Below, piece after piece: positions 1-64,000 of a stretch of DNA of 64,000 bases. The stretch spans positions 23,210,063-23,274,062 of the forward strand of contig NC_092565.1 of NCBI RefSeq assembly GCF_037975245.1, in the 5' to 3' direction. The notes beneath the pieces are model-generated. The model worked only from the letters and a program-made list of their open reading frames with translations. It was not told the DNA's origin and did no database searches. How positions within the stretch are numbered: position 1 is the stretch's first letter; the number at the start of each line of letters is the position of its first letter. Source of the stretch: Apostichopus japonicus. Its lineage: Eukaryota. The translations under genes were made by a program, and so were the position numbers.

Positions 1-1168
1 ATATAAAATATAACAGAATATAAATCCCTCATATAACAGGTGAAAATATTCTACTGAACCCGTTCCATACCAAGCAGTTTTGAGGCTGCGAAACAAAGGA
101 TCGACCAGAAATATAGAAATAGCATAGTCTGAAGCAGTATCTATACCCTGTGGCAGCTATGATGATTTTCACACACATGATTCAGTGCATGGTACATTCA
201 ATTGTTGGTCAGAATCGGGACATACATACAGTCAAATGTGGTGCAAACTGTAGATTTGCATTGTTTCACACAGATGATTTGAGGATGGATACTTTTGTGG
301 GGCTATGATAAATATCACAAACACAATTCAATAGTACACCTTTCTTTAAGATAGTATACAAATTATACATGGTTATGAGTGCAATAGTGCAAATATTTCA
401 TGAGTTAAAAGATGGAATGTTCCATTCAACGAGGCGCAGCTGAGTTGAATGGAACAAATTACATTTTTCAACGAATGTAATATATGTACTATTGCACAAA
501 TGGAAACCATTCATTATTTGTTTCATACAACACCTTCAAATTTGGATATAATTGGATGTAAAATGCACTCATGCAACAGATTTTTTTGAACAGACAGGTT
601 TCTATGCTCTCTTACCATTGAAAAAAAGTGCTATCAAAAAAGTATAGCACAAGGTTCTATTTCATAGAGTGCAATAGAGCGGATTTTGCATGCAATCGAT
701 GAGCAATTGACCAATCAAATGGCCGGAATATAATTAGGTGTTGTATAATATCTAAACACCTTCAGTCGTGGTAGCTGCATGTTAAAATTATTACACTTTT
801 ATGACAGTATTGGTCAGTCAAGACATTTAGGGCAGAGGTGCCATTCAGAAGCTGTGTATCCCACTTTGTCATCACAAGGTTCCTAGATCAAGCTACTGTC
901 AGACTATACAGTAGGTTAATCCTCTTCAGCCATTGATGAGCATATATGGCCTAATACGGGGGAAATGTTCCATCAGATAAGGAAGGCAATTGGTGGTCCC
1001 CTGAACCGAGTGGTGATTATATTGATAATACACTCCTGTATGGATGCCAATTGTGTGGAAATTCTTGATCATTTTAATAACACACCCCAATATAGACAGG
1101 TCCTAAATCTCTAAGCATTATATTTATTTCAATCAAGATCAATAATTTACTGATTGTACTTTTTGCAG

Positions 1169-1219
1169 ACAACTAATGAAGAGCATGATGAAGTACCTCA
1201 GGAGGAAATGAATACTATG
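1169..1219 (+). CDS. 51-nt cassette exon copy 1 (TTNEEHDEVPQEEMNTM), embedded in the tandem repeat unit
   Basis: tttttgcag|ACAACTAATGAAGAGCATGATGAAGTACCTCAGGAGGAAATGAATACTATG|gtatgtacc. Only one frame is open. The length is 51 nt (phase 0 at both ends), with a canonical polypyrimidine/AG acceptor and GTATGT donor. Confidence 0.45.
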
Positions 1220-2105
1220 GTATGTACCATAATATTTTGGTAAATTAATTTAAGACAATAATTATAGGTATGGGTATTAAACTATACAAGCTAGAATACA
1301 CAATAGATGTAATCTATATACCCTAAGAATATAAAATATAACAGAATATAAATCCCTCATATAACAGGTGAAAATATTCTACTGAACCCGTCCCATACCA
1401 AGCAGTTTTGAGGCTGCGAAACAAAGGATCGACCAGAAATATAGAAATAGCATAGTCTGAAGCAGTATCTATACGCTGTGTCAGCTATGATGATTTTCAC
1501 ACACATGATTCAGTGCATGGTGCATTCAATTGTTGGTCAGAATCGGGACATACATACAGTCAAATGTGGTGCAAACTGTAGATTTGCATTGTTTCACACA
1601 GATGATTTGAGGATGGATACTTTTGTGGGGCTATGATAAATTTCACAAACATGATTCAATAAGCCCTAGTACATCTTTTAATTAAATTGTATCTAAACAA
1701 CGTCAGTTGTGGTAGCTGCATGTTAACTATATTACGCTATCGTGTATTGGTCAGTCAAGACATTTAGGGCAGAGGTGCCATTCAGAAGCTGTGTATCCCA
1801 CTTTGTCATCACAAGGTTCCTAGATCAAGCTACTGTCAGACTATACAGTAGGTTAATCCTCTTCAGCCATTGATGAGCATATATGGCCTAATACGGGGGA
1901 AATGTTCCATCAGATAAGGAAGGCAATTGGTGGTCCCCGGAACCGAGTGGTAATAATATTGATAATACACTCCTGTATGGATGCCATTTGTGTGGACATT
2001 CTTGATCATTTTAATAACACACCCCAATATAGACAGGTCCTAAATCTCTAAGCATTATATTTATTTCAATCAAGATCAATAATTTACTGATTGTACTTTT
2101 TGCAG

Positions 2106-2156
2106 ACAACTAATGAAGAGCATGATGAAGTACCTCAGGAGGAAATGAATACTATG
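2106..2156 (+). CDS. 51-nt cassette exon copy 2
   Basis: Identical exon and splice context in the next repeat unit. Confidence 0.45.
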
Positions 2157-4033
2157 GTATGTACCATAATATTTTGGTAAATTAATTTAAGACAATAATT
2201 ATAGGTATGGGTATTAAACTATACAAGCTAGAATACACAATAGATGTAATCTATATACCCTAAGAATATAAAATATAACAGAATATGCATATTGAATCCC
2301 TCATATAACAGGTGAAAATATTCTACTGAACCCGTTCCATACCAAGCAGTTTTGAGGCTGCGAAACAAAGGATCGACCAGAAATATAGAAATAGCATAGT
2401 CTGAAGCAGTATCTATATGGGTCTGTTCACGTTAAAGCGCCCAAATTAGCATAAATGGCATTTGGAGCATTGTGACAAAATAATTAGAGATTCTAGAGAT
2501 ACAAATATTATCCCCATGGAGAGAGTCCACCTAGCTGTACCTACCATAGCATAGACAATTTCCTGAGATATGCATATAGGTATGCTATACTCCCAGAAGT
2601 GCCGAAATGTGGACGGAAAATGTTGCCGTTTTCAAACTGCACAATTTGTACTTTGATCTATTCTCAACTCCAAAAGAGGATTACTCCAAATTTTGTCATG
2701 ATTGAACTTTGTGGCTATAGGTTCCCTCTCATAAATATTTCAGAAAATTTCATCGATGAATTTGCGAATTATTGCGAAACTGGACCAGTGTTTCGGACAT
2801 CACTTTTTCCGTCCACATTTATACACCAATTTATGAGTGGCATAGTTTGGGGTTAAATAACAAATGTTGAAAGTGGTGTGCCTTTTCAATACTGTCATAG
2901 TTGTATCAAATAAAATATATATCAGATGCATGTCCATTCAGCCACATTTTACTACACAATGAAGTTAAACAACATGCAAAATGTTTCCGTCCACATTTTG
3001 GTGATGTCCGAAACGTCATGAAGCAACTAATATATGAAGTATGCTAAAACCCACAAGACTGTTTTGTTACTCTAATTAAAGCATAAGTACTCCCTCAACT
3101 ACAGTATGTACATGACACATTTCCACTCATCCGTTTTGATTTTATAACCATTTCAAATTTTCCGTCCATGTGTGTGATGTCCGAAACACCAGTGATGTCC
3201 GAAACAAGTTTTAATTAATATTGCTTTATGTTGCTTGAAAAAAAGACACAATAGATGAACACTTCATATATTATGACAAGTTCTATTGTTACAAACATAC
3301 ATACTGCACTACTCAAAACTTCATCCATCTTTACCAAATATTATAGCAAAATAACCTTAAAAGTATGTTTCGGACATCACCATGTGTTTCGGACATCACT
3401 TTTGTGAATCCAACATATTGTAAAACAGCACTAGTTTCAACTGAATGATTCAATTGGTTGATTTCAGTGTGCTAGAATACACTAAGATCCTACAACAGAA
3501 TGCTTCTTAACTTTTGGTGTCATTTGACCAACATGTATTCATCTTTTGATGACTTGTGACAAGTCTAAAATGATATTCTACATATTTGGGTATGAATGTT
3601 ACTGGGAACAACAAGTTACTTGGATTTTTCTAGAACTGACATCATTAACACTACAATTTTCCATCATTTAGTACTGAAGAAGTAAAAAAAACATTTAGTG
3701 AAATTTTTTCTGACATAACATGTATCAGGAACACCATCACAGTATACAGTACATTAGAAAGTAATGCTGTACAGTAATTGTCTGCTATAGCTTAAATCAA
3801 GCTATTTGTCACAACCATAGAAAGCCTTTTTATAGGCTAGAAGAACTACATCAAAGGGCACGTGGGTACCATGCATGGACTGTCATGTGATGTGTTTGAG
3901 CTTCCATGGCGGTACCAATTTGATATTTCCCAATATCATATTGATAATTGTAAAGTTAATTACACACAATTGGAATAGGCCTAGATGAGTTTTGTAGCAC
4001 AGTAGCTCATGTTTCTATCACATCGGTCTACAG

Positions 4034-4451
4034 CAGGGTTGTCCAACCTTTTGCAGAGGAGGGCCACATGGAATGATTATGATGAAGTAGGGGGCCGTAT
4101 GAACCCTTCGCTCGATTTTTTCGACTTTTTGCGCGAAGCCTAAGGCAACAAAATGTGAGCACTGCGCGTGGAGCGCACTAACTTATTTTCCTTCCTGATA
4201 AAACAGTCCAGCCGGCCCCCCTCCCCTCCCCTCCCCTCCGCTGAGAGAGTGTCATACAAACTGACCTGTATGAAGTTTTTTTTTTGGACCCAGAAGGTTC
4301 GAATGATTGATTATATAGCTTCAAATTGTTATCAATAAATCTGCTCACTAAATTTCACACCGTAGAGCCTCTCTGGCGGGCCGGACGCAACCCTGCGGCG
4401 GGCCGGACTGTGGCCAGCGGGCCGTAGGTTGGACAACCCTGGTCTACAGCA
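4034..4451. mobile_element. hAT-like MITE (418 bp) nested in the TIR element
   Basis: Perfect 15-bp TIR CAGGGTTGTCCAACC (4034-4048) and its reverse complement (4437-4451). Perfect 8-bp direct target-site duplication GTCTACAG at 4026-4033 and 4452-4459. An 8-bp TSD with a CAGGG terminus is the hAT signature. Confidence 0.75.
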
Positions 4452-5886
4452 TAGTATGTCAACGTCACTTTGAAAAACTGAACACCGTTCAGTGTCGTCT
4501 GTCGCTCTAATTGATATGGACTCAGTGTGCATCTATAACACCCTATGTCAGAGCAGTTTAACTGTTGATGGGAACTTGATGGTTGTCAAGAAAAGCTACC
4601 AGTATTTTGGGAAGATGTTAGCTAAGTAGTAGGACTGTGGAACGTGTCTGGTGATCTAACCTATAAATGTTGGTCAACGACTATAACTATAATGTTAAGG
4701 TACAGACATTGCTAGGTAACTGTGTGTTGTCTGCTGCTCTAAGCCCAGATATACATTTACTGTATTAGTTAGTAAATCACAATGGGCAATGTGAAGATTA
4801 ATGCAGTATATCAGATTATTAGTACCACCCTGGAACACATTACAGCACATGACCCTCTGACTGGTACACGGATTTACTGTGTGGTGAAACCTCCAGGTTT
4901 ACTCGATGGTGTCAACAGTAGTAATATACACAGAGTGGTGCATCATGCATGCATGACCATGTTTTCATTCCGAGTTCCTTCACTGAGACTTCAGATCTTT
5001 AGTGATATGTACAGTATACAGATATTTATCATGATGAAACTTAAGGATAAAGCTGAACAATTTGCTGAGCTGCTGTATACCATAACATCTAAGCCCTATA
5101 CTTAAATGTAAGTTTAGGCCATAAGCTTAAATAATAACAATCTTACAAAGTAAATCATTTAATTCATATGTGACAAGGAGTATTTGTACAAACCATGAAT
5201 ACTTGTTTTTCACATCATAATTGCCAAGGCATAATGATGAATCTCAATAAAGAAGGATATTTAAACTAGTACTTATAGTAGTTACTCGTATTGGCTACTA
5301 CTGTTGCTTAGCTGGGCCAGTGGAAGCAATCTTCAACATCGGCAGATCCAGCTCAAAGGTGCATGGGGAGGGGGTGGGAGCGGGTGGGTACCATTTGAAG
5401 GGGTGCAAAATAGTTATTGCTGACATTACAAAATAGGACCAAGCATTCTAATGGAGTTTAGGTTATGATACCTCCCTTCTGAAAATTGTTTAAATAGTAG
5501 ACTCAATGATACTAGCTACAACAGGTGGGTGCCAAATTAGCTATGTAGGGATGTCTCCTGTGTACATCTGTATATTTATTAAATGGTAAATATTTGCTGT
5601 TTGTTTCAATTATTGCAGACTTCATCTAGGTAATGATGGAAATGTGGAAACCGTAAAAGATAAAAAGAATTCTATAACCCTTTTGGGGAAAAATTTCTTT
5701 GCAGTCAATAATAATACCATTTTCTGCAAAATAATGTATAAGTTGATGTCTGGGAAGTGTTGGTGAACGCTTGCCAATGCAAATGGTATGCTGGACAGGT
5801 ACAGTAACGAATGTGGTGAAGCAGAGATTAACTTTATGCCAATGGTGATCAATGAATGGTCACTATGTGGAGTGTTATGGAGTGTT

Positions 5887-6081
5887 TGCGCAGTGGTTAA
5901 CGCAGTGGTTAACGGTGCCTTTCAATCATAAGGTCCCGAGTTTGTGTCACTCCAAGATTAATGTATGTCGTCCAGTTACAGAGTTGTTGACAATTGACAA
6001 TTCATAATCATGGTCGCTAAAAATGAATCTAAGAGACTGACTTCGATCAGCTTGCGGCTTTGCGGCTTTGCGGCTTTGATC
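5887..6081 (+). mobile_element. tRNA-derived SINE copy (5'-truncated). A 3' fragment at 6082-6150 lies between this copy and the next.
   Basis: Shares its body with the full copy at 21574-21761 (minus strand): ...cagtggttaacggtgcctttcaatcataaggtcccgagtttgtgtcactccaagattaatgtatgtcgtccagttacagag...gactgacttcgatcagcttgcggctttg, followed by a (cggctttg)n tail. Confidence 0.55.
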
Positions 6082-6150
6082 AGCCGCATTCATAATCATG
6101 GTCGCTAAAAATGAATCTAAGAGACTGACTTCGATCAGCTTTGCGGCTTT

Positions 6151-6325
6151 GCGCAGTGGTTAACGGTGCCTTTCAATCATAAGGTCCCGAGTTTGTGTCA
6201 CTCCAAGATTAATGTATGTCGTCCAGTTACAGAGTTGTTGACAATTGACAATTCATAATCATGGTCGCTAAAAATGAATCTAAGAGACTGACTTCGATCA
6301 GCTTGCGGCTTTGATAAGCCAATGA
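6151..6325 (+). mobile_element. tRNA-derived SINE copy (5'-truncated). Its 3' end and flank gataagccaatga are identical to those of the 21574 copy.
   Basis: Same family as the 5887 copy. Ends ...gcttgcggctttgataagccaatga. Confidence 0.55.
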
Positions 6326-8973
6326 TGGCTTTTTCGCGAGTTCCTGCTTGCAGGAAGATCTAAACTAAATGTGTGTATTCTGGATATGTATGAATTGAGT
6401 ATGTAGTAAACAGTGATAATTCATTAACATTAAATGGGGTTATCATTTACACCAAGCCTTCAGATTTTCACTTATCACCTATCTTTTCACCTATCGGCTC
6501 TGTCCAGATGTTCAATTTGAAATATGTGCCTCAGGGCATTTGTTTTCCCAAGAATTTACAGTGCCATTATTTTTCAGTACACCTTGTTGATTTCCCAATC
6601 TATGGTGTTTTAATAAACTGCATTCCCTCAAAAATTCATAATATCTAGTGTAAATCTGCTAAGTACTGTATTATCTGACTGTTGTGTCTATATTGAAGCA
6701 GACTTTTGTTGCTTGAACAGGTTTGAATAGCAAAAATATTACTTCATATTGTTGTTACCTGCTGAAATATGTATTATTGTTATGCAGCTTTGTGAACATT
6801 TTTCCAAGGTGATGTCCGAAACATTCAGTGATGTCCGAAACGCTCATAAAGTAACTTGTAATAAACACTGAGGATGTGAACTATAATAAGTTCAAAACTG
6901 TCATTATACCTTGTAGGTAGCTTGTCAACAACAAAGACCCCTTTGTTACAAATTTAACTTTTGATATGATATGCGTTGTGTAGAAAACATTACAGTGATG
7001 TCCTAATACAGTTGTGGTGATGTCCGAAACATAGTCCAAGACAGTCTTATGCAAATCTATAAAACAAGTGTTTGCATTTTTCATTATTTCAAATGAATTT
7101 GATGCTGTTTGTTATCATCACATATCGTGATGTACTGATATATATTGCTAAGTATTAACAAGCATGGCCTTCGTTTAATAATTGTCTTGTTGATCACTTG
7201 GATCACTTGTATCCCTTTTCTTTGTTTTGAACTTGGAACCTAGGAAGGGTCCATAGATCTCTTTTGGTACAGGTATCAACTTACTAAAATGCTTTTCTAT
7301 TCATTATTGCCATGAAATGAACATCATTTGGTTTATTACTAAATATTAGGTTTAATATATTAGGTAAACCATTGGTGGGTGATGTCCGAAACAAGATCAT
7401 TTTGGAGGGGTGATGTCTGAAACAAGAGTCAAGAAAAAAAAAATTCTGAGAGGACATGACCCAGAATTTTCAGCTTTTGGTTACTATATGTGCTTATGTT
7501 GTGGTTTAATTTTATGGTGTAATTGTTACTATTAATTTCAATTTTGTTCTTTAAAGAAAAACTTTTTTAACATTATTTCAGGAAAAATTGAATATTTTCT
7601 AACGATACTCGAATATTTTTTAAGAAACATCATCGATATCATTGAAAACTTGTCTTACAATAGCAAATTTTGTGTTAATAAAGAAAATAAAAACAGAATT
7701 CCCAAATGTAGCAGCAATGGAATGACACACCACCATTACAAAAAGAACAAATTTTGGAAAATTTATAGATTGTCACACTTACAACCATCTTGAATATAAT
7801 TTCCAGAATAGTTTAAGCTCTGTTCAATTCTGATTCATAAAGTGCAGATATTAGTTATGTTATTTACTTAGAATAGAAGTTCTTTACTGTAATTTGAAAA
7901 TTTGGTACCTCAGGCAACCAAATTGGGCGCTTTAACGTGAACAGACCCATATGCTGTGTCAGCTGTGATGATTTTCACACACATGATTCAGTGCATGGTA
8001 CATTCAATTGTTGGTCAGAATCGGGACATACATACAGTCAAATGTGGTGCAAACTGTAGATCTGCATTGTTTCACACAGATGATTTGAGGATGGATACTT
8101 TTGTGGGGCTATGATAAATATCACAAACACAATTCAATAGTACACCTTTCTTTAAGATAGTATACAAATTATAGATGGTTATGAGTGCAATAGTGCAAAT
8201 ATTTCATGAGTTAAAAGATGGAAAGTTCCATTCAACGAGGCGCAGCTGAGTTGAATGGAACAAATTACATTTTTCAACGAATGTAATATTTGTACTATTG
8301 CACAAATGGAAACCATTCATTATTTGTTTCATACAACACCTTCAAATTTGGATATAATTGGATGTAAAATGCACTCATGCAACAGATTTTTTTGAACAGA
8401 CAGGTTTCTATGCTCTCTTACCATTGAAAAAAGTGCTATCAAAAAAGTATAGCACATGGTTCTATTTCATAGAGTGCAATAGAGCGGATTTTGCATGCAA
8501 TCGACGAGCAATGGACCAATCAAATGGCCGGAATATAATTAGGTGTTGTATAATATCTAAACACCTTCAGTCGTGGTAGCTGTATGTTAACATTATTACA
8601 CTTTTATGACAGTATTGGTCAGTCAAGACATTTAGGGCAGAGGTGCCATTCAGAAGCTGTGTATCCCACTTTGTCATCACAAGGTTCCTAGATCAAGCTA
8701 CTGTCAGACTATACAGTAGGTTAATCCTCTTCAGCTATTGATTAGCATATATGGCCTAATACGGGGGAAATGTTCCATCAGATAAGGAAGGCAATTGGTG
8801 GTCCCCTGAACCGAGTGGTGATTATATTGATAATACACTCCTGTATGGATGCCAATTGTGTGGAAATTCTTGATCATTTTAATAACACACCCCAATATAG
8901 ACAGGTCCTAAATCTCTAAGCATTATATTTATTTCAATCAAGATCAATAATTTACTGATTGTACTTTTTGCAG

Positions 8974-9024
8974 ACAACTAATGAAGAGCATGATGAAGTA
9001 CCTCAGGAGGAAATGAATACTATG
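8974..9024 (+). CDS. 51-nt cassette exon copy 3
   Basis: Identical exon and splice context. Confidence 0.45.
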
Positions 9025-10300
9025 GTATGTACCATAATATTTTGGTAAATTAATTTAAGACAATAATTATAGGTATGGGTATTAAACTATACAAGCTAGA
9101 ATACACAATAGATGTAATCTATATACCCTAAGAATATAAAATATAACAGAATATAAATCCCTCATATAACAGGTGAAAATATTCTACTGAACCCGTCCCA
9201 TACCAAGCAGTTTTGAGGCTGCGAAACAAAGGATCGACCAGAAATATAGAAATAGCATAGTCTGAAGCAGTATCTATACGCTGTGTCAGCTATGATGATT
9301 TTCACACACATGATTCAGTGCATGGTACATTCAATTGTTGGTCAGAATCGGGACATACATACAGTCAAATGTGGTGCAAACTGTAGATCTGCATTGTTTC
9401 ACACAGATGATTTGAGGATGGATACTTTTGTGGGGCTATGATAAATATCACAAACACAATTCAATAGTACACCTTTCTTTAAGATAGTATACAAATTATA
9501 GATGGTTATGAGTGCAATAGTGCAAATATTTCATGAGTTAAAAGATGGAAAGTTCCATTCAACGAGGCGCAGCTGAGTTGAATGGAACAAATTACATTTT
9601 TCAACGAATGTAATATTTGTACTATTGCACAAATGGAAACCATTCATTATTTGTTTCATACAACACCTTCAAATTTGGATATAATTGGATGTAAAATGCA
9701 CTCATGCAACAGATTTTTTTGAACAGACAGGTTTCTATGCTCTCTTACCATTGAAAAAAGTGCTATCAAAAAAGTATAGCACATGGTTCTATTTCATAGA
9801 GTGCAATAGAGCGGATTTTGCATGCAATCGACGAGCAATGGACCAATCAAATGGCCGGAATATAATTAGGTGTTGTATAATATCTAAACACCTTCAGTCG
9901 TGGTAGCTGTATGTTAACATTATTACACTTTTATGACAGTATTGGTCAGTCAAGACATTTAGGGCAGAGGTGCCATTCAGAAGCTGTGTATCCCACTTTG
10001 TCATCACAAGGTTCCTAGATCAAGCTACTGTCAGACTATACAGTAGGTTAATCCTCTTCAGCCATTGATGAGCATATATGGCCTAATACGGGGGAAATGT
10101 TCCATCAGATAAGGAAGGCAATTGGTGGTCCCCGGAACCGAGTGGTAATAATATTGATAATACACTCCTGTATGGATGCCAATTGTGTGGACATTCTTGA
10201 TCATTTTAATAACACACCCCAATATAGACAGGTCCTAAATCTCTAAGCATTATATTTATTTCAATCAAGATCAATAATTCACTGATTGTACTTTTTGCAG

Positions 10301-10351
10301 ACAACTAATGAAGAGCATGATGAAGTACCTCAGGAGGAAATGAATACTATG
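10301..10351 (+). CDS. 51-nt cassette exon copy 4
   Basis: Identical exon and splice context. Confidence 0.45.
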
Positions 10352-11627
10352 GTATGTACCATAATATTTTGGTAAATTAATTTAAGACAATAATTATAGG
10401 TATGGGTATTAAACTATACAAGCTAGAATACACAATAGATGTAATCTATATACCCTAAGAATATAAAATATAACAGAATATAAATCCCTCATATAACAGG
10501 TGAAAATATTCTACTGAACCCGTCCCATACCAAGCAGTTTTGAGGCTGCGAAACAAAGGATCGACCAGAAATATAGAAATAGCATAGTCTGAAGCAGTAT
10601 CTATACGCTGTGTCAGCTATGATGATTTTCACACACATGATTCAGTGCATGGTACATTCAATTGTTGGTCAGAATCGGGACATACATACAGTCAAATGTG
10701 GTGCAAACTGTAGATTTGCATTGTTTCACACAGATGATTTGAGGATGGATACTTTTGTGGGGCTATGGTAAATTTCACAAACATGATTCAATAGTACACC
10801 TTTCTTTAAGATAGTATACAAATTATAGATGGTTATGAGTGCAATAGTGCAAATATTTCATGAGTTAAAAGATGGAAAGTTCCATTCAACGAGGCGCAGC
10901 TGAGTTGAATGGAACAAATTACATTTTTCAACGAATGTAATATTTGTACTATTGCACAAATGGAAACCATTCATTATTTGTTTCATACAACACCTTCAAA
11001 TTTGGATATAATTGGATGTAAAATGCACTCATGCAACAGATTTTTTTGAACAGACAGGTTTCTATGCTCTCTTACCATTGAAAAAAGTGCTATCAAAAAA
11101 GTATAGCACATGGTTCTATTTCATAGAGTGCAATAGAGCGGATTTTGCATGCAATCGACGAGCAATGGACCAATCAAATGGCCGGAATATAATTAGGTGT
11201 TGTATAATATCTAAACACCTTCAGTCGTGGTAGCTGTATGTTAACATTATTACACTTTTATGACAGTATTGGTCAGTCAAGACATTTAGGGCAGAGGTGC
11301 CATTCAGAAGCTGTGTATCCCACTTTGTCATCACAAGGTTCCTAGATCAAGCTACTGTCAGACTATACAGTAGGTTAATCCTCTTCAGCCATTGATGAGC
11401 ATATATGGCCTAATACGGGGGAAATGTTCCATCAGATAAGGAAGGCAATTGGTGGTCCCCGGAACCGAGTGGTAATAATATTGATAATACACTCCTGTAT
11501 GGATGCCAATTGTGTGGACATTCTTGATCATTTTAATAACACACCCCAATATAGACAGGTCCTAAATCTCTAAGCATTATATTTATTTCAATCAAGATCA
11601 ATAATTCACTGATTGTACTTTTTGCAG

Positions 11628-11678
11628 ACAACTAATGAAGAGCATGATGAAGTACCTCAGGAGGAAATGAATACTATG
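11628..11678 (+). CDS. 51-nt cassette exon copy 5
   Basis: Identical exon and splice context. Confidence 0.45.
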
Positions 11679-12564
11679 GTATGTACCATAATATTTTGGT
11701 AAATTAATTTAAGACAATAATTATAGGTATGGGTATTAAACTATACAAGCTAGAATACACAATAGATGTAATCTATATACCCTAAGAATATAAAATATAA
11801 CAGAATATAAATCCCTCATATAACAGGTGAAAATATTCTACTGAACCCGTCCCATACCAAGCAGTTTTGAGGCTGCGAAACAAAGGATCGACCAGAAATA
11901 TAGAAATAGCATAGTCTGAAGCAGTATCTATACGCTGTGTCAGCTATGATGATTTTCACACACATGATTCAGTGCATGGTACATTCAATTGTTGGTCAGA
12001 ATCGGGACATACATACAGTCAAATGTGGTGCAAACTGTAGATTTGCATTGTTTCACACAGATGATTTGAGGATGGATACTTTTGTGGGGCTATGGTAAAT
12101 TTCACAAACATGATTCAATAAGCCCTAGTACATCTTTTAATTAAATTGTATCTAAACAACGTTAGTTGTGGTAGCTGCATGATAACTATATTACGCTATC
12201 GTGTATTGGTCAGTCAAGACATTTAGGGCAGAGGTGCCATTCAGAAGCTGTGTATCCCACTTTGTCATCACAGGGTTCCTAGATCAAGCTACTGTCAGAC
12301 TATACAGTAGGTTAATCCTCTTCAGCCATTGATGAGCATATATGGCCTAATACGGGGGAAATGTTCCATCAGATAAGGAAGGCAATTGGTGGTCCCCTGA
12401 ACCGAGTGGTAATAATATTGATAATACACTCCTGTATGGATGCCAATTGTGTGGAAATTCTTGATCATTTTAATAACACACCCCAATATAGACAGGTCCT
12501 AAATCTCTAAGCATTATATTTATTTCAATCAAGATCAATAATTCACTGATTGTACTTTTTGCAG

Positions 12565-12615
12565 ACAACTAATGAAGAGCATGTTGAAGTGCCTCAGGAG
12601 GAAATGAATACTATG
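12565..12615 (+). CDS. 51-nt cassette exon copy 6 (variant HVEVP: GAT>GTT, GTA>GTG)
   Basis: Same context. Point variants keep the frame open. Confidence 0.4.
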
Positions 12616-13429
12616 GTATGTACCATAATATTTTGGTAAATTAATTTAAGACAATAATTATAGGTATGGGTATTAAACTATACAAGCTAGAATACACAAT
12701 AGATGTAATCTATATACCCTAAGAATATAAAATATAACAGAATATGCATATTGAATCCCTCATATAACAGGTGAAAATATTCTACTGAACCCGTCCCATA
12801 CCAAGCAGTTTTGATGATTTTCACACACATGATTTAGTGCATGGTACATTCAATTGTTGGTCAGAATCGGGACATACATACAGTCAAATGTGGTGCAAAC
12901 TGTAGATTTGCATTGTTTCACACAGATGATTTGACCATGGATACTTTTGTGGGGCTATGGTAAATTTCACAAACATGATTCAATAAGCCCTAGTACAATT
13001 TTTTTTAAATTGTATCTAAACAACGTCAGTTGTGGTAGCTGCATGTTAACTATATTACGCTATCATGTATTGGTCAGTCAAGACATTTAGGGCAGAGGTG
13101 CCATTCAGAAGCTGTGTATCCCACTTTGTCATCACAAGGTTCCTAGATCAAACTACTGTCAGACTATACCGTAGGTTAAAATTCTCTCCAGCTATGCATT
13201 GAACATATGGCCTCATACGGGGGAAAGGCTCCATCAGATAAAGAATATTGCATTGGTGGTCCCAGGAACAGAGCGGTAATTATTGATATTGTACACACCA
13301 TGTATGGATGCCAATTGTTACATTCTTGATCATTTTAAGAACACATCCCAATAAAGACAGGTCCTAAATCTCTAAGCATTATATTTCTTTCAATCAAGAT
13401 CAATAATTCACTGATTGTACCTTTTGCAG

Positions 13430-13480
13430 ACAACTAATGAAGAGCAGGATGAAGTACCTCAGGAGGAAATGAATACTATG
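13430..13480 (+). CDS. 51-nt cassette exon copy 7 (variant CAT>CAG, H>Q)
   Basis: Same context in a more diverged unit. Confidence 0.4.
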
Positions 13481-14364
13481 GTATGTACTAAAATATTTTG
13501 GTAAATTAATTTAGACAATAATTATAGGCATTGGTATTATACTATATACAAGCTAGAATACACAATATATATACCATAAAAATATAAAATATATCAGAAT
13601 GGGCATATTGAATCCCTCATATAGAACAGGTGAAAATATTCTACTGAACCTGTTCCATACCAAGCAGTTTTGAGGCTGTGAAACAAAGGATCGACCAGAA
13701 ATATAGAAATAGCATAGTCTGAAGCAGTATCTATACGCTGTGTCAGCTATGATGATTTTCACACACATGATTCAGTGCATGGTACATTCAATTGTTGGTC
13801 AGAATCGGGACATACATACAGTCAAATGTGGTGCAAACTGTAGATTTGCATTGTTTCACACAGATGATTTGACCATGGATACTTTTGTGGGGCTGTGGTA
13901 AATTTCACAAACATGATTCAATAAGCCCTAGTACACCTTTTTTTTTAAATTGTATCTAAACAACGTTAGTTGTGGTAGCTGCATGTTAACTATATTACGC
14001 TATCGTGTATTGGTCAGTCAAGACATTTAGGGCAGAGGTGCCATTCAGAAGCTGTGTATCCCACTTTGTCATCACAAGGTTCCTAGATCAAGCTACTGTC
14101 AGACTATACAGTAGGTTAATCCTCTTCAGCCATTGATGAGCATATATGGCCTAATACGGGGGAAATGTTCCATCAGATAAGGCAATTGGTGGTCCCCGGA
14201 ACCGAGTGGTAATTATATTGATAATACACTCCTGTATGGATGCCAATTGTGTGGAAATTCTTGATCATTTTAATAACACACCCCAATATAGACAGGTCCT
14301 AAATCTCTAAGCATTATATTTATTTCAATCAAGATCAATAATTCACTGATTGTACTTTTTGCAG

Positions 14365-14415
14365 ACAACTAATGAAGAGCATGATGAAGTGCCTCAGGAG
14401 GAAATGAATACTATG
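14365..14415 (+). CDS. 51-nt cassette exon copy 8 (silent GTA>GTG)
   Basis: Same context. Confidence 0.4.
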
Positions 14416-15710
14416 GTATGTACCATAATATTTTGGTAAATTAATTTAAGACAATAATTATAGGTATGGGTATTAAACTATACAAGCTAGAATACACAAT
14501 AGATGTAATCTATATACCCTAAGAATATAAAATATAACAGAATATGCATATTGAATCCCTCATATAACAGGTGAAAATATTCTACTGAACCCGTCCCATA
14601 CCAAGCAGTTTTGATGATTTTCACACACATGATTTAGTGCATGGTGCATTCAATTGTTGGTCAGAATCGGGACATACATACAGTCAAATGTGGTGCAAAC
14701 TGTAGATTTGCATTGTTTCACACAGATGATTTGACCATGGATACTTTTGTGGGGCTATGGTAAATTTCACAAACATGATTCAATAAGCCCTAGTACACCT
14801 TTTTTTTAAATTGTATCTAAACAACGTTAGTTGTGGTAGCTGCATGTTAACTATATTACGCTATCGTGTATTGGTCAGTCAAGACATTTAGGGCAGAGGT
14901 GCCATTCAGAAGCTGTGTATCCCACTTTGTCATCACAAGGTTCTTAGATCAAGCTACTGTCAGACTATAGAGTACATGAAGGTTAAAAACCCCTTCAGCC
15001 ATTGATGAGCATATGGCCAAATACGGGAAAGCTTCCATCATGCTAAAATACACAATATATTACTATATAATCTATAACCTAAGAATATAAAATATATCAG
15101 AATGGACATAGTCAATACCTCATATAACAGGTGAAATATTGTACTGTCTACTGAACCCGTCCCATATCAAGCAATTTTTAGGCTGCAAAACAAAGAATCG
15201 GCCAGAAATATAGAAATAGCATGGTCTGAAGCAACAGCTATTATGATGATGGTCATGTCAATCATAGCATTGGAATTCCATATCGGCCTGATAAAAAAAC
15301 TGGACAACTATATTCAGTTTTGCTTACAGGTTCTGCATGAACTAGCTGTAAAGATGTTTGTATTTTGCTCTCCCATATCCATTCAATGAAATGGTTGACT
15401 CGGTACAGGAAGAGTCTCTTATGTTAGACAAATTCACTGATCTATGTTTTGCTCAGAAGCTGATCTTAGGACTGAACCTGTCTTGATGTCCTGGCCTAGT
15501 TGCGTGACCTATTCCTAGGGATTGGGGAAATGTTTTTTTTCTGACACAATATACCTTTTTCTTGTTCTTAGAAAATTCATGTTTTTCTGTTTTAACATAA
15601 CAAATTAAAAAAGTTGATTGTGAAAATAGTTTGATCTGTTATTTTGTTACATTTAAATGTCATTCTAAATATGTTTCATACTTACTTTGTTAATTTTATT
15701 CTTGTTTTAG

Positions 15711-15747
15711 GAAACTGCATGCAAATCAACATCAGTCTCATTCACAG
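15711..15747 (+). CDS. Small exon (ETACKSTSVSFT+G)
   Basis: cttgttttag|GAAACTGC...TTCACAG|gtgagt. Phase chaining with the next exons leaves a single continuous open frame. Confidence 0.4.
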
Positions 15748-15871
15748 GTGAGTTTTATTGTGTTCAATCCGAACAAATTGTTTTAAATACTTTTAGAGCC
15801 ATTTTACTTTTATTGAACTCACTAATTTTTATCAGTTCTGTAAACTGCAAACTTCATTTTCACTCTTTCAG

Positions 15872-15931
15872 AATCCCCAAATGGTGCATTATATTTTGAT
15901 GCTGATCTGAGAAAATACCATCATTCACTTG
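15872..15931 (+). CDS. 60-nt exon (ESPNGALYFDADLRKYHHSL)
   Basis: cactctttcag|AATCCCC...CACTTG|gtaagtg. Only the +2 frame is open, which fits a phase-1 join from 15747. Confidence 0.45.
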
Positions 15932-16146
15932 GTAAGTGAAACAGCATTTAAATAGCCTTTTAATTGTTACCTATTAATTAACAAGTTTTCTTTATGTATT
16001 CTGTTAGATATTTTATGCTATATATATTTCATTATATTTTGATGCCGATCTGAGAAAAATGAAGCCTTTGGACTATTAATTTTTAATGAGAACACTCTCT
16101 TCATTGTCTTTATGACTTATCGATTTTCATTTTTAAATTGCCACAG

Positions 16147-16206
16147 ATAACAACCCCAATGAGCCTGTGTTTTTGGATGAAATGACAGGGAATATGTACT
16201 CATATG
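16147..16206 (+). CDS. 60-nt exon (DNNPNEPVFLDEMTGNMYSY), paralogous in length and periodicity to 15872-15931
   Basis: ccacag|ATAACAACC...CATATG|gtgagtt. Only one frame is open. Confidence 0.45.
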
Positions 16207-16421
16207 GTGAGTTAAATTGACATGTTACCTGAATGTTTATTTAACCGACTGAATGCAAAAGTAACATTTTTGAATTTCTGTAATTACAAAATATTAAGAT
16301 ATTTCAGATATTTTTAGATATTGCTCTATCATGCCTATTTGGTATTGGCTAAACTTATTTACTGTAATAGGAATAGATGTATAATATCCAAAACTTAAAC
16401 AATTATTCTTCATTTCAACAG

Positions 16422-16447
16422 ATATTTGTACTGTATCCTGCCAAGAG
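16422..16447 (+). CDS. 26-nt exon (DICTVSCQE) that restores phase 0
   Basis: catttcaacag|ATATTTG...CAAGAG|gtaaag. Confidence 0.35.
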
Positions 16448-17603
16448 GTAAAGTATATACAATTCTAATTTCCAGGGAAGAAATATTACCAAAATAAATT
16501 TTGTAGTATATTCTTAGCTATTCTTGTCTATGAAAGGAGGTGGTCATTGAAGCATAACATAACCAAAAATAAAAATGTTACTTCCAATTTAACTTTCATG
16601 TACGGAACATGTAAATTCACATGGTAAAATCAATACATGTTTTTTACAATTCAAATCGTGATTTTGGAACATATTCCACAGGCTTGTTTTGGTAAAAACT
16701 TCATCACATGAGTTATAAGGATTTGGAGAAGTTAACTTGAATAAATCCTAACTAAATGTTTTGACTCTGCTCCCACCCCCTCCCCCCTCCACAAAAAAAA
16801 GAGGAAAAAAATAATACATTGCCATATATACAGCATCTCAACAAAAATGTGCTAAATTCATTTCCCCATAGGAATCCTACAATTTTTATCAGTAATATGA
16901 TACTAACATCAGAGGAAAATATTTAAAATTGGAATCTGTCAATTCATGATCATAGAAAAATAGGTTTTGTATCGAAATACACAAGAGATCAAAATAAGCA
17001 GATTTGTAGTAAATGCCCAAAGCTGTACATTCTAAGATTTGGCAGATACAGTATGTGCACGTTGTTGGTACAAACCATCAAAATGTGCTATAATGTACTT
17101 ATGTATATGTTTCTGAAATACACACTGATTAACTATCAATGTATGCATGATATAACATGCATGTCATACCAATTATCTTTGAGGTGTAAGAAACATACTT
17201 TTCCCAAATTCCATGTGGTTTCTTGTTCCACAGCAGAACCACACAACAAGTAAATTTGAAAGAGTATAACTGCTTCCAATCCTGGAGTTTCATTAACAAA
17301 GTATATATATATAAATTTATAAGTTCCTTCAATTTTGCTCTTCAAATAGTAAAATGCTATCAGTTAAACTAAATGCAGCATTGCCTATTCTTTGATTCTA
17401 TTTGTCCAGTAACAAACTGTTCTTCCTATAACAAATGATATGCAAAAAGTGTTAATAGTTACCCTAGGCCTGTATGCATTGCATCTATTGAATCCTTTGA
17501 AATACCAAAGGAGTATGTGCTGTAAATTTGCAAAAATGGCATAGAAATATTGTAGTTGATCACAGTTTAATTTTAGTATTAAATCAATTTATTTGATTTA
17601 CAG

Positions 17604-17660
17604 GAGTATCCTGAACTTCAACCAGTATTTGATAAAATGATGCAGCAAATAGAAGAACAG
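17604..17660 (+). CDS. 57-nt exon (EYPELQPVFDKMMQQIEEQ)
   Basis: tttgatttacag|GAGTATCC...GAACAG|gtaaac. Phase 0. Confidence 0.45.
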
Positions 17661-18114
17661 GTAAACAGTCTTGCATAAATTATAGGCCTATCTCAGTGAA
17701 TGTTTCCCAGCTGTCTTGATGATGCATATCTACAAGTATTAATTATCAGGGGTACTGTTAATTAGCTAAAGACTAGACTTTTAAGTCGCCAAAATGAAAA
17801 GATCTAGTCGCCATGGCCACCAGAATATACTGTATGTGAAAGGTGTGATCAGATTATCTGTGTGAAACTAGAATCTGCAGTTTGCTCCACACATGATAGT
17901 GTCTATGGGTACCATTGGCTTACAATTGCAACTGATCAATGTACCAATGAATCACTTGGCACTCCAGTAATGTTGGAAGGTGAAAGCCAAAGACCAAGAA
18001 TTGGCAGCTAACTAACAATGTCAGGCAATATGTATTGCAGCTGGAGAGTTATATATTGTATATCAACAATGAATTTATATGGTTTATTGATTCACATTAT
18101 TCTACTTCTTGCAG

Positions 18115-18165
18115 ACATCTGATGATGATAGTGACAAAGCTATCTACGAAGAAAATGATTCCAAG
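18115..18165 (+). CDS. 51-nt acidic exon copy 1 (TSDDDSDKAIYEENDSK)
   Basis: cttcttgcag|ACATCTGATGATGATAGTGAC...GATTCCAAG|gtatgtac. Same length and phase as the upstream TTNEEHDEV cassette. Confidence 0.5.
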
Positions 18166-18387
18166 GTATGTACAGTACTACCCTTGCAGTTACAGTAATT
18201 ATTTCAAACCACACTTTTTCAAAAAACAATTGAGTCTCCTATTCCAGTTACAATGCAGATAAATAAATGGAATGGAAATATCACTTGAACAATATGTATT
18301 GCAGCTGTCACCTGGAGAGTTATATATTGTATATCAACAATGAATTTATATATGGTTTATTGATTCACTTTATTCTACTTCTTGCAG

Positions 18388-18438
18388 ACATCTGATGATG
18401 ATAATGACAAAGCTATCTACGAAGAAAATGATTCCAAG
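18388..18438 (+). CDS. 51-nt acidic exon copy 2 (TSDDDNDKAIYEENDSK)
   Basis: Tandem duplicate with the same splice context. Confidence 0.5.
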
Positions 18439-18655
18439 GTATGTACAGTACTACCCTTGCAATTAATTATTTCAAACCACACTTTTTCAAAAAACAATTG
18501 AGTCTCCTATTCCAGTTACAATGCAGATAAATAAATGGAATGGAAATATCACTTGAACAATATGTATTGCAGCTGTCACCTGGAGAGTTATATATTGTAT
18601 ATCAACAATGAATTTATATATGGTTTATTGATTCACTTTATTTTACTTCTTGCAG

Positions 18656-18706
18656 ACATCTGATGATGATAATGACAAAGCTATCTATGAAGAAAATGAT
18701 TCCAAG
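18656..18706 (+). CDS. 51-nt acidic exon copy 3
   Basis: Tandem duplicate with the same splice context. Confidence 0.5.
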
Positions 18707-19477
18707 GTATGTACAGTACTACCCTTGCAGTTAATTATTTCAAACCACACTTTTTCAAAAAAACAATTGAGTCTCCTATTCCAGTTACAATGCAGATAAA
18801 TAAATGGAATGGAAATATCACTTGAACAATATGTATTGCAGCTGTCACCTAGAGAGATTCAAAAACTTACTGGTTTGGATATTTACGAGTGACGAGCTTA
18901 CCTGTCTCCTCACAACCTTAGCACCTCATTCTACCGTGCCTATAAAGTCCTGGTAAAATAATAACACTGTGCGCCCTCTATGACCGAACCCCCCCTCGGT
19001 CACTCCTCACTACTCATGAGACCACTCCTTAAAAGTGGCCTCACGGTCACCGAAATAGGGGTGGCCAGAATCCTCTGGCCACCCCCAAGGACTCCCGTCG
19101 ACTAAACTTCTCAAAGGTGAGCCCTTAACAAAAGGCACTGATGCCTTCCTAGCAGGGAGAGTGTAATCCTCCCCGCCGCAGCGGGTAAGGGGGGGGGGGA
19201 CACTCTCCTGAGCCCTGCAGGCGAAACTACCCCTTTTTCCTAACAAGGAGCCTCATCCTGTAAAGGCCCAACACTTGCTAACCCTAAGACAACTTAGGTG
19301 AGTACGCCTATGAAAAACACAGGGTGCAAAGTTACCCTCACCGATAGACCTGGCCGGTGACTCTTAGTAGTTGTTGGCTCTGTCTATCTGGTGTTGTGCT
19401 TGGAGTCGTGAGCCTAGTCGAACGACTGCTCCCCCGTCCGGCTGTGTCCCACCCCCTCGGGGGAGGGAGGCGGGAAT

Positions 19478-19575
19478 GGAGACAGGTAAGCTCGTCACTC
19501 GTAAATATCCAAACCAGTAAGTTTTGGAATATTTACTTCGCTCCTCGCTTACCTGTCTCCTCACAACCTTAGCAC
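19478..19575. repeat. Internal complementary region (ICR) of the DIRS-like element
   Basis: ggagacaggtaagctcgtcactcgtaaatatccaaaccagtaagtttt is the reverse complement of 18868-18909. ggaatatttacttcgctcctcgcttacctgtctcctcacaaccttagcac is the reverse complement of 25081-25130. Confidence 0.6.
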
Positions 19576-21573
19576 CGAGTGGCACTGCCCGATGGTGGGA
19601 GGCCCGAGGGGTGGGACCAAGTACCAACCGGCTACCACCGCGCTACCAAAAGCTGCCTCGGCGTGTAGAGTGTCAGGTAAGTAACAGGCGACGAACGTAG
19701 TTGGTGTTTTCCACGCTGCCACCTTGAGGATGTCCTGTATCGGGATACCGGCAGAGAGAGCTGTGGAAGCCGAGGCCCCACTGATGTTGTGATCTCTTGG
19801 CCGGGTATCCCCCCATCGTGAACGGGCGGATCATCTCTACTAGCCATCGGGATAGGGTATCCTTGGCGGCTGCTGTTTAAGGTGGTCGTGGCAGGATGAA
19901 AAGGGAGGTTGTTTGTCTCAACTTCTCTGTCCTGTTTAAGTACCACTTCAGTGCCCTGACTGGGCACCATCGCTTGTCCTCAGCCACTGATGAAAGGGTT
20001 TTGATTTCCGGAAAGAAAATGTCCCCGGGCAAGAAAGTCAAGGCCCGGTTCTTGGCAATAAGGGACGGGTCTGGAACTGTCCTCGCCCCATGGCCCTCGA
20101 ATCTGATGTGGTTCTGTTTGGTTGTTAGGGCTTGGAGGTAACTCCTTCACGCTGACGCTACCGCAATGACGAAGAGTGTTTTCTTTGTAAGAGCAGCCAG
20201 GGAAACGTTCCCCGACGATTCGTACAGCGGCCCTGCCAGGGCATGCAGCACTGCTGAGAGCCCCGCAGAGGGGGCTAACTGTCTGACTCGTGGACGGCGA
20301 TGAGCCATGCCTTTGGTGAGCTGGTCAATGTCTGGGTTAATGCCCAGCGTGGAGCCGTCTGGAAAACCAGACGTCCCCGTCTGGGGCCTGTGTGTGGGAC
20401 CTGCGGCCTGGGACCCGGGGTCCGGAGGGAGCCACTAGGATGAGTTTACCCTTGGAGCTGCGAATCTTCCTCAGTATCTGGCTGATCATGCCAAAGGGGG
20501 GGGGGGAAGAATTTAAACCTCTGGTCCGTCTCAAGGCAGGGACCTGGCGCTATGTGGGAGGCTGCAGGTGGGACCGCCTGTTACAAAAGATGGGCAGCCC
20601 ATTGTTGCCCTTTGTCGTAAGCAGGTCTATCAGAGGTATGCCGAACATGTGGAAAAACCTACCGCATGTTCCTTGCGAAGGGTTTACTCGTCGGGGTCGA
20701 GTTGTCCCCTGGGCAGAGCATCGGCCCTCACACTCTCCTTTCTGGCTATATGGGAGACCCATAGGGCCGTGCCAGATTCTGCAGCTGTGGTGACGGTCTC
20801 CCATGCCAGACGGCACAATCTCTCTGCCCTGGAGTCCTGAGAGCGAGGCGGAAGTACATGAAACCTGGTTATCTTTGCAAATAGAGTGTTGGGGCCGATC
20901 CTTTGCCCTGCTGACGCCACTGTGGTGCAGGAAAGTGGTTTCTCTGTATATGCTGCTAAAGAAGTCAAGGACAGTGGCCTGTATGATAACCTTGTTAGCG
21001 CCTGCAGTACAGCAGCACTCGCAGTACTGCTTGCATTACCACAGTACCGCTGATGACCCCTTTAGTTATCAACCAGTTGCAATCAGAAAACCTCTGAAGA
21101 AAAGTAATGCCTTGATGATGTAGACCTAAGCTGTACCCTGTAGGGAGGTTTAATGGAGGTTCTTTCCATGAAAAATAATATTAATAATAATATTGAGGGT
21201 TGAACTGCGCCGGCCTATCTATCGATAACGAAGCCAGAGGCGCTAGCAATATTACCCTGGTCAACAATAACCTGTTAAACAGAGAGAAATCCCTCCTGGA
21301 TGGAAAGACGCAATGGAGATAAAGTGCCTTGCCCAAGGAAACAACAGAATGATCTGGCCAGGACTAAAACCTGCAAGCCTTAGATCACCAGTACACTGCC
21401 TACACCGCTTGACCACAGTGCTCTCCAAAAATTGAGTACTGAATGGATAGTTTGCTTCATCAGAGTCTTAATCAATGCTACAGCTGCTATGTGGCTTTTA
21501 CAACTACAGTATATGTATGTATTTGTGTATGTAATTTAGATCATCCTGCAAGTAGGAACTTGTGAAGAAGCCT

Positions 21574-21761
21574 CATTGGCTTATCAAAGCCGCAAGCTGA
21601 CCAAAGTCAGTCTCGTACATTCATATTTTAATGTCCATGACTATGAATTGTCAACAGCTCTGTAACTGGACAACATACATTAATCTTGGGGTGACTTGAA
21701 CCGGGGACCTTTTGATTGGAAGGCACCGGGTTTAACCACTGAGCTAACTAAGCTACAGCCC
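21574..21761 (-). mobile_element. Full-length tRNA-derived SINE (minus strand), nested in the DIRS-like element
   Basis: Minus-strand 5' head gggctgtagcttagttagctcagtggttaaacccggtgccttccaatcaaaaggtccccggttcaagtcacc carries A-box-like (TAGCTCAGTGG) and B-box-like (GGTTCAAGTC) sequences. Its 3' end cannot pair with its 5' end as an acceptor stem, so it is not a functional tRNA. Its body and tail match the 5887 and 6151 copies. Confidence 0.6.
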
Positions 21762-22052
21762 TACTCACCAGGAACAAACTCCCAACAGGGGATGTGTAGG
21801 GTGGGTTTGTAGAAATTCCACCTCATAAATCCTGGCTGTTTAACGGAGTCCAGGGAGTGACTCAGCAAACACAAAGGCGTTACTAAATGTTTAGTCTTTT
21901 GCTATGATAGCGTTATTAGAGGTGTAAGAAATATGTTACCGAAACCCTTTAGGGGCTATTATTTCAAAACAATTTCCGTTAAGACATTAATATAACATTA
22001 ATATAACGTAATATCTCATAGACATCTTATGTCAACGTTTTATCAACACCAC

Positions 22053-24290
22053 ATTTAACGTAATAAACACGTATTGAATGTTATGATAACGTACCCGTTA
22101 CTTCTCAAATCTCTTCCTGTCGAGATGTGTCCATTTCGTAGTGCAGTAAAGGTATCCAGCTTCCTATTGAAACCACCTAGCGCCTAGGCTAGTCAAGACT
22201 AGGCCATCAGGTGCTACGAAATGCAACTCTGCTTAAGATGTCGGAACATCGAACATTGTTCATAAAGCGCATGCTGTATGTTCGGAGCGTGTTAGCGCTT
22301 GTAACTTGCTGGGGTTGTATCCTACCCCTTTTTCAACTTACTAACGCGTTTGTCTTGGTAATTCACCAAAGAAATAGGAAGAAAGGCTTATTCCATAGGA
22401 TCGCTCACGTAGTCGATAGCTCGTTGCAGTAAAAGTTGAGCTTACACGTGTCAAGCCAGGTGGCTGCTTGGCCCCCCCCTCCTCTCTTAACAAATGTGCC
22501 ACGTTGTACCTTTTTTTCTGGCAGTTTGCCAAGGATCTATGAGCGTTATGTTTCCTGGCACTTTGCCAAGTCTCGAGAAAGTTCTCTTCCTAGCAGTTTG
22601 CCAAGGTTTTAAAGTAAACGGAATACTGTAAGTCATGAGAACCGATTTAAAACCCCTCAGTCTTACGCATTTTAACATGTTCTGGAAGTGGGTTCACCAG
22701 TGTTTTAAACGACAGTGTTTTTAAACACAAGTAAGATTTTAACCTAGGCAAATGGCGATGAATTATGATTAGAGAGGAGTATAATTAGCGAGGAGAATAT
22801 GACCCATGAGTGTCTGCAGGTACTCGATAAATAAACACACATTTGGGATGTGTAGTGGTAGCGGTGTTTTTCCGCAAATGATTCGAACCTGTCGTCGCCG
22901 CTCAAGCTGCTAGTTCCGGGAGGGGGACACTCCCCCTATTCTGGGAAGCGGGAGTAACCGTCCTCTGTAACCCCGAAATCTAGGGGTCGACCTCGTCGTC
23001 TAGGCCGGACAGGTTGCCCGACGCTCTGCAAACCAGGTCGTCCTTGCCGGGGAACAAATCAGGTTCCATTCTTTGGTCTGGGATTGATCGTGGTGTCGCG
23101 GCCGGGCTGGCCGTGGGTTGCGATCGCTCCTCGGCACCGATGTCTGTGTTCGGTGTCTGGGGATAAGTATTTCTCCCTTTGCCGTGGGAACCTGGCTCGG
23201 GGCTGGTTCTCTTTTCGGATTGGGCGCTTGCCCCTGCTACCCCGTTCTGGGGGCCCGGCATTGGTAATCTCGTCGGTTCCCGGCCTCAGGACCGGCCGCG
23301 GCTCCGGTTAGGGGGTCTGCGGGCCGGGCTTCTGCACCTGCTACCCCATTCTGGGGGCCTAGCAGTTGTTAATCTCGTTGTAAATGTTGTTGTAGTTGTA
23401 AATGTTATTGTAAATGTCGCAGTTGTAAATGTTGTTACTCTCGTAGGCTCCCGACTTCGGGACCAGTTTTGGATCCCGTTTGGAGATCTGCGGACCGGGC
23501 TTCTGCCCCTGCGCCCCCGTTCTCGTCGGGCCCGGGCCCTCCGGAGCCAATCTCTGAGGACCCAGCAGTCGATTGTATAGCTCTGGTTCCCGGCTCCGGG
23601 GGCGGTCTCGGATCTGGAGTGAAAACTCGGTTCTGCCTTCCCTTCGAGTCTCGCCGGACCCGGGGTCTCGCCGGACCCGGGGCCTCGCCGGACCCAGGCT
23701 CCCGGAGCCCGTCTCTGTGTGCGTACCACGCCGGGTACCACCACGCCGGTATTCCTCGACCCGGACATTCTGTCCTTTCCGGTGGGATTTTTTTTTTTTT
23801 TTTTTTTTCTCGCCGGACCCGGGCTCCCCGGAGCCTGCTATGGGACCGGCTCCGTTTCAGCGACCCCTCGGTCGTACTCTCTCTCTCGGACCCGAGCTCT
23901 CCGTGGCCTGTAGCCCGCGCTCCATGGGTCTCTCTTGCTGCGACCCGGACTGAGACGTTGCCTCTAGCCCGGCCGAGCCGTGCCTCTTCTCAAGAGGTCT
24001 TTTCTTGGCAGGAGCCTTGCTCCTGCCCTTCCCTCTGGCCGTAATCAACCGGACGTCGCCGGGACCGTTAGGGGTACTCTTTCTCTCTCTCTCCACCTCT
24101 CCTTCGGCCCTCTCCTGGCCACTTTCCTCCACCTCTCTCACCACTTCTCCCTCCTCCTCTCTCTCTCTCTCTTGTCTCTCCTATATCTTTTTCTGGGGCA
24201 CCGATGGCCTAAGGAATCAAGTCCAGCCTGCCCTAAAGCTTGCTTCTTAGACTCGTAAGCCACTGGTCTATCTAGTGCCACTGGGCTGGC
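22053..24290. repeat. Unclassified dispersed repeat X, copy 1 (inside the DIRS-like element)
   Basis: Collinear with 33805-35300: acatttaacgtaa..tgaatgttatgataacgtacccgttac..; the tandem motif tggcagtttgccaagg; the tract gctagttccggg...ccgtgggaacct.gctcgggc..ggtt; and a CT-rich 3' tract. Internal (GCCGGACCCGGGG)n repeats, a T21 run at 23783-23803 and an A11 run at 24395-24408. Confidence 0.6.
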
Positions 24291-25186
24291 GAAAAATTTA
24301 TGCAGACCAGGCATGGGTCCCGTCTGGTGTAGGTTCTACACTTAGGACACAAATCGTGTTCGACCCAGGTTCTGCCTGGCCGAAACATCGAAAGTTAAAA
24401 AAAAAAACTTCAGCTGGTTACGAGACAAACTAAAACGCCCGAATTAAGGAAAGACTAACTCTTAAGCTTACGGAAAAATGCAAACTAGCAAGAGAACGGG
24501 AGAGAACGGGAGGTACATAACGGTGAGTAGAGGTACGTAGCGTAACCTAGCAACGGCAAAATACGAAAAACGCTATGAAGTGGCCTAACAAAATCAACAC
24601 AAGCTGAAAAAGAACATGAGAGAGCGAAATATAGAAGAAGAAATCGTGAATAGAAATACAATGTAGACATGCTATGAACATGAAAATACAACGACACGCC
24701 TATAGCGTGGGGAAGGGAAATTGGCGGGAAACCTAGGCAGTTCGCGGAACTGCTACCCCCGCAAAAAACCTAAGGGCGGAAACGCACTAGGAATAAAAAC
24801 AGTCCCCAAAACCCTCCCTTTCAACAAAAAAGGATACTTATCGGGCTGGAAAGGACTGCAATACTCCTAAGAATCCGAGGAAAGAAACTTCCAAAGATCG
24901 CTAAAGAAAACCAAGACGAAATCCAAGGGAAATATATCCACAAGAAATTCACGTGAAGACACTTTTAATGGTAGAATGAGTAGTGAGGAGTGACCGAGGG
25001 GGGGGGAGGGGTTCGGTCATAGAGGGCGCACAGTGTTATTATTTTACCAGGACTTTATAGGCACGGTAGAATGAGGTGCTAAGGTTGTGAGGAGACAGGT
25101 AAGCGAGGAGCGAAGTAAATTTCTATATTGTATATCAACAATGAATTTATATGGTTTATTGATTCACTTTATTCTACTTCTTGCAG

Positions 25187-25237
25187 ACATCTGATGATGA
25201 TAATGACAAAGCTATCTATGAAGAAAATGATTCCAAG
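25187..25237 (+). CDS. 51-nt acidic exon copy 4, lying to the right of the DIRS-like insertion
   Basis: Identical to copy 3. The unit is separated from the array by the 6.3-kb insertion. Confidence 0.5.
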
Positions 25238-25918
25238 GTATGTACAGTACTACCCTTGCAGTTAATTATTTCAAATCACACTTTTTCAAAAAACAATTGA
25301 GTCTCCTAATATTCCAGTTACAATGCAGATAAATGAATGGAATGGAAATATCACTTGAACTTAATAAGAACCATGATGGCATTAAATTTCATGCATGAGA
25401 AGAGTTAAGGCAATCTGAGTGAATCTCATAGTATATACCAGAACATATATATAGAGAGGCAACATTTCATCAATATGAAGAATTTCTTTCTCACCAATAA
25501 ATGGAGACCTATTAAAGTAGAATCATGAAGCAAACAAACATACCCTTAACTACCTTTAAGTATTAGGCATTAGTGTTGTATTACTGTAGTTCCACTAAAA
25601 TTAGATCAAAATAATAGTCCTTATATTCTTCATAGAAACAACATAAGGAAGCGGTACATATATCCTCCAATCTAAATTATCTGTATGAAATGATGGAAGT
25701 CTGCAGTTGCACCACAACTGACAGTGAGTATGGGTACCACTGACCTACAACTGTATGTTAGTACAATGCATGCATGTGTGTCGCTCAAAAGTATGCATAA
25801 AAAATCGTGTGTGGAAGTAGTGTTACATATAGGATTTAAAAAAATAGTTGATGAGATTTTCATGTCATGGTCTGTCAATTAAACCCAACTTCTGTTTGTA
25901 TAGGAACAAAGCACACTA

Positions 25919-26481
25919 GTGTCAGTGGCGTAACTCTCATGCTCTCGGGGGGGGGGGGGGGAGGCAAACCTCCAGGCACCCGGGCTAAGGGGCACCCAGG
26001 CCTGGATACCCTTTCAACACGATAATACTTTGTTTGCATGGCTATAATGGCTTAGGAAGAGAAGTAGAAACCTTTACCCACTTTACGCTTTTCACCCTAT
26101 AAATATCAAAACCTTGAAAAAAATCCAGAATTTATAAGCATTATGATATGGTCAGGCCACAATCAGGGCCTATCAGTAGACTAGCAGCGAGTGACGAATC
26201 TTTGAAAGTACAGAAATTGGAAAAGATGAATACATTACTTTTAAGGCTAACTATTTTTACAACTTAACATGATTAGTTCATTAAAACATGAATTAAAATT
26301 GATCTAAAGTTCACAATCATTTGTAAGTTACAATCATTTGTAAGTTACAATCATTTTTAAGTGGCTATATGGCTTTCAAAACCAAAATTAATTTACTGTG
26401 CTGCACCATGCACACCATAGGTCAGAGGCGTCCCAATCCGTCGCTTTTGCACTGGGCACCCCAAACCAACGTTACGCCACT
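25919..26481. mobile_element. Candidate MITE with a 12-bp TIR CAGTGGCGTAAC
   Basis: cagtggcgtaac at 25922-25933 and gttacgccactg at 26470-26481. TGT flanks both ends. CAGTGGCG-type termini plus G-runs recur at 27323 and 44263. Confidence 0.3.
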
Positions 26482-27503
26482 GTGTAGTGGTTAGTAACCA
26501 GCATTTATTCCATTTTAGCACAAAACATACACAAGATTAACCAAATATCATATTTACTCTAATTGCATAGATTTAGCATACAGTCTCCTACTATATGACA
26601 GTCTGTATACAATATTTATGTGAGTGCGCAACTTAATTTAGTGAGGTGCAAATTGACCAATCAGCATTTGCGACACCCACAATAGGATTTCACTCCACAA
26701 AAATCTACACATGAATTAACAAATTGACAAATTAATAGCATTTCTCCATAGCGTTAGATTGTAGTTCAATCAAATAAGTTTTTTGCGGGCTGCAATTAAT
26801 TCACACAAAAAGTTTGTGTTTTCAGAATTAAATTTGATTAGAAAATCTTTGAAACAGTGGCCCCATCAGAGCAAACATGTCCCAACGATTGGTACCTTGA
26901 CACCTGTTTTTACTACAAAGCAAAAACAACAACACACGGAGTGTTTACGTTCAGTCACAGTTGTTAAACAATAACAGGAATTCATGTTCTTGGTAACGAC
27001 ATATGACATGGCAGTTTGTCGCAATCAGGGATGTTCTTGGCCCCTAACTATAGTCACTTTACATGTACCTGATTTGCAAATCAATATTAACATAGTCCTA
27101 ATACATGCACATGGTTTTGTGTTTGTCTTAGCCCAGTGGCACTTCTATTAGATTGAATATGGCATTTGCCACTTTTAAAAAAACATGCATAAAGTTACTG
27201 ATGGACATTTTTTTCAAAGCTAACAAAATAACTAGATTATTGCACTACAGTTGGTATTCTAAGACTGTCATGCCAAAAAGTAAGATATTATATACCGATT
27301 CCCTAGAAACTCTATGGAAAGCAGTGGCGGATCCAGGATTTCTGAAACGAGGGGCCCTCTTAATTTTCGCAAGGGGGTGGGGGGACCCGCTGGTCCTGCC
27401 CTTGGAAAGTTATGCATAGCTTGCCATTTGAGATGCATTATACAGTACATGTAGTTCAAGGAAATTCTGTATTTGTATTAAATTTTCATGTCTTTTTACA
27501 TTA

Positions 27504-27551
27504 GATTCCAAAAAGGCTAAGGAAACTTAGACAATTAAGAAGCTACTCTAA
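27504..27551 (+). CDS. Candidate terminal exon of the acidic-repeat gene (IPKRLRKLRQLRKLL, stop TAA at 27549-27551)
   Basis: Strong polypyrimidine tract and AG (tttcatgtctttttacattag|) at 27483-27503. A phase-0 join from the 51-nt exons gives a short basic tail and then a stop. All three frames hit stops before 27538. Confidence 0.35.
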
Positions 27552-29742
27552 AGATGATGCTGTCGAAAGTGATTTTGTACCATTTGATGAAGAAAGCGAC
27601 ACCTCTTCAGAAGAAGATGCTAACACATCAGATGAAGGCTATGCTGCTGATGAGAATCAACCCAGTACTAGTAATAAGGTATGTGTATTATCAACAGAGT
27701 ACACTGCCCCAGAGGAAAAATCAAAAAGAGCTTGGAACAGACAACACTACTGCATCTACTGTGAGAAAACTGTTCTACAAATAGCACGACATTTCAAAAC
27801 TCATCATTTTGATGAATCATTGGTGATTAAGGCCTTAAATGAACCTAAAAAGTCAAAGGAACGAAATGCCATTTTTGAAGAATTAAGAAAAAAGGGGGAC
27901 CATGCCCACAATATAAAAGTCTTCAAAGAAGGAAAAGGTCAACTTTTGGTGTATAAAAGACCACAAATGGGGCTACTGGATGCAGAGGATTTCATTCCTT
28001 GTCCAGATTGTCACGGATATTTTGCAAAAAGATCTCTCTGGAGACACCAGAAAAATTGCACCTCAGAATCTAAAAATGAAAGTAAACAAACCTTGGGCCT
28101 TCGGAGAGCTGCCAGAGTACTGCTTCCCACAAAGGCAGACTGCAGTTCAAAACTGCAGAACATACTTGCAGGTATGAAGGCTGACAATATTGTATTAACA
28201 ATACGTGCAGATCCTTGGTTATGCAAATTGGGGGAACACTACATCAATGACAGCCCAAATGCACACTACATTGTATCAGATAGGATGAGATCTGTTGCAC
28301 GTCTTCTTCTCGAGACCCAAAAGCTAAATTGTGCCATAAAATCAGCTAAAGATTTAGTAAATCCATGCCATTTTGATAATGTAATTTCAGGTGTGAAGGG
28401 CTGCTGTGGGTTTGACGATGCATCGCAAATGTTTGCCACACCATCATTGGCTAAAAAGCTAGGTCAAAGCTTAAATGTGCTGGCAGATATAAGTATTGCA
28501 GAAGCAATAAAAGCTGCAGATGCTTCACAAGAGAACATGGCCGAGCAATTCTTAAAGCTTAAGAAATTGCAGTGGAACAAGAAAATTGCCACTAAAATCT
28601 ACAAACAGCAAAGCAAACAAAAGTGGCAAAAGCCCCCTAAAATACCACTAACAGCTGATACTGTGAAATTGTATCAACTATTATCATGTAACATAAAAGA
28701 GACAAAAGAAAGTTTGAAAACAGAGGTAACAACATCGCTATGGAGGGAGTTGGCCTCACTAACTCTTACACAACTGATAATGTTTAACAGACGTCGACCT
28801 GGGGAAACCCAGAATCTTAAACTGGAAGATTACAAACAACAAACAGGGCAAAAAAAAGACTTTCAAGATGAGATATATGATTCACTTCCAGTAGCACAAA
28901 AAATTGCCTCAAAAAGGCTAAGCCTAATAATGACAAGGGGTAAGCGAGACCGCGGTGTTCCAGTAATGCTAACCCCCAACATGAAAGATTCAATAGAAAT
29001 ACTGAACAACACTAGGGAACTTGCTGGTGTTGATCCCCAAAACCCTTACATCTTTGCATGCCCATCAGGGGAGTCTCTACAGCCTCTTCGTGGATATGAT
29101 TGCCTGCATAAATATGCACAACAGTGTGGGGCTCAAAATCCTGAACGCCTTACAGCCACAAATATGAGGAAGCATCTTGCTACATTGTCACAAATTTTGA
29201 ATCTTTCAGAATCAGAATTAGAACAACTGGCTAATCACTTGGGGCATAATATCAGTGTTCACAAAGAATACTACCGCCTTCCACAAGATGTGATATTTCT
29301 TGCGAAAGTCAGCAAACTGTTACTTACTGCTGAAAAGGGCCATATTCATAAGTATCAAGGAAAAGCTTTGGCAGATTTTGAAATAGATAATAAAGAACTC
29401 TTGTCAGATAGAGAAATGTCTGATGAGAATGAAAGTGAGATAGATGAAGTTGAAACTCAAGAAATACCTGATAGCCAGGCTCATACAACTGTCAATACAA
29501 AATACAAAAAGAGAGTAATATCCTCAAGAACAAAATGGAGTAAACATGAAGAAACGGCTGTCATGAATGACCCACAGCTTAAGAAAGCCATCAAAACCAT
29601 GCATCCTCCTGCATACAAAGCATGTCATGATGCAAGAGAAAACAATGCCTGTTTGCAAAATAGGTCAATTACACAAATCAAATCCAAAGTTTGGAACATT
29701 ATACAGAAAAAATCTAAAGCACAGTTACAAAAGGAGCATTAG
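27538..29742 (+). CDS. Crypton-like tyrosine recombinase ORF (734 codons, stop-to-stop). Domains in order: acidic N-terminal stretch, two C2H2/C2HC-like zinc fingers, YR N-terminal and catalytic domains, and a C-terminal Myb/SANT-like tail.
   Basis: Uninterrupted frame from 27538 to TAG at 29740-29742. Zinc finger 1 is HYCIYCEKTVLQIARHFKTHH; zinc finger 2 is CPDCHGYFAKRSLWRHQKNC. YR box I is LIMFNRRRPGETQNLKLEDY. A beta-hairpin Lys in IMTRGKRDRGVPV. Box II is NMRKHLATL...LANHLGHNISVHKEYYRL (His and Tyr nucleophile). C-terminal tail RTKWSKHEETAVMNDP...RSITQIKSKVWNII. The first in-frame ATG is at ~27966, after zinc finger 1, so the true 5' end is probably an upstream or spliced exon. Confidence 0.7.
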   Translation, partial: RSYSKDDAVESDFVPFDEESDTSSEEDANTSDEGYAADENQPSTSNKVCVLSTEYTAPEEKSKRAWNRQHYCIYCEKTVLQIARHFKTHHFDESLVIKALNEPKKSKERNAIFEELRKKGDHAHNIKVFKEGKGQLLVYKRPQMGLLDAEDFIPCPDCHGYFAKRSLWRHQKNCTSESKNESKQTLGLRRAARVLLPTKADCSSKLQNILAGMKADNIVLTIRADPWLCKLGEHYINDSPNAHYIVSDRMRSVARLLLETQKLNCAIKSAKDLVNPCHFDNVISGVKGCCGFDDASQMFATPSLAKKLGQSLNVLADISIAEAIKAADASQENMAEQFLKLKKLQWNKKIATKIYKQQSKQKWQKPPKIPLTADTVKLYQLLSCNIKETKESLKTEVTTSLWRELASLTLTQLIMFNRRRPGETQNLKLEDYKQQTGQKKDFQDEIYDSLPVAQKIASKRLSLIMTRGKRDRGVPVMLTPNMKDSIEILNNTRELAGVDPQNPYIFACPSGESLQPLRGYDCLHKYAQQCGAQNPERLTATNMRKHLATLSQILNLSESELEQLANHLGHNISVHKEYYRLPQDVIFLAKVSKLLLTAEKGHIHKYQGKALADFEIDNKELLSDREMSDENESEIDEVETQEIPDSQAHTTVNTKYKKRVISSRTKWSKHEETAVMNDPQLKKAIKTMHPPAYKACHDARENNACLQNRSITQIKSKVWNIIQKKSKAQLQKEH

Positions 29743-30869
29743 GACCTTTACACTTAACCAGTTTCCAGGGTTGTATTCTTCTTTGTCCAAGTGTGATCTC
29801 AGACAAGTCATTTTGAGAGAAAAAAGTAAACTGACATTGTATTCCCTATTTGAATCTAAATTGTGATAAAGAATGGTCTGTTCTAGATAACATCTTAATC
29901 TCAAATTCAATGCCTGGATTCTGGATTATATACACACCATCTCTTCCATTTAAATAGCCTGTGTTGTACATTTGTTAGTGATATATAACCAAGAGGTATA
30001 TTTTCATGTGAGCTACTGTACAGTAGTGTAGTAAATAATAGCTGAGCAAAATGTGCAACAAATAATGAGACATATATATAGCTTCAAGATTACCATGTTG
30101 TATTCTATATCACAGTATGGTACAAATGGGATAAATTAGCATGTTGAAAACACTACAAATTCGCAACAATATAATGCTTCTTACTGATTTGCCATTGTAA
30201 TAGTTGATGATACTGGAAAATGTGAACAAACATTTACTCATTACTGCCAGCGAATTTATTCAGAAAAATCTTCACACTCCAATATTAAGGATATCACACA
30301 CCCTTGCATATTGCCTAATTATAACATCATGATGCATGGTTGCACCAAGTGAGCTTTCATGCATTAATTGGGAGCTACAGTATTCAATACAGTTTGCACT
30401 TATTTGTAAGGAGTCTGATGTCAATACTGGAAATGCTTGGAGGAATCAAACATTTAATGCTGCATGATTGCATAACCAAGGATCTGCATTGTTATACTAG
30501 TACAATATTGGCAGCCGGCCTATACAAATACAATTTATATAAAAAAGTATAAAAAAAGGAATGAAAACCTGTCAGAAATACTTCCAGCCATTAATGACAT
30601 GATAATAAGATTTTATTCTGAAATATAAGATACAACATTATTTTTAATTAGTGTCTGATAATCAAAAATTTAATTCTAGCAATACTGATCGATCCCGAAC
30701 TGATCTTTTTCGGTTTCATGGGTTGGATCACATTTGGACAGGATGTCCACTTGCAGTTGGAGATATGTATGTGTGGAAAAGAGGGGTGGGAATGCGGAGT
30801 AGAGAGATGCCTCACTAACATACCATATGATGATGAAACAACATATTTTTGATCAATTTGCCTTTTTAT

Positions 30870-31400
30870 TGTTTTTTTGGTTCAATTTATATGAACTTAT
30901 ATGCAGTATTGACATTTACTTTCATACATGTACATGTACTCTATTATGCCACATACAGTACACCAGAAAAGTACTGTAAGGAGGAGGTCGACCATGACCT
31001 CTGAATCTGTCCTAGCAGCTAACTTTACCAGTGAAATAGCATTGCAACAAGGAATTTGAACCGTTGACAGTTTTATTAATAATTATACAATCTACATTTT
31101 CACTCAAAATTGTACATATATTCATGGATTGAAACACTACAATTAACAATGAAATTCAATATTTGTAAATGTGTTTGTATGCATATACTGTAGATTTGTA
31201 CATTTTCAATAAAAAGTCCTTTTACCATGCTGTCAATATTAATTCGAACAACCAAGATAGCATTCACATAACAATATTTGTATGTTTAAACTTCAACAGT
31301 TAAAGTTAAACAGTTGATTACATTTTTATAGTTAATCACACATTATTATTCTACTTGTTAAATGAATTCAAATTGTGTATTCTGTTCTTTTTATAGATGT
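30870..31400. repeat. Dispersed or segmental duplicate, copy A (~75% identical to 32260-32930)
   Basis: Shared blocks: ttcaatttatatgaactt.tatgcagtattg.catttact; cacagtacaccagaaaagtactgt; gcagctaact. Both copies end in acceptor-like ttttatag / gttccag. Confidence 0.5.
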
Positions 31401-32259
31401 TTCTCATTCTTTCTCTGTTTACACATTATTGAAAATACCAAATTTAAGTACTGAAATGAGTGCTGAATATCACAAATGTGAGTGCAATGTTTTTTAAGTC
31501 ATGTAGATTTTGTAATGTTAGTTTTGTGCAAACTCTTGGAAAAAGTAATTTCTATGTCCCACAATATGATTAGGCAAGCAATATTAAATTTTGAATTACT
31601 TCAGTGCATCAATGTTGGATACATATTTTAAAGTCAATGCATGTGTATTTTATGCATTAGTAAATTAGTTAATTTCATGAAAAGGCAATATGCTACTCAA
31701 TATATTTACTGTATAATTTCATTAACATTTTAATTGACTTTTCTACTGATTCTGGAAAAAATGAAGCCCAGACATCCATGGTAATAATTGAGAATGTACT
31801 ACAGATGAAGTCTTGCCAAGGGGGTGGATCCAGAAGTTTATTTTGGGGTCCCCCATCCATAGTTTAATTTAGCAGTGCCAGGTTTAACAGGGATGCAATT
31901 AAATTAGAATCCTGCATTTAAATACTGAAACATTACTTTAATGTGATAAAATTCAATGCTTAATGATTTATATATGTTAATTGTGTGCCACACTTCGAAA
32001 AAGAATAATTCAATATTTTACAATATTACTGGAAATGTGGCAAAGTCAATATAAAATTTGAGTCTTGCATTTCATTATGTACAAAGTTTGAACTCATTCA
32101 GTCATGTAAATATCATTTCAGCATTGATGATATACTTTATGATAGTGCAAATTTAAGATTTGTTTGAATGTAGTAGTACTTAATTCATTTTGTTGGGTAG
32201 AAATGGCTTATTAACTTGAGGGTATATAGATCCAGTGAGGAGCATTTTTTATCAATTTT

Positions 32260-32930
32260 TTTATTGCTTCTTAGTGTCAATTTATATGAACTTTATGCAG
32301 TATTGCCATTTACTGGCATTTCATACCCCATTACACAGTACACCAGAAAAGTACTGTGAAGATCAGCTCAACCATGCTCTCTGGATCTGCCCTTGCAGCT
32401 AACTACCACTGAACTGTAACCATGATTGAACCATTGACTGTTGTATCACACATATTACATTTTATTGAAATTTAATAACTGTAACATCTGCTTTTTTTAC
32501 TTAATTTGTACATATATATTCATGCATTTAAGCACTAAAATTAACAATTAAATGTTTTGAATTTATGTAGATTCAATGAAATTCTTCAATTTATATTACA
32601 TTTGTACATATATATTCATGCATTTAAGCAATAAAATTAACAACTAAATGTTTTGAATTTATGTAGATTCAATGAAATTCATCAATTTATATTACATTTT
32701 CAATAAAAAATGTCCAGTGACAGTACATCTTGTTGTCAATATTAATTCTAACAATCAAAATTGTACCACTCACTTGAACAATATTTGTATTTTTATACTT
32801 TGTTTAACAGTTGAGTTATTTTAGTTAATTAATCCTTTCAGGTTGACATTGTATTATTCTGCTTGTTATTAAAATTTTAAATTGTAAATTAACAATGAAA
32901 AAATGTGTTCTTTTCATTTCTGTTCCAGTG
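32260..32930. repeat. Dispersed or segmental duplicate, copy B, with an internal ~85-bp tandem duplication at 32500-32680
   Basis: See copy A. ttgtacatatatattcatgcatttaagca.taaaattaacaa.taaatgttttgaatttatgtagattcaatgaaattc occurs twice. Confidence 0.5.
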
Positions 32931-33488
32931 TATAAAAATGGTGTTAAGGTCAACTATGAACTAGTGCTGGCCTCAATCAGCTGTTGGCTGAGATGATGGG
33001 ATATAGCCACCATCCCAAATCTGGGTTGTTCACCTTGCATCTAAGATATTACCTAGTTGGAATTGAAACAAATCCAACTTTTGGCTATCAGCTAGGAAAA
33101 TGCTAGTGGGATGATTTCATTTGGTATATTTTATTGAGCATTGTTTTATTCAAATCAATTGCAATGGTGTTATTAAGGGATATATTGTCTAGCACATTTG
33201 TGGTTGTATTGTCATCATTGCCACTTAGTCTACAATGTTAATAGGATTACTACGATACTTTGTATGAAATTTGTTTGAAATTATAGCATTAAACATTACA
33301 ACATGATTAGAAGCTGTGCTGTAATTTAGAATCTATACTCGAAAATGGCACTAATTGACTTACTTTCAGCATGGCCAATGTTTTTTCACATCAACCACAC
33401 CGATATAGAGTTAGGCAAGGGTGGATACAGGGGGGGGGGGGCAACTGGGGGCAATTGCCACTCCTTCACGATTTTGGGTTCAGACACT

Positions 33489-33618
33489 TGGACACTCGGG
33501 ACCTAGAAATGGACAGTCTGGACTTAGAAATGGACAGTCTGGACCTGAAATTGGACGCTCGGGACCTAATAGTAGACAGTCGGGACCTAATGAATAATGG
33601 ACAGTCTGGACTTGATAG
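33489..33618. repeat. Minisatellite, ~6 units of 21-24 bp (ggacagtctggacctagaaat-like)
   Basis: Direct reading. It produces the periodic LDTRDLEMDSLDLEMDSLDL ORF artefact. Confidence 0.8.
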
Positions 33619-33778
33619 CTTATTCCTCCTGTCTCAGAAACGGACCCCTAGGTAAAACTTTAAAGTGCCCTCATTACAGGAGTAAACGACTTGAAACAAG
33701 TTTAAGATCATCACTTGATAGTACGCATCGAGTTACATCACGACACCAATTTATGTCCCGAAAACTATGTCGAATATG

Positions 33779-33808
33779 CTAACCCTAAGCTAACCCTAGC
33801 TAACCCAC
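33779..33808. repeat. Short interstitial telomere-like tract (CCCTAA-like x3, imperfect)
   Basis: ctaaccctaagctaaccctagctaaccc sits immediately 5' of repeat X copy 2. Confidence 0.4.
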
Positions 33809-35300
33809 ATTTAACGTAAACACGTAATGAATGTTATGATAACGTACCCGTTACTCCTCAAATCTCTCCATGTCGAGACGTGTCAATTTCGTAGTGTAGT
33901 ACAGTAGAAGTATCCAACTTCCTATTGAAACCACCTAGCGCATAGCCACGACTAGGCTATCAGGTGCTACAAAATGCAACTGTGCTTAAAATGTCGGAAC
34001 ATCGAACATTATTCATGAAGCGCATACTGTATGCTCGGAGCGCTTGTACCTTCGCTGGGGTTTTATCCTACCCCTTTTCCAACTTACTAACGCGTTTGTC
34101 TTGGTAATTCACCCAAAAAGTAGAGAGAGAGGCTTATTCCATGGGATCGCTCACGTAGTCGACAGCTCGTTGCAGCAAACGTTGAGCTTACACGTGTCAA
34201 TCCAGGTGACTGCTCGCCCCCCCCCCCCCCTCTCATAACAAATATACAGCGCGGGTATATCTTCTTGGCAGTTTGCCAAGGTACTAAAAAGGGCTTCGTT
34301 TTCCTGGCACTTTGCCAAGTTTCGAGAACGTTCTCTTCCTGGCAGTTTGCCAAGGTACTACGAGACTGTACTAGAATCGCTTCAGTTTTGCGCATTTTGA
34401 CATGCTCTAGAGGGGGTTCCACAAGCGTTTTAAACAACAAAACACAAGTAAGGTTTCAAACCTAGACATATGGCGATGAATTATAATGAGAGAGAAGTAT
34501 AATTAGCGAGGAGAATATGACCCATGAATGCCCAGGAAATCTATGTCATGTCCTGGTTTCTGCTGGTACTCGTTAAACACACATTTGGGATGTGTAGTGA
34601 TAAATGGTGTAGCGATTGCAGTGTCTTTCCGCAATTGATTCGAACCTGTCGTTGCAGCTCAAGCTGCTAGTTCCGGGGGGCAACACTCCCCTGATGAAAG
34701 AGACTTTTCCCCCTCTTGGAAGCGGGATTAACTTTGAGGCTGGGGATACGTATATCTCCGTTTGCCGTGGGAACCTCGCTCGGGCCGGCTTTCTTTTCGG
34801 ATTGGGCGTTTGCCCTTACTACCCCGTTCTGGGGGCCCAGCAGTTGTTGATCTCATCGGTTCCCGGCTCCGGGACCGGCTCCTGGGATCCGGAGTGGAAC
34901 CTCGGTTCCGCACTCCCTGTGAGGGCTCGCCGGACCCGTGGTCTCGTCGGACCCGGGCCCCCGGAGCCCATCTCGGTGTGCGTACCTAGCCGGGTACCAC
35001 TCCCCTCGACCTGGACATTCTGTCCGTTCCGGTCGGAATTTCAAATGGGCTATTTATTGGCCTTGAGCCTTGCCCTTGCCTTCACCCTTGGTCATAGAAT
35101 CCGGACGGTGCCGGGACCTTGGGGGCAATATCTCTTTCTCCTCTCTCTCTCTCCTCCGGCCTCTCTCGCCGGACTCGGGCTCCCGGAGCCTATCTTCCTC
35201 AAAATAACCCCCCTATCATCCCAGGGAGGGATCGCTGGACCTCCCATCTACCACAACGTTTTAAGTTTTACCTCTTAAAGTGCCCCCAGTCAACAGGAGG
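33805..35300. repeat. Repeat X, copy 2. Its 3' end grades into the satellite array.
   Basis: See copy 1. Its end (35196-35250, ctcaaaataacccccctatcatcccagggagggatcgc) matches the first ~40 bp of the satellite monomer. Confidence 0.6.
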
Positions 35301-35539
35301 GGGTTTCAAGAAGACGTATTTTTTCACAGTTTTCAAAACAAAAACACCTATTTTCCCATAAATAGAATTCATAATGATAAATAACCTTTCCTGATAAGAA
35401 AATTACACGGTCTTGGTAGCTAACGCAAGCTGATAGTCTCTGCTACTTACCCTGAAATGGTGTTGTCGCTGAAATCCCATGTGTGGGCGTGAGGAGGGTC
35501 CAAGAGAGGTCCAAAAGCGAGATTCCTCCTTATACTCTC

Positions 35540-38500
35540 ATGTTAAATTTTGTATTTTTTCTGTTTTTTCTCTCAAAATAACCCCCCTATCACCCTAGGG
35601 GGGATCGCACTCCCAATTATGTTACCATTTTGGACAGCAGACACCCTAGTGGTGGTACCCTGTCAAAATGGGCCCAAAAGGGCCTGGCTCCTGTGCGTGG
35701 TAAGGCCTGCAAGGTCCAAAGCGGGTTCCCTCCGTATACTCTAACGTTAAATTATTGACTTATTTCGTGGGTTTTCACAAAACAACCCCCCTATCACCCT
35801 TGGGAGGAATCGCACCCCCAATTATTGTACCATTTTGGACAGCAGACACCCTAGTGGGGGTACCCTGTCAAAATGGGCCCAAAAGGGCCTGGCTCCTGTG
35901 CGTGGTAAGGCCTGCAAGGTCCAAAAGCGGGTTTCCTCCACTCTAACGTTAAATTATTGACTTATTTCGGGGGTTTTCACAAAATAGCCCCCCTATCACC
36001 CTTGGGAGGAATCGCACCCCCAATAATTGTACCATTTTGGACAGCAGACACCCCAGTGGGGGTACCCTGTCAAAATGGGCCAAAAAGGGTCAAGACCCTG
36101 TGCGTGGTAAGGCCTGCAAGGTCCAAAAGCGGGTTTCATCCGTATACTCTAACGTTAAATTATTGTCTAATTTCGGTGTTTTTCACAAAATAACCCCCCT
36201 ATCACCCTAGGGGGATCGCACTCCAAATTATGTTACCATTTTGGACAGCAGACACCCTAGTGGTGGTACCCTGTCAAAATGGGCCCAAAAAGACCAGGCT
36301 CATGTGCGTGGTAAGGCCTGCAAAGTCCAAAAGCGGGTTTCCTCCGTATACTCTTATGTTAAATTATTGACTACTTTCGGTGTTTTTCACAAAATAACCC
36401 CCCTATCACCCTAGGGGGGATCGCACTCCAAATTATGTTACCATTTTGGACAGCAGACACCCTAGTGGTGGTATCCTGTAAAATTGGGCCAAAAATGGTC
36501 AGGCCCTGTGCGTGGTAAGGCCTGTAAGGTCCATAAGTGGGTTTCCTCCCAATACTCTAATGTTAAATTTTGTATTTTTTCGTTTTTTTTTCTCAAAATA
36601 ACCCCCCTATCACCCTAGGGGGGATCGCACTCCCAATTATGTTACCATTTTGGACAGCAGACACCCTAGTGGTGGTACCCTGTCAAAATGGGCCCAAAAG
36701 GGCCTGGCTCCTGTGCGTGGTAAGGCCTGCAAGGTCCAAAGCGGGTTCCCTCCGTATACTCTAACGTTAAATTATTGACTTATTTCGTGGGTTTTCACAA
36801 AACAACCCCCCTATCACCCTTGGGAGGAATCGCACCCCCAATTATTGTACCATTTTGGACAGCAGACACCCTAGTGGGGGTACCCTGTCAAAATGGGCCC
36901 AAAAGGGCCTGGCTCCTGTGCGTGGTAAGGCCTGCAAGATCCAAAGCGGGTTTCCTCCACTCTAACGTTAAATTATTGACTTATTTCGGGGGTTTTCACA
37001 AAATAGCCCCCCTATCACCCTTGGGAGGAATCGCACCCCCAATAATTGTACCATTTTGGACAGCAGACACCCCAGTGGGGGTACCCTGTCAAAATGGGCC
37101 CAAAAGGGTCAAGACCCTGTGCGTGGTAAGGCCTGCAAGGTCCAAAAGCGGGTTTCATCCGTATACTCTAACGTTAAATTATTGTCTAATTTCGGTGTTT
37201 TTCACAAAATAACCCCCCTATCACCCTAGGGGGATCGCACTCCAAATTATGTTACCATTTTGGACAGCAGACACCCTAGTGGTGGTACCCTGTCAAAATG
37301 GGCCCAAAAAGACCAGGCTCATGTGCGTGGTAAGGCCTGCAAAGTCCAAAAGCGGGTTTCCTCCGTATACTCTTATGTTAAATTATTGACTACTTTCGGT
37401 GTTTTTCACAAAATAACCCCCCTATCACCCTAGGGGGGATCGCACTCCAAATTATGTTACCATTTTGGACAGCAGACACCCTAGTGGTGGTATCCTGTAA
37501 AATTGGGCCAAAAATGGTCAGGCCCTGTGCGTGGTAAGGCCTGTAAGGTCCATAAGTGGGTTTCCTCCCAATACTCTAATGTTAAATTTTGTATTTTTTC
37601 GTTTTTTTTTCTCAAAATAACCCCCCTATCACCCTAGGGGGGATCGCACTCCCAATTATGTTACCATTTTGGACAGCAGACACCCTAGTGGGGGTACCCT
37701 GTCAAAATGGGCCCAAAAAGACCAGGCTCATGTGCGTGGTAAGGCCTGCAAGGTCCAAAAGCGGGTTTCCTCCGTATACTCTAATGTTAAATTATTGACT
37801 AATTTCGGTGTTTTTCACAAAATAACCCCCCTATCACCCTAGGGGGGATCGCACTCCCAATAATGTTACCATTTTGGACAGCAGACACCCTAGTGGTGGT
37901 ACCCTGTCAAAATGGGCCCAAAAGGGCCTGGCTCCTGTGCGTGGTAAGGCCTGCAAGGTCCAAAGCGGGTTCCCTCCGTATACTCTAACGTTAAATTATT
38001 GACTTATTTCGGGGGTTTTCACAAAACAACCCCCCTATCACCCTTGGGAGGAATCGCACCCCCAATTATTGTACCATTTTGGACAGCAGACACCCTAGTG
38101 GGGGTACCCTGTCAAAATGGGCCCAAAAGGGCCTGGCTCCTGTGCGTGGTAAGGCCTGCAAGGTCCAAAAGCGGGTTTCCTCCACTCATAACGTTAAATT
38201 ATTGACTTATTTCGGGGGTTTTCACAAAATAGCCCCCCTATCACCCTTGGGAGGAATCGCACCCCCAATAATTGTACCATTTTGGACAGCAGACACCCCA
38301 GTGGGGGTACCCTGTCAAAATGGGCCAAAAAGGGTCAAGACCCTGTGCGTGGTAAGGCCTGCAAGGTCCAAAAGCGGGTTTCATCCGTATACTATAACGT
38401 TAAATTATTGTCTAATTTCGGTGTTTTTCACAAAATAACCCCCCTATCACCCTAGGGGGATCGCACTCCAAATTATGTTACCATTTTGGACAGCAGACAC

Positions 38501-41500
38501 CCTAGTGGTGGTACCCTGTCAAAATGGGCCCAAAAAGACCAGGCCCATGTGCGTGGTAAGGCCTGCAAGGTCCAAAAGCGGGTTTCCTCCGTATACTCTA
38601 ATGTTAAATTATTGACTAATTTCGGTGTTTTTCACAAAATAACCCCCCTATCACCCTAGGGGGGATCGCACTCCAAATTATGTTACCATTTTGGACAGCA
38701 GACACCCTAGTGATGGTATCCTGTAAAATTGGGCCAAAAATGGTCAGGCCCTGTGCGTGGTAAGGCCTGTAAGGTCCATAAGTGGGTTTCCTCCCAATAC
38801 TCTAATGTTAAATTTTGTATTTTTTCGTTTTTTTTTCTCAAAATAACCCCCCTATCACCCTAGGGGGGATCGCACTCCCAATAATGTTACCATTTTGGAC
38901 AGCAGACACCCTAGTGGTGGTACCCTGTCAAAATGGGCCCAAAAGGGCCTGGCTCCTGTGCGTGGTAAGGCCTGCAAGGTCCAAAGCGGGTTCCCTCCGT
39001 ATACTCTAACGTTAAATTATTGACTTATTTCGGGGGTTTTCACAAAACAACCCCCCTATCACCCTTGGGAGGAATCGCACCCCCAATTATTGTACCATTT
39101 TGGACAGCAGACACCCTAGTGGGGGTACCCTGTCAAAATGGGCCCAAAAGGGCCTGGCTCCTGTGCGTGGTAAGGCCTGCAAGGTCCAAAAGCGGGTTTC
39201 CTCCACTCATAACGTTAAATTATTGACTTATTTCGGGGGTTTTCACAAAATAACCCCCCTATCACCCTAGGGGGGATCGCACTCCAAATTATGTGACCAT
39301 TTTGGACAGCAGACACCCTAGTGATGGTATCCTGTAAAATTGGGCCAAAAATGGTCAGGCCCTAAGCGTGGTAAGGCCTGTAAGGTCCATAAGTGGGTTT
39401 CCTCCCAATACTCTAATGTTAAATTTTGTATTTTTTCGTTTTTTTTTCTCAAAATAACCCCCCTATCACCCTAGGGGGGATCGCACTCCCAATAATGTTA
39501 CCATTTTGGACAGCAGACACCCTAGTGGTGGTACCCTGTCAAAATGGGCCCAAAAGGGCCTGGCTCCTGTGCGTGGTAAGGCCTGCAAGGTCCAAAGCGG
39601 GTTCCCTCCGTATACTCTAACGTTAAATTATTGACTTATTTCGGGGGTTTTCACAAAACAACCCCCCTATCACCCTTGGGAGGAATCGCACCCCCAATTA
39701 TTGTACCATTTTGGACAGCAGACACCCTAGTGGGGGTACCCTGTCAAAATGGGCCCAAAAGGGCCTGGCTCCTGTGCGTGGTAAGGCCTGCAAGGTCCAA
39801 AAGCGGGTTTCCTCCACTCATAACGTTAAATTATTGACTTATTTCGGGGGTTTTCACAAAATAGCCCCCCTATCACCCTTGGGAGGAATCGCACCCCCAA
39901 TAATTGTACCATTTTGGACAGCAGACACCCCAGTGGGGGTACCCTGTCAAAATGGGCCAAAAAGGGTCAAGACCCTGTGCGTGGTAAGGCCTGCAAGGTC
40001 CAAAAGCGGGTTTCATCCGTATACTATAACGTTAAATTATTGTCTAATTTCGGTGTTTTTCACAAAATAACCCCCCTATCACCCTAGGGGGATCGCACTC
40101 CAAATTATGTTACCATTTTGGACAGCAGACACCCTAGTGGTGGTACCCTGTCAAAATGGGCCCAAAAAGACCAGGCCCATGTGCGTGGTAAGGCCTGCAA
40201 GGTCCAAAAGCGGGTTTCCTCCGTATACTCTAATGTTAAATTATTGACTAATTTCGGTGTTTTTCACAAAATAACCCCCCTATCACCCTAGGGGGGATCG
40301 CACTCCAAATTATGTTACCATTTTGGACAGCAGACACCCTAGTGATGGTATCCTGTAAAATTGGGCCAAAAATGGTCAGGCCCTGTGCGTGGTAAGGCCT
40401 GTAAGGTCCATAAGTGGGTTTCCTCCCAATACTCTAATGTTAAATTTTGTATTTTTTCGTTTTTTTTTCTCAAAATAACCCCCCTATCACCCTAGGGGGG
40501 ATCGCACTCCCAATAATGTTACCATTTTGGACAGCAGACACCCTAGTGGTGGTACCCTGTCAAAATGGGCCCAAAAGGGCCTGGCTCCTGTGCGTGGTAA
40601 GGCCTGCAAGGTCCAAAGCGGGTTCCCTCCGTATACTCTAACGTTAAATTATTGACTTATTTCGGGGGTTTTCACAAAACAACCCCCCTATCACCCTTGG
40701 GAGGAATCGCACCCCCAATTATTGTACCATTTTGGACAGCAGACACCCTAGTGGGGGTACCCTGTCAAAATGGGCCCAAAAGGGCCTGGCTCCTGTGCGT
40801 GGTAAGGCCTGCAAGGTCCAAAAGCGGGTTTCCTCCACTCATAACGTTAAATTATTGACTTATTTCGGGGGTTTTCACAAAATAGCCCCCCTATCACCCT
40901 TGGGAGGAATCGCACCCCCAATAATTGTACCATTTTGGACAGCAGACACCCCAGTGGGGGTACCCTGTCAAAATGGGCCAAAAAGGGTCAAGACCCTGTG
41001 CGTGGTAAGGCCTGCAAGGTCCAAAAGCGGGTTTCATCCGTATACTATAACGTTAAATTATTGTCTAATTTCGGTGTTTTTCACAAAATAACCCCCCTAT
41101 CACCCTAGGGGGATCGCACTCCAAATTATGTTACCATTTTGGACAGCAGACACCCTAGTGGTGGTACCCTGTCAAAATGGGCCCAAAAAGACCAGGCCCA
41201 TGTGCGTGGTAAGGCCTGCAAGGTCCAAAAGCGGGTTTCCTCCGTATACTCTTATGTTAAATTATTGACTAATTTCTGTGTTTTTCACAAAATAACCCCC
41301 CTATCACCCTAGGGGGGATCGCACTCCAAATTATGTTACCATTTTGGACAGCAGACACCCTAGTGGTGGTATCCTGTAAAATTGGGCCAAAAATGGTCAG
41401 GCCCTGTGCGTGGTAAGGCCTGTAAGGTCCATAAGTGGGTTTCCTCCCAATACTCTAATGTTAAATTTTGTATTTTTTCGTTTTTTTTTCTCAAAATAAC

Positions 41501-43215
41501 CCCCCTATCACCCTAGGGGGGATCGCACTCCCAATTATGTTACCATTTTGGACAGCAGACACCCTAGTGGTGGTACCCTGTCAAAATGGGCCCAAAAGGG
41601 CCTGGCTCCTGTGCGTGGTAAGGCCTGCAAGGTCCAAAGCGGGTTCCCTCCGTATACTCTAACGTTAAATTATTGACTTATTTCGGGGGTTTTCACAAAA
41701 CAACCGCCCTATCACCCTTGGGAGGAATCGCATCCCCAATTATTGTACCATTTTGGACAGCAGACACCCTAGTGGGGGTACCCTGTCAAAATGGGCCCAA
41801 AAGGGCCTGGCTCCTGTGCGTGGTAAGGCCTGCAAGGTCCAAAAGCGGGTTTCCTCCACTCTACGTTAAATTATTGACTTATTTCGGGGGATTTCACAAA
41901 ATAGCCCCCCCCTATCACCCTTGGGAGGAATCGCACCCCCAATAATTGTACCATTTTGGACAGCAGACACCCTAGTGGGGGTACCTTGTCAAAATGGGCC
42001 AAAAAGGGTCAAGACCCTGTGCGTGGTAAGGCCTGCAAGGTCCAAAAGCGGGTTTCCTCCGTATACTCTAACGTTAAATTATTGTCTAATTTCGGTGTTT
42101 TTCACAAAATAACCCCCCTAACACCCTAGGGGGATCGCACTCCAAATTATGTTACCATTTTGGACAGCAGACACCCTAGTGGTGGTATCCTGTAAAATTG
42201 GGCCAAAAAGGGCCTGGCCCCTGTGCGTGGTAAGGCCTGTAAGGTCCATAAGTGGGTTTGCTCCCGATACTCTAATTAATGTTAAATTTTGTATTTTTTC
42301 GTTTTTTTCTCAAAATAACCGCCCTATCACCCTTGGGAGGAATCGCACCCCCAATTATTGTACCATTTTGGACAGCAGACACCCTAGTGGGGGTACCCTG
42401 TCAAAATGGGCCCAAAAGGGCCTGGCTCCTGTGCGTGGTAAGGCCTGCAAGGTCCAAAAGCGGGTTTCCTCCGTATACTCTTATGTTAAATTATTGTCTA
42501 ATTTCGGTGTTTTCACAAAATAACCGCCCTATCACCCTAGGGGGATCGCACTCCAAATTATGTTACCATTTTGGACAGCAGACACCCTAGTGGTGGTATC
42601 CTGTAAAATTGGGCCAAAAAGGGTCACGCCCCTGTGCGTGGTAAGGCCTGCAAGGTCCAAAAGCGGGTTTCCTCCGTATACTCTAACGTTAAATTATTGT
42701 CTAATTTCGGTGTTTTTCACAAAATAACCCCCCTATCACCCTAAGGGGATCGCACTCCCAATTATGTTACCATTTTGGACAGCAGACACCCTAGTGATGG
42801 TATCCTGTAAAATTGGGCCAAAAAGGGTCACGCCCCTGTGCGTGGTAAGGCCTGCAAGGTCCATAAGTGGGTGTCCTCCCTATACTCTAATGTTAAAAAT
42901 ATTGTATTTTTTCAATTGTTTCTCAAAATAACCCCCCTATCACCCTTGGGAGGGATTGCATCCCCAATTATGTTACCATTTTGGACAGCAGACACCCTAG
43001 TGGTGGTACCCTGTCAAAATGGGCCTAAAAGGGCCTGGCCCCTTGTGCGTGGTAAGGCCTGCAAGGTCCAAAAGCGGGTTTCCTCCCTAGCCTTTTATGT
43101 AAAATTTTGTATTTTTTTCGGTTTTTTCTCGAATTAACCCCCCCTTTCACCCAGGGAGGGATCGCACCCCCTATTATTGTACCATGTTGGTCAGCAGACA
43201 CCCTGGTTTTGGTAC
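35540..43215. repeat. Satellite DNA. The monomer is ~205 bp, organised as a ~1.02-kb five-monomer higher-order repeat, with ~38 monomers in all.
   Basis: The monomer ...ctcaaaataacccccctatcaccctaggggggatcgcactcccaattatgttaccattttggacagcagacaccctagtggtggtaccctgtcaaaatgggcccaaaagggcctggctcctgtgcgtggtaaggcctgcaaggtccaaagcgggttccctccgtatactctaacgttaaattattgac... The HOR period shows in the identical ORF starts at 35550, 36570, 37589, 39426, 40447 and 41468 (spacing 1019-1021), with 3- and 6-monomer variants at 38815 and 39426. Edge monomers (35196, 42900-43200) are diverged. Confidence 0.9.
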
Positions 43216-43225
43216 CACAATGAAA

Positions 43226-43275
43226 ATATTACAATAATCACAATAATAATGATAATAATGATAATAATAATGAAT
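43226..43275. repeat. Microsatellite (ATAATAATG / AAT-rich) capping the satellite
   Basis: caataatcacaataataatgataataatgataataataatg. Confidence 0.8.
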
Positions 43276-44716
43276 ATGCCAAATTGACCAAAGAAGGTTT
43301 TGAGCAAACTACTCTCTTCCACTTGAAAATGCCACATTAACCAATGCACTAATATAAGAGAGGGAACACGGGAAAAGTTTCGCGCGCTCCGCGCACGTAT
43401 AGCACAGTATTTAGAGTACGATGGAAATGAACTTGACAAATGTGATACGGGGAGTCAGCCTAGTCAGGTATGTTTTAATTCCTCGCTTGCCCGATGGTAA
43501 TACTCCAGATTCTTTGCACCAAGGTGTGTCATACAGCTCCCCACCCACCAAGACTGACACGCCCTCCCAAATTGGTCAAATGGTAGGCAGTATCCACTCT
43601 CTCTGGCTGATCATTTGGGAAATATCGCGCAATTCAGTCCAATATAACGTATGCGTTCCCGCGGGCAAATATGGTATATCCCAAAAAATTCTGTACGCAT
43701 AGGTACACCATGGGTATGTATACCCACCTCATGACCCAAAGATGAAAAACTGAATAAATATATAAATGACATGAGCCGTCAGGGAAGTTTGTTGTTATTT
43801 TGGGCTCAGACGTGCATTCAGAATCCCCTCAATTTTTGTTTTCAGCTCAACTCAACATATATCACTTCCGCCATATGCACAACGTGCATGAAAATTCTCT
43901 GGCTATGCGCCCCATGTGTCAATAGTGTCTATTAGAAACTATTCCCAATAAGTTATTAGAAGGGGGGGGGGGGGGGAACGATGGTTGAGTTGCGGTGATA
44001 AATAGGTCGAGGTTACGGGCTTGGACGTGAAATGCATCTCAAGGGGATAGGATGCCGATTGCCGTAACTAATATGGTAAAATATATATAAAATTTAATAA
44101 TGTTAACCCACAAAGACTGCATATTTCAGGGAAAATTAAGAGTGGCAAAAGTTTATCTAAATGCCACCATTTTACATGTAGGCACTACTGGGATTCAAAA
44201 AAAATTCAAAAGGGGAGGGTGTCACACCATCCCCTTATACTCCTCCCTCAGGCCACAATTCAGTGGCGCCCACCTGGTCGACTGCCCCCTAGATCCGCCC
44301 TTGGAGTTAGGGGTTTGGAATTGTAATTTTTTACCCTGTTTTAGCAGCCTCTATGATATGGAAATATAATATAAGGTTAGGGTATAAATTATGGTTAGGA
44401 TTGATATGCAAGAACAAATTAAAATAACTTCTGGGTACAGAATCTAGTACCAAAAACAGTTCAGAGTACTGAAAGTCCTACATACACGGGGAATCACACA
44501 CACTGACAATTGTGGAGCATCCAAATTGAGCTCAGGTATTTGACAAAAACACAGTTGTGGGGCATGGTAAAATTAGAGGGCGTTTTGAAAAAGTTTGGTT
44601 ATTCCATAACTCACACTAAAAAACATTATGTAAATTCACTTCTAGGTCAAACTATCAATTGCTTTAAATTAACTCCTTAATGATATTTGATAATTTTAAT
44701 GTGGAATAGGCAAAAA

Positions 44717-44740
44717 CAGTTGTGGGGCGCCCCACAACTG
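44717..44740. repeat. Perfect 24-bp palindrome CAGTTGTGGGGCGCCCCACAACTG. Related half-sites lie at 44497, 44551 and 44795.
   Basis: Direct reading. The half-site motif acagttgtgggg / ccccacaa recurs four times within 320 bp. Confidence 0.7.
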
Positions 44741-44816
44741 CAGGTTACACAAAAATCGGATCAACAATTGAATGTGTGTGTCAGTTCTGCTGCCCCACAA
44801 TGGTGTGGCATGTAAG

Positions 44817-44862
44817 AACACACATACATACATACATACATACATACACACACACACACGCC
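44817..44862. repeat. Microsatellite (CATA)n(CA)n
   Basis: acacacatacatacatacatacatacatacacacacacacacg. Confidence 0.85.
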
Positions 44863-45614
44863 AACCTGACTGCATAGGTTCCTTTTGCTAAAGCAAGGAA
44901 CCAAAAAGTGATTGTAAACAAGGGAAGATTGGAAATTATTTCACGTCTTGACAGCAAGATACCAAACTTTTAAGAGAAAAGCTACTTAAGCTCTTTTGAG
45001 TGGCAGATTGGAGTGATAAGCCCACCCATATTGTATACAGAGGGAGAGAAAGCGTTCCCCTTTTTCTCTTCTTTCACAACACACTAGTAGATCTAGCTTT
45101 GACGAAACACATCCACCCACCCTTCAGACGGCTAGTTCGCGACCGTGGTCAAAAATCTCTTATTACACTCGAAATGTATTGATATAATATTACTTTAACA
45201 TATACACACGCACCTGGAATATATGCTTTTCAGAACAGCTAGGCAATACCATTGACACATTCAAGTAGTAGGCATACTATATCATATACATATCGATAAA
45301 AAGATTTCATTTTCTTTCTCAAAATAGGACCAAAATGTGTTGTCATGGTAACAGGGATTGCTTGCGTGGTCACGTGGTAACGTATGGTGTCACAGCTACG
45401 CTTGTGAGCAGGTGGATTAATCCTCGATGGGGGGAATTTTGTAGTGTTCCCCTGTCCGATCGAAGAGTTCAGAAACGGGGCCACTGACGATTCTTTGTTG
45501 ACTGGAACATCCCGGGTTATATGCATATTCATATCCTCTGATTCTCAATCAATTCCCATCGAAAGATATGGCCATCATACATGAATAATCATCAAGTATA
45601 TCTTGATGAATCCT

Positions 45615-46141
45615 TCAATGGCTAAACAACATTGGATGAAGCGGGTGACTCGCGAGGGGAAAAAATGGCGGATAGAAGTTGATCTGTGGACACATCTGAG
45701 ACTGTGCTAGGAGGGGATCAGGGTAGGCAGCAGGGAGGGGCTGGTAGGGATTATCCCGGAAGAGGACTTTGACGGCAACTTTCTTGGCTGGTGAAGGAGA
45801 CATCATCTCGGCGGCCATTTGCTTCCTTTTCGTCTTGTATCTCCGATTCTGGAACCATATTTTGATTTGTTGTTCAGTGAGTTTGAGAGCAGCGGCGAGA
45901 TCTCCCCTCTCTGGACCAGAGAGATACCGCTGATGCCTAAACCGCCTCTCCAGTTCGTAAACTTGTGCGTGGGAGAAAGCTGCCCGTGAGCGCTTTTTTC
46001 GCGGCGCGTTCGAACCGCTCGTGGATGAGGAAGAGGAGGAGAGTGACTCCGTTTTTGAGAGCGAGTCACTGTTTTGGTCAGAAGTACTCTGTACGCTGTG
46101 TGGTCGCGAGGGTGGTTTGGAATCAGTTGAGTCACACTGTC
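45615..46141 (-). CDS. nkx3: NK3-class (bagpipe/Nkx3) homeobox gene, exon 2 (homeodomain plus C-terminus, stop TGA)
   Basis: Minus-strand acceptor tttctttctgttcacag|GACAGTGTGAC. The encoded homeodomain [62 protein letters not shown] matches the NK3/Bapx signature ([60 protein letters not shown]). [12 protein letters not shown]2-SD-like motif lies downstream. The phase-1 acceptor (x+GA) matches the exon 1 donor. Confidence 0.85.
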
Positions 46142-48680
46142 CTGTGAACAGAAAGAAATATAAGAGCAATAAGTCAACGTTTTTACTCATTAAGGAAATT
46201 TGTTTAGACAGGGAAGATAGCAATGCGGTCGGGAGTGGTATTACCAAATGGAGTGGTTCAGAGAAAAGATATTTCAAACTCCGCGGGTGGACAAAAAACC
46301 CACTCAGTTATACGACGGGGTATAGAGCAAAAGAACTAAAACACGAAAGAGTGAATGACCTAATGTTTTCCTGAAGAAGATATGTTTATTATGATCGCCG
46401 TAAAAGTCAGTATCGCGTATTTCGACCTTGCCTTGTTTTCACGGTCGTAAACAATGAGTTTATAGTTTATCTTTATGTGGTTTGTTGTAAAACATAACAT
46501 CCTTAGCGAAACCATATCATGTTGAGTGTAAAAATTGTTTATTTTCACGATTAAAACGTTTCGAAAGATTTTTTTATACTTTAATCGAGGACACTTATAT
46601 ATGCAAAGTATTAGTGTTCAATGTTGTTTCTATTTAAGTTATGACTATACTATAACCTTCGTAAAGAAATACGTGGTGGGTGTCTCCCTTGATTACCAAC
46701 AATGATAAAATTTATATTGATTCTAAGAAGAAGAAAAAAAAGTTTTCCAACTTGTTAATTTTTTTTTATCAACCCAAATGGAAATGAAAGGGGAATATCT
46801 TGGATCTTTATTGTAAAGATACATTAATGTTAATTCTTAAGAAATCAGGTGCATAAATTTCATAACGATAAGTTACGATGTGTTTAACGATGTGTTTTAC
46901 TCAAGTTGGTAAGTTTTAAATGGCCTCGATGGGCAATCAGAAGGCTGCTAATTAATTAACTTAATGACTCAAGTGTGACAGTAACGTATCATGACTTTCT
47001 CCATGAAACCGGCAAAATGGAGTGGAAGGGGTGTAGGGGTGTGTGCTGGTGGAGAGGGAGGGGGGTTGGGGTTGGAGAGAGAGAATGTTATCGAAACTGG
47101 AAAATGACAACAGTGAGTGTTCAACTCCCGCCCCCCCCCCCCATGCGCCCAATCTCTATCTCATGCTCACTTTCCATATAATAAATTAATAATAACATCC
47201 GGTTATGTCATCACTTGTCGGTGAACAACTGCCGGTATGTGTTATCTTACATAGAGAGAAGTCTTTCTACACGCTGAAGGAGCATGAATGCTTGCACTGT
47301 ATAATACTGTAGAGAGGACATGCTTACATCAACATTCAAGAATCACAAACATGCAGCAAGATTTCACATCTCCGGGTTATATATTATGTCCTTCCTCTAA
47401 CCGTCATATATTCTCTCTCTCACTCGAGAAACGCCATGAAAATAACGATTTTAAGAATAACAGATCGCCTAAATATGTTGTACCCTATTCCTTGTGAATC
47501 AAAAGAATGATTTATGAAGACCCTCTCTCTCTGGAAGAGGTTACAGGGGTTTAGTGGCTGCACTTGGCCGTTTCGCTTTTAGCAAAAACACACCAAAGTG
47601 AGGAGGATGACAGTCCGACAACAAACATATTCAATTAAATTTATTTCCTTGTTTGAGCAGAGAAAAAAGTTTATCTACGATTAATTTGAAGCTTGGGTAA
47701 TACTTTCAGCTCTTCTTAAAGAGGATTCTTTTGTTTCCGTTTAAGGTTGGTTGGAAAAGCTTTGTTTAACTAAGACTGTAAAGTGTGATAAATGCAAATG
47801 ATTAATAGACTTGACCCAAGAAGATAATCAAAGAAGATTCATCGTCTTGTTGAGACGGCAAAAATAATAGCCATTTATCCCTGAGAAAACATGAGGAGTA
47901 GAGTTGGGGAGAGGCAGGAGAGATGATGAAAAGAATGGCATGGTGTAATTCCTTTGTCTTATTAGAATAAGAAGACTTCATGCGTACAAAACAAAAGTGA
48001 CAGTTATTGTTCAATTAAAAAAATCTTAAATTAATTACTCAATTAGTTACATATACAAACAATTTAGTACCGAGAACAGCGCAGAGCATGCGCACAATGG
48101 CGCTCTCGATTCTTTGTTTCAGTAATCATCCGTGACAAATTTTAATCCAGTTGAAATATTCGAGTCACAAATTGGCGCAAAATTGATCTCGAAATAAAGT
48201 TTAGGTTTGTTTATAAGTTCTTACTTAATTATATTGCTGACTAAGGTATGCTCAATTCTTTATAATTTTGGAATGTGTAACTATAGAACTAAACTACTAA
48301 ATATAGATTTGAAAAATACATTTCTGACATAACAGAACTATGATTTCATATCCAATTATTTTTCAGTTTTCTCGTGTCTCGTTCCTGCATGTCAAATATC
48401 AAAATAATTACTCACTATTTGAGTGCAACCGCGCGTAAAACGTTAATCTAAGAAATGTCTATACCTTAAATCTCTAGTATTTCGATGTCGGAGTCGCAAA
48501 AACTTTTGAAATTTTACTGTAAGCTTCAAACCCTTTAATTTTACACACTTTTCTTCAAATAAATCAGAATATCCTTAGTTTATTATCTGCATTTAAGAAA
48601 GTCAATAATGACAAGAAATACTTAATCGAGAAGGAGAGATCACTGAATCTTGTCAGCTAAGATAATTTTGTTTATTAAAC

Positions 48681-48768
48681 ATTTCGAAATGAAGGAACTT
48701 TAAGTCAGATTTCGAAATGAAGGAACTTTAAGTCAGATTTCGAAATGAAGGAACTTTAAGTCAGATTT
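48681..48768. repeat. 3 x 28-bp tandem repeat (atttcgaaatgaaggaactttaagtcag)
   Basis: Direct reading. It lies in the nkx3 intron. Confidence 0.85.
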
Positions 48769-51700
48769 TATAAAAGAAATTGTGCTAAAGAGTCTTTTAG
48801 AAAGACTTGTTTTTAGATTTCCGTAAACAAACTGTATGTTTACTGTGATTTAAACAGACGGACCAACACTTAATTCCAGGAGGTTGTTCTCTTACAATAC
48901 GAAAACAATATCAATTTATATTAAAATTTGTCATTTTCATGCTTTTCATGGTTTGCTCGTTGTTGTTGTTGTTGTTTTTGCTTTTTTACAAAACGACTTC
49001 ATTTTTTTCTCGTGTCTTTAAATATTTATACTGAACTAATTGTTAAAAGATTTAAAATATCATATAAACATCATTTGAAAAAGAGTGGATGAATTGAAAT
49101 TTTGGTAATTGAAGTGAACTGACCCCCCATTTACAAATTTCTTTTAATTTTTGACAATGTGGAATCATATATTTTACTCCTGATCAATGTTATGATATAA
49201 ACATTACCACCATGTTACAGTTTAGGCGGTTATGCCTACTTGTAGGTACGGTTGTTTCATTACTCAAATTTCATTGTATTCTGTTGCACATTATTATAAT
49301 TGTAATGTTCTTTTTTACCGTTTGTATAACGCACCAAAATATTCTTGAACTTGTCTTATTTTTTTTTCATTTCTCTCTCTATAAGGTTATTATAGACAAT
49401 GGGCACAATCGGAGACAATGGATTTCACAAATCTACAGGTTCATTCGTATAACTACATTCGTTCAATACACTAAATTTCTTGGAAGAAACCCATTGTTAT
49501 AATATTGTTATAATATTATAGACTCATCTCACGGGAATGAGTCTATGCAATGGGTGACCGTACTATACTACTAACTACTCACGCGCGTGACTCATTTCTA
49601 TGTCAAAAAGTGACCCTACATCGGTCAACAGACGCCCATCCTACACCTGTGGTTAAGGTACTGACATCTTTTCGCCACGGGTAGGTCAAGTTGAGGAATA
49701 GTAGTTATACATACACAGCAACCTGCTGTTGCAATAGTCTATAGCAAGCTATATCTATCTTCGTTATTATAGTGTGACAATAAATGTATTCACACGGACC
49801 AATGTAAACCCGAAGCAGAAAATACAAAAATTGTATGCGCTGTTTCAATACTCATAGATTGACATGTTCAAACCATATTCATTCCTTTAGGTCAGTAATT
49901 TGTAATCAGTCTAAAAATATTAATCTGATAACATATTTGTGGTAAATACGTAGCTTAATATTTGAAATTAAAATATAGTATGTATTTATCTACAAACTGG
50001 GGGAATGAACAATGTTTCAGTCAGGGCAAGCTAGATCAGTTTAACAATTGACAAATTTACCACAATAAATTGTGTTATAACTTCATTGTTATTAATATTG
50101 TTGTTATAACTTCATACTTGTTTTTTTTTCCGCGATGGCAAACATAAATCAGATTCAATTATACGGAGTAATTTGAACAATGAAGACATTGCCTAATATG
50201 ACAATAGGAAATATTATAAATACACGCAAATAATAACCATGCAATAATTTCAAAGTGATAATTAATTAATTAATGGGTTAGCCTGTAGATGAACCTAGGA
50301 ATACAGTAATCTTACAAAGCCTAACTGTCTATTTTTATAAGCACGTAATCAGTTTATAGTAGAGTTATCCTTCATTTGGTTTTTTACTATTTGCTTATCC
50401 AATTTTCAATAAAATTGTGCTTAGTTCTTTCCGGAATATAGGACAAAAAAATGAAACATCTATAATTCTATATAACTACTGACTAAACAATGTTTTATGC
50501 TCCGTCGTTCATTGACTATATATGTAGTGAAGTATAATCTAATTGATGTACAAAAATATATATCAAAACTTAACAATTATTCGCAAGTTACAGATACGGA
50601 GTATATTTTTTCAAATGAAATTCATATATTGTATTCTCATTAATCATTGATCAAATTAGTATTGTTTAGATTGTAAGCGAATTGTATTGTGACATTGTGT
50701 AAACGAATTGATCAGTTTTTAGTTTATAAGTATACCGTAATCAACGGTAAAGGTTTACATCATTCATGTACTTATTTGTCAGGGGAGTTGTTCCCTAACA
50801 ACTTTACATTTATGGACTAAGTAAGCATTATGTATCTTCTACTTTGTATAGGTACCGACTTCAAACGATTTAAAATATATAGTGTTGAAACTAAACCTTA
50901 ACACAGAGTTTGAGTTATTCCATCCATGAAGCTATACAATGAACCCCTGTCTTAATTTATAGTCGCATTGTTTTCTTATTTTGTTTTGTTTAATCACGCT
51001 AATTTGATTTGATTTGATTTTCTAGTTTTTCTATTGTTCCTTTTTGAATTATTAGTATTAGTAGCTTACAGTTCAAAGGAATACCATAAACTAAAGGCTC
51101 TACGTGTTCATGGTATATAAATGCGCAAGGTAAAATTCCTCTGTAAAGCTATATGAATAACATCATGTTTAATAAGTAATATAATTTGCTGGTATAACAG
51201 AAAACTGTTTTGCTGGTATAACAGAAAATTGTTTTTTATGTTAAATGTCATTTTACGTTACTCAAATATTTAATGCTAGGAGAGTATTTTAAACTTCAAG
51301 CCCTCGCGTTTGCATAGTAGTACAGCAAAGGCATTGAAAGGAAGAAGTCAATTTCTCAAATTAACTATAGACTACAAAAAAATATGTATATATAGGCGTC
51401 TACAAAAATTATCATGAAATTTACCTTAAACTGGCAGTGGTTCCAACATTTCTAGTATTTTTATTAGTATTATTTCAATTTATATAGTTTCAATGGATTT
51501 TCATCCTCAATAATGCAATTATCTGTAGAATATTTGCCTTTTATTCAAACGTTATTGTTTAATTAAAACACTGAATACCCAGTACATATCAATTATTGGT
51601 CTCATAACTCATTACTATTGTTGTTTAATAATTTAGACTGCATGAGACGTATAGGTACACAAATCCATGTATTCAAATGTTTCTTATTTTAAGTTAAGTT

Positions 51701-52453
51701 ACTACAATATTCATTTCATTCTTGGCTCAATTTCTCTATAACATGATGGATTAACACTTATTCGTGTTTTTGCAGGTCAATCTATGGAAATATTAAAACA
51801 TGCTTTTATATATTCAGGGCTATCACAGGCATAAATCAGAAGAAGAATTATGAATCTACAAAATAAGGCTAAATGAAATGATGACCCATTTATTGAATCC
51901 TGATAGAAGGTAATACCAGAAATTTCTCGAATATGCATGTCGGCTTTATACCGGTGATGAGTATCAAAAGAAGAAAATTAATTTCTCGAGATTTGCATAA
52001 TTCTTTCCACTAATCCGTTACTATTTATCTTTATCGAAAGTCCTGTAATTAAAACTAATTTGATATATTTAGGCAAATATGAAATATGGAACATATAGGA
52101 CAATATATATGATGACTTGGTTACTTCCCATTTTCGCGTCGGATTTTATTAAATGCTATGCAATCATTATGAATTTCTTGCGCGATATAACCAAGTTATT
52201 GTTATTTTCTATTAAGTTAAAGATATTTACGAGGAATTCTCTATGGTGATAACTGACTCAGAATTGATCACATCCATTATTAACATTTCGACGGTGTATA
52301 CGTCGGTGTATATAGGGTCTACCGTTGAGGCCAAATTCATGGTATATACAACGCATTTGTCATAACCACATTTACGTCTTCGACGTAATAATTGAAATTT
52401 CAGTTTTTTTTATTTTACGTTCCGTTATATGTGAATCGTTACATTCTTCTTAC

Positions 52454-52823
52454 CTTTTAGCACAGGCGATGATGGCGCAGATCCACGTGACACCATGTCA
52501 AGTGTTTCCTTGGCGTCTCTTTCTAATTTCTCCGTCATCTTCCAGCAACTCGTCAGAATATCGTGATTATCAACCCCGGATGCAGAGAGAGCAACTTCTT
52601 TTCTACCGACATCGTCCGTTGAACAAGTCAGCTGTTTTCTCCTCTTCACGGCACTTTGGATGTCACGAAGTTCTCGTTGTATCACGGTATATGATAATTC
52701 TGTAGTTATTTCACCCTTCGTTACTATTTCATCCGTGTCTCGACATTTACCGAGAATATCATCGATAGAGAACGGGGTGACCCTGGCGTGTCGTATTTGG
52801 TCGTCTTGCTTAGCGGAATCCAT
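52454..52823 (-). CDS. nkx3: NK3-class homeobox gene, exon 1 (start MDSAKQ..., TN/eh1 motif TPFSIDDIL)
   Basis: ATG at 52823-52821 with a strong Kozak context (agtaaaATGg). An upstream ATG at 52859 has a weak context. Exon 1 encodes MDSAKQDDQIRHARVTPFSIDDILGK, i.e. the tinman (TN) motif typical of NK proteins. Donor CTAAAAG|gtaagaag, phase 1. The intron is ~6.3 kb. Confidence 0.75.
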
Positions 52824-54278
52824 TTTACTAATCCTTCCTGAAGTCTCAGTTATACACATATAAAATAGATTTGTGAATGAATCCCTGCAAGATAAGGCAA
52901 CACAATTGCCGTATAGAACTCAACTGCAAAAATAAAAAAGTTCGTGTCTCCTTGTCAGACGCTGAGAGCAAAGTAAACTCTTTCCCCCACTTGTTCGGTA
53001 TAGTTAATCTCTTCTTGTTCAAGCGAATCGTGAAAACTGAAATACCAGTCCAATGTAGATCGTTATGAATGATCGGCTAGAAGAAAAATATAAAAACCCC
53101 AGATGTTTCGTTTGGCTTAAGGTTAATGAGAGAGTTGATAATGCTGCATGGTAGTCTAGTTAAAACAGCGCAAACACCCGTCAATTCTGGATCTTGTAAA
53201 TGTTTTCTTTGGTTATCTTTCAAACCAATTTGATTGACTAGCGAAATAAACTAACTGAAGAACAACCGACCAATCCAAGCTTGAAGATGAAGAACTTTTA
53301 ACTCAAACTCTTTCGACCGTACAATTTTTTCCCCTTTCTTTATTCACATATCCAACCGCAGAAAACTTAGGACTACTCCGCCCCTCTTTTCTCATTTAAG
53401 AAATTCTCCCTGTGGGATAATCACAATTCTCTGAAGTGACAAGATCATGGAAGATTGACAGGTTTAAGTCCAAACCGCTAGCACAGGCTTCTGAAAGGCT
53501 CTATAACCAAACGGTGGGAGGGAGTCTGGGAGAGGTGAAGAAGGCTCCCTATTGGTCGGTACTTGAGATGGGGCTTAACCAGACTCAAACAAAGCCCAGC
53601 GTGTTCCGTGGAGGTTCTTGATGACTCTACACGCAATAATTTGGACCATCAAGTGTGCTCCCCCTCAAGAGTTATTGGGAAGTCAAACAACTGATTCTTT
53701 TCTTTATTAAAAAACTTTCTATCCTTACCTGAAGGCGAAAACTAAGGATTACTAACGGGTTTATTCAATTGTATCTCACGGGAGCTAAGTACGTCAATTT
53801 TATCCTAATTGATAGGTATCAGATACGGAGGGGGGGGGGGTGCTTACCAGATTGGTGATTGATTTCTGTAGAGCCAGTCTTCTTTTTCTACTGCTATGTA
53901 AATTTCTTTATTCATGTGGATGCAGTGTCAATTCGAGATGCTAATTAAGGTTTGGGTGTCATAAAGTAAACAAGAACTGATATGAAAAAAAAGGAAAAAT
54001 TTAGGTCAATAATTTTTGTGAGCTCTTAATGTCAATCATTTTCGACAATAACAATTATAAAAGTTTAAAATGATGAGATAAATGTGACAAAATCATGTTT
54101 GGGTTTGAATAGGTTCAGCGATAAAGGTTGATCAATTGTATTAGAAACAAATGCTAGCCTCATGTTGTTCCACCTAAAAATAAATGACTCCGATTTCTGC
54201 GAGACATATTGCTATTACAAAAAAAAGAGGTATTTTAATGTACACGAAATTATTGATTTCAACGCCCAGCGTGATATA

Positions 54279-54286
54279 TGACGTCA
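54279..54286. promoter_or_regulatory. Perfect CRE palindrome TGACGTCA (1 of 5)
   Basis: Exact 8-mer. See the finding on enrichment. Confidence 0.3.
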
Positions 54287-56450
54287 CTTGTGGAGATCAG
54301 AGATAACTGTCGACCAAGTAAGATCGCTATAGGTGTAATTCACGTATAATTTATATACAAGGAAGCTGTATCGCTGCACGCCGAATTGCACATGCTGCGG
54401 AAGTTATATTATATATAAGTTACATTATTTTGCTTGCTTAATCACTTCGTTGGTAAGCATACGACGCTTTCACATGGATGGGTGGGGTGCTTCTCCCTTG
54501 TGAAAACTGAGGAGTTTTCAGGTATTGGAAATACGTTATATGCATACCAATAGAGTCGCTATTACAACATCACAACGGTTCCCCAACACGACCTATATAC
54601 AAAAACCTAATAAACGTAGCATATCTTAGCCAGGCCTGAGGAGAGGGGGTGGGGGTCAGCCTGAGGACCACACGTCACGGGGCCCGGTGTCAATTAAAGG
54701 CCCGGGAAATATCGGATAAAATATAATGTATTGTCATTTTCATATTATGAATATTTTGATGTTTAATAAGCTGATCAATATACAGTGACTCGAAGAACAG
54801 TTTACCATTTGGAATTGTTTACGTTATTAATTAAGTAAGAAATGTACACAGTATACTTTGGCAATTTTACTATTCTAGAAAGAAAATTATGGTGCTAACC
54901 GATTAAGTAAATATTACTTTAAATTTCAAAACAAACATTGTCACTTGTCATAGACCTATCACATTGCCGTAGCAGGTGCATCTATCGCCAACGCTAATTT
55001 GCATATAACTTAGTATCCCGACTGAAACTGTTTTTTATTTTATTTATTATTATTATTAAATTATTATAATTATTAATCAACCTTTTAAGAGAGAATCAGA
55101 CCTAATTAATAGAGAGTGGTATATAGAACACTGTACCCGTAATTGAAAGGTCATCGATATTGACCTCAAATATGCTAGAACGTCATAAAATGGTCACCCA
55201 TGCTCAACTTTTATAAAGCATTTTACTGTCACTGTAAACGTATACAGTTACCCACACTGATGTATTTAATTGTCTATTCTAACGGTACTCAATGTTTGGG
55301 AATAATATTGAGAATCATATCAAGTCACTAGAAAAGTTCTTTTTGAAAACTTGTAGCAATTTTTAGCGAGTTAAAATTGACCTTTCAGTGAATGCAATTG
55401 TTGGAAAGGAAATATTTGTTTTATTAAGCGCAACCAATTGCTGTAAATAGCATATTTTGTGCCTAGTGTAGTTTTCAGTCCTTTTACACATAAAACATGA
55501 CGAATAAAATGTTCAAAATATAACTTCCTTTTTTCATCCAAAAGTGTAATGCGCCGCGTTAACATTATTGTATTTAATGCAAGATGAGATAAATTCATCG
55601 ATTCTGAAAATTTTCTTAAATCAAAGACACTTTTGGGGGGCATTTCCGTAAAATCTACAACACCGTTAAATGGCTATTCATATGGCACACGACAATGTGA
55701 CACTTATATGGAAAAGAAAAATATTATACTTTATTAGTTGAAAGTCTCATCTCAATTTCATGTTCCTAAACATAGATATGGTTGTTTAAATGTAAACCAT
55801 ATCATTATTCTTCATTAATGTATATAAATGATTCGTCCATTATATAAAGAAATAAAAAGAGATTTCGGCTAAATTGACACGATGACATGCACTAACTCAG
55901 TTCAGTGTTGTCAGAAGCATTCATAATATTACAGCAAAATGGAATAAATTTATATATCTACAAAGATGAAGAAAAGTTTCAGCAGTTTTGTTGAACGAGG
56001 AACTTCGGCCACAATCGGATCAGCTTTCCGCTGCGTTTGGTCGACATTTGAACCAAACCTATAAGTAAACTAATGTTACTCAAAGGGTGGGAAAAAAAGA
56101 TATATTAAAATCTCCTCCTAGATTTCATACAATATGAAGGTTGGTCACTGACACTATGTAATTAAGTTCTTCCATTCGGTTCTCAACATTTTGTCGCCCA
56201 GACTCTTCCTGATATTTTATATTAATGCCAAAACAAACTTTTGTAACTGTTCTTCCTTATTTGAAATGAAAGTTACTTATAGCCAAGCTAAATGGTGGCT
56301 GGATTTTAAATTTAATGTCGAATTTCAACGAATGTTAAAACAATTCGAACAGATGGCTTTAATGTACAAATTACAACAAATAACAAACTGTAGTACAGAA
56401 GCATAAGTATGCGGCTATATCAAATTAACGATACTGCATGGCACTTATAA

Positions 56451-56576
<126 letters not shown>

Positions 56577-57867
56577 AATCAAATCTCTCTGTTTGTTTAC
56601 GACCGTTAGGCCTAGGACTACTTTCACTTTCTTGGCTAACCTGTCTAGGTCCCTTCTCTTGAATAGTATCTTTCTCTCGGTCTTACCGATGTAGCTTGCG
56701 AAAGTGTGTCATTTCCTTCCATTGCAATGAATAAAGAGGTGTTTTCATACTTTTCCTCAGTGGAATTGTAAAAAGTGGACGATACGAGTATATGACTGCG
56801 TTAAAATCTTGATCGGGCCGCATGTGTAGACTACTTTGTTTACATTTGTGTAATGAACATACTGACATGGGTGGTCACAGTGATTTTACGGTAAATTTTT
56901 CGCGCCATAAGGGCAATAGAAAATAAATTTCTTTCTTTCGATTGCGACAGCTTTTCTCCATTAAACCCACCTGGTCAGAGTGCATTTAGAATAAGAAACA
57001 TTGAATCTACTTCGGAAGTTTGTTTTCCGAAATTCATCAGCAAACAGGTATTGAGACTTTAACATCATACACTTCAGATTAAAATGTATATATATAGACG
57101 AATCGAATAAGGAGATACGCAAAACTTACTGACTGGTTTTATCTGTGTACATCTGTTATGAAGTTTTTACTGTCCTTGCGGTAAACGAATGTTTAATTAA
57201 GCAGGACAGATTAGCGCGTCCGTAAAACAAAAATAGCTTTCATCGAATTAATTTAAGCCAATGCACTCTAATTAATTTAATCGTAGAAGAGATAACAAGC
57301 GAAGATAAAGAAATTGCGTCTTCATGTAAGGCCTACTATATTTAGTGAAACAATGCCGGTGAGCAGGCGAGCTGACGATACTATTGATGGTACATTGGTT
57401 GGGGGAGGGGTGGGGAGGGGGATGTGTCAAGTAGCACCTGGCTCGTCTATTGTGATAGGAATCGGATACAGTGTGTACAACATATCAAGTAGGAGTCATA
57501 GCTTACAGTTTTTATGTGTGTGTAAATATATATGTGTGTGTGTGTGTGTGTTTATGTATGCTTGTGATAAACATATATATAAAATATTACATTTTCTTCA
57601 CCCTTTTTTTGGATGAGGGCATTGCGCAATAAAGGCTATGATGTCACTCATCGACAACGCCAACAGCTTGGTTTTGTCTTCTTTTTTTTTAAATTGAAAT
57701 GATAAGGCTATATTTGAACATTGGACAATAATTCAGTGGTGTGACGGGATGTTAGTTTATTGTTGGTAATGTGTTAATAAGTGCCTTCATCACAACTAAA
57801 CAGTATAATATCAATTATGAAGATACATCGGTGCAAAATAATGACAATTTGTTGCGATGTCCATGTG

Positions 57868-57875
57868 TGACGTCA
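57868..57875. promoter_or_regulatory. Perfect CRE palindrome TGACGTCA (2 of 5)
   Basis: Exact 8-mer. Confidence 0.3.
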
Positions 57876-58677
57876 CAAGTTATTGCGCATGCAATATAAT
57901 TATCTGAATAAAATGAATAAATTTCAAATTTTTACATCTCAGAAAACGAAACGAGCTACCACTATGAGATTTGGACCAATGTATTTCGTTTAACTTGCTC
58001 GATGATATATAATTTTGATTTTTTTTTTATAGTTTTGCCGTTATAGCCAATGCTGCATTTATTGTTAATTTGTGGATGTTGACTAACTTGGCATCTTTTG
58101 TTCATTCAAAGTGTAGCAGGTTTCTTCATAATGTTAAGGTGGAGGGGGGGGGGGGCGTAGTTATTTTAAGATGGCGCGAGTCCTTTACGGTTGCTGAGTC
58201 CATGCATGTATTAATAATATAGCCCTCTAGTATACAATTCGGAGCAATCACTTACTTTCTGAAATTAAAGTAAAATAAATTAAAATACACAATGGAACAA
58301 AATTCAAGAATTAAATCTCGAGATGTAAAATAAGACACGTCTAAAAATTATTCGGGTCTACTTAGTTGATTCGACTACAAACAGTTATTGTCGACGTTTA
58401 CTTAAAAGTTAATCATCCGTTTATGACGCTGGTGACCTTACACCTCCAGTTTCTCCCCTCCCCCTCCACCCACACCCCTCCTGCCACCCACCCCTCTTAT
58501 CAAGTAACGTCTATATAGGCTACATACTACGATGGTCGTAAACTATAATTACATTTCCATCAAAATAAATAAAATAATAATAAACCTTTAATTCCATACA
58601 TGCAAACGTTTTGTTTTATTAATACAAGACATCCATCATTACCTACACACAGGATTCCGAAACCGTTTTGCCGATGT

Positions 58678-58685
58678 TGACGTCA
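58678..58685. promoter_or_regulatory. Perfect CRE palindrome TGACGTCA (3 of 5), within the longer palindrome TTGACGTCATCAA
   Basis: Exact 8-mer. Confidence 0.3.
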
Positions 58686-60294
58686 TCAACGATTTCTGAA
58701 TGGCAGGTTTTGATTTGACAGTAGACACGTGATCATACCATCTGTTTGTCTAGCAGACGACAGCCATCCAGACTACACTTTATTCACATGCTGTGAGGCT
58801 TATATCAAGGGGGTCTCTCTACTGAGATGAAGATATACTCACGGGTTGATATTCGGCGCCGACCATCAAATAGAAAGGTTTCATTCTTTTAAAGAAAATC
58901 CTACATGCATAGGCGGCTATTTTTAAAAATCTGATCATTTTTGTTGTTTTTTTGATATACATGTCTGTTAATGAGGATTCAAAACAACGTCATTCAGCAT
59001 TAAATTTCTCCACAAAGTCCATCTTTTTGGTGTCAAATTCTACCCAGTAGACGCCAGAGTGATGTTTGTCTTTACAGAATTTGTTATAACAGATATCATA
59101 AAATTTTACTATGTAAGATTGTTGGCGGATGAAGACCGGGGTCTTATTTGAGACGAAACGGCGGAAAACAACAGGAACGGGGAACAAAAGTTAACCCCAA
59201 AGAGAACAACAAGTAGACTATGATTAGTCATCAGGCTTTAATGGATCAGTTGCCATTGTGTGTTTGTCTGTCTGTATGTCTGTCTGTCTGTCAGTTTGTT
59301 GAACAGTAAGATCATATACTAAATATTGTACAATATTAAAGAGTCTAATGTTAACTAACCCAGGCCAGATATGAACAAATGGAACATTGTAGACCAATAG
59401 TGTATTGCTAACATCAATTGCTGATTGGACCACTCCATGGCATGTGCGTCGGCGCCAAGGGACTGGTGCCCATATCATCACCCCAAGTGTACTTCACGGT
59501 AAGTAACGTCCAGCCTTGTAAACTAACATTTTGTTATTTTAACGAGAAGTAATAAATATTACTGCTTTCTCAGCATCAGCTAGTTGGTGCCCTCTTATGA
59601 AAACTGCAGGGTTTCCAGGGCCCAGTACCCCGGTCCAATATTACTCCTGGGATATTTCACTGTACTATTTGCAGAGACTCTATAGGCGGCCCTTTCAAAA
59701 TCTCAAGGAAGGCTTCAAAGCTCTCGTGCCATTTCATATTTTGGTGGCGACACTTTATCTAGAATATTTTGTTTCTCTGATATCATATTGAATGATGGCA
59801 TATTGATTTTCTATTTCCTATATATTAACTGGTGCTGCACAGTCAACTGGAAAGAAATTAAAACTATATGTATATATAGGAACTATATGTATATATAAAT
59901 CTTTTATTTCGGTGCATTTACTTATTTACCTTTTTTATTTTCTCGACGACTGGCTTATGGTTAGTTGTATGTTTATTTATACTGTGTATAGACATCGCAG
60001 TTATATATGACCATAGGGTAAAGGGTTTTCCGGGATTACCAATATATTTTGTACCTTTGCCTATCCATTTCCAATTCCGACAAATCAGCGAATGATTGGC
60101 TTGAAAAGTTTTGCGTAAATAGTTAAGTTTTTGACCTACGCGAAGTTCACCTACGGTGGTTCTACGTCAATCAAGTGTATGTCCTCTACCACATGGGTCC
60201 CGATGATTTGCTAACTTCTATACAAACGTCTTCAAATTCTACCACTTTCAGCTGAAAGATCGCTAAAGATTGTCAATAATATATTCATATAATC

Positions 60295-60302
60295 TGACGT
60301 CA
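60295..60302. promoter_or_regulatory. Perfect CRE palindrome TGACGTCA (4 of 5), with a half-site TACGTCAC 35 bp downstream
   Basis: Exact 8-mer. Confidence 0.3.
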
Positions 60303-62835
60303 TTTGATTGGCTTGTTACGTACCAACTACGTCACCTTTACCATACCGTCTATGTCATTGAGCACAGAACAGTGCGATGGGATAATTATTTACAAATTAA
60401 AGACATGACATTTTGGAAATATCAAAAGACGATATTTTTTTTATGATTAAAATAAAAATGTTTCTATTAAAATGGTTACATTCCACCAACGGGCGGTGGA
60501 GACGTTTGTCTTTACTTAGTAGGGAGTCGCCGCATATCGCTGTTCATTTAGGATATGTTGATTGACATTATAACTATCTACACAACATAAGTAACATTCT
60601 CACGGAAAGCTTTAACCTTGATTTTTGATGTTGAAGCATAAAATAAGAGATCGGAAATATTGTAACATAAACTGACTGTTATAGCTAGAAAATGGGGCGG
60701 TTGGATAAAAGTAAAACACAAAGAAGAGTGTTCCAGTATATGTAAGATATCTGAGTAGTAGAGGTCACATTAAACTTATATCCAGGCCTTATAGGTCCGT
60801 AGTTCGGTACGTTATTATCCGATGGTCTTATGACATCCAAAAGATGATATTTGATGGTAATCCGTCTGATTAGTAAGAAAGACAAAGAAAGAGGTCACAA
60901 CTAATTATATGCATGGTATATTAAAAGTCAATTTTCTTAGAGAAGGTCTTGAGAAATTGTACTTAAACACTGACAGCGTACCAAAAATTGAAACTCCATG
61001 TATATATCTTTTACAACTTATTAATGCATCATAAATAAGGACTGAAAAAAAAAATAGTATTCTGTTTGTTTTTCCTTATATGTTTCGCTTTTTCGTTGTT
61101 TTTATTTTTTATCGTATTTATTTATATATATCAAATGACACGCTATGGAGGTGTAAGCCATAGTCCTATACAACCTCCAGTTTTAACTTCAGACTTTTTT
61201 GAACTTCTTTGAACGTTTTATGAACGTTTGAACGTTTTTGAAAAGTATACTTCATAGGTGGTTCTCGCCCTCCAAACTATTCACAAATAATATATTGAGG
61301 AATAGTGTTAAATTGGACAAAATGTGTCTTAGACGAGTTAAGTGTAAAGATGGTGGGAAGAAGGGAGGGGGGGTGAGATGGTGGGAAGAAGGGGTGGCGG
61401 TGGGATGGAGGGGGTTAAGTTGCTACTATACGTATTTACGTGAACGACCATTATTTGATTTTCTTACTTTTCTTGCGGGCCGTGGGGGGGGGGGGGGTGT
61501 TGAGGGTACTTCAAATATTCCCCCTCAAAGCTAATACATCAGGCCTCATCAGCAGGGAAATCTCTCGTCATCTTCATAACAAGGTACAGGCGTTAAATAT
61601 TACCACCTTATTATTTGTGCGAAGGTACATTATTCCTACTTTTTTCTCTCACTTTTCAGTTCTATTTACCAGCTGGTATTTATACATGTGTATAATAAAA
61701 CTAAAGGAGGAAAATATCAAACTCTAACTTCCTCACAGATTTGACGTTTATATCTGAGTAAACAATGCGGTAAAACCTTAGAAAAATGTCAATTTAACAT
61801 TCAGATATCAGATAAAACGGAAATAGCAGGTTTCTCAGTTTCAACGATCACCGTGGGTGGTGTAAAAATATCCTGTTATCGATATATGAAGGAATTATTA
61901 AAAAATATCTCACACATAATAACAACCAGCGAGTGGCCATGCATCTATGGGACTGCTGCATCACGGTGATTAACCCTTACGAGTTTAACGATCACACTTA
62001 CCCAATATGAGCAAGAAGGACTTATGCACGCACGGTTAGGGCTGGCGAGAGGGGGTCGGGAAGGGGGGGGCAGGTTAACGTAGTCAATTTAAGGGGGAGG
62101 CTCGGGGAAGTATGAGATAGAGAATAATGTATTCTCATATTCTAAATACACTCTAAGAACAGTAGCGACTTTGAAAAGGGCCCGGTGATAACTGTTCCCG
62201 GGGCCCAACGTGGCGTTCGACGCCCGTGTGTATTGTGTGGACAGGGGCCTCGGAAAGTCGATGGCAAATGAGGAGGGGGGGTGGGGGTAACTTGATAATG
62301 ATATCGGAAATCCAAGGTCGTCACAATAGAGTGAACAATGAAACATAACAAGCCTTTTTGTAATCAGTGTGCAACTATGACGCCATACCTGGTTTGCTTC
62401 AAGTTCACGTTTGGTACAAACTCTGATAATTTCAGCCAAAATCTTTCCGTATAGGAATCATTTGGATGCAGAATTACATCATCTGGGTGATTATTGATTT
62501 GAGTATGTTCCTCTTTCATCAGTCAAATATAGATTTACCACTGGACTATCCCTTTAATCTACTGTGTACTAAATTCGTCTTCCATCCACTTTGACCAATA
62601 AATATAAAACATTAGAGTTGCAGCAGTGATGGGAAGTTACGAGCTTATACCGTGACGGTCCGGCAGGCTATCAATCTTGAGAATTAGGGATTGCTAGTTT
62701 CTTATTGTGTGTATAAACAATGCCAATGTTCTGTTTCTCTGATCGGAACCATATCCTGACTCTGGGCATGTTTTTTTAATTTTATTTTTAAGGACGTTTG
62801 ACGTAATTTCATGTCTATGACAGCAACCTAGTGGG

Positions 62836-62843
62836 TGACGTCA
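62836..62843. promoter_or_regulatory. Perfect CRE palindrome TGACGTCA (5 of 5)
   Basis: Exact 8-mer. Confidence 0.3.
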
Positions 62844-64000
62844 TCAAGACGAACGAGAGAAGAAATATCGAATGAAAAGTATGATAACAGCTATAGTTAT
62901 ATTGTCCAAACAATTGTTGTTGTGTCAAAGGTTATATGAGATCAGAATGACGTCAGAGGAAAGGTTTCAACTTTCACCCAATAAGTTTCGTCATTGATTC
63001 ATGTTTCTATATTCTGTAACAACATTGACGCTATAAGGAATGTTACTGCTTATGTTGACTGATACTGGTTTTGATTCCAGTAACAGTAAACATATAAGGC
63101 TAACTTTGTCAATGAAAATATAAATGTGAAATCTTTTCACCTGATAATAATGTGACCATATTTCGGCATTAACAATTGTATGAATTGATTATCATATAGG
63201 TACAGAAGAGCCGTATTCATGGGAGGGGTGCTTGCGCCGATTGCCCTCCCTATTTCCGAAGGTATACATGTTCCTGCATGGCAGAGACTGGTTGTTTGTG
63301 CTACGTGGGGAATACACACTAACTGCTCCATATGTCACAAAGCATATCCCGGTGGTGTGGTGTCACCATTTTGCATGTGAACAGCCTAACTTTTACAAAA
63401 ATATACCTTTCCACAGGACGGTGTTCATCAAAAAGATTATCATCTTAGGTAAAACGCACGACCCAGTACAAATTCCTGCTTAAGTACCTACACAACTTTT
63501 AAGCCTAAAATATGTCTTGCATGACAAGCACTGTAACAGTACACACCTGTTCAATACCCACCCACCCCCCCCCCACCCCCATAGACTCAATCCCTCCCCA
63601 ATCAGAAGAAAGATCAATGACAAAATAGGTTTATATACTAACCTACATGCATGGCTATTAGTTTTCTATATTTTTTCAGATAGCTGACGGTCTAAAAATA
63701 ATAAGCTCTGTCCAAATGTTGACAGTTTATCGTGCAACCAACATGTATATATGGTGTAAATACTTTTGGCTGAAAAGCAATCTTACCTACTCCTTGTGTT
63801 AACTTGGGATGGGTTGGGTGAATGGGTGGTTTGTTTTTGGCCGTAACGTAGTCATATAATTTCGATATGTTTGGGTAGTGTTGTCTCCTTTTAGGTTTCA
63901 TATCTATTATAGACCTTACGTTATTTCATGTTATCCACATACTTCAATATCAATTTAATACTCCAGAGGATACATACCATTTGAGTATATATGTACATAT

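What the first reader, a model, noticed from the sequence alone, without database searches (positions are those of the whole stretch)
1..27551. A + strand gene built from tandem genomic repeats that each carry one 51-nt exon, giving an 'exon-per-repeat' array that encodes acidic 17-aa repeats
The 8 units of the 1.3/0.95-kb tandem array each contain a 51-nt segment with exactly one open frame (TTNEEHDEVPQEEMNTM), a strong pyrimidine-tract/CAG acceptor and a GTATGT donor. Downstream, a different 273-bp tandem repeat carries 4 copies of another 51-nt, phase-0 acidic exon (TSDDDNDKAIYEENDSK). Between the two arrays, five short exons chain together in a single consistent phase; I checked that each has only one frame compatible with its neighbours. 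The inferred product is a low-complexity acidic repeat protein whose repeat number is set by genomic unit copy number. Point variants between units (H>Q, D>V) all keep the frame open, which hints at selection or gene conversion. Two independent repeat families both use a 51-nt phase-0 exon, which is unusual.
Basis: seen in the sequence. Interest (0 to 1): 0.7.

Follow-up and report, generated by a model that had tools for sequence, protein, structure and literature searches.

The report
Exon-per-repeat linker in a recombinase transposon gene
The tandem repeats really do each supply one small coding exon, but they form the variable acidic linker of a large sea-cucumber protein (histone-methyltransferase-like SET domain plus tyrosine recombinase) that appears to be the gene of a big, multi-copy, Crypton-like mobile element.

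Summary
The window is Apostichopus japonicus DNA. Eight 51-nt A exons, five linker exons and four 51-nt B exons all have AG/GT borders. The product is not a simple acidic repeat protein. It has a KMT5A-like SET domain (exons upstream of the window), the acidic arrays, two zinc fingers and a tyrosine-recombinase module (fold match to XerH). A and B exons are homologous, not independent, and the variants between units give no evidence of selection. A 61%-identical paralogue has a 484-bp array with 45-nt exons at the same position. A fish homologue has a 382-bp array with 72-nt exons. So exon arrays arose repeatedly just after the SET domain. The gene is multi-copy. Paralogue copies on four scaffolds are 99% identical, introns included, and three of them end at the same point next to an (ACAY)n microsatellite. 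One copy splits a repeat that is intact elsewhere. The window carries the same conserved terminus at 44819. Best reading: the gene of a Crypton-like element. No transcript evidence could be checked directly.

The parts
1..15241 (+). Array A: at least 9 tandem units. Long units are 1327 bp; short units are 865-937 bp. The window begins inside a long unit. Each unit holds one 51-nt phase 0-0 exon encoding TTNEEHDEVPQEEMNTM, at 1169-1219, 2106-2156, 8974-9024, 10301-10351, 11628-11678, 12565-12615 (HV variant), 13430-13480 (QD variant) and 14365-14415.
2415..7952 (.). Nested non-autonomous DNA transposon in an A-array intron. It has 33-nt terminal inverted repeats and subterminal GTTTCGGACATCAC repeats.
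15711..17660 (+). Five single-copy linker exons: 15711-15747 (37 nt), 15872-15931 (60 nt), 16147-16206 (60 nt), 16422-16447 (26 nt) and 17604-17660 (57 nt). They encode ETACKSTSVSFTESPNGALYFDADLRKYHHSLDNNPNEPVFLDEMTGNMYSYDICTVSCQEEYPELQPVFDKMMQQIEEQ.
   Evidence: Exon 16147-16206 is 82% identical in DNA to the paralogue although the introns do not align.
18041..25389 (+). Array B: 268-273-bp units with 51-nt phase 0-0 exons encoding TSDDD[S/N]DKAIYEENDSK, at 18115-18165, 18388-18438, 18656-18706 and 25187-25237. The paralogue has no B array.
18857..25120 (.). Nested GC-rich 6.26-kb element with 100-nt terminal inverted repeats. It splits the fourth B unit within its intronic part.
27505..29742 (+). 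Terminal exon: 745 codons plus the stop, entered in phase 0 straight after the acceptor ttacattag. It encodes an acidic disordered start, two zinc fingers (C83/C86/H96/H101 and C166/C169/H181/C185) and a two-domain tyrosine-recombinase module with R429/R431, K480, R555, H581 and Y590.
   Evidence: dN/dS is about 0.12 against the paralogue.
29743..44819 (+). Inferred 3' non-coding part of the element. It includes a 204/409-bp satellite (35507-43216). The last ~115 bp (about 44703-44819, ending GGCATGTAAGAAC) align with the 3' terminus of the paralogous element, although the rest of the non-coding DNA does not.
44820..44908 (+). Junction and flank: an (ACAY)n microsatellite (44820-44859), then the right-hand part of dispersed repeat 'X' (GCCAACCTGACTGCATA plus the hairpin GGTTCCTTTTGCTAAAGCAAGGAACC plus AAAAAG).

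Best explanation
Window 1-29742 is the middle and 3' part of one protein-coding gene of Apostichopus japonicus. Its product is a KMT5A-like SET domain, an acidic disordered linker, two zinc fingers and a tyrosine recombinase.

The linker is encoded exon by exon. A short symmetric (phase 0-0) exon just after the SET domain, together with its intron, was amplified as a genomic tandem repeat. This gave array A (0.87-1.33-kb units). A diverged copy of the same 51-nt cassette was amplified again downstream as array B (about 270-bp units). I infer that unequal recombination between units caused the amplification.

Every cassette is 51 nt long with the same splice sites. Any number of them can therefore be included or skipped in frame, each adding 17 residues with a net charge of about -5 or -6. 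This much is shown by sequence and by agreement with the RefSeq models.

The gene is probably the transposition gene of a large, intron-containing, Crypton-like DNA element. The element has no terminal repeats, ends in ...GTAAGAAC, and sits in (ACAY)n microsatellites. This part is inferred from paralogous copies. By analogy with other Cryptons, it would move by site-specific recombination between an element end and a similar short target. In the window the element would run from upstream of position 1 to 44819.

Why the linker expands repeatedly in this family is not known. My guess is that a disordered spacer bounded by phase-0 introns tolerates such duplications, and may tune the spacing or the histone-like acidic surface between the SET and recombinase modules.
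For: Exon model:
- The window exons translate exactly to RefSeq P0019 from the first TTNEE to the stop.
- All 18 exons have AG/GT borders.
- RefSeq isoforms differ by 17 aa (1128, 1111, 1094) and paralogue isoforms by 15 aa (717 to 807).

Comparative support:
- Paralogue locus L001 has a 484-bp repeat (5.7 copies) carrying a 45-nt exon, at the same position after the SET domain.
- Gambusia locus L002 has a 382-bp repeat (11.7 copies) carrying a 72-nt phase 0-0 exon.
- Sea bass, Astyanax and Dreissena homologues also have unrelated tandem peptide repeats straight after the PWRKK motif.
- Window and paralogue DNA align only in exons. dN/dS is about 0.12, with synonymous sites saturated.

Domains:
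- The SET domain matches KMT5A structures at E = 2.5e-25.
- The C-terminal model has pLDDT 81.9, and its top PDB fold matches are XerH (E = 7e-5, probability 1.0), lambda integrase, topoisomerase IB and XerD.
- R, K, R, H and Y of the recombinase site are conserved in 43-47 of 48 diverse homologues.
- 2 of 48 homologues hit Pfam Phage_integrase and 15 of 48 also carry a SET domain.

Mobility:
- Proteins at least 99% identical are annotated on at least four contigs.
- The recombinase module matches 7,940 clusters (50% identity) at E <= 0.001.
- Paralogue copies on four scaffolds are 99% identical over 10 to 11.8 kb, introns and 3' flank included, and differ in array copy number.
- Homology among three of the copies ends at GGCTAGTAAGAAC followed by (ACAY)n.
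- Repeat X is intact in L003 1-539 but split by 19.4 kb in L001.
- The window's last ~115 bp before its (ACAY)n align with the paralogue's terminus. The score is 58, against at most 30 in 2,000 shuffles and at most 21 for other tiles of the window's 3' region.
- No terminal inverted repeats were found. This agrees with animal Cryptons (PMC3212892) and with the donor/target microhomology model confirmed for active Cryptons (PMC9977147).
Against: - No transcript data could be examined. RefSeq models are computational, and isoforms that differ in the number of identical exons can arise from ambiguous short-read alignment.
- The models use 5 A exons while the window has 8 plus at least 1 upstream.
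- The 'empty site' is a paralogous copy of repeat X (87% identical), not an allele. X's two halves could instead be the element's own termini, with L003 1-539 an internally deleted derivative.
- Two of the four 3' junctions lack the right-hand part of X. The older assembly may also be misjoined at microsatellites; L003 has an N at 9887.
- The element's 5' end is outside the window.
- No Pfam DUF3504 or Phage_integrase hit for this protein itself.
- Thr replaces the His of the recombinase HxxR box, and the SET 'NH' motif is 'ND'. So neither enzymatic activity can be assumed.
- Within-array conservation of the exon is not significant.
Confidence: 0.72

Rival explanations
1. The SET-recombinase genes are a host gene family that was domesticated, or duplicated by segmental duplication, and is no longer mobile. 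The exon arrays are ordinary tandem exon duplications in host genes.
For: - Many introns and very long genes (at least 30 kb here), with nested transposons inside introns.
- Strong purifying selection between paralogues.
- Thr in place of the first catalytic His.
- RefSeq annotates them as ordinary multi-isoform genes.
- Glomhopper authors note that heavy intron load may go with loss of autonomy (PMC13465315).
Against: - Copies are 99% identical over more than 11 kb, including introns and 5 kb of 3' flank, on different scaffolds, with a common end point at a microsatellite.
- Repeat X is split in one locus and intact in another.
- The terminal 115 bp is conserved between subfamilies whose other non-coding DNA does not align.
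- The catalytic R, K, R, H and Y are retained family-wide, whereas domesticated DUF3504 genes have lost most of them (PMC3212892).
- There are thousands of diverged relatives.
Confidence: 0.2
2. The A and B 'exons' are gene-prediction artefacts. The arrays are intronic satellites that happen to carry splice-like signals, and real mRNAs skip them.
For: - No RNA evidence was accessible.
- Exon and flanks are equally conserved within the array.
- A 17-codon open frame is not rare by chance.
- 2 of 6 paralogue cassettes in the old assembly are frameshifted.
Against: - The same layout occurs with unrelated unit sequences in a paralogue and in a fish, always with an exon length divisible by three, phase 0-0 and strong splice sites.
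- A and B share the 51-nt length and the frame although their introns have diverged.
- Homologues in four further species have peptide repeats at this exact position.
- Multiple RefSeq isoforms step by exactly one cassette.
Confidence: 0.06
3. One reading: a stand-alone gene for a low-complexity acidic 17-mer repeat protein, ending near 27551 and built from two independent repeat families.
For: The repeats and the linker exons are as described.
Against: - The frame entered at 27505 stays open for 745 codons and encodes a conserved, folded module.
- SET exons lie upstream of the window.
- Exons A and B are homologous.
Confidence: 0.02

Closest known systems
Tandem exon duplication giving one-exon-per-repeat proteins (titin PEVK exons, 54-bp exons of fibrillar collagens, TCOF1/treacle repeat exons). 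Examples cited from my own knowledge.
   Same: Genomic tandem units each hold one short symmetric exon plus its intron. Repeat number is set by unit copy number and by in-frame exon skipping. The product is a disordered, charged repeat region.
   Different: Here the arrays are very young (units up to 99.6% identical) and lie in the gene of an apparent transposon. Arrays with unrelated sequences have arisen repeatedly at the same position (just after the SET domain) in paralogues and in distant species.
Crypton DNA transposons (tyrosine recombinase only; Goodwin 2003 as cited in the papers read; Kojima and Jurka 2011, PMC3212892; active CryptonF-1_cRei, PMC9977147)
   Same: A tyrosine-recombinase fold with the catalytic residues largely kept. 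No reverse transcriptase and no terminal repeats. Multi-copy. The insertion is flanked by a short sequence that is also present at the target, here ACAY repeats.
   Different: - No Pfam DUF3504, DUF3435 or Phage_integrase hit for this protein.
- The recombinase is fused in one polypeptide to a KMT5A-like SET domain, an exon-array linker and two zinc fingers.
- The gene has at least 18 exons.
- The element is 19 kb in the paralogue and more than 45 kb here.
- A SET fusion is not mentioned in the Crypton papers read or found by text search.
SETMAR (Metnase): a primate fusion of a SET domain with a mariner transposase. The fusion history is from my own knowledge; the SET domain appears among the PDB hits (3bo5).
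   Same: A SET domain sits N-terminal to a transposon-type DNA recombinase in one protein.
   Different: - SETMAR is a single-copy domesticated gene with a DDE transposase and a SUV39-type SET domain.
- Here the SET domain is KMT5A-like and the recombinase is a tyrosine recombinase.
- The architecture is shared by many diverged copies (15 of 48 sampled homologues) and looks like the element's own design.
KMT5A / SETD8 (H4K20 monomethyltransferase)
   Same: Best sequence match of the N-terminal domain (E = 2.5e-25, residues 22-143). The ELxYDYG motif is kept.
   Different: The conserved NHS motif reads NDD. There is no KMT5A N-terminal region. The domain is fused to a recombinase.

Membership tests
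Exon-per-repeat array (tandem exon duplication) | Genomic tandem units, each containing one exon with its own acceptor and donor | tested here: met
   8 A units and 4 B units, each with a pyrimidine tract, a CAG acceptor and a GTATGT donor
Exon-per-repeat array (tandem exon duplication) | Cassettes are symmetric (length divisible by 3, same phase at both ends), so copy number can change in frame | tested here: met
   51 nt, phase 0-0 for both A and B. 45 nt in the paralogue and 72 nt in Gambusia
Exon-per-repeat array (tandem exon duplication) | Mature mRNA contains consecutive cassettes joined at these sites | not testable with these tools
   Only indirect evidence: RefSeq models equal the window exon chain, and isoforms step by one cassette. 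No transcript-derived sequences were found.
Exon-per-repeat array (tandem exon duplication) | Unit copy number varies between copies or individuals | tested here: met
   The paralogue arrays hold 5.7, about 4.9, at least 9.4 and at least 10.8 units in four genomic copies that are 99% identical. Not tested between individuals.
Tyrosine recombinase | Two-domain tyrosine-recombinase fold | tested here: met
   AlphaFold model with pLDDT 81.9. Foldseek matches: XerH E = 7e-5 and probability 1.0, then lambda integrase, topoisomerase IB and XerD
Tyrosine recombinase | Catalytic R-K-H-R-H/W-Y residues | tested here: inconclusive
   R429/R431, K480, R555, H581 and Y590 are conserved in 43-47 of 48 homologues, but Thr552 replaces the His of HxxR. 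The assignment of residues to catalytic roles is by motif, from my own knowledge.
Crypton transposons | Tyrosine recombinase is the only transposition enzyme (no reverse transcriptase or DDE transposase) | tested here: met
   Pfam finds only the SET domain in the 1,128-aa product. There are no other long ORFs in the element part of the window apart from those in nested elements.
Crypton transposons | Multi-copy with common end points, no terminal repeats, and a short sequence shared by element end and target | tested here: inconclusive
   - A common 3' end (GTAAGAAC plus (ACAY)n) in three paralogue copies and in the window.
- One occupied versus intact comparison for repeat X.
- No terminal inverted repeats.
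- The 5' end was seen in only one copy, and the comparison is between paralogous sites.
Crypton transposons | Sequence membership in a described Crypton lineage (for example CryptonA/DUF3504) | tested here: not met
   No DUF3504, DUF3435 or Phage_integrase hit at E <= 1 for this protein. Only 2 of 48 relatives hit Phage_integrase. Repbase and Dfam could not be searched.
Crypton transposons | Observed excision or insertion (mobility) | not testable with these tools
   Needs population or long-read data.
KMT5A-type SET methyltransferase | SET-domain sequence similarity closest to KMT5A | tested here: met
   Pfam SET E = 1.6e-17. PDB KMT5A E = 2.5e-25
KMT5A-type SET methyltransferase | Conserved NH(S/C) cofactor-pocket motif and catalytic Tyr | tested here: not met
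   GRLINHSK in KMT5A aligns to GRLVNDDK, a His-to-Asp change. The YDYG Tyr is kept. The role of the motif is from my own knowledge.

The most novel reading that the evidence does not exclude
There is a widespread, so far undescribed lineage of Crypton-like tyrosine-recombinase elements in marine animals and fishes. In these elements the recombinase is fused to a KMT5A-like SET domain, and integration targets ACAY microsatellites. The exon just after the SET domain has been amplified again and again, independently, into exon-per-repeat arrays (17-aa and 15-aa repeats in sea cucumber, 24-aa in Gambusia, and 29-, 43- and 41-aa repeats in sea bass, Astyanax and zebra mussel). The recurrence would then reflect either selection on linker length or tandem duplication promoted by the element's own recombination activity.
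Probability: 0.3. Interest if true: 0.7.

Novelty: new variant of a known kind. Interest (0 to 1): 0.55.

Why it matters
1. It is a clean, very young example of how a protein's repeat region can grow one exon at a time. Copy number already differs between genomic copies that are 99% identical. Long-read DNA and cDNA could therefore measure directly how unit number translates into repeat number in the mRNA.

2. The context is unusual. The arrays sit in what looks like a transposon gene that fuses a histone-methyltransferase-type domain to a tyrosine recombinase, and 15 of 48 diverged relatives sampled share that SET-recombinase architecture. If the element is active, it would be a Crypton-like transposon carrying its own chromatin-modifier-like domain and targeting a microsatellite. 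It would also explain the many 'uncharacterized protein, isoform X30'-type models in echinoderm and fish annotations.

3. For annotation practice, it shows that these loci inflate isoform counts and are better treated as repeat-borne genes.

Tried and rejected
- Protein search with repeats plus linker found nothing. A search with the N-terminal half also failed to return the P0001 cluster, although that cluster contains the query at 100%. This is a limitation of the word index, not biological evidence. The family was found only through the terminal exon.
- Rfam and tRNA scans of the window found nothing.
- Pfam on the terminal ORF alone gave no hit. PDB sequence search hit only the SET domain.
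- Look-ups of the RefSeq proteins P0001, P0019 and P0023, and of P0249 and P0228, returned no genomic record. So the upstream part of this locus, the other near-identical copies, and the zebra mussel and Astyanax loci could not be read.
- The afdb50 fold library was unavailable.
- Within-array conservation as a test for selection on the exon was not significant.
- The 386-bp difference between long and short A units was checked as a possible MITE insertion. No terminal inverted repeats or target duplication were seen, so this is left open.
- The apparent 5' truncation of the L003 copy coincides with an N in the scaffold and was discarded.
- I considered that the hairpin unit after the microsatellite is the element's own recombination site. 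It also occurs without the element (L003 453-539) and is absent from two of four 3' junctions, so it is more likely part of a separate repeat, X.
- Literature searches for SET plus tyrosine recombinase or Crypton, and for KMT5A-like plus transposable, found no description of this architecture.


Full report
**Source and observation**

The window is eukaryotic, about 35% GC, with no tRNA or Rfam hits. Protein matches identify it as Apostichopus japonicus, the Japanese sea cucumber.

- Eight 51-nt segments encode TTNEEHDEVPQEEMNTM, with one D>V and one H>Q variant. They start at 1169, 2106, 8974, 10301, 11628, 12565, 13430 and 14365. Each follows a pyrimidine tract plus CAG and precedes GTATGTAC.
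- Four 51-nt segments encode TSDDD[S/N]DKAIYEENDSK, starting at 18115, 18388, 18656 and 25187, with the same kind of borders.
- The A units are 1327 bp (long) or 865-937 bp (short). The long form carries an extra ~386-bp segment. Units are 82-99.6% identical.
- The window begins inside a further long unit, so the array has at least nine units.
- One A unit is interrupted by a 5.5-kb element with 33-nt terminal inverted repeats (2415-7952). The fourth B unit is interrupted by a 6.26-kb GC-rich element with 100-nt inverted repeats (18857-25120). Both insertions lie cleanly in intronic parts of the units.

**The gene model**

The frame entered after the acceptor at 27505 is open for 745 codons, to 29742.

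A search with this open frame returned A. japonicus RefSeq proteins that are 100% identical to it.

I joined five A exons, the five linker exons (15711-15747, 15872-15931, 16147-16206, 16422-16447, 17604-17660), the four B exons and the terminal exon. The translation equals P0019 (XP_071828557/XP_071845094, 1,128 aa) residue for residue, from the first TTNEE to the stop. All borders are AG/GT.

The first ~150 residues of P0019 form a SET domain whose exons are not in the window. They must lie upstream of it.

RefSeq isoforms of this gene differ by 17 residues (4, 3 or 2 B cassettes). All models carry five A cassettes, although the window has eight plus at least one upstream. Five of the eight A exons in the window encode the same HD peptide, and four are identical in nucleotide sequence. 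Short-read evidence therefore cannot say which, or how many, are used. I could not reach any transcript data, so splicing rests on the RefSeq models and on the comparative evidence below.

**What the protein is**

- The N-terminal domain is a SET domain (Pfam E = 1.6e-17). It is closest to KMT5A/SETD8 (PDB E = 2.5e-25). The KMT5A motif NHS reads NDD here.
- The terminal-exon product has no Pfam hit, and the PDB sequence search hit only the SET domain.
- An AlphaFold model built on 48 homologues is confident (mean pLDDT 81.9; residues 1-55 and 632-672 are disordered).
- Its best PDB fold matches are the tyrosine recombinase XerH (E = 7e-5, probability 1.0), then topoisomerase IB, lambda integrase and XerD.
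- Across 48 relatives of 28-37% identity, the motif residues R429/R431, K480, R555, H581 and Y590 are kept in 43-47 sequences. Thr552 stands where the His of HxxR is expected. Two zinc-finger signatures are invariant or nearly so.
- Two of the 48 relatives reach Pfam Phage_integrase, and 15 of 48 also carry a SET domain.

The architecture is therefore SET, acidic linker, two zinc fingers, tyrosine recombinase, and it is shared well beyond this species.

**Evidence that the cassettes are real exons**

Conservation inside the array says nothing. The exon has 3 variable columns of 51, and 41% of equal-sized windows in the unit alignment vary as little or less.

The comparative evidence is stronger:
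- Exons A and B match at 30 of 51 positions in register. Only A and B, among all 63,949 51-mers of the window, reach that level. They also share the ends of their flanking introns. They are diverged copies of one cassette that has kept its length, frame and splice sites, not two independent inventions.
- A paralogous gene (61% protein identity) was recovered from an older assembly as locus L001. It has SET exons, a single exon encoding TTSKDNEVHVTEKNK in the RefSeq protein (clearly related to exon A), and then a 484-bp tandem repeat of 5.7 copies. Each unit carries a 45-nt exon (TICEANDEIVTENSK) between cag| and |gtaggt. The same linker exons and terminal exon follow. There is no B array. Two of its six cassettes are frameshifted in that assembly.
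- Window and L001 DNA align only in a linker exon and the terminal exon. The introns do not align.
- For the terminal exon, synonymous sites are saturated (pS = 0.71) while pN = 0.23, giving dN/dS of about 0.12.
- A homologue in the fish Gambusia affinis (locus L002) has a 382-bp tandem repeat of 11.7 copies. Each unit carries a 72-nt phase 0-0 exon (VSAHPDKTVGEEPMGSLSSSLEPQ), again straight after the SET domain.
- Homologues in sea bass, Astyanax and the zebra mussel also show unrelated tandem peptide repeats (29, 43 and 41 residues) directly after the conserved PWRKK end of the SET domain. The listed models carry isoform labels up to X37 in sea bass. I could not fetch the Astyanax and zebra mussel loci, and did not try the sea bass locus.

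Exon-per-repeat arrays at this one position are thus a recurrent feature of the family.

**The gene is multi-copy and looks mobile**

- Proteins at least 99% identical to P0019, with the same order of HD, HD, HV, QD, HD cassettes, are annotated on at least four contigs.
- The recombinase module matches 7,940 clusters at 50% identity with E <= 0.001, and 1,688 with E <= 1e-30. The proteins have many different N-terminal extensions (SET, chromo, BRCT) and sometimes several copies of the module in one model.
- For the paralogous subfamily I obtained four genomic copies from different scaffolds (L001, L003, L004, L005). They are 99% identical over 10 to 11.8 kb, including introns and about 5 kb beyond the stop codon. 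They differ in array size: 5.7, about 4.9, at least 9.4 and at least 10.8 units.
- Homology among L001, L003 and L004 stops at the same point...GGCTAGTAAGAAC. An AC/ACAT/AT microsatellite and then unrelated sequence follow.
- L003 1-539 holds an intact copy of a dispersed repeat I call X. In L001 the left part of X (389-852) and its right part (20294-20354) are separated by 19.4 kb, within X's own (ACAY)n tract. That 19.4 kb contains the whole SET-recombinase gene.
- No terminal inverted repeats bound this insertion.
- The window carries the same junction: GGCATGTAAGAAC ends at 44819, followed by (ACAY)n and the right part of X.
- The ~115 bp before 44819 align with the paralogue's terminus. 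The score is 58, against at most 30 in 2,000 shuffles and at most 21 for the other 247 tiles of the window's 3' region. Nothing else in the non-coding DNA aligns.

These features fit a Crypton-type element:
- A tyrosine recombinase is the only transposition enzyme.
- There are no terminal repeats, as reported for animal Cryptons (PMC3212892).
- Insertion is into a short sequence that the element end resembles. This is the model confirmed for the active CryptonF-1_cRei, which ends in CACCG and targets CAYCG (PMC9977147).

On this reading the element in the window runs from upstream of position 1 to 44819. It includes two nested transposons and a 7.7-kb satellite (35507-43216).

**Caveats on mobility**

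- The intact X is a paralogous copy (87% identical), not an empty allele.
- X's halves could be the element's own ends, with L003 1-539 a deletion derivative. However, two of the four 3' junctions lack the right part of X.
- The old assembly may be unreliable at microsatellites. An apparent 5' truncation in L003 coincides with an N and was discarded.
- The 5' end was seen in only one copy and is outside the window.
- A domesticated, segmentally duplicated gene family remains possible. I give it about 0.2.

**How it most likely works**

Shown:
- Each unit supplies one symmetric cassette with identical splice sites.
- Unit number differs between nearly identical genomic copies.
- Annotated isoforms step by one cassette.

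Inferred:
- Units are gained and lost by unequal recombination.
- Cassettes are skipped in frame.
- The result is a disordered acidic spacer of variable length (each cassette has a net charge of about -5 or -6) between the SET module and the DNA-binding and recombinase module.
- Its recurrence is favoured by the conserved phase-0 intron after PWRKK and by the tolerance of a disordered linker.

Whether linker length is selected, and whether the SET and recombinase domains are active, is unknown.

**Comparison with known systems, and novelty**

Tandem exon duplication giving one exon per protein repeat is a well-known kind of architecture (titin PEVK, collagen 54-bp exons, treacle; from my own knowledge). 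This gene is already annotated in RefSeq as an 'uncharacterized protein'.

What seems not to be described is the setting: a Crypton-like element whose recombinase is fused to a KMT5A-like SET domain, with recurrent exon arrays and microsatellite-associated insertion. Neither the Crypton literature I could read nor full-text searches mention it. Repbase and Dfam could not be checked, so I rate the whole as a new variant of a known kind and keep the claim of novelty modest. SETMAR is the nearest conceptual analogue (SET plus transposase), but it is a single domesticated gene with a DDE transposase.

**Verdict**

- Interest is moderate (0.55). It comes mainly from the recurrent arrays and the SET-recombinase element, not from the repeat protein itself.

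Noticed in passing
window 45615-46277 (- strand): An exon encoding an NK-class homeodomain, which I read as NK3/bagpipe-like ([61 protein letters not shown]; Pfam Homeodomain E = 2e-20). It lies only ~0.8 kb beyond the inferred 3' end of the element.
   Followed up: partly
window 35507-43216: A 204-bp satellite with a 409-bp higher-order period: 37.7 copies, 88% matches, about 48% GC. It lies between the gene's stop codon and the inferred element terminus, so it is apparently carried inside the element.
   Followed up: no
window 2415-7952 and 18857-25120: Two nested non-autonomous DNA elements sit in introns of the arrays. One has 33-nt terminal inverted repeats and GTTTCGGACATCAC subterminal repeats. 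The other is GC-rich with 100-nt inverted repeats and internal 17-bp GC-rich repeats.
   Followed up: partly
window 44860-44908; L001 20307-20354; L003 491-539: The right end of a dispersed repeat 'X' sits next to an ACAY microsatellite. It contains a perfect 11-bp-arm hairpin (GGTTCCTT..AAGGAACC) and ends at the same point in all three places. Its nature (SINE-like element, or a recombination target) is unknown.
   Followed up: partly
L001 2250-2297; window 33778-33806: Telomere-like (TAACCC)n tracts. One lies ~550 bp upstream of the paralogue's first coding exon. A short one lies in the window's 3' region.
   Followed up: no
SET domain of P0019 (exons upstream of the window): The KMT5A cofactor-pocket motif NHS is NDD in this protein and in the paralogue, sea bass and Gambusia homologues read. 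The domain may not be a conventional methyltransferase.
   Followed up: partly
window 1169-14415 compared with the RefSeq models: All RefSeq isoforms contain five A cassettes, although the window holds eight and at least one more lies upstream. This could be real exon skipping, collapse of identical exons in short-read evidence, or a difference between assemblies.
   Followed up: no
window 56453-57062: An (AT)61 microsatellite is followed by a ~490-bp segment that is 77% identical to L003 24367-24808. This is another dispersed repeat.
   Followed up: no
(tool behaviour): The word-indexed protein search did not return the P0001 cluster for queries made of the repeat and linker part, although that cluster contains them at 100% identity. 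A null result from that tool on repeat-rich queries should not be trusted.
   Followed up: yes

What the first reader, a model, noticed from the sequence alone, without database searches (positions are those of the whole stretch)
2418..7949. 5.5-kb non-coding TIR transposon whose interior carries at least 12 copies of GTGATGTCCGAAAC in both orientations
The terminal inverted repeats (27 bp) and TA flanks define a cut-and-paste element. Inside it, two short motifs (GTGATGTCCGAAAC and TTCCGTCCACAT) recur, often as closely spaced pairs, in direct and inverted orientation over both subterminal regions (2600-3400 and 6800-7430). Such arrays are typical transposase-binding subterminal repeats. The element is therefore a candidate for a family mobilised by an autonomous partner elsewhere, and the motif gives a handle to find it. 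It also serves as a landing pad, with a nested hAT MITE and tandem SINEs.
Basis: seen in the sequence. Interest (0 to 1): 0.55.

Follow-up and report, generated by a model that had tools for sequence, protein, structure and literature searches.

The report
Non-coding TA-inserting DNA transposon, sea cucumber
This is a real but ordinary kind of mobile DNA: a 5.5-kb protein-less cut-and-paste transposon in the sea cucumber genome, and uninterrupted sister repeats in the same window show exactly where it inserted; its one odd trait is that its repeated 14-base motifs sit in clusters about 193 bases apart.

Summary
Window 2418-7949 is bounded by perfect 27-bp inverted repeats. It contains GTGATGTCCGAAAC 10 times exactly, plus two degenerate copies, all inside the element (0.32 expected by chance). 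A second motif, TTCCGTCCACAT, occurs 3 times exactly and once degenerately, in the left arm only.

The window is Apostichopus japonicus DNA. The element lies inside a 1.33-kb-unit tandem array. Six sister units in the same window are uninterrupted at the homologous point (...GTATCTATA|CGCTGTG...). The insertion therefore adds the element plus 2 nt. That supports a TA duplication and refutes the AT/GG reading of ISL2EU elements. A 4-bp ATAT duplication cannot be excluded.

No frame has a Pfam hit, and its open reading frames match nothing among 5.8 billion proteins, so the element is non-autonomous.

The motifs have sharp edges and unrelated flanks. They form 8 clusters phased at about 193 bp in both arms, with unrelated spacers. 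This fits protein-binding sites better than decayed repeats, but binding is inferred, not shown.

No other copy and no autonomous partner could be searched for, because no sea cucumber genome DNA search was available. The superfamily (Tc1/mariner-like, from the duplication alone) therefore remains unproven. It is a new member of a known kind, of modest interest.

The parts
2418..7949 (+). Whole element (5532 bp) under the TA-duplication reading; non-coding
   Evidence: Terminal repeats. Empty sites. No ORF above 119 aa stop-to-stop. No Pfam hit in 6 frames. No protein homologues.
2416..2417 (.). Left copy of the TA target-site duplication
   Evidence: Empty paralogues read ...GCAGTATCTATA|CGCTGTG; the filled site reads ...GCAGTATCTATA|TGGG...CCCA|TATGCTGTG.
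7950..7951 (.). Right copy of the TA target-site duplication. The next base, 7952, is T where all six paralogues have C (CpG to TpG in five).
2418..2444 (+). Left terminal inverted repeat, 27 bp
7923..7949 (-). Right terminal inverted repeat, 27 bp, perfect complement of the left one
2599..2618 (.). Left cluster 1: truncated A-like GTGCCGAAA abutting motif B(-) ATGTGGACGGAA; 189 bp from the element end
2790..2818 (.). Left cluster 2: A(-), then TTT, then B(+)
2985..3014 (.). Left cluster 3: B(+), then TTTG, then A(+)
3160..3205 (.). Left cluster 4: B'(+, 2 mismatches), then A(+), then A(+); the two A sites start 18 bp apart
3367..3399 (.). Left cluster 5: A(-), then A(-), starting 19 bp apart
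6809..6841 (.). Right cluster 1: A(+), then A(+), starting 19 bp apart
6995..7030 (.). Right cluster 2: degenerate A(+, 3 mismatches), then A(+), starting 22 bp apart
7379..7423 (.). Right cluster 3: A(+), then A(+, 1 mismatch CG>TG), starting 31 bp apart
4034..4441 (.). Nested hAT-type miniature element (408 bp) with an 8-bp duplication GTCTACAG at 4026-4033 / 4442-4449
   Evidence: Sequence read; inverted repeat I8.
5885..6370 (+). Nested SINE-like dispersed repeat in 2-3 head-to-tail partial copies, including a 100% identical 162-bp duplicate (5901-6062 = 6152-6313)
   Evidence: second copy at 21529-21748, 83% identical. No tRNA called.
7950..15240 (+). Host context: a tandem array (1327-bp units and a ~900-bp variant), which also covers window 1-2417. 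It supplies six empty paralogous sites, ending at 145, 1473, 9278, 10605, 11932 and 13735.

Best explanation
This is one copy of a non-autonomous, cut-and-paste (DDE-type) DNA transposon in the Apostichopus japonicus genome. It inserted at a TA dinucleotide inside a 1.33-kb-unit tandem repeat and duplicated that TA.

Shown: precise insertion, terminal inverted repeats, lack of coding capacity, and the motif architecture.

Inferred: the 27-bp terminal repeats are the cleavage and strand-transfer ends. The 14-mer GTGATGTCCGAAAC (with the left-arm-only 12-mer TTCCGTCCACAT) is the recognition site of a sequence-specific DNA-binding domain. That domain would belong to the transposase, or to an accessory protein, encoded by an autonomous relative elsewhere.

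The sites lie mostly in pairs 17-31 bp apart. They form 5 clusters in the left arm and 3 in the right, phased at about 193 bp. Many protein units could therefore load on each subterminal kilobase and help bring the two ends together. The different make-up of the arms would tell left from right.

The duplication points to the Tc1/mariner (IS630-Tc1-mariner) superfamily, but the transposase is unseen. The site architecture resembles En/Spm, Ac or Harbinger subterminal repeats more than typical Tc1/mariner ends.
For: 1. Perfect 27-bp terminal repeats, unique in the window.
2. Six sister units of the host tandem array are uninterrupted exactly at the junction. The filled site equals the empty site plus the element plus 2 nt.
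3. Only 1 of at least 9 units carries the element, and the neighbouring units are 99.3-99.6% identical. The terminal repeats differ at 0 of 27 positions, and 11 of 12 A sites keep their CpG. Together these indicate a young insertion.
4. No Pfam domain in any frame at E<=1. No homologue of any element ORF in 5.8e9 proteins.
5. The 14-mer is enriched about 30-fold and confined to the element. Information content drops to about 0 immediately outside the 14-15 bp core.
6. Spacers between clusters show no similarity to each other, and Tandem Repeats Finder finds no array. Yet cluster centres are phased at 193 bp in the left arm (R=0.992) and 192 bp in the right arm (R=0.997). None of 5000 random layouts did as well. 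Uniform placement of the left arm alone has P~1e-4.
7. Literature: Tc1/mariner elements integrate at TA and duplicate it, and Sleeping Beauty carries several transposase sites per end plus a left-only half site (PMC7827188). The Harbinger3_DR Myb-like protein binds a 9-bp subterminal motif (PMC9710019).
Against: 1. No second copy and no autonomous relative was found, because no A. japonicus genome DNA search was available. Family status and trans-mobilisation therefore rest on inference.
2. A 4-bp ATAT duplication with GGG...CCC ends gives the same empty-site length and is not excluded.
3. The base after the right TA is T, where all six paralogues have C, so every model needs one C>T change.
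4. The 14-mer is absent from the terminal repeat itself, unlike Tc1/mariner IR/DR ends.
5. A 5.5-kb element with kilobase-long site arrays is atypical for Tc1/mariner.
6. Protein binding to the motifs is untested.
Confidence: 0.65

Rival explanations
1. The element is GGGTCTG...CAGACCC (2419-7948) with a 4-bp palindromic ATAT duplication. It would then belong to a superfamily that makes 4-bp duplications (from general knowledge: Sola, Ginger, Chapaev, Academ and similar), not to Tc1/mariner.
For: The inverted repeat extends exactly 4 nt beyond GGG (ATAT on both sides) and then stops. The predicted empty-site length is identical to that of the TA model.
Against: All six paralogues read ATAC, not ATAT, at the target. 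The C>T change would therefore have to precede insertion. TA-duplicating families are far commoner in animals. No 4-bp family known to me has these ends, though I did not check this against a repeat library.
Confidence: 0.12
2. It is a real TA-inserting transposon, but the 14-mer and 12-mer clusters are not transposition sites. They would be host transcription-factor, insulator or chromatin-organising sites carried by the element, or the only surviving parts of an ancient ~193-bp tandem repeat.
For: The ~193-bp phasing is close to a nucleosome repeat length. The motif is absent from the terminal repeat. The right arm has all sites in one orientation while the left arm is mixed.
Against: The sites are confined to the two subterminal kilobases and are absent from the 3.4-kb interior and the other 58 kb of the window. 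Spacers show no residual similarity and Tandem Repeats Finder finds nothing. A decayed repeat would not keep 10 of 12 motifs perfect while losing everything else, and would blur its period through indels.
Confidence: 0.18
3. It is an ISL2EU (PIF/Harbinger-ISL2EU-Spy superfamily) non-autonomous element, with an AT duplication and GG...CC ends.
For: Read from this copy alone, the flanks are AT|GGG...CCC|AT. The length without nested repeats (~4.7 kb) is close to the ISL2EU mean of 4.84 kb. ISL2EU transposases carry a THAP DNA-binding domain (PMC4482050).
Against: This model predicts an empty site GTATCTATATATGCTG, 2 nt longer than the six observed empty sites GTATCTATACGCTG. The preferred A|AT|T context is also not met (T-AT...AT-A). 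That survey found no ISL2EU in the sea urchin.
Confidence: 0.02
4. It is a decayed autonomous copy whose transposase gene is too degraded, or too novel, to recognise.
For: The length of ~4.7 kb without nested repeats is in the range of autonomous DNA transposons.
Against: Perfect terminal repeats and 10 of 12 perfect motifs indicate very little decay. Yet no frame has any Pfam hit at E<=1, the longest stop-to-stop frame is 119 aa, and the concatenated ORF peptides find nothing in 5.8e9 proteins.
Confidence: 0.03

Closest known systems
Non-autonomous Tc1/mariner (IS630-Tc1-mariner) elements, especially the IR/DR group (Sleeping Beauty, Tc3)
   Same: TA target duplication. Short terminal inverted repeats. 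Several protein-binding sites per end set well apart: Sleeping Beauty's two sites lie within ~220-bp terminal repeats (PMC7827188), and from memory the Tc3 inner site is ~180 bp in. Left/right asymmetry, since Sleeping Beauty has a left-only half site.
   Different: Here the repeated motif is not part of the terminal repeat. The arms are not inverted copies of each other beyond 27-30 bp. There are 5 and 3 clusters spread over ~1 kb per end rather than 2 sites within ~220 bp. The element is 5.5 kb. No transposase has been seen.
Subterminal repeat regions of En/Spm (CACTA; TNPA 12-bp motifs) and Ac/Ds (AAACGG hexamers), and their non-autonomous derivatives dSpm and Ds
   Same: A short motif repeated many times in both orientations in the subterminal regions. 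The motif is distinct from the terminal repeat. The two ends are unequal. A non-coding derivative depends on a partner. (From general knowledge of these systems.)
   Different: No CACTA or hAT-type termini, and no 3-bp or 8-bp duplication. The arrays here are longer (~0.8-1 kb) and regularly phased at ~193 bp.
Harbinger3_DR and other PIF/Harbinger elements
   Same: A separate DNA-binding protein (Myb-like) recognises a short subterminal motif (9 bp) and recruits the transposase (PMC9710019). The terminal repeat starts with GG/GGG if the first T is set aside.
   Different: The 3-bp TWA duplication is not met; a 2-nt duplication is shown by the empty sites.
ISL2EU
   Same: Superficially AT + GG...CC ends and a similar length (PMC4482050).
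   Different: The empty sites are 2 nt too short for an AT duplication with GGG...CCC ends.

Membership tests
Tc1/mariner (IS630-Tc1-mariner) superfamily | Integration at TA with a TA target-site duplication | tested here: met
   Six paralogous empty sites read ...CTATA|CGCTG against filled ...CTATA|element|TATGCTG. Caveat: a 4-bp ATAT duplication gives the same length.
Tc1/mariner (IS630-Tc1-mariner) superfamily | Terminal inverted repeats bounding the element | tested here: met
   27/27 bp perfect.
Tc1/mariner (IS630-Tc1-mariner) superfamily | An autonomous relative encodes a DD(E/D) transposase of this superfamily | not testable with these tools
   This copy is non-coding. No A. japonicus genome DNA search was available. 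Scans of metagenome, viral and prokaryotic collections found nothing.
Tc1/mariner IR/DR subgroup | Long (~200-250 bp) inverted repeats carrying the same binding site at the outer end and inside | tested here: not met
   The inverted repeat is only 27-33 bp. The 14-mer is absent from the terminal repeat. The arms show no inverted similarity.
ISL2EU (PHIS superfamily) | AT duplication with GG...CC termini, target A|AT|T (PMC4482050) | tested here: not met
   The predicted empty site is 2 nt longer than the six observed. The flanking A/T context is also not met.
PIF/Harbinger | 3-bp TWA duplication | tested here: not met
   The flanks allow only ATA/TAT, and only with asymmetric ends. No TAA/TTA is present.
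hAT | 8-bp duplication and YARNG termini | tested here: not met
   The outer element has TATCTATA against TATGCTGT and starts TGGG. The nested 408-bp element at 4034-4441 does meet both features.
CACTA / En-Spm | CACTA termini and a 3-bp duplication | tested here: not met
   The termini are TGGGT...ACCCA. Only the subterminal-repeat architecture resembles this family.
piggyBac / Kolobok | TTAA target duplication | tested here: not met
   The flanks are CTATA| and |TATGC.
Miniature inverted-repeat element (MITE) | Shorter than ~800 bp and high copy number (PMC5199201) | tested here: not met
   The element is 5532 bp, or about 4.7 kb without the nested repeats. Copy number is unknown.
Transposable-element family (multi-copy) | Other genomic copies sharing the ends | not testable with these tools
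   None in the other 58 kb of the window, nor in 48 kb of other A. japonicus DNA fetched. The genome itself could not be searched.

The most novel reading that the evidence does not exclude
The ~193-bp phase-locked clusters of paired 14-mers are a functional design. They extend about 1 kb in from each end, their spacers are unrelated, and the motif is absent from the terminal repeat. On this reading a TA-inserting element would assemble its transposition complex on a nucleosome-spaced or loop-spaced array of binding sites. It would use either a separate site-specific DNA-binding protein or an unusual transposase DNA-binding domain. That would be a Tc1/mariner-type integration chemistry combined with a CACTA- or Harbinger-like two-component end architecture, or an undescribed TA-targeting superfamily.
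Probability: 0.12. Interest if true: 0.6.

Novelty: new member of a known kind. Interest (0 to 1): 0.33.

Why it matters
It is a cleanly delimited and apparently young DNA transposon in an echinoderm of aquaculture interest. The proof of precise insertion is built in, because uninterrupted sister repeat units sit a few kilobases away.

The 27-bp end and the 14-mer are specific enough to pull out the whole family and its autonomous source from the genome. A 14-mer is expected by chance about once per 130 Mb, counting both strands.

If the ~193-bp phasing of site clusters recurs in other copies, it would be an unusual and testable constraint on how transposon ends are recognised in chromatin. 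Otherwise this is routine repeat annotation.

Tried and rejected
1. Exact-pattern scans for the terminal repeat and for paired 14-mers in metagenome contigs, viral contigs and prokaryotic genomes all returned zero. These collections do not hold the host genome.

2. A search of 5.8e9 proteins with 1089 aa of concatenated element ORF peptides, hoping to reach other copies through spurious gene calls, returned nothing.

3. I tried sampling other A. japonicus DNA through the look-up of encoding contigs. The RefSeq assembly is not indexed. The 48 kb obtained from GCA_002754855.1 and from Logan contigs contain neither the 14-mer nor the terminal repeat.

4. Full-text literature search for the motif and terminal-repeat sequences gave only chance primer matches.

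5. I took the ISL2EU hypothesis (AT duplication, GG ends, THAP transposase) seriously after reading PMC4482050. The empty sites then rejected it.

6. The idea that the clusters are a decayed ~190-bp tandem repeat was rejected. There is no spacer similarity and no Tandem Repeats Finder array.

7. tRNA or RNA-family identity for the SINE-like block was not found.

8. I looked for an autonomous partner or any transposase in the window. The 18 window ORFs scanned (most of them over 100 aa), outside the element, gave only the homeodomain hit in Pfam. No second terminal repeat was found within 3 mismatches beyond chance.

9. Yuan and Wessler 2011 (the superfamily duplication table) is not held in the library. 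Duplication lengths for the Sola, Ginger and Academ groups therefore rest on general knowledge and on PMC5199201 and PMC4482050.
Full report
WHAT IS THERE

Window 2418-7949 is bounded by a perfect 27-bp inverted repeat, TGGGTCTGTTCACGTTAAAGCGCCCAA. It matches nowhere else in the 64-kb window within 3 mismatches, and none is expected by chance. With the flanking ATA the inverted repeat runs 33 nt.

Inside the element, GTGATGTCCGAAAC ('A') occurs 10 times exactly. One further copy carries a single CG>TG change (7410) and one carries 3 changes (6995). All matches at 2 mismatches or fewer lie inside the element, against 0.32 expected.

TTCCGTCCACAT ('B') occurs 3 times exactly (0.00 expected) and once with 2 changes. 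It is found only in the left arm, always 0-4 bp from an A site, and in either orientation.

WHERE THE WINDOW COMES FROM

A homeobox exon at 45615-46277 (-) is 100% identical to the Apostichopus japonicus Nkx-3.2/Hmx-like protein. A 745-aa reading frame at 27505-29739 is 100% identical to an A. japonicus RefSeq protein. The window is sea cucumber nuclear DNA.

IS IT A TRANSPOSON, AND WHAT IS THE TARGET DUPLICATION?

From this copy alone the flank is palindromic (ATAT|GGG...CCC|ATAT). TA with TGGG...CCCA ends, AT with GGG...CCC ends, and ATAT were therefore all possible readings. The AT/GG reading is exactly the signature of ISL2EU elements (PMC4482050), so I took it seriously.

The decisive evidence came from the flanks. 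Window 1 to about 15240 is a tandem array of 1327-bp units, with a ~900-bp variant, 95-99.6% identical to one another. The element interrupts one unit.

Six sister units are uninterrupted at the homologous point. Five read GCAGTATCTATA|CGCTGTGTCAGCT and one reads GCAGTATCTATA|CCCTGTGG. The filled site reads GCAGTATCTATA|TGGGTCTG...CAGACCCA|TATGCTGTGTCAGCT.

The insertion therefore adds 5534 nt, which is the element plus 2 nt. That is what a TA duplication predicts. An AT duplication with GGG...CCC ends predicts an empty site 2 nt longer, so the ISL2EU reading is refuted.

A 4-bp ATAT duplication predicts the same length and cannot be excluded. It would, however, need the C>T change at the target to have occurred before insertion, because the paralogues read ATAC. 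The TA reading needs the same CpG>TpG change at 7952, but at any time.

Other duplication signatures are not met: 8-bp (hAT, P), 9-bp (Mutator), 5-bp (Transib), TTAA (piggyBac, Kolobok) and TWA (PIF/Harbinger).

AGE

Only one of at least nine array units carries the element, and its neighbours are 99.3-99.6% identical. The terminal repeats are 27/27 identical. Eleven of twelve A sites keep their CpG, and the one single-base variant is CG>TG. This looks like a young insertion.

CODING CAPACITY

- The longest stop-to-stop frame is 119 aa.
- All six frames, with stops masked, give no Pfam hit at E<=1.
- 1089 aa of concatenated element peptides find nothing in 5.8 billion proteins.

For so young a copy, this means the element never carried a transposase gene or lost it by deletion. 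It is non-autonomous.

ANATOMY OF THE ARRAYS

Aligning the 12 A sites shows information content of 1.2-2.5 bits across the 14 bases, a weak A preference at +15, and essentially zero in the flanks. The motif is therefore a discrete unit placed in unrelated contexts.

Sites are mostly paired, with starts 17-19, 22 or 31 bp apart.

- Left arm, five clusters centred at 2607, 2804, 3000, 3182 and 3383. The spacings are 197, 196, 182 and 201 bp. The first cluster is 189 bp from the element end.
- Right arm, three clusters centred at 6825, 7012 and 7401. The spacings are 187 and 389 bp, the latter about twice 194.

A phase scan over periods of 100-300 bp peaks at 193 bp for the left arm (R=0.992) and, independently, at 192 bp for the right arm (R=0.997). 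None of 5000 random layouts matched the combined score. For the left arm alone, uniform placement gives P~1e-4.

The spacers between clusters have no detectable similarity to each other in either orientation. Tandem Repeats Finder sees no array. The phasing is therefore not a recognisable tandem repeat.

The arms are asymmetric. Right-arm sites are all in one orientation. Left-arm sites are mixed and include motif B. Beyond the 27-bp terminal repeat the arms are not inverted copies of one another. The motif does not occur within the terminal repeat.

HOW IT MOST LIKELY WORKS

Shown: it is a precisely inserted, non-coding element bounded by terminal inverted repeats, adding 2 nt at a TA.

Inferred:
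- A transposase from an autonomous relative cuts at the terminal repeats.
- The 14-mer, with the left-only 12-mer, is the recognition site of a DNA-binding domain of that transposase or of an accessory protein.
- This protein loads in multiple copies on both subterminal regions, promotes pairing of the ends, and distinguishes left from right.

Precedents are as follows.
- The En/Spm and Ac subterminal motifs (from general knowledge).
- The Harbinger3_DR Myb-like protein, which binds a 9-bp subterminal motif (PMC9710019).
- The multiple, unequal transposase sites of Sleeping Beauty, including its left-only half site (PMC7827188).

The constant ~193-bp spacing, despite complete spacer divergence, suggests that the spacing itself is constrained. 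Nucleosome-repeat or loop geometry could explain it, but that is speculation.

COMPARISON WITH KNOWN FAMILIES

By duplication, the element files with Tc1/mariner, described as the superfamily with the shortest, TA, target duplication (PMC5199201; PMC7827188). The defining transposase is unseen.

The architecture is not the IR/DR type. The inverted repeats are short and the motif is absent from the ends. It works more like a dSpm- or Ds-type non-autonomous element. ISL2EU, PIF/Harbinger, hAT, CACTA and the TTAA families each fail a defining test.

Repbase classifies non-autonomous DNA elements by termini and duplication across several copies (PMC4455052). With one copy, the superfamily call stays provisional.

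NESTED REPEATS

The 408-bp element at 4034-4441 has CAGGG... termini and a perfect 8-bp duplication, so it is hAT-type.

The block at 5885-6370 is a dispersed repeat, with a second copy at 21529-21748. It is arranged head-to-tail and includes a 100% identical 162-bp duplicate, which suggests local duplication rather than independent insertions. By eye it has A-box-like and B-box-like sequences, but neither ARAGORN nor Rfam calls a tRNA.

Two nested repeats in the element, against none in 9.7 kb of flanking array, is not significant. Given how young the insertion is, they may have arrived with the element.

WHAT COULD NOT BE DONE

No tool searches the A. japonicus genome by DNA.
- Scans of metagenome, viral and prokaryotic collections were empty.
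- The RefSeq assembly is not indexed for locus retrieval.
- 48 kb of other A. japonicus DNA holds no copy.

Copy number, the consensus, duplications at other copies and the autonomous partner therefore remain open.

VERDICT

This is a real, well-delimited, young, non-autonomous TA-inserting DNA transposon carrying an unusually extensive and regularly phased array of putative binding sites. It is a new member of a known kind. Interest is modest, and would rise if the phasing proves to be a family-wide, functional feature.

Noticed in passing
window 1-2417 and 7950-~15240: A tandem array of 1327-bp units, plus a ~900-bp variant lacking unit positions 191-604, with units 95-99.6% identical. The transposon interrupts one unit at what I defined as the unit boundary. 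The array has a low CpG observed/expected ratio (0.34).
   Followed up: partly
window 35507-43216: A GC-rich satellite: 204-bp period (or 409-bp dimer), ~38 copies, 88% matches. It produces long spurious ORFs.
   Followed up: partly
window 27505-29739 (+): A 745-aa uninterrupted reading frame, 100% identical to part of an A. japonicus RefSeq 'uncharacterized protein' (1017-1128 aa isoforms). The 90%-identity cluster holds genes on at least three large contigs (26.8, 37.5 and 46.0 Mb). More distant paralogues carry a SET domain. There is no Pfam hit. By eye it has a zinc-finger-like CxxC...H motif and a tyrosine-recombinase-like H..H...YY tail, suggesting a Crypton-like or domesticated mobile-element gene family.
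   Followed up: partly
window 45615-46277 (-): Homeodomain exon of the A. japonicus Nkx-3.2 (NK3) gene, 100% identical to the deposited protein. The window lies in an NK homeobox region.
   Followed up: yes
window 21529-21748 (-): A second, 83%-identical copy of the SINE-like repeat nested in the transposon. It lies in a GC-rich stretch (18-24 kb, GC 0.45-0.53) with many overlapping ORFs that have no Pfam hits.
   Followed up: no
window 5901-6062 and 6152-6313: Two 162-bp segments that are 100% identical and 251 bp apart, within the SINE-like block. They are flanked by (TTGCGGCT)n. This is either a recent local duplication or an assembly artefact.
   Followed up: no
window 8164-8327 and the same position in each full array unit: Each full-length 1327-bp unit contains an inverted, 73%-identical copy of its own positions 215-378. 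Rfam gives a weak sub-threshold MIR2593-like hit at 8181-8307 (E=0.18), probably reflecting this hairpin-forming segment.
   Followed up: no

What the first reader, a model, noticed from the sequence alone, without database searches (positions are those of the whole stretch)
18857..25130. DIRS-type element architecture (non-identical ITRs plus an internal complementary region) with no coding capacity: a candidate non-autonomous DIRS derivative
The two ~150-bp termini are inverted repeats whose outer ~35 bp differ from each other. A 98-bp internal block (19478-19575) is exactly revcomp(left outer end) joined to revcomp(right outer end). This is the ICR configuration that DIRS1-like retrotransposons use to regenerate their ends via a circular intermediate. 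The insertion makes no target-site duplication, consistent with tyrosine-recombinase-mediated integration. The ITR cores differ only in a homopolymer length, which suggests recent transposition. Despite this, the 6.3-kb interior has no long ORF. It is GC-rich with many short overlapping ORFs in all frames, and it carries a SINE and ~2.2 kb of an unrelated dispersed repeat. Non-autonomous DIRS-like elements mobilised in trans are poorly documented. Because the ICR lies ~460 bp inside the left end, the element is in minus orientation if the canonical layout holds.
Basis: partly seen in the sequence, partly recalled or inferred. Interest (0 to 1): 0.75.

Follow-up and report, generated by a model that had tools for sequence, protein, structure and literature searches.

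The report
Defective DIRS retrotransposon, copied in trans
This is a 6.3-kb sea-cucumber DIRS-type retrotransposon that has lost its reverse transcriptase and has a dead recombinase gene, yet was copied to at least three genomic sites, so it is an ordinary broken parasite borrowing enzymes from intact relatives, a situation rarely documented for this class.

Summary
Window 18857-25120 (6264 bp) is one insertion. It has ~150-bp inverted terminal repeats with non-identical outer ends. A 99-bp internal complementary region (19478-19576) equals revcomp(left end, 52/53) joined to revcomp(right end, 46/46). A neighbouring uninterrupted unit of the host 268-bp tandem repeat serves as an empty site: exact ends, no target-site duplication.

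It is a DIRS1-like element on the minus strand, but it is not devoid of coding sequence. It keeps frameshifted remnants of gag, RNase H C-terminus/methyltransferase-like domain and tyrosine recombinase (80% identical to an Apostichopus japonicus protein). The RT domain is absent.

A. japonicus contigs hold a 6.5-kb sibling with the same termini/ICR and gag-RT-RH-MT-YR. They also hold two more copies of this defective derivative, ~99% identical, at unrelated loci. All three copies share the deletions, a SINE-like insert, two premature stops and a lost catalytic Arg. The element was therefore copied after it had died, which implies mobilisation in trans.

Termini and ICR are 92-100% conserved against coding relatives, while the interior is 48-90%.

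New member of a known kind, modest interest.

The parts
25105..25120 (-). 5' terminus of the element (sense strand = window minus strand): 16-nt divergent outer part of the left ITR, ATTTACTTCGCTCCTC
   Evidence: It is 100% identical to the 5' ends of L001, L002-B and L003 copies and is complementary to ICR half 19531-19576.
24969..25104 (-). 5' ITR, conserved part
   Evidence: Inverted repeat with 18896-19045. The first ~100 nt are 94-100% identical to coding relatives.
23830..24388 (-). gag pseudogene remnant (aa 13-203 of the 303-aa gag ORF of L001)
   Evidence: tblastn, 79% and 56% identity, E 4e-46. The window copy has a private 145-bp deletion near 23928 relative to L003.
22983..23829 (-). 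GC-rich low-complexity/tandem-repeat region corresponding to the second (ORFx) reading frame of the full-length relative. A recognisable remnant lies at 23132-22983.
   Evidence: tblastn of ORFx aa 119-167, 48%, E 4e-4. Internal repeats (D3-D6, D8-D10).
20888..22982 (-). About 2.1 kb of non-coding filler occupying the place of the rest of ORFx, RT and the N-terminal part of RNase H. No RT homology.
   Evidence: The RT-RH ORF of L001 gives no tblastn hit here. Pfam finds nothing. The same filler is present at 98-99% identity in L002 and L003 copies.
21512..21760 (-). SINE-like dispersed repeat inside the filler. By eye it has a tRNA-like A/B-box head at 21760-21690. It has the same orientation as the element.
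   Evidence: Matches window 5896-6370 (82-85%) and independent sites L004 16270-16468 and L006 12309-12549 (82-87%). ARAGORN and Rfam do not call it.
22049..22935 (.). Segment of the filler shared with a second, ITR-less fragment at window 33805-34691
   Evidence: blastn 78% over 942 columns.
20409..20887 (-). RNase H C-terminal part and methyltransferase-like domain, frameshifted (motifs HIARKESVRADALPR, IPLIDLL, LILVAPSGP)
   Evidence: tblastn to P0012 aa 309-449 and L001 pol (E 1e-14 to 3e-20). A private 124-181-bp deletion at 20832/20833 removes the SDNT..YINRQGGT motif that L002 and L003 retain.
19572..20371 (-). Tyrosine recombinase pseudogene, aa 70-337 of P0001. It carries two in-frame stops and a frameshift, and the catalytic HxxR Arg is replaced by Ser. 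The ~130 codons between the MT domain and YR aa 70 are deleted.
   Evidence: tblastn 80% identity, E 5e-112. Alignment with L001, L002-B and L002-D. The lesions are shared by all three defective copies.
19531..19576 (-). ICR half complementary to the 5' terminus (46/46). It overlaps the end of the YR reading frame.
   Evidence: I3. 100% conserved in L001, L002 and L003.
19478..19530 (-). ICR half complementary to the 3' terminus (52/53)
   Evidence: I2. 100% conserved across subfamilies.
19046..19477 (-). Spacer between the ICR and the 3' ITR
   Evidence: 48-89% identical to relatives. A comparable spacer of ~445 bp is present in L001.
18896..19045 (-). 3' ITR, conserved part
18857..18895 (-). 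3' terminus: 15-nt divergent ITR part (18881-18895) plus 24-nt right extension (18857-18880). The element ends ...TTTTTGAAT.
   Evidence: One private substitution relative to the ICR and to sibling copies.
18041..18856 (+). Host 268-bp tandem repeat (continues at 25121-25390). The intact unit junction 18587|18588 serves as the empty site.

Best explanation
Window 18857-25120 is a copy, on the minus strand, of a non-autonomous deletion derivative of a DIRS1-like tyrosine-recombinase retrotransposon. The host is a sea cucumber, most probably Apostichopus japonicus.

The ancestor of this derivative had already lost its RT domain and about 130 codons between the MT and YR domains. It had also acquired ~2 kb of filler including a SINE-like repeat, and two stop codons plus a catalytic-residue change in YR. 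It was nevertheless copied to at least three loci.

Inferred mechanism, following the Cappello/Poulter-Goodwin DIRS model:
1. Transcription starts inside the 5' ITR and yields an RNA lacking the outermost ends.
2. GAG and RT/RNase H supplied by coding relatives make a single-stranded cDNA.
3. The ICR, which is the exact reverse complement of the 3'-end/5'-end circle junction, anneals to both cDNA ends. It templates the missing unique extensions and aligns the ends for joining.
4. The resulting circle is made double-stranded and inserted by a relative's tyrosine recombinase, without a target-site duplication.

Shown here: the architecture, the homology, the exact no-TSD insertion, the shared defects among dispersed copies, and the selective conservation of termini and ICR.
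Inferred: transcription, reverse transcription in trans, the circular intermediate and YR-mediated integration.
For: - ITR/ICR geometry, with the ICR equal to the reverse complement of the circle junction.
- Exact insertion with zero TSD against a paralogous empty site.
- Minus-strand YR remnant, 80% identical to A. japonicus P0001, with its reading frame ending in the ICR.
- RNase H/MT and gag remnants in canonical DIRS order.
- Sibling L001 5204-11741 has identical outer termini and ICR and carries gag, RVT_1 (E 1.6e-22), RT_RNaseH, MT-like and a 337-aa YR.
- L003 13484-20040 (complete) and L002 13266-17672 (5'-truncated) are 98.9-99.3% identical to the window copy over matched positions.
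- All three share the same deletion junction, SINE-like insert, TGA and TAA stops and Arg-to-Ser change.
- Flanks are unrelated, and no alignment crosses the element borders.
- Against coding relatives, termini are 92-100% and the ICR block 100% conserved, versus 48-90% elsewhere.
- The ICR is experimentally essential in Dictyostelium DIRS-1, and its RT acts in trans (PMC7192593).
Against: - Only three copies of the derivative could be reached. Genome-wide copy number is unknown.
- No fully intact master was demonstrated. L001's pol has two apparent frameshifts, L002-B lacks gag, and L005 was only checked for ORF lengths.
- There is no transcript or cDNA evidence.
- The published rule that DIRS1-like elements are flanked by the same trinucleotide as the circular junction (PMC3266345) is not seen. 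5' flanks end in taa/gta/gaa/att and 3' flanks begin aac/atc/ata/aat/ctc.
- In Dictyostelium a truncated DIRS-1 gave cDNA in trans, but a complete transposition cycle could not be shown.
- The species of the window was not directly verified.
Confidence: 0.85

Rival explanations
1. An autonomous DIRS copy inserted here and decayed in place. It was never mobilised as a defective unit.
For: The element contains recognisable gag, RNase H/MT and YR remnants, and the window copy has private deletions.
Against: The major lesions are identical in three copies at unrelated loci that differ by only ~1% in substitutions. These lesions are the absent RT, the MT/YR deletion junction, the SINE-like insert, two stops and the Arg-to-Ser change. 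Independent decay cannot reproduce them.
Confidence: 0.03
2. The copies arose by DNA-level duplication (segmental duplication, ectopic recombination or gene conversion), not by transposition.
For: In L002 the derivative is 5'-truncated and abuts another DIRS copy in a way that is not a simple nested insertion. This shows that rearrangements do occur in DIRS clusters.
Against: Homology stops exactly at both termini in the window and in L003, and at the 3' terminus in L002. The flanks are unrelated. The window insertion is base-exact against an empty-site paralog.
Confidence: 0.05
3. The element moves as DNA. A relative's tyrosine recombinase excises and reinserts it as a double-stranded circle (Crypton-like), without reverse transcription.
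For: Integration without a TSD and a palindromic AATATT circle junction fit YR chemistry. The derivative lacks RT.
Against: The ICR, which has a role only in regenerating ends from a sub-genomic cDNA, is 100% conserved over ~150 nt while neighbouring sequence has diverged. The termini match the ICR in every copy. Copy number has increased. All coding relatives carry RT/RNase H.
Confidence: 0.05
4. A TIR DNA transposon or a local inverted duplication.
For: Terminal inverted repeats of ~150 bp.
Against: There is no TSD and no transposase. The ends are non-identical and are repeated in an ICR. YR, RNase H and gag remnants are present. It is a multi-copy family with RT-bearing relatives.
Confidence: 0.01

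Closest known systems
DIRS1-like retrotransposons of deuterostomes (e.g. SkoDIRS1 of Saccoglossus, SpDIRS of Strongylocentrotus; Piednoel et al. 2011, PMC3266345)
   Same: The fine structure of the termini matches: a 15-16-nt divergent ITR part, a ~130-150-nt conserved ITR, a right extension (24 nt here) and a two-part ICR (46+53 nt). The element starts with ATT and makes no TSD. Its ~6.3-6.5 kb length, gag-pol(RT-RH-MT)-YR content and GC-rich interior also agree.
   Different: This copy lacks RT and has no intact ORF. No 3-bp overlap of the two ICR halves is evident, and no shared flanking trinucleotide. The host is a holothurian, where DIRS elements have only been counted at class level.
Dictyostelium discoideum DIRS-1 (Cappello et al. 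1985; Malicki et al. 2020, PMC7192593)
   Same: Non-identical inverted terminal repeats whose outer sequences are repeated side by side in an ICR near the 3' end. In DIRS-1 the ICR is 88 bp (33+55); here it is 99 bp (46+53). The ICR is experimentally required, and RT acts in trans. Elements cluster with and insert next to one another (compare L002).
   Different: In DIRS-1 the ICR lies close to the right repeat, whereas here a ~430-bp spacer intervenes. Protein similarity was not tested directly. Full trans-mobilisation of a truncated DIRS-1 was not achieved experimentally, whereas here it is inferred from natural copies.
TOC1 of Chlamydomonas reinhardtii, described as a non-autonomous DIRS-order retrotransposon (PMC9940879)
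   Same: A multi-kb element of the DIRS order without its own functional proteins that is nevertheless mobile.
   Different: From my own knowledge, TOC1 belongs to the PAT-like/split-direct-repeat branch, not the ITR+ICR DIRS1-like branch. The hosts are algal versus animal. There is no sequence relationship.
LARD/TRIM-type non-autonomous LTR retrotransposons (e.g. Dasheng/RIRE2)
   Same: Large internally non-coding derivatives. They retain only the terminal cis-acting sequences of an autonomous partner and are propagated in trans.
   Different: They have direct LTRs, DDE integrase and a 4-6-bp TSD. Here there are ITRs with an ICR, a tyrosine recombinase and no TSD.

Membership tests
DIRS1-like superfamily (order DIRS) | Inverted terminal repeats with non-identical outer ends | tested here: met
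   18896-19045 pairs with 24969-25104. The unique outer ends are 39 and 16 nt.
DIRS1-like superfamily (order DIRS) | Internal complementary region made of two adjacent halves complementary to the two termini, located near the 3' end downstream of or overlapping the YR ORF | tested here: met
   19531-19576 matches the 5' end 46/46 and 19478-19530 matches the 3' end 52/53. The YR reading frame ends inside the ICR.
DIRS1-like superfamily (order DIRS) | Integration without target-site duplication | tested here: met
   Empty-site paralog at 18587|18588. No TSD at L003 or L001 either.
DIRS1-like superfamily (order DIRS) | Tyrosine recombinase coding region | tested here: met
   Present as a pseudogene: 20371-19572 versus P0001, 80% identity, E 5e-112. 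Related proteins hit Phage_int_SAM_1 above or near threshold. The gene is inactivated in this copy.
DIRS1-like superfamily (order DIRS) | Reverse transcriptase / RNase H | tested here: not met
   There is no RT homology anywhere in the window copy, and only the RNase H C-terminal part remains. The family does have it: L001 hits RVT_1 at E 1.6e-22 and RT_RNaseH at 27.3 bits, and L005 and L006 gene models hit RVT_1. The window copy is therefore a derivative, not an autonomous member.
DIRS1-like superfamily (order DIRS) | Methyltransferase-like domain after RNase H (distinguishes DIRS1-like/PAT from Ngaro/VIPER) | tested here: inconclusive
   Remnant at 20714-20409 aligns to P0012 aa 349-449 at 41%. 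Only a weak Pfam Dam hit was found in the related P0004 (E 0.012, below cut-off).
DIRS1-like superfamily (order DIRS) | Element begins and ends with the same NTT trinucleotide, complementary to a 3-bp circular junction shared with the target | tested here: inconclusive
   The element begins ATT (the commonest case) and the junction reads AAT|ATT. However, the sense strand ends AAT, and the flanks show no consistent trinucleotide.
Non-autonomous derivative of an autonomous family | No functional element-encoded proteins | tested here: met
   Longest ORF is 191 aa. RT is absent. YR has stops, a frameshift and a lost catalytic Arg.
Non-autonomous derivative of an autonomous family | Several copies at different loci sharing the same inactivating lesions | tested here: met
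   Window, L003 and L002-D are 98.9-99.3% identical, share the lesions and have unrelated flanks.
Non-autonomous derivative of an autonomous family | Shares cis-acting ends with a coding partner present in the same genome | tested here: met
   The outer 46 and 53 nt and the ICR are 100% identical to L001 and L002-B. Whether an intact partner exists is not established.
Ngaro / PAT-like YR retrotransposons | Split direct repeats instead of ITR plus ICR | tested here: not met
   The terminal repeats are inverted. The only long direct repeat involving the ends is the 30-nt ITR piece within the ICR (D14).
TIR DNA transposon | TSD flanking identical TIR ends, and a transposase or a MITE-like interior | tested here: not met
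   No TSD and non-identical outer ends. Retroelement and YR remnants lie inside.

The most novel reading that the evidence does not exclude
The most novel reading not excluded is this. The element belongs to a recently active, RT-less and YR-dead DIRS1-like family in an animal that completes full retrotransposition cycles purely in trans while carrying a SINE passenger. On this reading, its comparison with coding relatives delimits the minimal cis requirements of DIRS retrotransposition: about 100 nt at each terminus and a ~150-nt ICR block stay 92-100% identical while everything else diverges. That would supply natural evidence for the complete trans-complementation that the Dictyostelium helper/donor experiment could not demonstrate.
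Probability: 0.6. Interest if true: 0.45.

Novelty: new member of a known kind. Interest (0 to 1): 0.3.

Why it matters
DIRS elements are among the less-studied groups of retrotransposons, and their replication model rests mainly on one Dictyostelium element. Three things here are useful to that field.

- A clean, base-exact insertion with an empty-site control.
- Termini that can be read directly against the ICR.
- A set of dispersed copies that share inactivating lesions.

Together these give comparative evidence in an echinoderm that all DIRS functions can be supplied in trans. They also suggest that the termini plus the ICR block are the sequences under constraint.

For annotation, the case shows that DIRS-derived repeats without an RT domain will be missed by protein-based TE classifiers. 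In sea-cucumber genomes such repeats are likely to be logged as 'unknown'. Beyond that the element is an ordinary decayed transposon.

Tried and rejected
- Pfam scan of the raw three minus-strand frames found nothing useful. The remnants only became visible through homologous A. japonicus proteins.
- Rfam (gathering thresholds on the whole window, E-value mode on the element) and ARAGORN found no RNA family or tRNA. The 'SINE' label therefore rests on its dispersed distribution and on A/B-box-like motifs seen by eye.
- A second homology search with concatenated ORFs of the filler and gag region returned only P0022. That is a chimeric gene model lying on the L003 copy itself. No closer coding master of the window-type 5' region was found.
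- P0002's locus is not on record.
- An early misreading was corrected. Hits from L001 and L002 were mixed because both records were in one file, and this briefly suggested an ITR inside the RNase H region.
- I looked for a conserved flanking trinucleotide or target motif and found none.
- I considered that filler 22049-22980 might be a diverged ORFx or RT. There was no significant protein similarity.
- Nested insertion of L002-B into the L002 derivative was considered and rejected, because B's 5' flank is not derivative sequence.
Full report
**Observation**

- The repeat finder gives an inverted repeat 18896-18995 / 25005-25104 (100 nt, 99%) that continues to about 19045/24969.
- It also gives two further inverted pairs that tile an internal block. 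18857-18909 pairs with 19478-19530 (53 nt, one mismatch). 25075-25120 pairs with 19531-19576 (46 nt, exact).
- The ICR is thus 99 bp. On the element's sense strand it is the exact reverse complement of the junction that would form if the 3' end were joined to the 5' end.
- The unique outer parts of the ends are 39 nt (left in the window) and 16 nt (right).
- Within the first ~127 nt the two ITRs of this copy differ only by an indel in a poly-C tract.

**Boundaries and target site**

The element lies in a 268-bp tandem repeat (18041-18856, continuing after 25120).
- The preceding intact unit reads CACCTGGAGAG|TTATATATTG at 18587|18588.
- The interrupted unit reads CACCTAGAGAG|[18857...25120]|TTCTATATTG.
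- The insertion is therefore exactly 6264 bp. Nothing is duplicated and nothing is lost.

**Coding content**

No ORF exceeds 191 aa, and Pfam sees nothing in the raw frames. The minus-strand translation nevertheless contains frameshifted DIRS motifs.

A stitched query retrieves 21 proteins. The best ones are all from Apostichopus japonicus. tblastn with these proteins and with ORFs of a sibling element maps the following remnants:
- YR residues 70-337 of P0001 at 20371-19572 (80% identity, E 5e-112).
- RNase H C-terminus plus the methyltransferase-like domain at 20887-20409.
- gag residues 13-203 at 24388-23830.
- A piece of a second 5' ORF at 23132-22983.

The YR frame runs into the ICR. No RT homology exists in the copy. 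In its place are ~2.1 kb of filler (20888-22982). The filler contains a SINE-like repeat (21512-21760) that also occurs at window 5896-6370 and at independent sites in L004 and L006.

**Relatives**

- L001 (A. japonicus MRZV01001157.1) carries a 6538-bp element at 5204-11741.
  - Its outer termini are identical and its ICR lies at 11007-11105.
  - It has a 303-aa gag ORF, an RT-RNase H frame that hits RVT_1 (E 1.6e-22) and RT_RNaseH, an MT-like region and the 337-aa YR.
  - Its pol is interrupted by two apparent frameshifts, so this particular copy is complete in content but not demonstrably autonomous.
- L002-B (8573-13265) is a gag-less 4.7-kb derivative.
- L004 and L005 carry a more distant subfamily: ~74% in YR, 95-98% in the ICR halves and 81-89% in the ITRs. 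L005 has a 669-aa RVT_1-bearing gene model.

**Is it a non-autonomous family?**

L003 (MRZV01001198.1) 13484-20040 is a complete 6557-bp copy of exactly the window's structure. L002 13266-17672 is a 5'-truncated one.
- Over matched positions the three copies are 98.9-99.3% identical.
- All three share the filler and SINE-like insert, the MT/YR deletion junction, an in-frame TGA and an in-frame TAA in YR, and the replacement of the HxxR arginine by serine.
- Each also has private lesions. The window copy has a 1-nt insertion in YR, a 124-181-bp deletion at 20832/20833 that removes the SDNT..YINRQGGT RNase H motif, and a 145-bp deletion in gag.
- Flanks are unrelated, and no alignment crosses the element borders.

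The element was therefore already defective when it was copied, and it was copied as a unit bounded by its termini. This excludes in-situ decay. It makes segmental duplication unlikely.

**Constraint on cis sequences**

I compared the window copy with L001 and L002-B in 50-nt windows.
- The first ~100 nt are 94-100% identical.
- The last ~110 nt are 92-98% identical.
- The ICR together with the ~50 nt upstream (19618-19469) is 100% identical.
- The rest ranges from 48 to 90% on the 3' side. On the 5' side it mostly falls to 29-88% against L001 and is essentially unalignable with L002-B.

The single mismatch between the window's left terminus and its ICR is private to this copy. This fits ends that are copied from the ICR at each cycle and then drift.

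**Mechanism**

Following the DIRS-1 model summarised in PMC7192593 and PMC3266345, the inferred cycle is:
1. A sub-genomic transcript is made.
2. Reverse transcription produces a single-stranded cDNA.
3. The cDNA ends are restored and juxtaposed on the ICR.
4. The molecule is circularised and the second strand is synthesised.
5. A tyrosine recombinase integrates it without a TSD.

For this derivative every protein must come from relatives. In Dictyostelium the ICR is essential and RT acts in trans on a truncated element. A complete trans cycle could not be observed there. These steps are inferred here, not shown.

One published feature is not met. The flanks do not share a trinucleotide with the circle junction. 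The junction itself is the palindrome AAT|ATT.

**Comparison and novelty**

The terminal fine structure falls within the range tabulated for deuterostome DIRS1-like elements. It consists of a 15-16-nt divergent ITR, a ~130-150-nt conserved ITR, a 24-nt right extension, a 46+53-nt ICR and an ATT start. DIRS1-like elements are known in sea urchins. In holothurians they appear only as class-level RepeatMasker counts. Non-autonomous members of the DIRS order are rarely described. A phrase search found only TOC1 of Chlamydomonas labelled that way. This is therefore a new member of a known kind: a well-resolved example, not a new principle.

**Verdict**

Interest is modest.

Noticed in passing
window 33805-35041: A second, ITR-less and ICR-less fragment. 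It is 75-87% identical to element positions 22049-22935 and 23157-23791, in the same orientation as the window plus strand. It ends about 470 bp before the 204-bp satellite that starts at 35507. This suggests the 'filler' segment 22049-22935 has been linked to the gag/ORFx region for longer than the three young copies have existed.
   Followed up: partly
window 35507-43216: A 204-bp satellite with 37.7 units, 88% matches, and a higher-order periodicity (409 bp and longer).
   Followed up: no
window 1-15250, with 2415-7952: A ~1327-bp tandem repeat is interrupted by a ~5.5-kb insertion bounded by 33-nt inverted repeats (2415-2447 / 7920-7952, 97%). This may be a TIR DNA transposon. It contains a locally duplicated copy of the same SINE-like repeat (5896-6370).
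   Followed up: no
window 18041-18856 and 25121-25390: Each unit of the host 268-bp tandem repeat contains a 51-nt acidic exon-like segment (…TSDDDNDKAIYEENDSK…) flanked by AG and GT. The DIRS copy may therefore sit, antisense, in an intron of a gene with repeated exons. The gene was not identified.
   Followed up: no
L002 8573-17672: A gag-less 4.7-kb DIRS derivative (RT-RH-MT-partial YR, gene model P0012) ends exactly where a 5'-truncated copy of the window-type derivative begins (equivalent to window 23141). Its 5' flank is not derivative sequence, so this is not a simple nested insertion. It may be a recombination product or DIRS-next-to-DIRS integration, as reported for Dictyostelium.
   Followed up: partly
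L003 10001-15798 (gene model P0022): The annotated A. japonicus protein BSL78_23349 is a chimeric model. It joins upstream exons carrying a weak KDZ-transposase hit to translated gag-region sequence of the defective DIRS copy.
   Followed up: partly
L003 17901-18081, L002 15577-15700, window 20832/20833: L003 carries a 57-bp internal duplication within the RNase H remnant. L002 has the unduplicated form, and the window copy has the whole segment deleted. The same short region thus exists in three structural states among ~99% identical copies.
   Followed up: yes
window 21200-21430 (minus strand): A second stretch with tRNA-like A/B-box motifs seen by eye (…GTGGTCAAGCGG…GGTTTTAGTCCTGGCC…) may be another SINE-derived insert. 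No other copy was found in the sequences available.
   Followed up: no
window 56453-56574: An (AT)n microsatellite of 61 units.
   Followed up: no

What the first reader, a model, noticed from the sequence alone, without database searches (positions are those of the whole stretch)
27490..27830. The recombinase ORF has no start codon and runs in frame out of an acidic, host-gene-like exon sequence. This may be a fusion or a spliced 5' exon.
The YR frame is open for 94 codons upstream of the first zinc finger, back to a TAA at 27535-27537. It has no in-frame ATG, GTG or TTG; the ORF caller only starts at TTG 27820. That upstream stretch (ESYSKDDAVESDFVPFDEESDTSSEEDANTSDEGYAADENQPSTSNK) has the same D/E/S-rich composition as the 17-aa exons of the neighbouring + strand gene. 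It also ends in AAG|gtatgtg, the same donor context those exons use (CCAAG|gtatgtac), yet the frame reads straight through that 'donor' into zinc finger 1. The predicted host acceptor at 27503 enters this region in a different phase and terminates after 15 basic codons. This leaves two readings. The recombinase may be expressed as a C-terminal extension or alternative isoform of the acidic-repeat gene, through a non-canonical acceptor or a read-through isoform. Alternatively it may obtain its start from an unrecognised upstream exon. A long stop-free upstream extension in AT-rich DNA is unlikely by chance (roughly 1% for 90 codons).
Basis: seen in the sequence. Interest (0 to 1): 0.65.

Follow-up and report, generated by a model that had tools for sequence, protein, structure and literature searches.

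The report
Last exon of a SET-recombinase transposon gene
The start-less recombinase reading frame is the last exon of a many-exon sea cucumber gene that joins a histone-methyltransferase-like SET domain to a tyrosine recombinase, and that gene appears to belong to a very large, multi-copy mobile element that inserts next to CA-type microsatellites.

Summary
The frame really has no start codon, but the puzzle comes from one misread codon. Codon 27535-27537 is TTA (Leu), not TAA. The frame is open for 105 codons back to TAG 27502-27504, and the AG of that TAG is a canonical splice acceptor. The upstream 51-nt cassette exons are phase 0/0, so they join in frame (...ENDSK|IPKRLRK...). Every listed RefSeq model of Apostichopus japonicus shows this junction.

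The SET + variable repeat linker + YR layout is conserved in a 61%-identical paralogue with the same intron position. It also occurs in teleosts and frogs, so this is not a recent capture by a host gene.

Copies are multi-copy and near-identical across chromosomes. Two copies share 99% DNA identity including introns. Three subfamilies share a conserved 3' end that abuts CA-type microsatellites (window about 44818). One copy interrupts a repeat at its (CA)n tract.

Best reading: a giant Crypton-like (CryptonV-like) transposon whose own gene is a SET-YR fusion. Transcripts and mobility were not tested directly.

The parts
27483..27504 (+). 3' end of the last intron: polypyrimidine tract and canonical acceptor (tttcatgtctttttacattAG). 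The AG is part of the in-frame TAG 27502-27504 that closes the frame upstream.
   Evidence: Sequence. The same position and phase occur in paralogue L001 (ttgcttctAG|GTTCCAAAAAGG). The junction ENDSK|IPKRL is in all listed RefSeq isoforms.
27505..29742 (+). Terminal coding exon (745 codons plus stop TAG 29740-29742) of the SET-YR gene. It has no start codon of its own; the first in-frame ATG is at 27967.
   Evidence: It is 100% identical to residues 273-1017 of P0001 (XP_071828561).
27505..27552 (+). Basic motif IPKRLRKLRQLRSYSK at the exon start. It looks like a nuclear localisation signal (inference). It corresponds to VPKRLKHL in family B and to VPKLRRTKS-type motifs in fish.
27553..27680 (+). 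Acidic, predicted-disordered stretch carrying the family-wide motif (here SDFVPFDEESDTSSEED).
   Evidence: pLDDT is below 50 for residues 1-58. The motif is conserved in oyster, fish and frog proteins. dN/dS is about 1 against family B, so composition and motif are kept while sequence is not.
27679..27684 (+). Donor-like GTATGT inside the exon (AAG|GTATGT). It is read through and is most likely a chance match.
   Evidence: It is the only such site in the exon, with 1.4 expected. It is absent in L001. No listed isoform uses it.
27751..27807 (+). Zinc finger 1 (C83, C86, H96, H101).
   Evidence: Nearly invariant in a 55-sequence alignment. pLDDT is above 90. Coordinates.
28000..28059 (+). Zinc finger 2 (C166, C169, H181, C185).
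28087..28734 (+). Helical core-binding-type domain of the recombinase (residues about 195-410).
28735..29340 (+). Tyrosine-recombinase catalytic domain. R431 (28795-97), K480 (28942-44), R555 (29167-69), H581 (29245-47), Y590 (29272-74). Thr552 (29158-60) sits where most YRs have the HxxR histidine.
29530..29739 (+). C-terminal three-helix homeodomain/Myb-like domain (putative DNA binding).
1169..14415 (+). Array of eight 51-nt phase-0 cassette exons (TTNEEHDEVPQEEMNTM type): 1169-1219, 2106-2156, 8974-9024, 10301-10351, 11628-11678, 12565-12615, 13430-13480, 14365-14415. The SET-domain exons and the ATG lie upstream of the window.
   Evidence: tblastn and pattern search with AG/GTATGTAC flanks. 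The last five match the order seen in isoform X1, P0019.
15711..17660 (+). Five unique middle exons: 15711-15747, 15872-15931, 16147-16206, 16422-16447, 17604-17660 (ETACK...MMQQIEEQ).
   Evidence: Exact matches with AG/GT flanks; the concatenated translation equals P0019.
18115..25237 (+). Four 51-nt phase-0 cassette exons (TSDDD(S/N)DKAIYEENDSK): 18115-18165, 18388-18438, 18656-18706, 25187-25237. The last one supplies the donor spliced to 27505.
   Evidence: TRF finds a 268-bp exon+intron unit in 3 copies.
44690..44818 (+). Putative 3' terminus of the mobile element (ends ...GGCATGTAAGAA), with three copies of a CCCACAA..G.A.GG-like subterminal motif.
   Evidence: It aligns with the 3' ends of family B (L001, L002) and family C (L003), with 74% mean column identity. 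The rest of the non-coding DNA does not align between families.
44819..44909 (+). Flank of the element: (CA)(CATA)n(CA)n microsatellite 44819-44859, then the tail of an unrelated interspersed repeat, GCCAACCTGACTGCATAGGTTCC...AAAAAGT, at 44860-44909.
   Evidence: The same tail follows the L001 copy, and it occurs uninterrupted in a repeat copy at L002 380-540.

Best explanation
**What 27505-29742 is.** It is the 3'-terminal coding exon of a long multi-exon gene of Apostichopus japonicus.
- Translation starts in SET-domain exons upstream of the window (MYNLRCRRQ..., KMT5A-like).
- The transcript is spliced through arrays of 51-nt phase-0 cassette exons. Their inclusion varies, which gives linkers of different length.
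- It then passes through five unique exons and a second cassette array.
- The last donor (TCCAAG|GTATGT, 25237|25238) is joined to the canonical acceptor at 27504|27505 in phase 0.
- This is why the recombinase frame opens exactly at the acceptor and needs no ATG.

**What the exon encodes.** It supplies a basic motif, an acidic disordered motif, two zinc fingers, a two-domain tyrosine recombinase with an R-K-R-H-Y active site, and a homeodomain/Myb-like domain.

**What the gene belongs to (inferred).** The gene is not a host gene with a captured recombinase. It is the gene of a large DNA transposon of the Crypton kind:
- It is multi-copy.
- It is copied with its introns and several kb of 3' non-coding DNA.
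- It has conserved termini.
- Its ends abut CA-type microsatellites.

**Inferred mechanism.**
- The zinc fingers and C-terminal domain bind the subterminal repeats.
- The YR excises and integrates by strand exchange within the microsatellite shared by element and target.
- The SET domain tethers the recombinase to nucleosomes or modifies them.

**Shown and not shown.** Shown here: the frame, phase and junction; the fold and conserved residues; the conserved architecture; the copy structure and the termini. Inferred only: splicing in vivo, recombinase activity, SET function and current mobility.
For: **Frame and phase**
- TTA at 27535-37, TAG at 27502-04, and no start or stop in the 105 codons between.
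- The cassette exons are phase 0/0 with AG/GT flanks.

**Junction**
- P0001 (1017 aa, NCBI) is 100% identical over all 745 residues.
- It and every other listed isoform from five loci read ENDSK|IPKRL.
- Paralogue family B (61% aa identity) has the same intron position, phase and in-frame TAG at its acceptor.

**Selection**
- dN/dS between families A and B is 0.13 overall and 0.07 in the catalytic domain.

**Fold**
- The AF2 model has pLDDT 83.6.
- Foldseek matches XerH with E 4e-5.

**Conserved residues**
- C2H2 and C2HC zinc fingers, R431, K480, R555, H581 and Y590 are near-invariant in the 55-sequence alignment.

**Family**
- A profile search finds 13,662 representative clusters.
- 30 of the 148 best representatives carry the same SET type, mostly at residues about 20-150.
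- Pfam SET plus a C-terminal YR occurs in Misgurnus, Carassius, Brienomyrus, Alosa and poison frogs.
- These proteins also have tandem-repeat linkers and the acidic motif.
- The SET domain is closest to KMT5A among solved structures.

**Mobility**
- Family A genes lie on contigs of 26.8, 37.5 and 46.0 Mb.
- Family B genes lie on contigs of 21.7, 28.4, 37.5 and 46.0 Mb.
- Proteins within each family are near-identical.
- L001 and L002 are 99.2% identical over 11.35 kb, including introns, and stay alignable to 5.1 kb past the stop. Beyond that the 3' flanks are unrelated.
- The L001 copy (about 855-20295) sits inside the (CA)n tract of a repeat. The two halves of that repeat re-join when aligned to an uninterrupted copy.
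- The 3' termini of families A, B and C align and all abut CA/TG/TA microsatellites.
- CryptonV elements are reported to insert in microsatellites (PMC8869645, citing Repbase Reports 2012).
Against: - No transcript data were available. The junction rests on RefSeq (Gnomon) models plus conservation.
- No Pfam, NCBIfam, PHROG or PDB sequence profile recognises the recombinase.
- The HxxR histidine is Thr/Ser in this family.
- hhalign to a CryptonA recombinase is not significant (E 0.12).
- The element's 5' end is outside the window, and no second family A copy could be fetched. The window's 3' boundary at 44818 therefore rests on homology to families B and C only.
- The 'empty site' is a paralogous repeat copy, not the orthologous locus.
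- The SET domain has Asp where KMT5A has the His of its NH motif, so it may not be an active methyltransferase.
- Identity of the sea cucumber SET to fish and frog fusion SETs (46-48%) is barely above identity to human KMT5A (44%). A single origin of the fusion is therefore not proven.
Confidence: 0.8

Rival explanations
1. It is a domesticated host gene family. An ancient SET-YR fusion is now kept for a host function (chromatin or DNA transactions) and has been multiplied by segmental duplication; it no longer transposes.
For: - There is strong purifying selection between families A and B.
- The gene is intron-rich with many annotated isoforms, which is unusual for an active DNA transposon.
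- Copy number in A. japonicus is low (about 9 loci).
- There is precedent in DUF3504 genes and in the ATF7IP Crypton (PMC3212892).
Against: - Near-identical copies lie on different chromosome-scale contigs.
- Two copies keep 99% DNA identity through introns and 3' non-coding DNA, then the similarity ends abruptly.
- A conserved terminus is shared by three diverged subfamilies while all other non-coding DNA has diverged.
- One copy is inserted into the microsatellite of a repeat.
- Catalytic residues are retained, unlike DUF3504.
- Identical proteins occur at three loci in a frog.
- The family has 13,662 clusters.
Confidence: 0.13
2. It is an annotation artefact. A dead, ATG-less recombinase ORF of an ordinary transposon happens to lie downstream of a host acidic-repeat gene, and the gene predictor has merged the two.
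For: - Gene predictors often attach start-less transposon ORFs to neighbouring genes.
- Other members of this family are annotated as isoforms of rnf214 and lcorl, as a fusion with an ATF7IP binding domain, or under a BRCA1-like name.
- No transcript evidence was seen here.
Against: - The frame opens exactly at a canonical acceptor, in phase with all upstream phase-0 exons.
- The same junction, phase and architecture occur in a paralogue of 61% identity.
- The SET + linker + YR layout recurs in fish and frogs.
- The ORF is intact and under purifying selection.
Confidence: 0.04
3. This is the first reader's mechanism: the recombinase is reached from the acidic-repeat gene only through a non-canonical acceptor or a read-through isoform, or from an unrecognised private 5' exon, because the canonical acceptor leads to a stop.
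For: None after re-reading. It rested on a TAA at 27535-27537.
Against: Codon 27535-37 is TTA. The canonical acceptor at 27504|27505 is in phase 0 and reads through. The annotated proteins use it.
Confidence: 0.01

Closest known systems
Crypton DNA transposons, especially CryptonV (Kapitonov & Jurka 2012, Repbase Reports, as cited in PMC8869645; Crypton groups in PMC3212892)
   Same: - It is a eukaryotic DNA element whose only recombination enzyme is a tyrosine recombinase, with no reverse transcriptase.
- It has no long terminal repeats.
- It is multi-copy.
- Its ends abut microsatellites, as reported for some CryptonV families.
   Different: - The protein is made from a gene of at least 18 exons.
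- It carries an N-terminal KMT5A-like SET domain, a variable cassette-exon linker, two zinc fingers and a C-terminal homeodomain/Myb-like domain.
- The element is very large: 19.4 kb in L001 and more than 44.8 kb in the window.
- It has Thr/Ser at the HxxR histidine.
- No significant sequence match to CryptonA or to DUF3504 was found.
SETMAR (primate SET gene fused to an Hsmar1 mariner transposase exon)
   Same: A SET-domain N-terminus is joined by splicing to a start-less transposase-type terminal exon.
   Different: - SETMAR is a single-copy host gene created by one insertion.
- Its partner is a DDE transposase, and its SET domain is of a different type.
- Here the fusion is multi-copy and conserved across phyla, the partner is a YR, and the fusion appears to be the transposon's own gene.
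- These statements about SETMAR come from general knowledge and were not tested here.
DUF3504 genes (KCTD1, KIAA1958, ZMYM2-4, QRICH1/WOC) and the ATF7IP-intron Crypton (PMC3212892)
   Same: A Crypton-type YR module sits C-terminal to other domains and is reached by splicing. Partners are chromatin or transcription proteins.
   Different: - Those genes are single-copy and orthologous, and most have lost the catalytic residues.
- This one keeps R-K-R-H-Y, is multi-copy, and does not match PF12012.
Chromoviruses (Ty3/gypsy integrases with a chromodomain)
   Same: A mobile-element recombination enzyme is fused to a chromatin module. A chromodomain-bearing member of this YR family exists (P0098).
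   Different: They are a different enzyme class (DDE integrase), are retroelements, and carry a reader domain where this gene has a SET domain. This comparison comes from general knowledge.
KMT5A / SETD8 / PR-Set7 (H4K20 monomethyltransferase)
   Same: It is the best solved-structure match of the SET domain (E 2.5e-25, about 44% identity). The GRG, YxYFF and YDYG motifs are kept.
   Different: The NH motif reads ND in all element-type SETs examined, there is no KMT5A N-terminal region, and the domain is fused to a recombinase.

Membership tests
Tyrosine recombinase / topoisomerase IB superfamily | Two-domain fold (helical core-binding domain plus catalytic domain) | tested here: met
Tyrosine recombinase / topoisomerase IB superfamily | Catalytic Arg-I, Lys, Arg-II, His/Trp-III and Tyr nucleophile | tested here: met
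   R431, K480, R555, H581 and Y590 are near-invariant in 55 family members and are present in the window. The assignment is by motif position; no structural superposition of side chains was made.
Tyrosine recombinase / topoisomerase IB superfamily | Histidine of the HxxR motif | tested here: not met
   The motif is T552-N-M-R555 here and S/T-x-x-R in the family. Topoisomerase IB also lacks this His (general knowledge).
Tyrosine recombinase / topoisomerase IB superfamily | Match to a curated sequence profile (Pfam PF00589 Phage_integrase or similar) | tested here: not met
   There are no Pfam, NCBIfam, PHROG or PDB sequence hits at E<=1. UniRef does name a family B fragment 'Tyr recombinase domain-containing protein' (P0193).
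Crypton DNA transposons | YR is the only recombination enzyme; no reverse transcriptase or RNase H | tested here: met
   No ORF of 110 aa or more between 1 and 44.8 kb has a Pfam hit other than those of the SET-YR gene. Shorter or split ORFs were not examined.
Crypton DNA transposons | Dispersed multi-copy element with shared ends and unrelated flanks | tested here: met
   This was shown directly for family B (L001, L002). For the window's family A copy it was shown only at the 3' end.
Crypton DNA transposons | Sequence affiliation with a described Crypton group (A, F, I, S) or DUF3504 | tested here: not met
   hhalign of the family profile against CryptonA-1_SP YR gives E 0.12. There is no PF12012 hit.
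CryptonV | Insertion in microsatellites | tested here: met
   All four 3' ends examined abut microsatellites: window (CA)(CATA)n(CA)n, L001 (CA)n, L002 (CA)n(TA)n and L003 CA/TG/TA. The L001 5' end abuts (CA)n.
CryptonV | Sequence similarity to CryptonV recombinases | not testable with these tools
   Repbase sequences and the Repbase Reports description are not in the held libraries.
KMT5A-type SET methyltransferase | SET domain present in the gene product | tested here: met
   PF00856 matches with E 1.6e-17 in P0019 residues 34-142. KMT5A is the best PDB match. These exons are upstream of the window; only the protein was seen.
KMT5A-type SET methyltransferase | Intact NH(S/C) cofactor/catalytic motif | tested here: not met
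   The motif is RLVNDD (family A), RLVNDN (family B) and RLVNDE (fish, frog), against RLINHS in KMT5A.
SETMAR-like host gene with a captured transposase exon | Single-copy host locus with one captured transposon | tested here: not met
   There are at least five family A and four family B loci on different contigs, all with the same architecture.
DUF3504-type domesticated Crypton gene | Loss of most catalytic residues; single-copy orthologues | tested here: not met
   The catalytic residues are kept and the gene is multi-copy.

The most novel reading that the evidence does not exclude
This is a widespread, so far undescribed class of giant animal YR transposons with three linked properties.
- The transposase is natively fused to a chromatin module. 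The module is a KMT5A-like SET domain here and in fish and frogs, and a chromodomain, an ATF7IP binding domain or BRCT elsewhere. It would direct or license recombination on nucleosomes.
- Arrays of phase-0 cassette exons generate a variable-length linker.
- The acceptor-led, ATG-less terminal exon acts as a natural gene trap. When it lies in a host intron it yields host-YR chimeras, such as the annotated rnf214, lcorl and BRCA1-like isoforms.
Probability: 0.25. Interest if true: 0.8.

Novelty: new variant of a known kind. Interest (0 to 1): 0.55.

Why it matters
For the finding as stated, the matter is ordinary: the missing start codon is explained by normal splicing.

What lies behind it is less ordinary. 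A recombinase of a mobile element appears to be built as one polypeptide with a histone-methyltransferase-type domain. It is encoded by an intron-rich gene inside an element tens of kilobases long. That layout is conserved from a sea cucumber to fish and frogs.

If the layout is confirmed, it gives:
- a natural system for asking how transposons use chromatin modules to choose or prepare their targets;
- a likely source for the many 'KMT5A-like' and 'uncharacterized' multi-copy genes in fish genome annotations;
- a possible route by which host-recombinase chimeric genes arise.

The conserved termini and the microsatellite target make excision and integration assays straightforward to design.

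Tried and rejected
- **Fetching other copies.** DNA for other family A copies (P0001, P0002, P0019, P0025) and for fish P0016 is not on record. The 5' end and the exact family A termini could not be compared.
- **afdb50 fold library.** It was not available.
- **L002 as a 5'-truncated copy.** I first read L002 this way. The similarity starts exactly at an assembly gap (N at 9888), so this was rejected.
- **The hairpin-containing motif at 44860-44909.**
  - I first considered it a possible element terminus or att-like site.
  - It is the tail of an unrelated interspersed repeat, that is, flanking DNA.
  - Its fold is not exceptional (z -1.1).
- **SET-domain identities.** I used them to test for a single origin of the fusion. 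The result was not decisive: 46-48% to fish and frog SETs against 44% to human KMT5A.
- **Sequence-level placement in Crypton groups.** hhalign was not significant. Pfam, NCBIfam, PHROG and PDB sequence searches were empty.
- **A second word-indexed protein search with the alignment.** It added only three short relatives (P0193-P0195), one of which UniRef names a Tyr recombinase domain protein.
- **Literature.** Searches for SET plus Crypton/YR elements and for 'KMT5A-like' transposons found no description.
- **The internal AAG|GTATGT as a functional donor.** Rejected as chance.

Full report
**1. The observation**

The window is Apostichopus japonicus DNA. The 745-residue translation of 27505-29742 is 100% identical to residues 273-1017 of an NCBI protein, P0001/XP_071828561.

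The recombinase frame does lack any ATG, GTG, TTG or CTG upstream of TTG 27820. The reported stop 'TAA 27535-27537' is a misreading. That codon is TTA (Leu), and the TAA lies at 27536-27538 in another frame.

The AG of the closing TAG is the acceptor of a normal 3' splice site (tctttttacattAG|ATT). The upstream 17-aa exons read cttcttgcAG|ACA TCT ... TCC AAG|GTATGTAC. They are 51 nt and phase 0 at both ends. Splicing any of them to 27505 therefore gives ...ENDSK|IPKRLRKLRQLRSYSKDD... in the recombinase frame.

By local composition, 105 stop-free codons have P about 3e-4. The internal AAG|GTATGT at 27676-27684 is the only donor-like hexamer in the exon, with 1.4 expected. It is absent from the paralogue and is read through in every listed annotated isoform.

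**2. The gene**

Mapping the longest isoform (P0019, 1128 aa) onto the window gives this structure:
- eight TTNEEHDEVPQEEMNTM exons between 1169 and 14415;
- five unique exons between 15711 and 17660;
- four TSDDDNDKAIYEENDSK exons between 18115 and 25237;
- the terminal exon 27505-29742.

All exons have AG/GT borders. The first 148 residues of P0019 are a complete SET domain (Pfam PF00856, E 1.6e-17). Its exons, and the ATG, lie upstream of the window.

Listed isoforms differ only by skipping of cassette exons or of the 17604-17660 exon, or by their predicted start. All share the junction at 27505.

**3. Support for the junction beyond the RefSeq models**

A second subfamily, family B (P0037; genomic locus L001 from the older assembly), is 61% identical in the last exon. 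It has the same order of parts: SET exons, short repeated exons, three unique exons and a 2.2-kb terminal exon. Its acceptor is at the homologous position and phase (ttgcttctAG|GTTCCAAAAAGGCTAAAG), again with an in-frame TAG formed by the acceptor.

Between the two families synonymous sites are saturated. dN/dS is 0.13 overall, 0.14 for the zinc fingers, 0.07 for the catalytic domain and 0.08 for the C-terminal domain. The acidic first 60 residues evolve freely (about 1.0).

**4. What the exon encodes**

An AlphaFold2 model built on a 55-sequence alignment has mean pLDDT 83.6. Residues 1-58 (basic plus acidic) and 638-672 are disordered.

Near-invariant family columns are:
- C83, C86, H96, H101 (zinc finger 1);
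- C166, C169, H181, C185 (zinc finger 2);
- R431, K480, R555, H581, Y590.

The usual HxxR histidine is Thr/Ser. No curated sequence profile sees the domain. UniRef does label one fragment a Tyr recombinase domain protein.

**5. The architecture is family-wide, so this is not a local capture**

A profile search of 1.84 billion representatives finds 13,662 clusters (3,589 at E<=1e-30).

Of the 148 best representatives, 30 carry the same SET type, usually at residues about 20-150 with the recombinase at the C-terminus. Pfam confirms SET in Misgurnus, Carassius, Brienomyrus and Alosa proteins. Names show teleosts, poison frogs, a hemichordate and oyster. Most are called 'uncharacterized', and fragments are called 'KMT5A-like'.

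Fish proteins also have tandem-repeat linkers between SET and the recombinase. All the fish and frog proteins examined have the acidic motif (D/E)(D/E)(Y/F/W)(V/I)P..S(D/E)(D/E)S just before zinc finger 1. Several also have a basic (V/I)PK.LR motif where the sea cucumber exon begins. The 'host-like' acidic stretch at 27553-27680 is therefore part of the recombinase module.

The SET domain is closest to KMT5A among solved structures (E 2.5e-25). All element-type SETs examined read RLVND where KMT5A reads RLINHS.

Other annotated N-terminal partners are a chromodomain, an ATF7IP binding domain, BRCT, rnf214 and lcorl. I cannot tell which of these are real fusions and which are prediction artefacts.

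**6. Evidence that the whole gene is mobile**

Family A genes with near-identical products lie on contigs of 26.8 Mb (three genes), 37.5 Mb and 46.0 Mb. Family B genes lie on contigs of 21.7, 28.4, 37.5 and 46.0 Mb.

Two family B copies (L001, L002) are 99.2% identical over 11.35 kb, including introns. They remain alignable to 5.1 kb beyond the stop codon. There the similarity ends at a (CA)n tract and the downstream flanks are unrelated. The upstream limit in L002 is an assembly gap and says nothing.

In L001 the copy (about 855-20295, 19.4 kb) is bounded by (CA)n on both sides. The DNA to its left (389-852) and right (20294-20354) re-joins into one copy of an interspersed repeat when aligned to an uninterrupted member of that repeat (L002 380-540). 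This is the signature of an insertion into the repeat's microsatellite.

The last about 130 bp before the microsatellite align between family A (window 44690-44818), family B (L001, L002) and a third subfamily, family C (L003). Mean column identity is 74%, with three copies of a CCCACAA..G.A.GG-like motif. Introns and the rest of the 3' region do not align between families.

The L001 5' end carries the same motif in inverted orientation (my reading of the sequence).

I therefore place the 3' end of the window's element at about 44818. It is followed by (CA)(CATA)n(CA)n and, from 44860, by the tail of the same interspersed repeat. On this reading the window holds more than 44.8 kb of one element. 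The length is inflated by two intronic insertions of about 6.5 kb and by a 7.7-kb array of a 204-bp satellite.

**7. Mechanism**

Shown:
- the start-less frame is an in-phase terminal exon;
- it encodes a YR fold with conserved active-site residues and three putative DNA-binding modules;
- the architecture and the termini are conserved.

Inferred:
- the protein is translated from the SET exons;
- the DNA-binding modules recognise the subterminal repeats;
- the YR exchanges strands within CA repeats shared by element and target. Microsatellite targeting is reported for CryptonV (PMC8869645);
- the SET domain tethers the enzyme to nucleosomes or modifies them. Its His-to-Asp change leaves its activity open.

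**8. Relation to known systems**

By definition this is a Crypton-type element: a YR and no reverse transcriptase. In target choice it is closest to CryptonV. It does not match CryptonA or DUF3504 by sequence. Animal Cryptons described in 2011 had no extra domains (PMC3212892).

It resembles SETMAR only in outline. I found no description of a SET-YR element in the held literature. Repbase entries could not be consulted, so 'undescribed' is provisional.

**9. Verdict**

The finding's puzzle is resolved as ordinary splicing after correcting one codon. The object behind it is an unusual, probably mobile, SET-recombinase gene that deserves follow-up.

Noticed in passing
window 35507-43216: A 204-bp satellite with 37.7 copies at 88% identity. 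The repeated 119-aa ORFs listed there are by-products of the repeat. On my reading it lies inside the 3' non-coding part of the element.
   Followed up: partly
window 45615-46277 (-) and 52425-52859 (-): A homeodomain-encoding exon (PF00046, E 2e-20) and a possible upstream exon of an NK-like homeobox gene. Its 3' end is about 700 bp beyond the element's flank.
   Followed up: partly
window 2157-8973 and 18707-25186: Two interruptions of about 6.5 kb in the otherwise regular exon+intron arrays. They include a GC-rich block (19.6-24 kb) whose ORFs resemble those at 34.1-35.3 kb. They also include a repeat shared with L003 8485-8735 (window 5879-6361 and 21509-21748). These are probably nested insertions.
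   Followed up: no
window 1169-14415 and 18041-18856: The cassette exons sit in tandemly duplicated exon+intron units of about 865-1327 bp and 268 bp. Exon sequences are almost identical, which suggests recent unequal crossing-over or gene conversion. Fish relatives have unrelated tandem repeats at the same place in the protein.
   Followed up: partly
related proteins P0098, P0073, P0014, P0016, P0304/P0305: The same recombinase module is annotated behind several partners: a chromodomain (Nerophis), an ATF7IP binding domain (Megalops), BRCT (oyster), lcorl (Pseudorasbora) and rnf214 (Onychostoma). These are either alternative chromatin modules or host-gene trapping by the acceptor-led exon.
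   Followed up: partly
SET domain of P0019/P0037 and fish/frog relatives (encoded upstream of the window): All element-type SET domains examined read RLVND(D/E/N) where KMT5A has RLINHS, so the His of the NH motif is replaced by Asp. Methyltransferase activity may be altered or lost.
   Followed up: partly
L001 13011 (family B terminal exon, codon 11): Family B has an in-frame ATG 10 codons into the terminal exon, and family A has none. A SET-less recombinase could therefore be made only in family B, if at all.
   Followed up: no
L001 16013-17359 / L002 18840-20190: There is an internal tandem duplication of about 690 bp in the 3' non-coding part of the family B element.
   Followed up: no
P0062 residues 225-266, P0052 and P0067 N-termini: Some fish members carry a Mastermind-like (MamL-1) basic helix, such as RIDKLKAHHNRCETRYE, between SET and the acidic motif. 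The sea cucumber copies lack it.
   Followed up: no

What the first reader, a model, noticed from the sequence alone, without database searches (positions are those of the whole stretch)
27538..29742. Intact Crypton-like tyrosine recombinase ORF with N-terminal zinc fingers and a C-terminal Myb/SANT-like tail
A 734-codon frame with no stops encodes what I read as a complete tyrosine-recombinase catalytic set. Box I has Arg in an RRRPGE...LKLEDY context, the beta-hairpin has Lys in TRGKRDRGVPV, and box II ends in LGHNISVHKEYY with the nucleophilic Tyr. Two C2H2/C2HC-type zinc fingers precede it, and a tryptophan-spaced Myb/SANT-like segment follows. YR + Myb-like (GCR1_C-type) is the architecture described for Crypton DNA transposons and for Crypton-derived domesticated genes (DUF3504 family). 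Retention of every catalytic residue argues for either an active element or a young domestication. No reverse transcriptase is present, so this is not a DIRS/Ngaro internal ORF. The zinc-finger N-terminus is not something I recall as typical for Cryptons, so the domain combination may be new.
Basis: partly seen in the sequence, partly recalled or inferred. Interest (0 to 1): 0.8.

Follow-up and report, generated by a model that had tools for sequence, protein, structure and literature searches.

The report
SET-fused tyrosine recombinase of mobile element
The open frame is real and encodes a tyrosine recombinase, but it is only the last exon of a 30-kb sea-cucumber gene that also carries a histone-methyltransferase-like SET domain. 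That gene belongs to a very large, undescribed animal family that behaves like a big mobile element.

Summary
The open frame is confirmed. It runs 27505-29742 (745 codons), with a chance probability of about 1e-23.

**Not a standard Crypton ORF.** There is no match to DUF3504, GCR1_C, Myb or DUF3435. Only 6 of 84 relatives give weak Phage_integrase hits.

**Gene context.** The frame is the terminal exon of a gene of at least 29.7 kb in Apostichopus japonicus. Seventeen upstream exons lie in the window, twelve of them tandemly duplicated 51-bp mini-exons. The longest isoform (1128 aa) starts with a KMT5A-like SET domain encoded left of the window.

**Family and mobility.** The family has at least 4,593 clusters at 50% identity. 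Near-identical copies sit on at least three sea-cucumber chromosomes. In a wrasse, four copies on four chromosomes share about 99% DNA identity over at least 18.6 kb. All four end at the same base next to a (TG)n microsatellite.

**Best reading.** This is the recombinase gene of a large, intron-rich, Crypton-like element with a new architecture.

The parts
27505..29742 (+). Terminal exon (745 codons plus stop). It encodes a basic/acidic linker, two zinc fingers, the YR core-binding and catalytic domains, an acidic spacer and the HTH tail.
   Evidence: tblastn maps P0001 aa 273-1017 to 27505-29739 at 100% identity. A polypyrimidine tract and AG acceptor lie at 27503-04. P(no stop) is about 1e-23.
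27739..27813 (+). Zinc finger 1 (C2H2: C72-x2-C75-x9-H85-x4-H90)
   Evidence: The ligands are at least 90% conserved in 39 relatives. The model shows a beta-beta-alpha element with pLDDT >90. Codons were checked.
27985..28065 (+). Zinc finger 2 (C2HC: C155-x2-C158-x11-H170-x3-C174)
   Evidence: The ligands are at least 90% conserved. Weak ROS_MUCR and zf-C2HC-type hits occur in relatives. The model shows a beta-beta-alpha element.
28090..28722 (+). Enlarged all-helical core-binding (SAM-like) domain of the recombinase
28723..29373 (+). Tyrosine-recombinase catalytic domain. Codons: R420 28795-97, K469 28942-44 (beta-hairpin turn), T541 29158-60 (His-II position), R544 29167-69, H570 29245-47, Y579 29272-74.
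29395..29526 (+). Acidic, disordered spacer
   Evidence: pLDDT <50 for residues 620-663. In relatives this part is split by introns or mini-exons.
29527..29739 (+). C-terminal homeodomain/Myb-like helix-turn-helix domain
1..15043 (+). Tandem array of 0.86-1.33-kb DNA units, up to 98-99% identical. Each unit carries one 51-bp phase-0 mini-exon encoding the 17-aa repeat TTNEE(H/Q)(D/V)EVPQEEMNTM. Exons: 1169-1219, 2106-2156, 8974-9024, 10301-10351, 11628-11678, 12565-12615, 13430-13480, 14365-14415. The array is interrupted at about 2220-7806.
   Evidence: Repeat families were found. All exons have canonical CAG|exon|GTATGT splice sites.
15711..17660 (+). Five unique small exons (15711-15746, 15871-15930, 16146-16205, 16421-16447, 17604-17660) encoding P0225 aa 236-315
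   Evidence: Exact peptide matches in order. Splice signals were checked.
18041..25308 (+). Second mini-exon array: 268-bp tandem units with 51-bp exons encoding TSDDD(S/N)DKAIYEENDSK (18115-18165, 18388-18438, 18656-18706, 25187-25237). It is split by a GC-rich block of about 6.3 kb at 18860-25147.
   Evidence: TRF finds period 268, 3 copies, 97% match. The peptide map is and the splice sites.

Best explanation
The ORF is the last exon of a gene of at least 29.7 kb and at least 18 exons in Apostichopus japonicus.

**Product.** The longest annotated isoform is 1128 aa. In order, it has:
- a KMT5A-like SET domain, encoded left of the window;
- a repetitive acidic linker built from tandemly duplicated 51-bp mini-exons;
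- two zinc fingers;
- an enlarged core-binding domain;
- a tyrosine-recombinase catalytic domain (R420, K469, R544, H570, Y579, with Thr at the usual His-II position);
- an acidic spacer;
- a homeodomain/Myb-like HTH.

**Family.** The gene belongs to a very large, unnamed metazoan family that behaves as a mobile element. Its copies are dispersed and near-identical, and in a wrasse relative they have a discrete 3' end beside a (TG)n microsatellite.

**Shown here.** The fold, the residue conservation, the gene structure, the family size, copy dispersal in two species, and the common 3' end in the wrasse.

**Inferred.**
- The protein is the element's own site-specific recombinase.
- The zinc fingers, core-binding domain and HTH recognise the element ends and the target.
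- Y579 forms the covalent 3'-phosphotyrosyl intermediate.
- The element moves by recombination between a short sequence at its terminus and a similar genomic sequence. This is Goodwin's Crypton model, and the sequence is a microsatellite in the wrasse lineage.
- The SET domain acts on chromatin at the element or its target. This is the most speculative step.
For: **Recombinase fold.**
- The AlphaFold model has mean pLDDT 82, and the core is mostly >90.
- Foldseek against the PDB gives XerH at E 1e-4, probability 1.0, followed by lambda Int, topoisomerase IB and XerD.
- K469 sits in the turn of the beta-hairpin formed by strands 462-467 and 473-478, as the catalytic Lys does in YRs.

**Catalytic residues.** In 215 family domains, R420 is kept in 88%, K469 in 89%, R544 in 90%, H570 in 91% and Y579 in 89%. 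All five are kept together in 77%.

**Gene structure.**
- P0225 aa 151-1128 map collinearly to 1169-29739.
- All exons have canonical splice sites.
- The SET domain scores Pfam E 1.6e-17.
- The SET domain of paralog P0002 matches KMT5A at 4e-27.

**Shared architecture.** SET, zinc fingers, core-binding domain, catalytic domain and tail occur in that order in fish and echinoderm relatives.

**Family size.** 16,922 clusters at E<=1e-3 and 4,593 at E<=1e-30.

**Mobility.**
- The cluster at >=90% identity around this protein has members on A. japonicus records of 26.8, 37.5 and 46.0 Mb. They differ by one residue over the terminal exon.
- Wrasse copies L013-L016 on four chromosomes are 98.9-99.9% identical over at least 18.6-19.6 kb, introns included.
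- All four end in ...CACAAAAACAAGGC followed by (TG)16-40, and then unrelated flanks.
- One of them lies inside an Ank/BTB gene on the opposite strand.

**Precedent.** Crypton insertion through short homology between an element terminus and its target was observed directly in Chlamydomonas (PMC9977147). Microsatellite targeting is reported for CryptonV (cited in PMC8869645).
Against: - DNA of the other sea-cucumber copies could not be retrieved. Neither terminus of this copy is defined, and self-mobility of this particular locus is not shown.
- No microsatellite lies within 5 kb downstream of the stop.
- The protein has no significant sequence match to any YR profile or solved YR.
- Residue-level equivalence rests on motif register and a non-significant hhalign alignment. 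It was not checked on superposed coordinates.
- The canonical His-II is missing.
- A multi-exon gene of about 30 kb with many annotated isoforms looks like a host gene.
- The family's SET domains carry N-D in place of the N-H cofactor motif, so methyltransferase activity is uncertain.
- The wrasse unit's 5' end was not reached.
Confidence: 0.75

Rival explanations
1. It is a host gene family: a domesticated recombinase fused to a SET domain. The family would expand by ordinary segmental duplication and serve a cellular role, such as chromatin regulation or programmed rearrangement, rather than moving itself.
For: - The gene is large and multi-exon, with canonical introns and many annotated isoforms.
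- The domain order, and a separate tail exon, are shared among zebrafish, Holothuria and others.
- Copy number per genome is low, and older paralogs exist at 37-64% identity.
- The zebrafish copy sits between ordinary genes.
Against: - Four wrasse copies on four chromosomes share the exact same 3' end beside (TG)n, with unrelated flanks.
- One wrasse copy lies inside another gene.
- Sea-cucumber copies on at least three chromosomes are nearly identical.
- The taxonomic distribution is patchy and does not follow species relationships. For example, zebrafish against Holothuria is 42% identical, while the window protein against Holothuria is 37%.
- There are thousands of clusters, and many chimeric gene models hold 2-10 copies.
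- Catalytic residues are retained, unlike in the known domesticated DUF3504 genes (PMC3212892).
Confidence: 0.17
2. One reading: a compact, intact Crypton of a described type. That would be a CryptonA/I element with a DUF3504-type YR, or a CryptonF element with a GCR1_C tail, or a young DUF3504-type domestication.
For: A YR is present, no RT is present, and a C-terminal DNA-binding-type domain follows the YR, as in CryptonF.
Against: - DUF3504 and GCR1_C never match in 86 members, even at E<=0.1-1. Published CryptonA YRs match DUF3504 at E<=8e-12, and animal Cryptons lack a C-terminal domain (PMC3212892).
- The ORF is one exon of a SET-fusion gene longer than 29 kb.
- The R-H-R-Y tetrad lacks its His.
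Confidence: 0.05
3. It is a remnant of a YR retrotransposon (DIRS/Ngaro/PAT) or of an integrated large DNA virus that carries a YR integrase, such as a nimavirus-like element.
For: - Family members hit the generic Phage_integrase profile rather than DUF3504.
- Nimaviral YRs that target telomere repeats and microsatellites also combine a C2H2 zinc-binding domain, a SAM-like domain and a YR (PMC10871703).
Against: - No RT or RNase H sized ORF was found in the window or in the 19.6-kb wrasse unit. The only hit is a weak, sub-threshold PNMA/gag-like ORF in a wrasse intron.
- No relative is encoded on IMG/VR viral contigs.
- No viral genes were noticed in the neighbourhoods that were read.
Confidence: 0.03

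Closest known systems
Crypton DNA transposons (CryptonA/I in animals, CryptonF in fungi; Goodwin 2003, Kojima & Jurka 2011)
   Same: They are eukaryotic elements whose only recognisable enzyme for mobility is a tyrosine recombinase, with no reverse transcriptase. Insertion is thought to use short homology between an element terminus and the target. CryptonF also places a DNA-binding domain after the YR.
   Different: - No DUF3504 or GCR1_C profile match was found.
- Animal Cryptons have no C-terminal domain, and published elements are compact.
- Here the recombinase carries N-terminal zinc fingers and a SET domain, and lacks the tetrad His.
- It is encoded by a multi-exon gene of at least 30 kb inside a unit of at least 20 kb.
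CryptonV (Kapitonov & Jurka 2012, Repbase Reports; cnidarians)
   Same: It is described as a YR transposon that inserts specifically into microsatellites. This matches the (TG)n-flanked 3' ends of the wrasse relatives.
   Different: No CryptonV sequences were available, so similarity could not be tested. It was described from cnidarians. No microsatellite boundary is visible for the sea-cucumber copy.
Telomere-repeat/microsatellite-targeting YRs of endogenous nimaviruses (PMC10871703)
   Same: [quoted passage not shown] Large elements integrate into simple repeats. The authors state that these YRs are not close to DIRS, Enterprise or Crypton.
   Different: Those are viral genomes with many viral genes in crustaceans. 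Here no viral genes were seen and no relatives lie on viral contigs. Sequence relatedness was not tested.
Starship/Enterprise 'captain' YRs (DUF3435) of fungi
   Same: They are large eukaryotic elements mobilised by a tyrosine recombinase.
   Different: No DUF3435 match was found. This family is in animals, not fungi. No cargo genes were identified. The recombinase is itself a multi-domain fusion.
SETMAR, and KDZ transposons linked to TET/JBP
   Same: They are precedents for a chromatin or epigenetic enzyme domain physically linked to a transposase. SETMAR joins a SET domain to a mariner transposase. KDZ elements are associated with TET/JBP genes.
   Different: SETMAR is a primate host-gene fusion with a DDE transposase and a different SET class. 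Here a KMT5A-like SET is fused to a YR across a mobile family found in several phyla.
Bacterial/archaeal Xer recombinases (XerH, XerA), Cre and lambda Int
   Same: They are the best structural matches over both domains. The Arg-Lys-Arg-His-Tyr spacing is the same: H570 to Y579 is 9 residues, as is XerD H270 to Y279.
   Different: Sequence identity is about 10-19%. His-II is replaced by Thr. The core-binding domain is much larger. Extra zinc-finger, SET and HTH modules are present.

Membership tests
Tyrosine recombinase / topoisomerase IB superfamily | Two-domain fold: a helical core-binding domain plus the catalytic domain | tested here: met
Tyrosine recombinase / topoisomerase IB superfamily | Catalytic Arg-I, beta-hairpin Lys, Arg-II, His/Trp-III and the Tyr nucleophile | tested here: met
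   R420, K469, R544, H570 and Y579 are present. Each is kept in 88-91% of 215 domains. K469 lies in the predicted beta-hairpin turn. The spacing matches XerD. Equivalence was not checked on superposed coordinates.
Tyrosine recombinase / topoisomerase IB superfamily | His-II of the H-x-x-R motif (the R-H-R-Y tetrad) | tested here: not met
   The position is T541. It is Thr in 81% of the family and never His.
Pfam Phage_integrase (PF00589) | Profile match above threshold | tested here: not met
   This protein has no hit at E<=1. Only 1 of 38 and 5 of 46 relatives hit weakly, with a best E of 5.4e-6.
CryptonA/CryptonI and DUF3504 genes | YR matches DUF3504 (published CryptonA: E<=8e-12) | tested here: not met
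   No DUF3504 hit in 86 members. The benchmark is from PMC3212892.
CryptonA/CryptonI and DUF3504 genes | No C-terminal domain (elements); catalytic residues lost (domesticated genes) | tested here: not met
   A conserved HTH tail is present. The catalytic residues are retained.
CryptonF | C-terminal GCR1_C DNA-binding domain | tested here: not met
   No GCR1_C hit for the whole proteins or for 25 isolated tails. The tail has a homeodomain/Myb-like fold.
Crypton in the operational sense (YR-encoding DNA transposon) | YR present and no reverse transcriptase in the element | tested here: met
   The YR fold is shown. No RT-sized ORF was found in the window or in the wrasse unit.
Crypton in the operational sense (YR-encoding DNA transposon) | Dispersed copies with discrete ends; insertion by homology between terminus and target | tested here: inconclusive
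   For the wrasse relatives the 3' end meets this: four copies share an identical 3' end beside (TG)n. For this locus only near-identical proteins on at least three chromosomes are known. Its termini are not defined.
CryptonV | Sequence relatedness to CryptonV recombinases | not testable with these tools
   No CryptonV sequence was accessible. Only the microsatellite-target trait could be compared (PMC8869645).
DIRS/Ngaro/PAT YR retrotransposons | RT/RNase H encoded alongside the YR | tested here: not met
   Not found in the ORF lists for the window or the wrasse unit.
Starship captain (DUF3435) | DUF3435 profile match | tested here: not met
   No hit.
KMT5A/SETD8-type SET domain (N-terminus of the full protein, outside the window) | SET profile match, closest to KMT5A | tested here: met
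   P0225 scores Pfam SET at E 1.6e-17 over the full profile. Paralog P0002 matches KMT5A structures at E 4e-27.
KMT5A/SETD8-type SET domain (N-terminus of the full protein, outside the window) | N-H cofactor motif | tested here: not met
   The family has N-D in 25 of 35 cases and never N-H. The GxG and Y-D/N-Y motifs are mostly kept.
Myb/SANT / homeodomain-like HTH | Three-helix HTH fold; Pfam Myb profile | tested here: inconclusive
C2H2/C2HC zinc fingers | Conserved ligand spacing and beta-beta-alpha fold | tested here: met
   The ligand columns are at least 90% conserved. The predicted elements are beta-beta-alpha. This protein itself has no Pfam zinc-finger hit.

The most novel reading that the evidence does not exclude
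This locus is a currently or recently active copy of a previously undescribed metazoan superfamily of large (at least 20-30 kb), intron-rich elements mobilised by a tyrosine recombinase. In this reading the recombinase is fused to a KMT5A-derived SET domain and uses an R-K-T-R-H-Y active site. It is also preceded by arrays of tandemly duplicated mini-exons, and it integrates site-specifically into simple repeats. That would make it a mobile element carrying its own chromatin-writer module.
Probability: 0.4. Interest if true: 0.85.

Novelty: new variant of a known kind. Interest (0 to 1): 0.68.

Why it matters
Tyrosine-recombinase DNA transposons are the least understood class of eukaryotic mobile elements.

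If this reading holds, a family with thousands of members in fish, echinoderms, molluscs, insects and other animals has no Pfam family and no paper in the searched library. It is currently annotated only as 'uncharacterized protein'.

It would be the first YR element shown to fuse its recombinase to a histone-methyltransferase-type domain. That links transposition directly to chromatin marking.

It would also add a microsatellite-targeting integrase of animal origin. Site-specific recombinases that work in animal chromatin are of practical interest for genome engineering.

It further explains a class of confusing gene models, with dozens of 'isoforms' and chimeric giant proteins, in fish and invertebrate annotations.

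Tried and rejected
- Pfam on the ORF gave nothing at E<=1.
- phmmer and hmmsearch against PDB sequences gave no YR. This used the ORF, the full family profile and a profile of the catalytic domain only.
- A MAFFT alignment of XerD, lambda Int and Cre was misaligned and was discarded.
- hhalign of the family catalytic profile against single reference YRs was not significant. Only the XerD alignment had a sensible register for box II.
- The AFDB fold library was unavailable.
- DNA of the other A. japonicus copies or paralogs was not on record (P0001, P0002, P0225, P0229).
- Proteins found on several contigs (P0040, P0061) turned out to be the same locus re-sampled in different runs. They say nothing about mobility.
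- A microsatellite scan downstream of the stop found no analogue of the wrasse (TG)n end.
- No (TG)n lies within 8.2 kb upstream of the wrasse SET exons, so the 5' end is unknown.
- The viral-contig scan found no relatives.
- Literature searches for YR with SET or KMT5A found no description.
- 'Crypton-H' is only named, for zebrafish, and not described.
- DIRS/Ngaro was rejected for lack of RT. CryptonA/F was rejected for lack of DUF3504 and GCR1_C.
Full report
**1. Observation**

It begins 33 nt earlier than stated, at 27505. That position follows a TAG that overlaps a polypyrimidine-AG acceptor. The exon is therefore 745 codons. From local base composition the chance of no stop is about 1.4e-23, and the other five frames hold 27-70 stops. 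All quoted motifs are present and their codons were verified.

**2. The window is sea-cucumber DNA, and the ORF is a terminal exon**

A protein search returned a 100%-identical 1017-aa 'uncharacterized protein' of Apostichopus japonicus (P0001). Its C-terminal 745 residues map to 27505-29739. Its N-terminal part maps to many tiny exons between 1169 and 25240.

The longest isoform in the same cluster (P0225, 1128 aa) maps collinearly from residue 151 onward:
- eight 51-bp mini-exons encoding a 17-aa repeat, each inside a 0.86-1.33-kb tandem DNA unit, with units up to 98-99% identical;
- five unique small exons;
- four 51-bp acidic mini-exons in 268-bp tandem units;
- the large terminal exon.

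Every mini-exon is phase 0 and flanked by CAG|...|GTATGT. Residues 1-150 are encoded left of the window. They form a complete SET domain (Pfam E 1.6e-17). The SET domain of paralog P0002 is closest to KMT5A/SETD8 (E 4e-27).

**3. Domain tests on the exon**

Sequence profiles fail. Pfam gives no hit at E<=1. No solved YR is found by sequence, even with family profiles.

In the family alignments the nearly invariant columns are the eight zinc ligands plus R420, K469, R544, H570 and Y579. Across 215 catalytic domains each of the five is kept in 88-91%, and all five together in 77%. Y578 alternates between Y and F, so Y579 is the candidate nucleophile.

K469 lies in the turn of the predicted beta-hairpin. 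The register against genuine E. coli XerD pairs T541/R544 with H244/R247 and H570/Y579 with H270/Y279. That hhalign alignment is not statistically significant.

The canonical His-II is Thr in 81% of the family and never His. This is a family signature whose catalytic effect is unknown.

**4. Family**

An exhaustive HMM search found 16,922 clusters (at 50% identity) at E<=1e-3 and 4,593 at E<=1e-30. Named members are mostly teleosts. Others include holothurians, a hemichordate, molluscs, a priapulid and insects.

A domain census of 222 members always shows zinc fingers, core-binding domain and catalytic domain in that order. About half also have the tail. About a fifth have a SET domain, which always precedes the zinc fingers of its own unit. 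Because the SET domain is on separate exons, it is probably under-called. Many giant chimeric gene models hold 2-10 copies.

Among 84 scanned relatives, Phage_integrase hits weakly in 6. DUF3504, DUF3435 and GCR1_C never hit. Published animal Cryptons match DUF3504 at E<=8e-12 and have no C-terminal domain (PMC3212892). By those tests this family is not CryptonA/I or CryptonF.

**5. Mobile element or host gene?**

Features that look like a host gene:
- The gene is multi-exon and has many annotated isoforms.
- In zebrafish, Holothuria and a metagenomic contig the tail is on a separate exon 4.7-7.6 kb downstream, whereas here it is fused to the recombinase exon.

Evidence for mobility:
- The cluster at >=90% identity around this protein includes gene products from A. 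japonicus records of 26.8, 37.5 and 46.0 Mb. They differ from the window's terminal exon by a single residue each.
- DNA could be retrieved for the wrasse Halichoeres trimaculatus. Four copies on four chromosomes share 98.9-99.9% identity over at least 18.6-19.6 kb. The shared stretch includes the SET exons, a tandem array of ~1-kb units with 34-aa mini-exons whose copy number varies, the large exon, a 6.5-kb intron and the tail exon.
- All four end at the same nucleotide (...CACAAAAACAAGGC), followed by (TG)16-40 and then unrelated sequence.
- One copy lies within an Ank/BTB gene on the opposite strand.

This is what integration of a discrete unit into a microsatellite looks like. Microsatellite targeting is reported for CryptonV (cited in PMC8869645) and for YR-bearing endogenous nimaviruses. 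The nimaviral YRs also carry a C2H2 domain and a SAM-like domain (PMC10871703). Insertion by short homology between an element terminus and its target has been observed directly for an active Crypton (PMC9977147).

Limits of this evidence:
- No relative is encoded on viral contigs.
- The wrasse 5' end was not reached.
- DNA of the other sea-cucumber copies was not retrievable.
- No microsatellite boundary is seen within 5 kb downstream of this copy's stop.

**6. Interpretation**

The most likely reading (about 0.75) is that the exon encodes the DNA-binding and catalytic core of the recombinase of a large, intron-rich, low-copy mobile element. The full protein is fused to a KMT5A-like SET domain through mini-exon-encoded linkers.

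The fold, residue conservation, gene structure, family size, copy dispersal and the wrasse 3' end are shown. Catalysis by Y579, recognition of ends and target by the zinc fingers and HTH, movement by site-specific recombination, and any chromatin role of the SET domain are inferred. The SET domain's N-H cofactor motif is N-D in this family.

The main rival (about 0.17) is a host or domesticated gene family that expands by duplication.

**7. Novelty**

Full-text searches found no paper linking a tyrosine recombinase with a SET or KMT5A domain. Repbase and Dfam hold Crypton subgroups that are named but not described in papers, for example 'Crypton-H' in zebrafish. These could not be compared.

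I therefore rate this a new variant of a known kind: a Crypton-like YR DNA element with a new architecture. There is a real chance (about 0.4) that it is an undescribed superfamily.

Noticed in passing
window 35490-43190: A satellite array with a ~204-bp unit and a higher-order periodicity of about 1.02-1.23 kb. There are more than 30 copies, and GC is about 0.47-0.50, well above the surrounding sequence.
   Followed up: partly
window 45615-46277 (-): An ORF encoding an NK-class homeodomain. Pfam Homeodomain scores 2e-20, and the best solved matches are Nkx-3.1 (1.2e-22) and Nkx-2.5. It is probably an exon of a neighbouring host homeobox gene.
   Followed up: partly
window 18860-25147 and 34054-34233: A GC-rich block of about 6.3 kb splits the 268-bp acidic mini-exon array inside the gene's intron. 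It shares a 180-nt segment (22308-22487, 90% identity) with sequence next to the satellite. This is probably another repeat family, nested in the intron. Its long ORFs are low-complexity and have no Pfam hit.
   Followed up: partly
window 2220-7806: A non-repeat stretch of about 5.6 kb interrupts the otherwise regular 1.3-kb mini-exon array. It has no convincing ORF. It may be an insertion or a deletion scar.
   Followed up: no
window 33489-33611 and 33778-33806: A 21-bp repeat (5.7 copies) and an imperfect telomere-like (GCTAACCCTAA) repeat (2.7 copies) lie about 4 kb downstream of the stop, at the transition to the GC-rich region. Whether this marks the element's end is unknown.
   Followed up: no
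L013-L016 (Halichoeres trimaculatus); also P0017 and P0042: Unrelated lineages all place an in-frame array of tandemly duplicated mini-exons (17, 33, 34 or 44 aa) between the SET domain and the zinc fingers. Where DNA was read, each mini-exon sits inside a tandem DNA unit. Unit number differs between otherwise 99%-identical wrasse copies (4, 6 and at least 8).
   Followed up: partly
L005 (zebrafish), L006 (Holothuria), L001 (metagenome contig): In these relatives the HTH tail is on a separate exon 4.7-7.6 kb downstream of the recombinase exon. In L001 the interval holds 865-bp tandem units with acidic mini-exons. In the A. japonicus copy the spacer and tail are fused into the recombinase exon, which implies intron loss.
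   Followed up: partly
family SET domains (e.g. P0225 aa 1-150, outside the window): The N-H cofactor-binding motif of KMT5A is N-D in 25 of 35 family SET domains and is never N-H. The GxG and Y-D/N-Y motifs are mostly kept.
   Followed up: partly
L013 12038-12583 (-): A weak PNMA/gag-like ORF (E 6e-5, below the Pfam cut-off) lies inside the 6.5-kb intron of the wrasse element. It may be a nested retroelement fragment.
   Followed up: no
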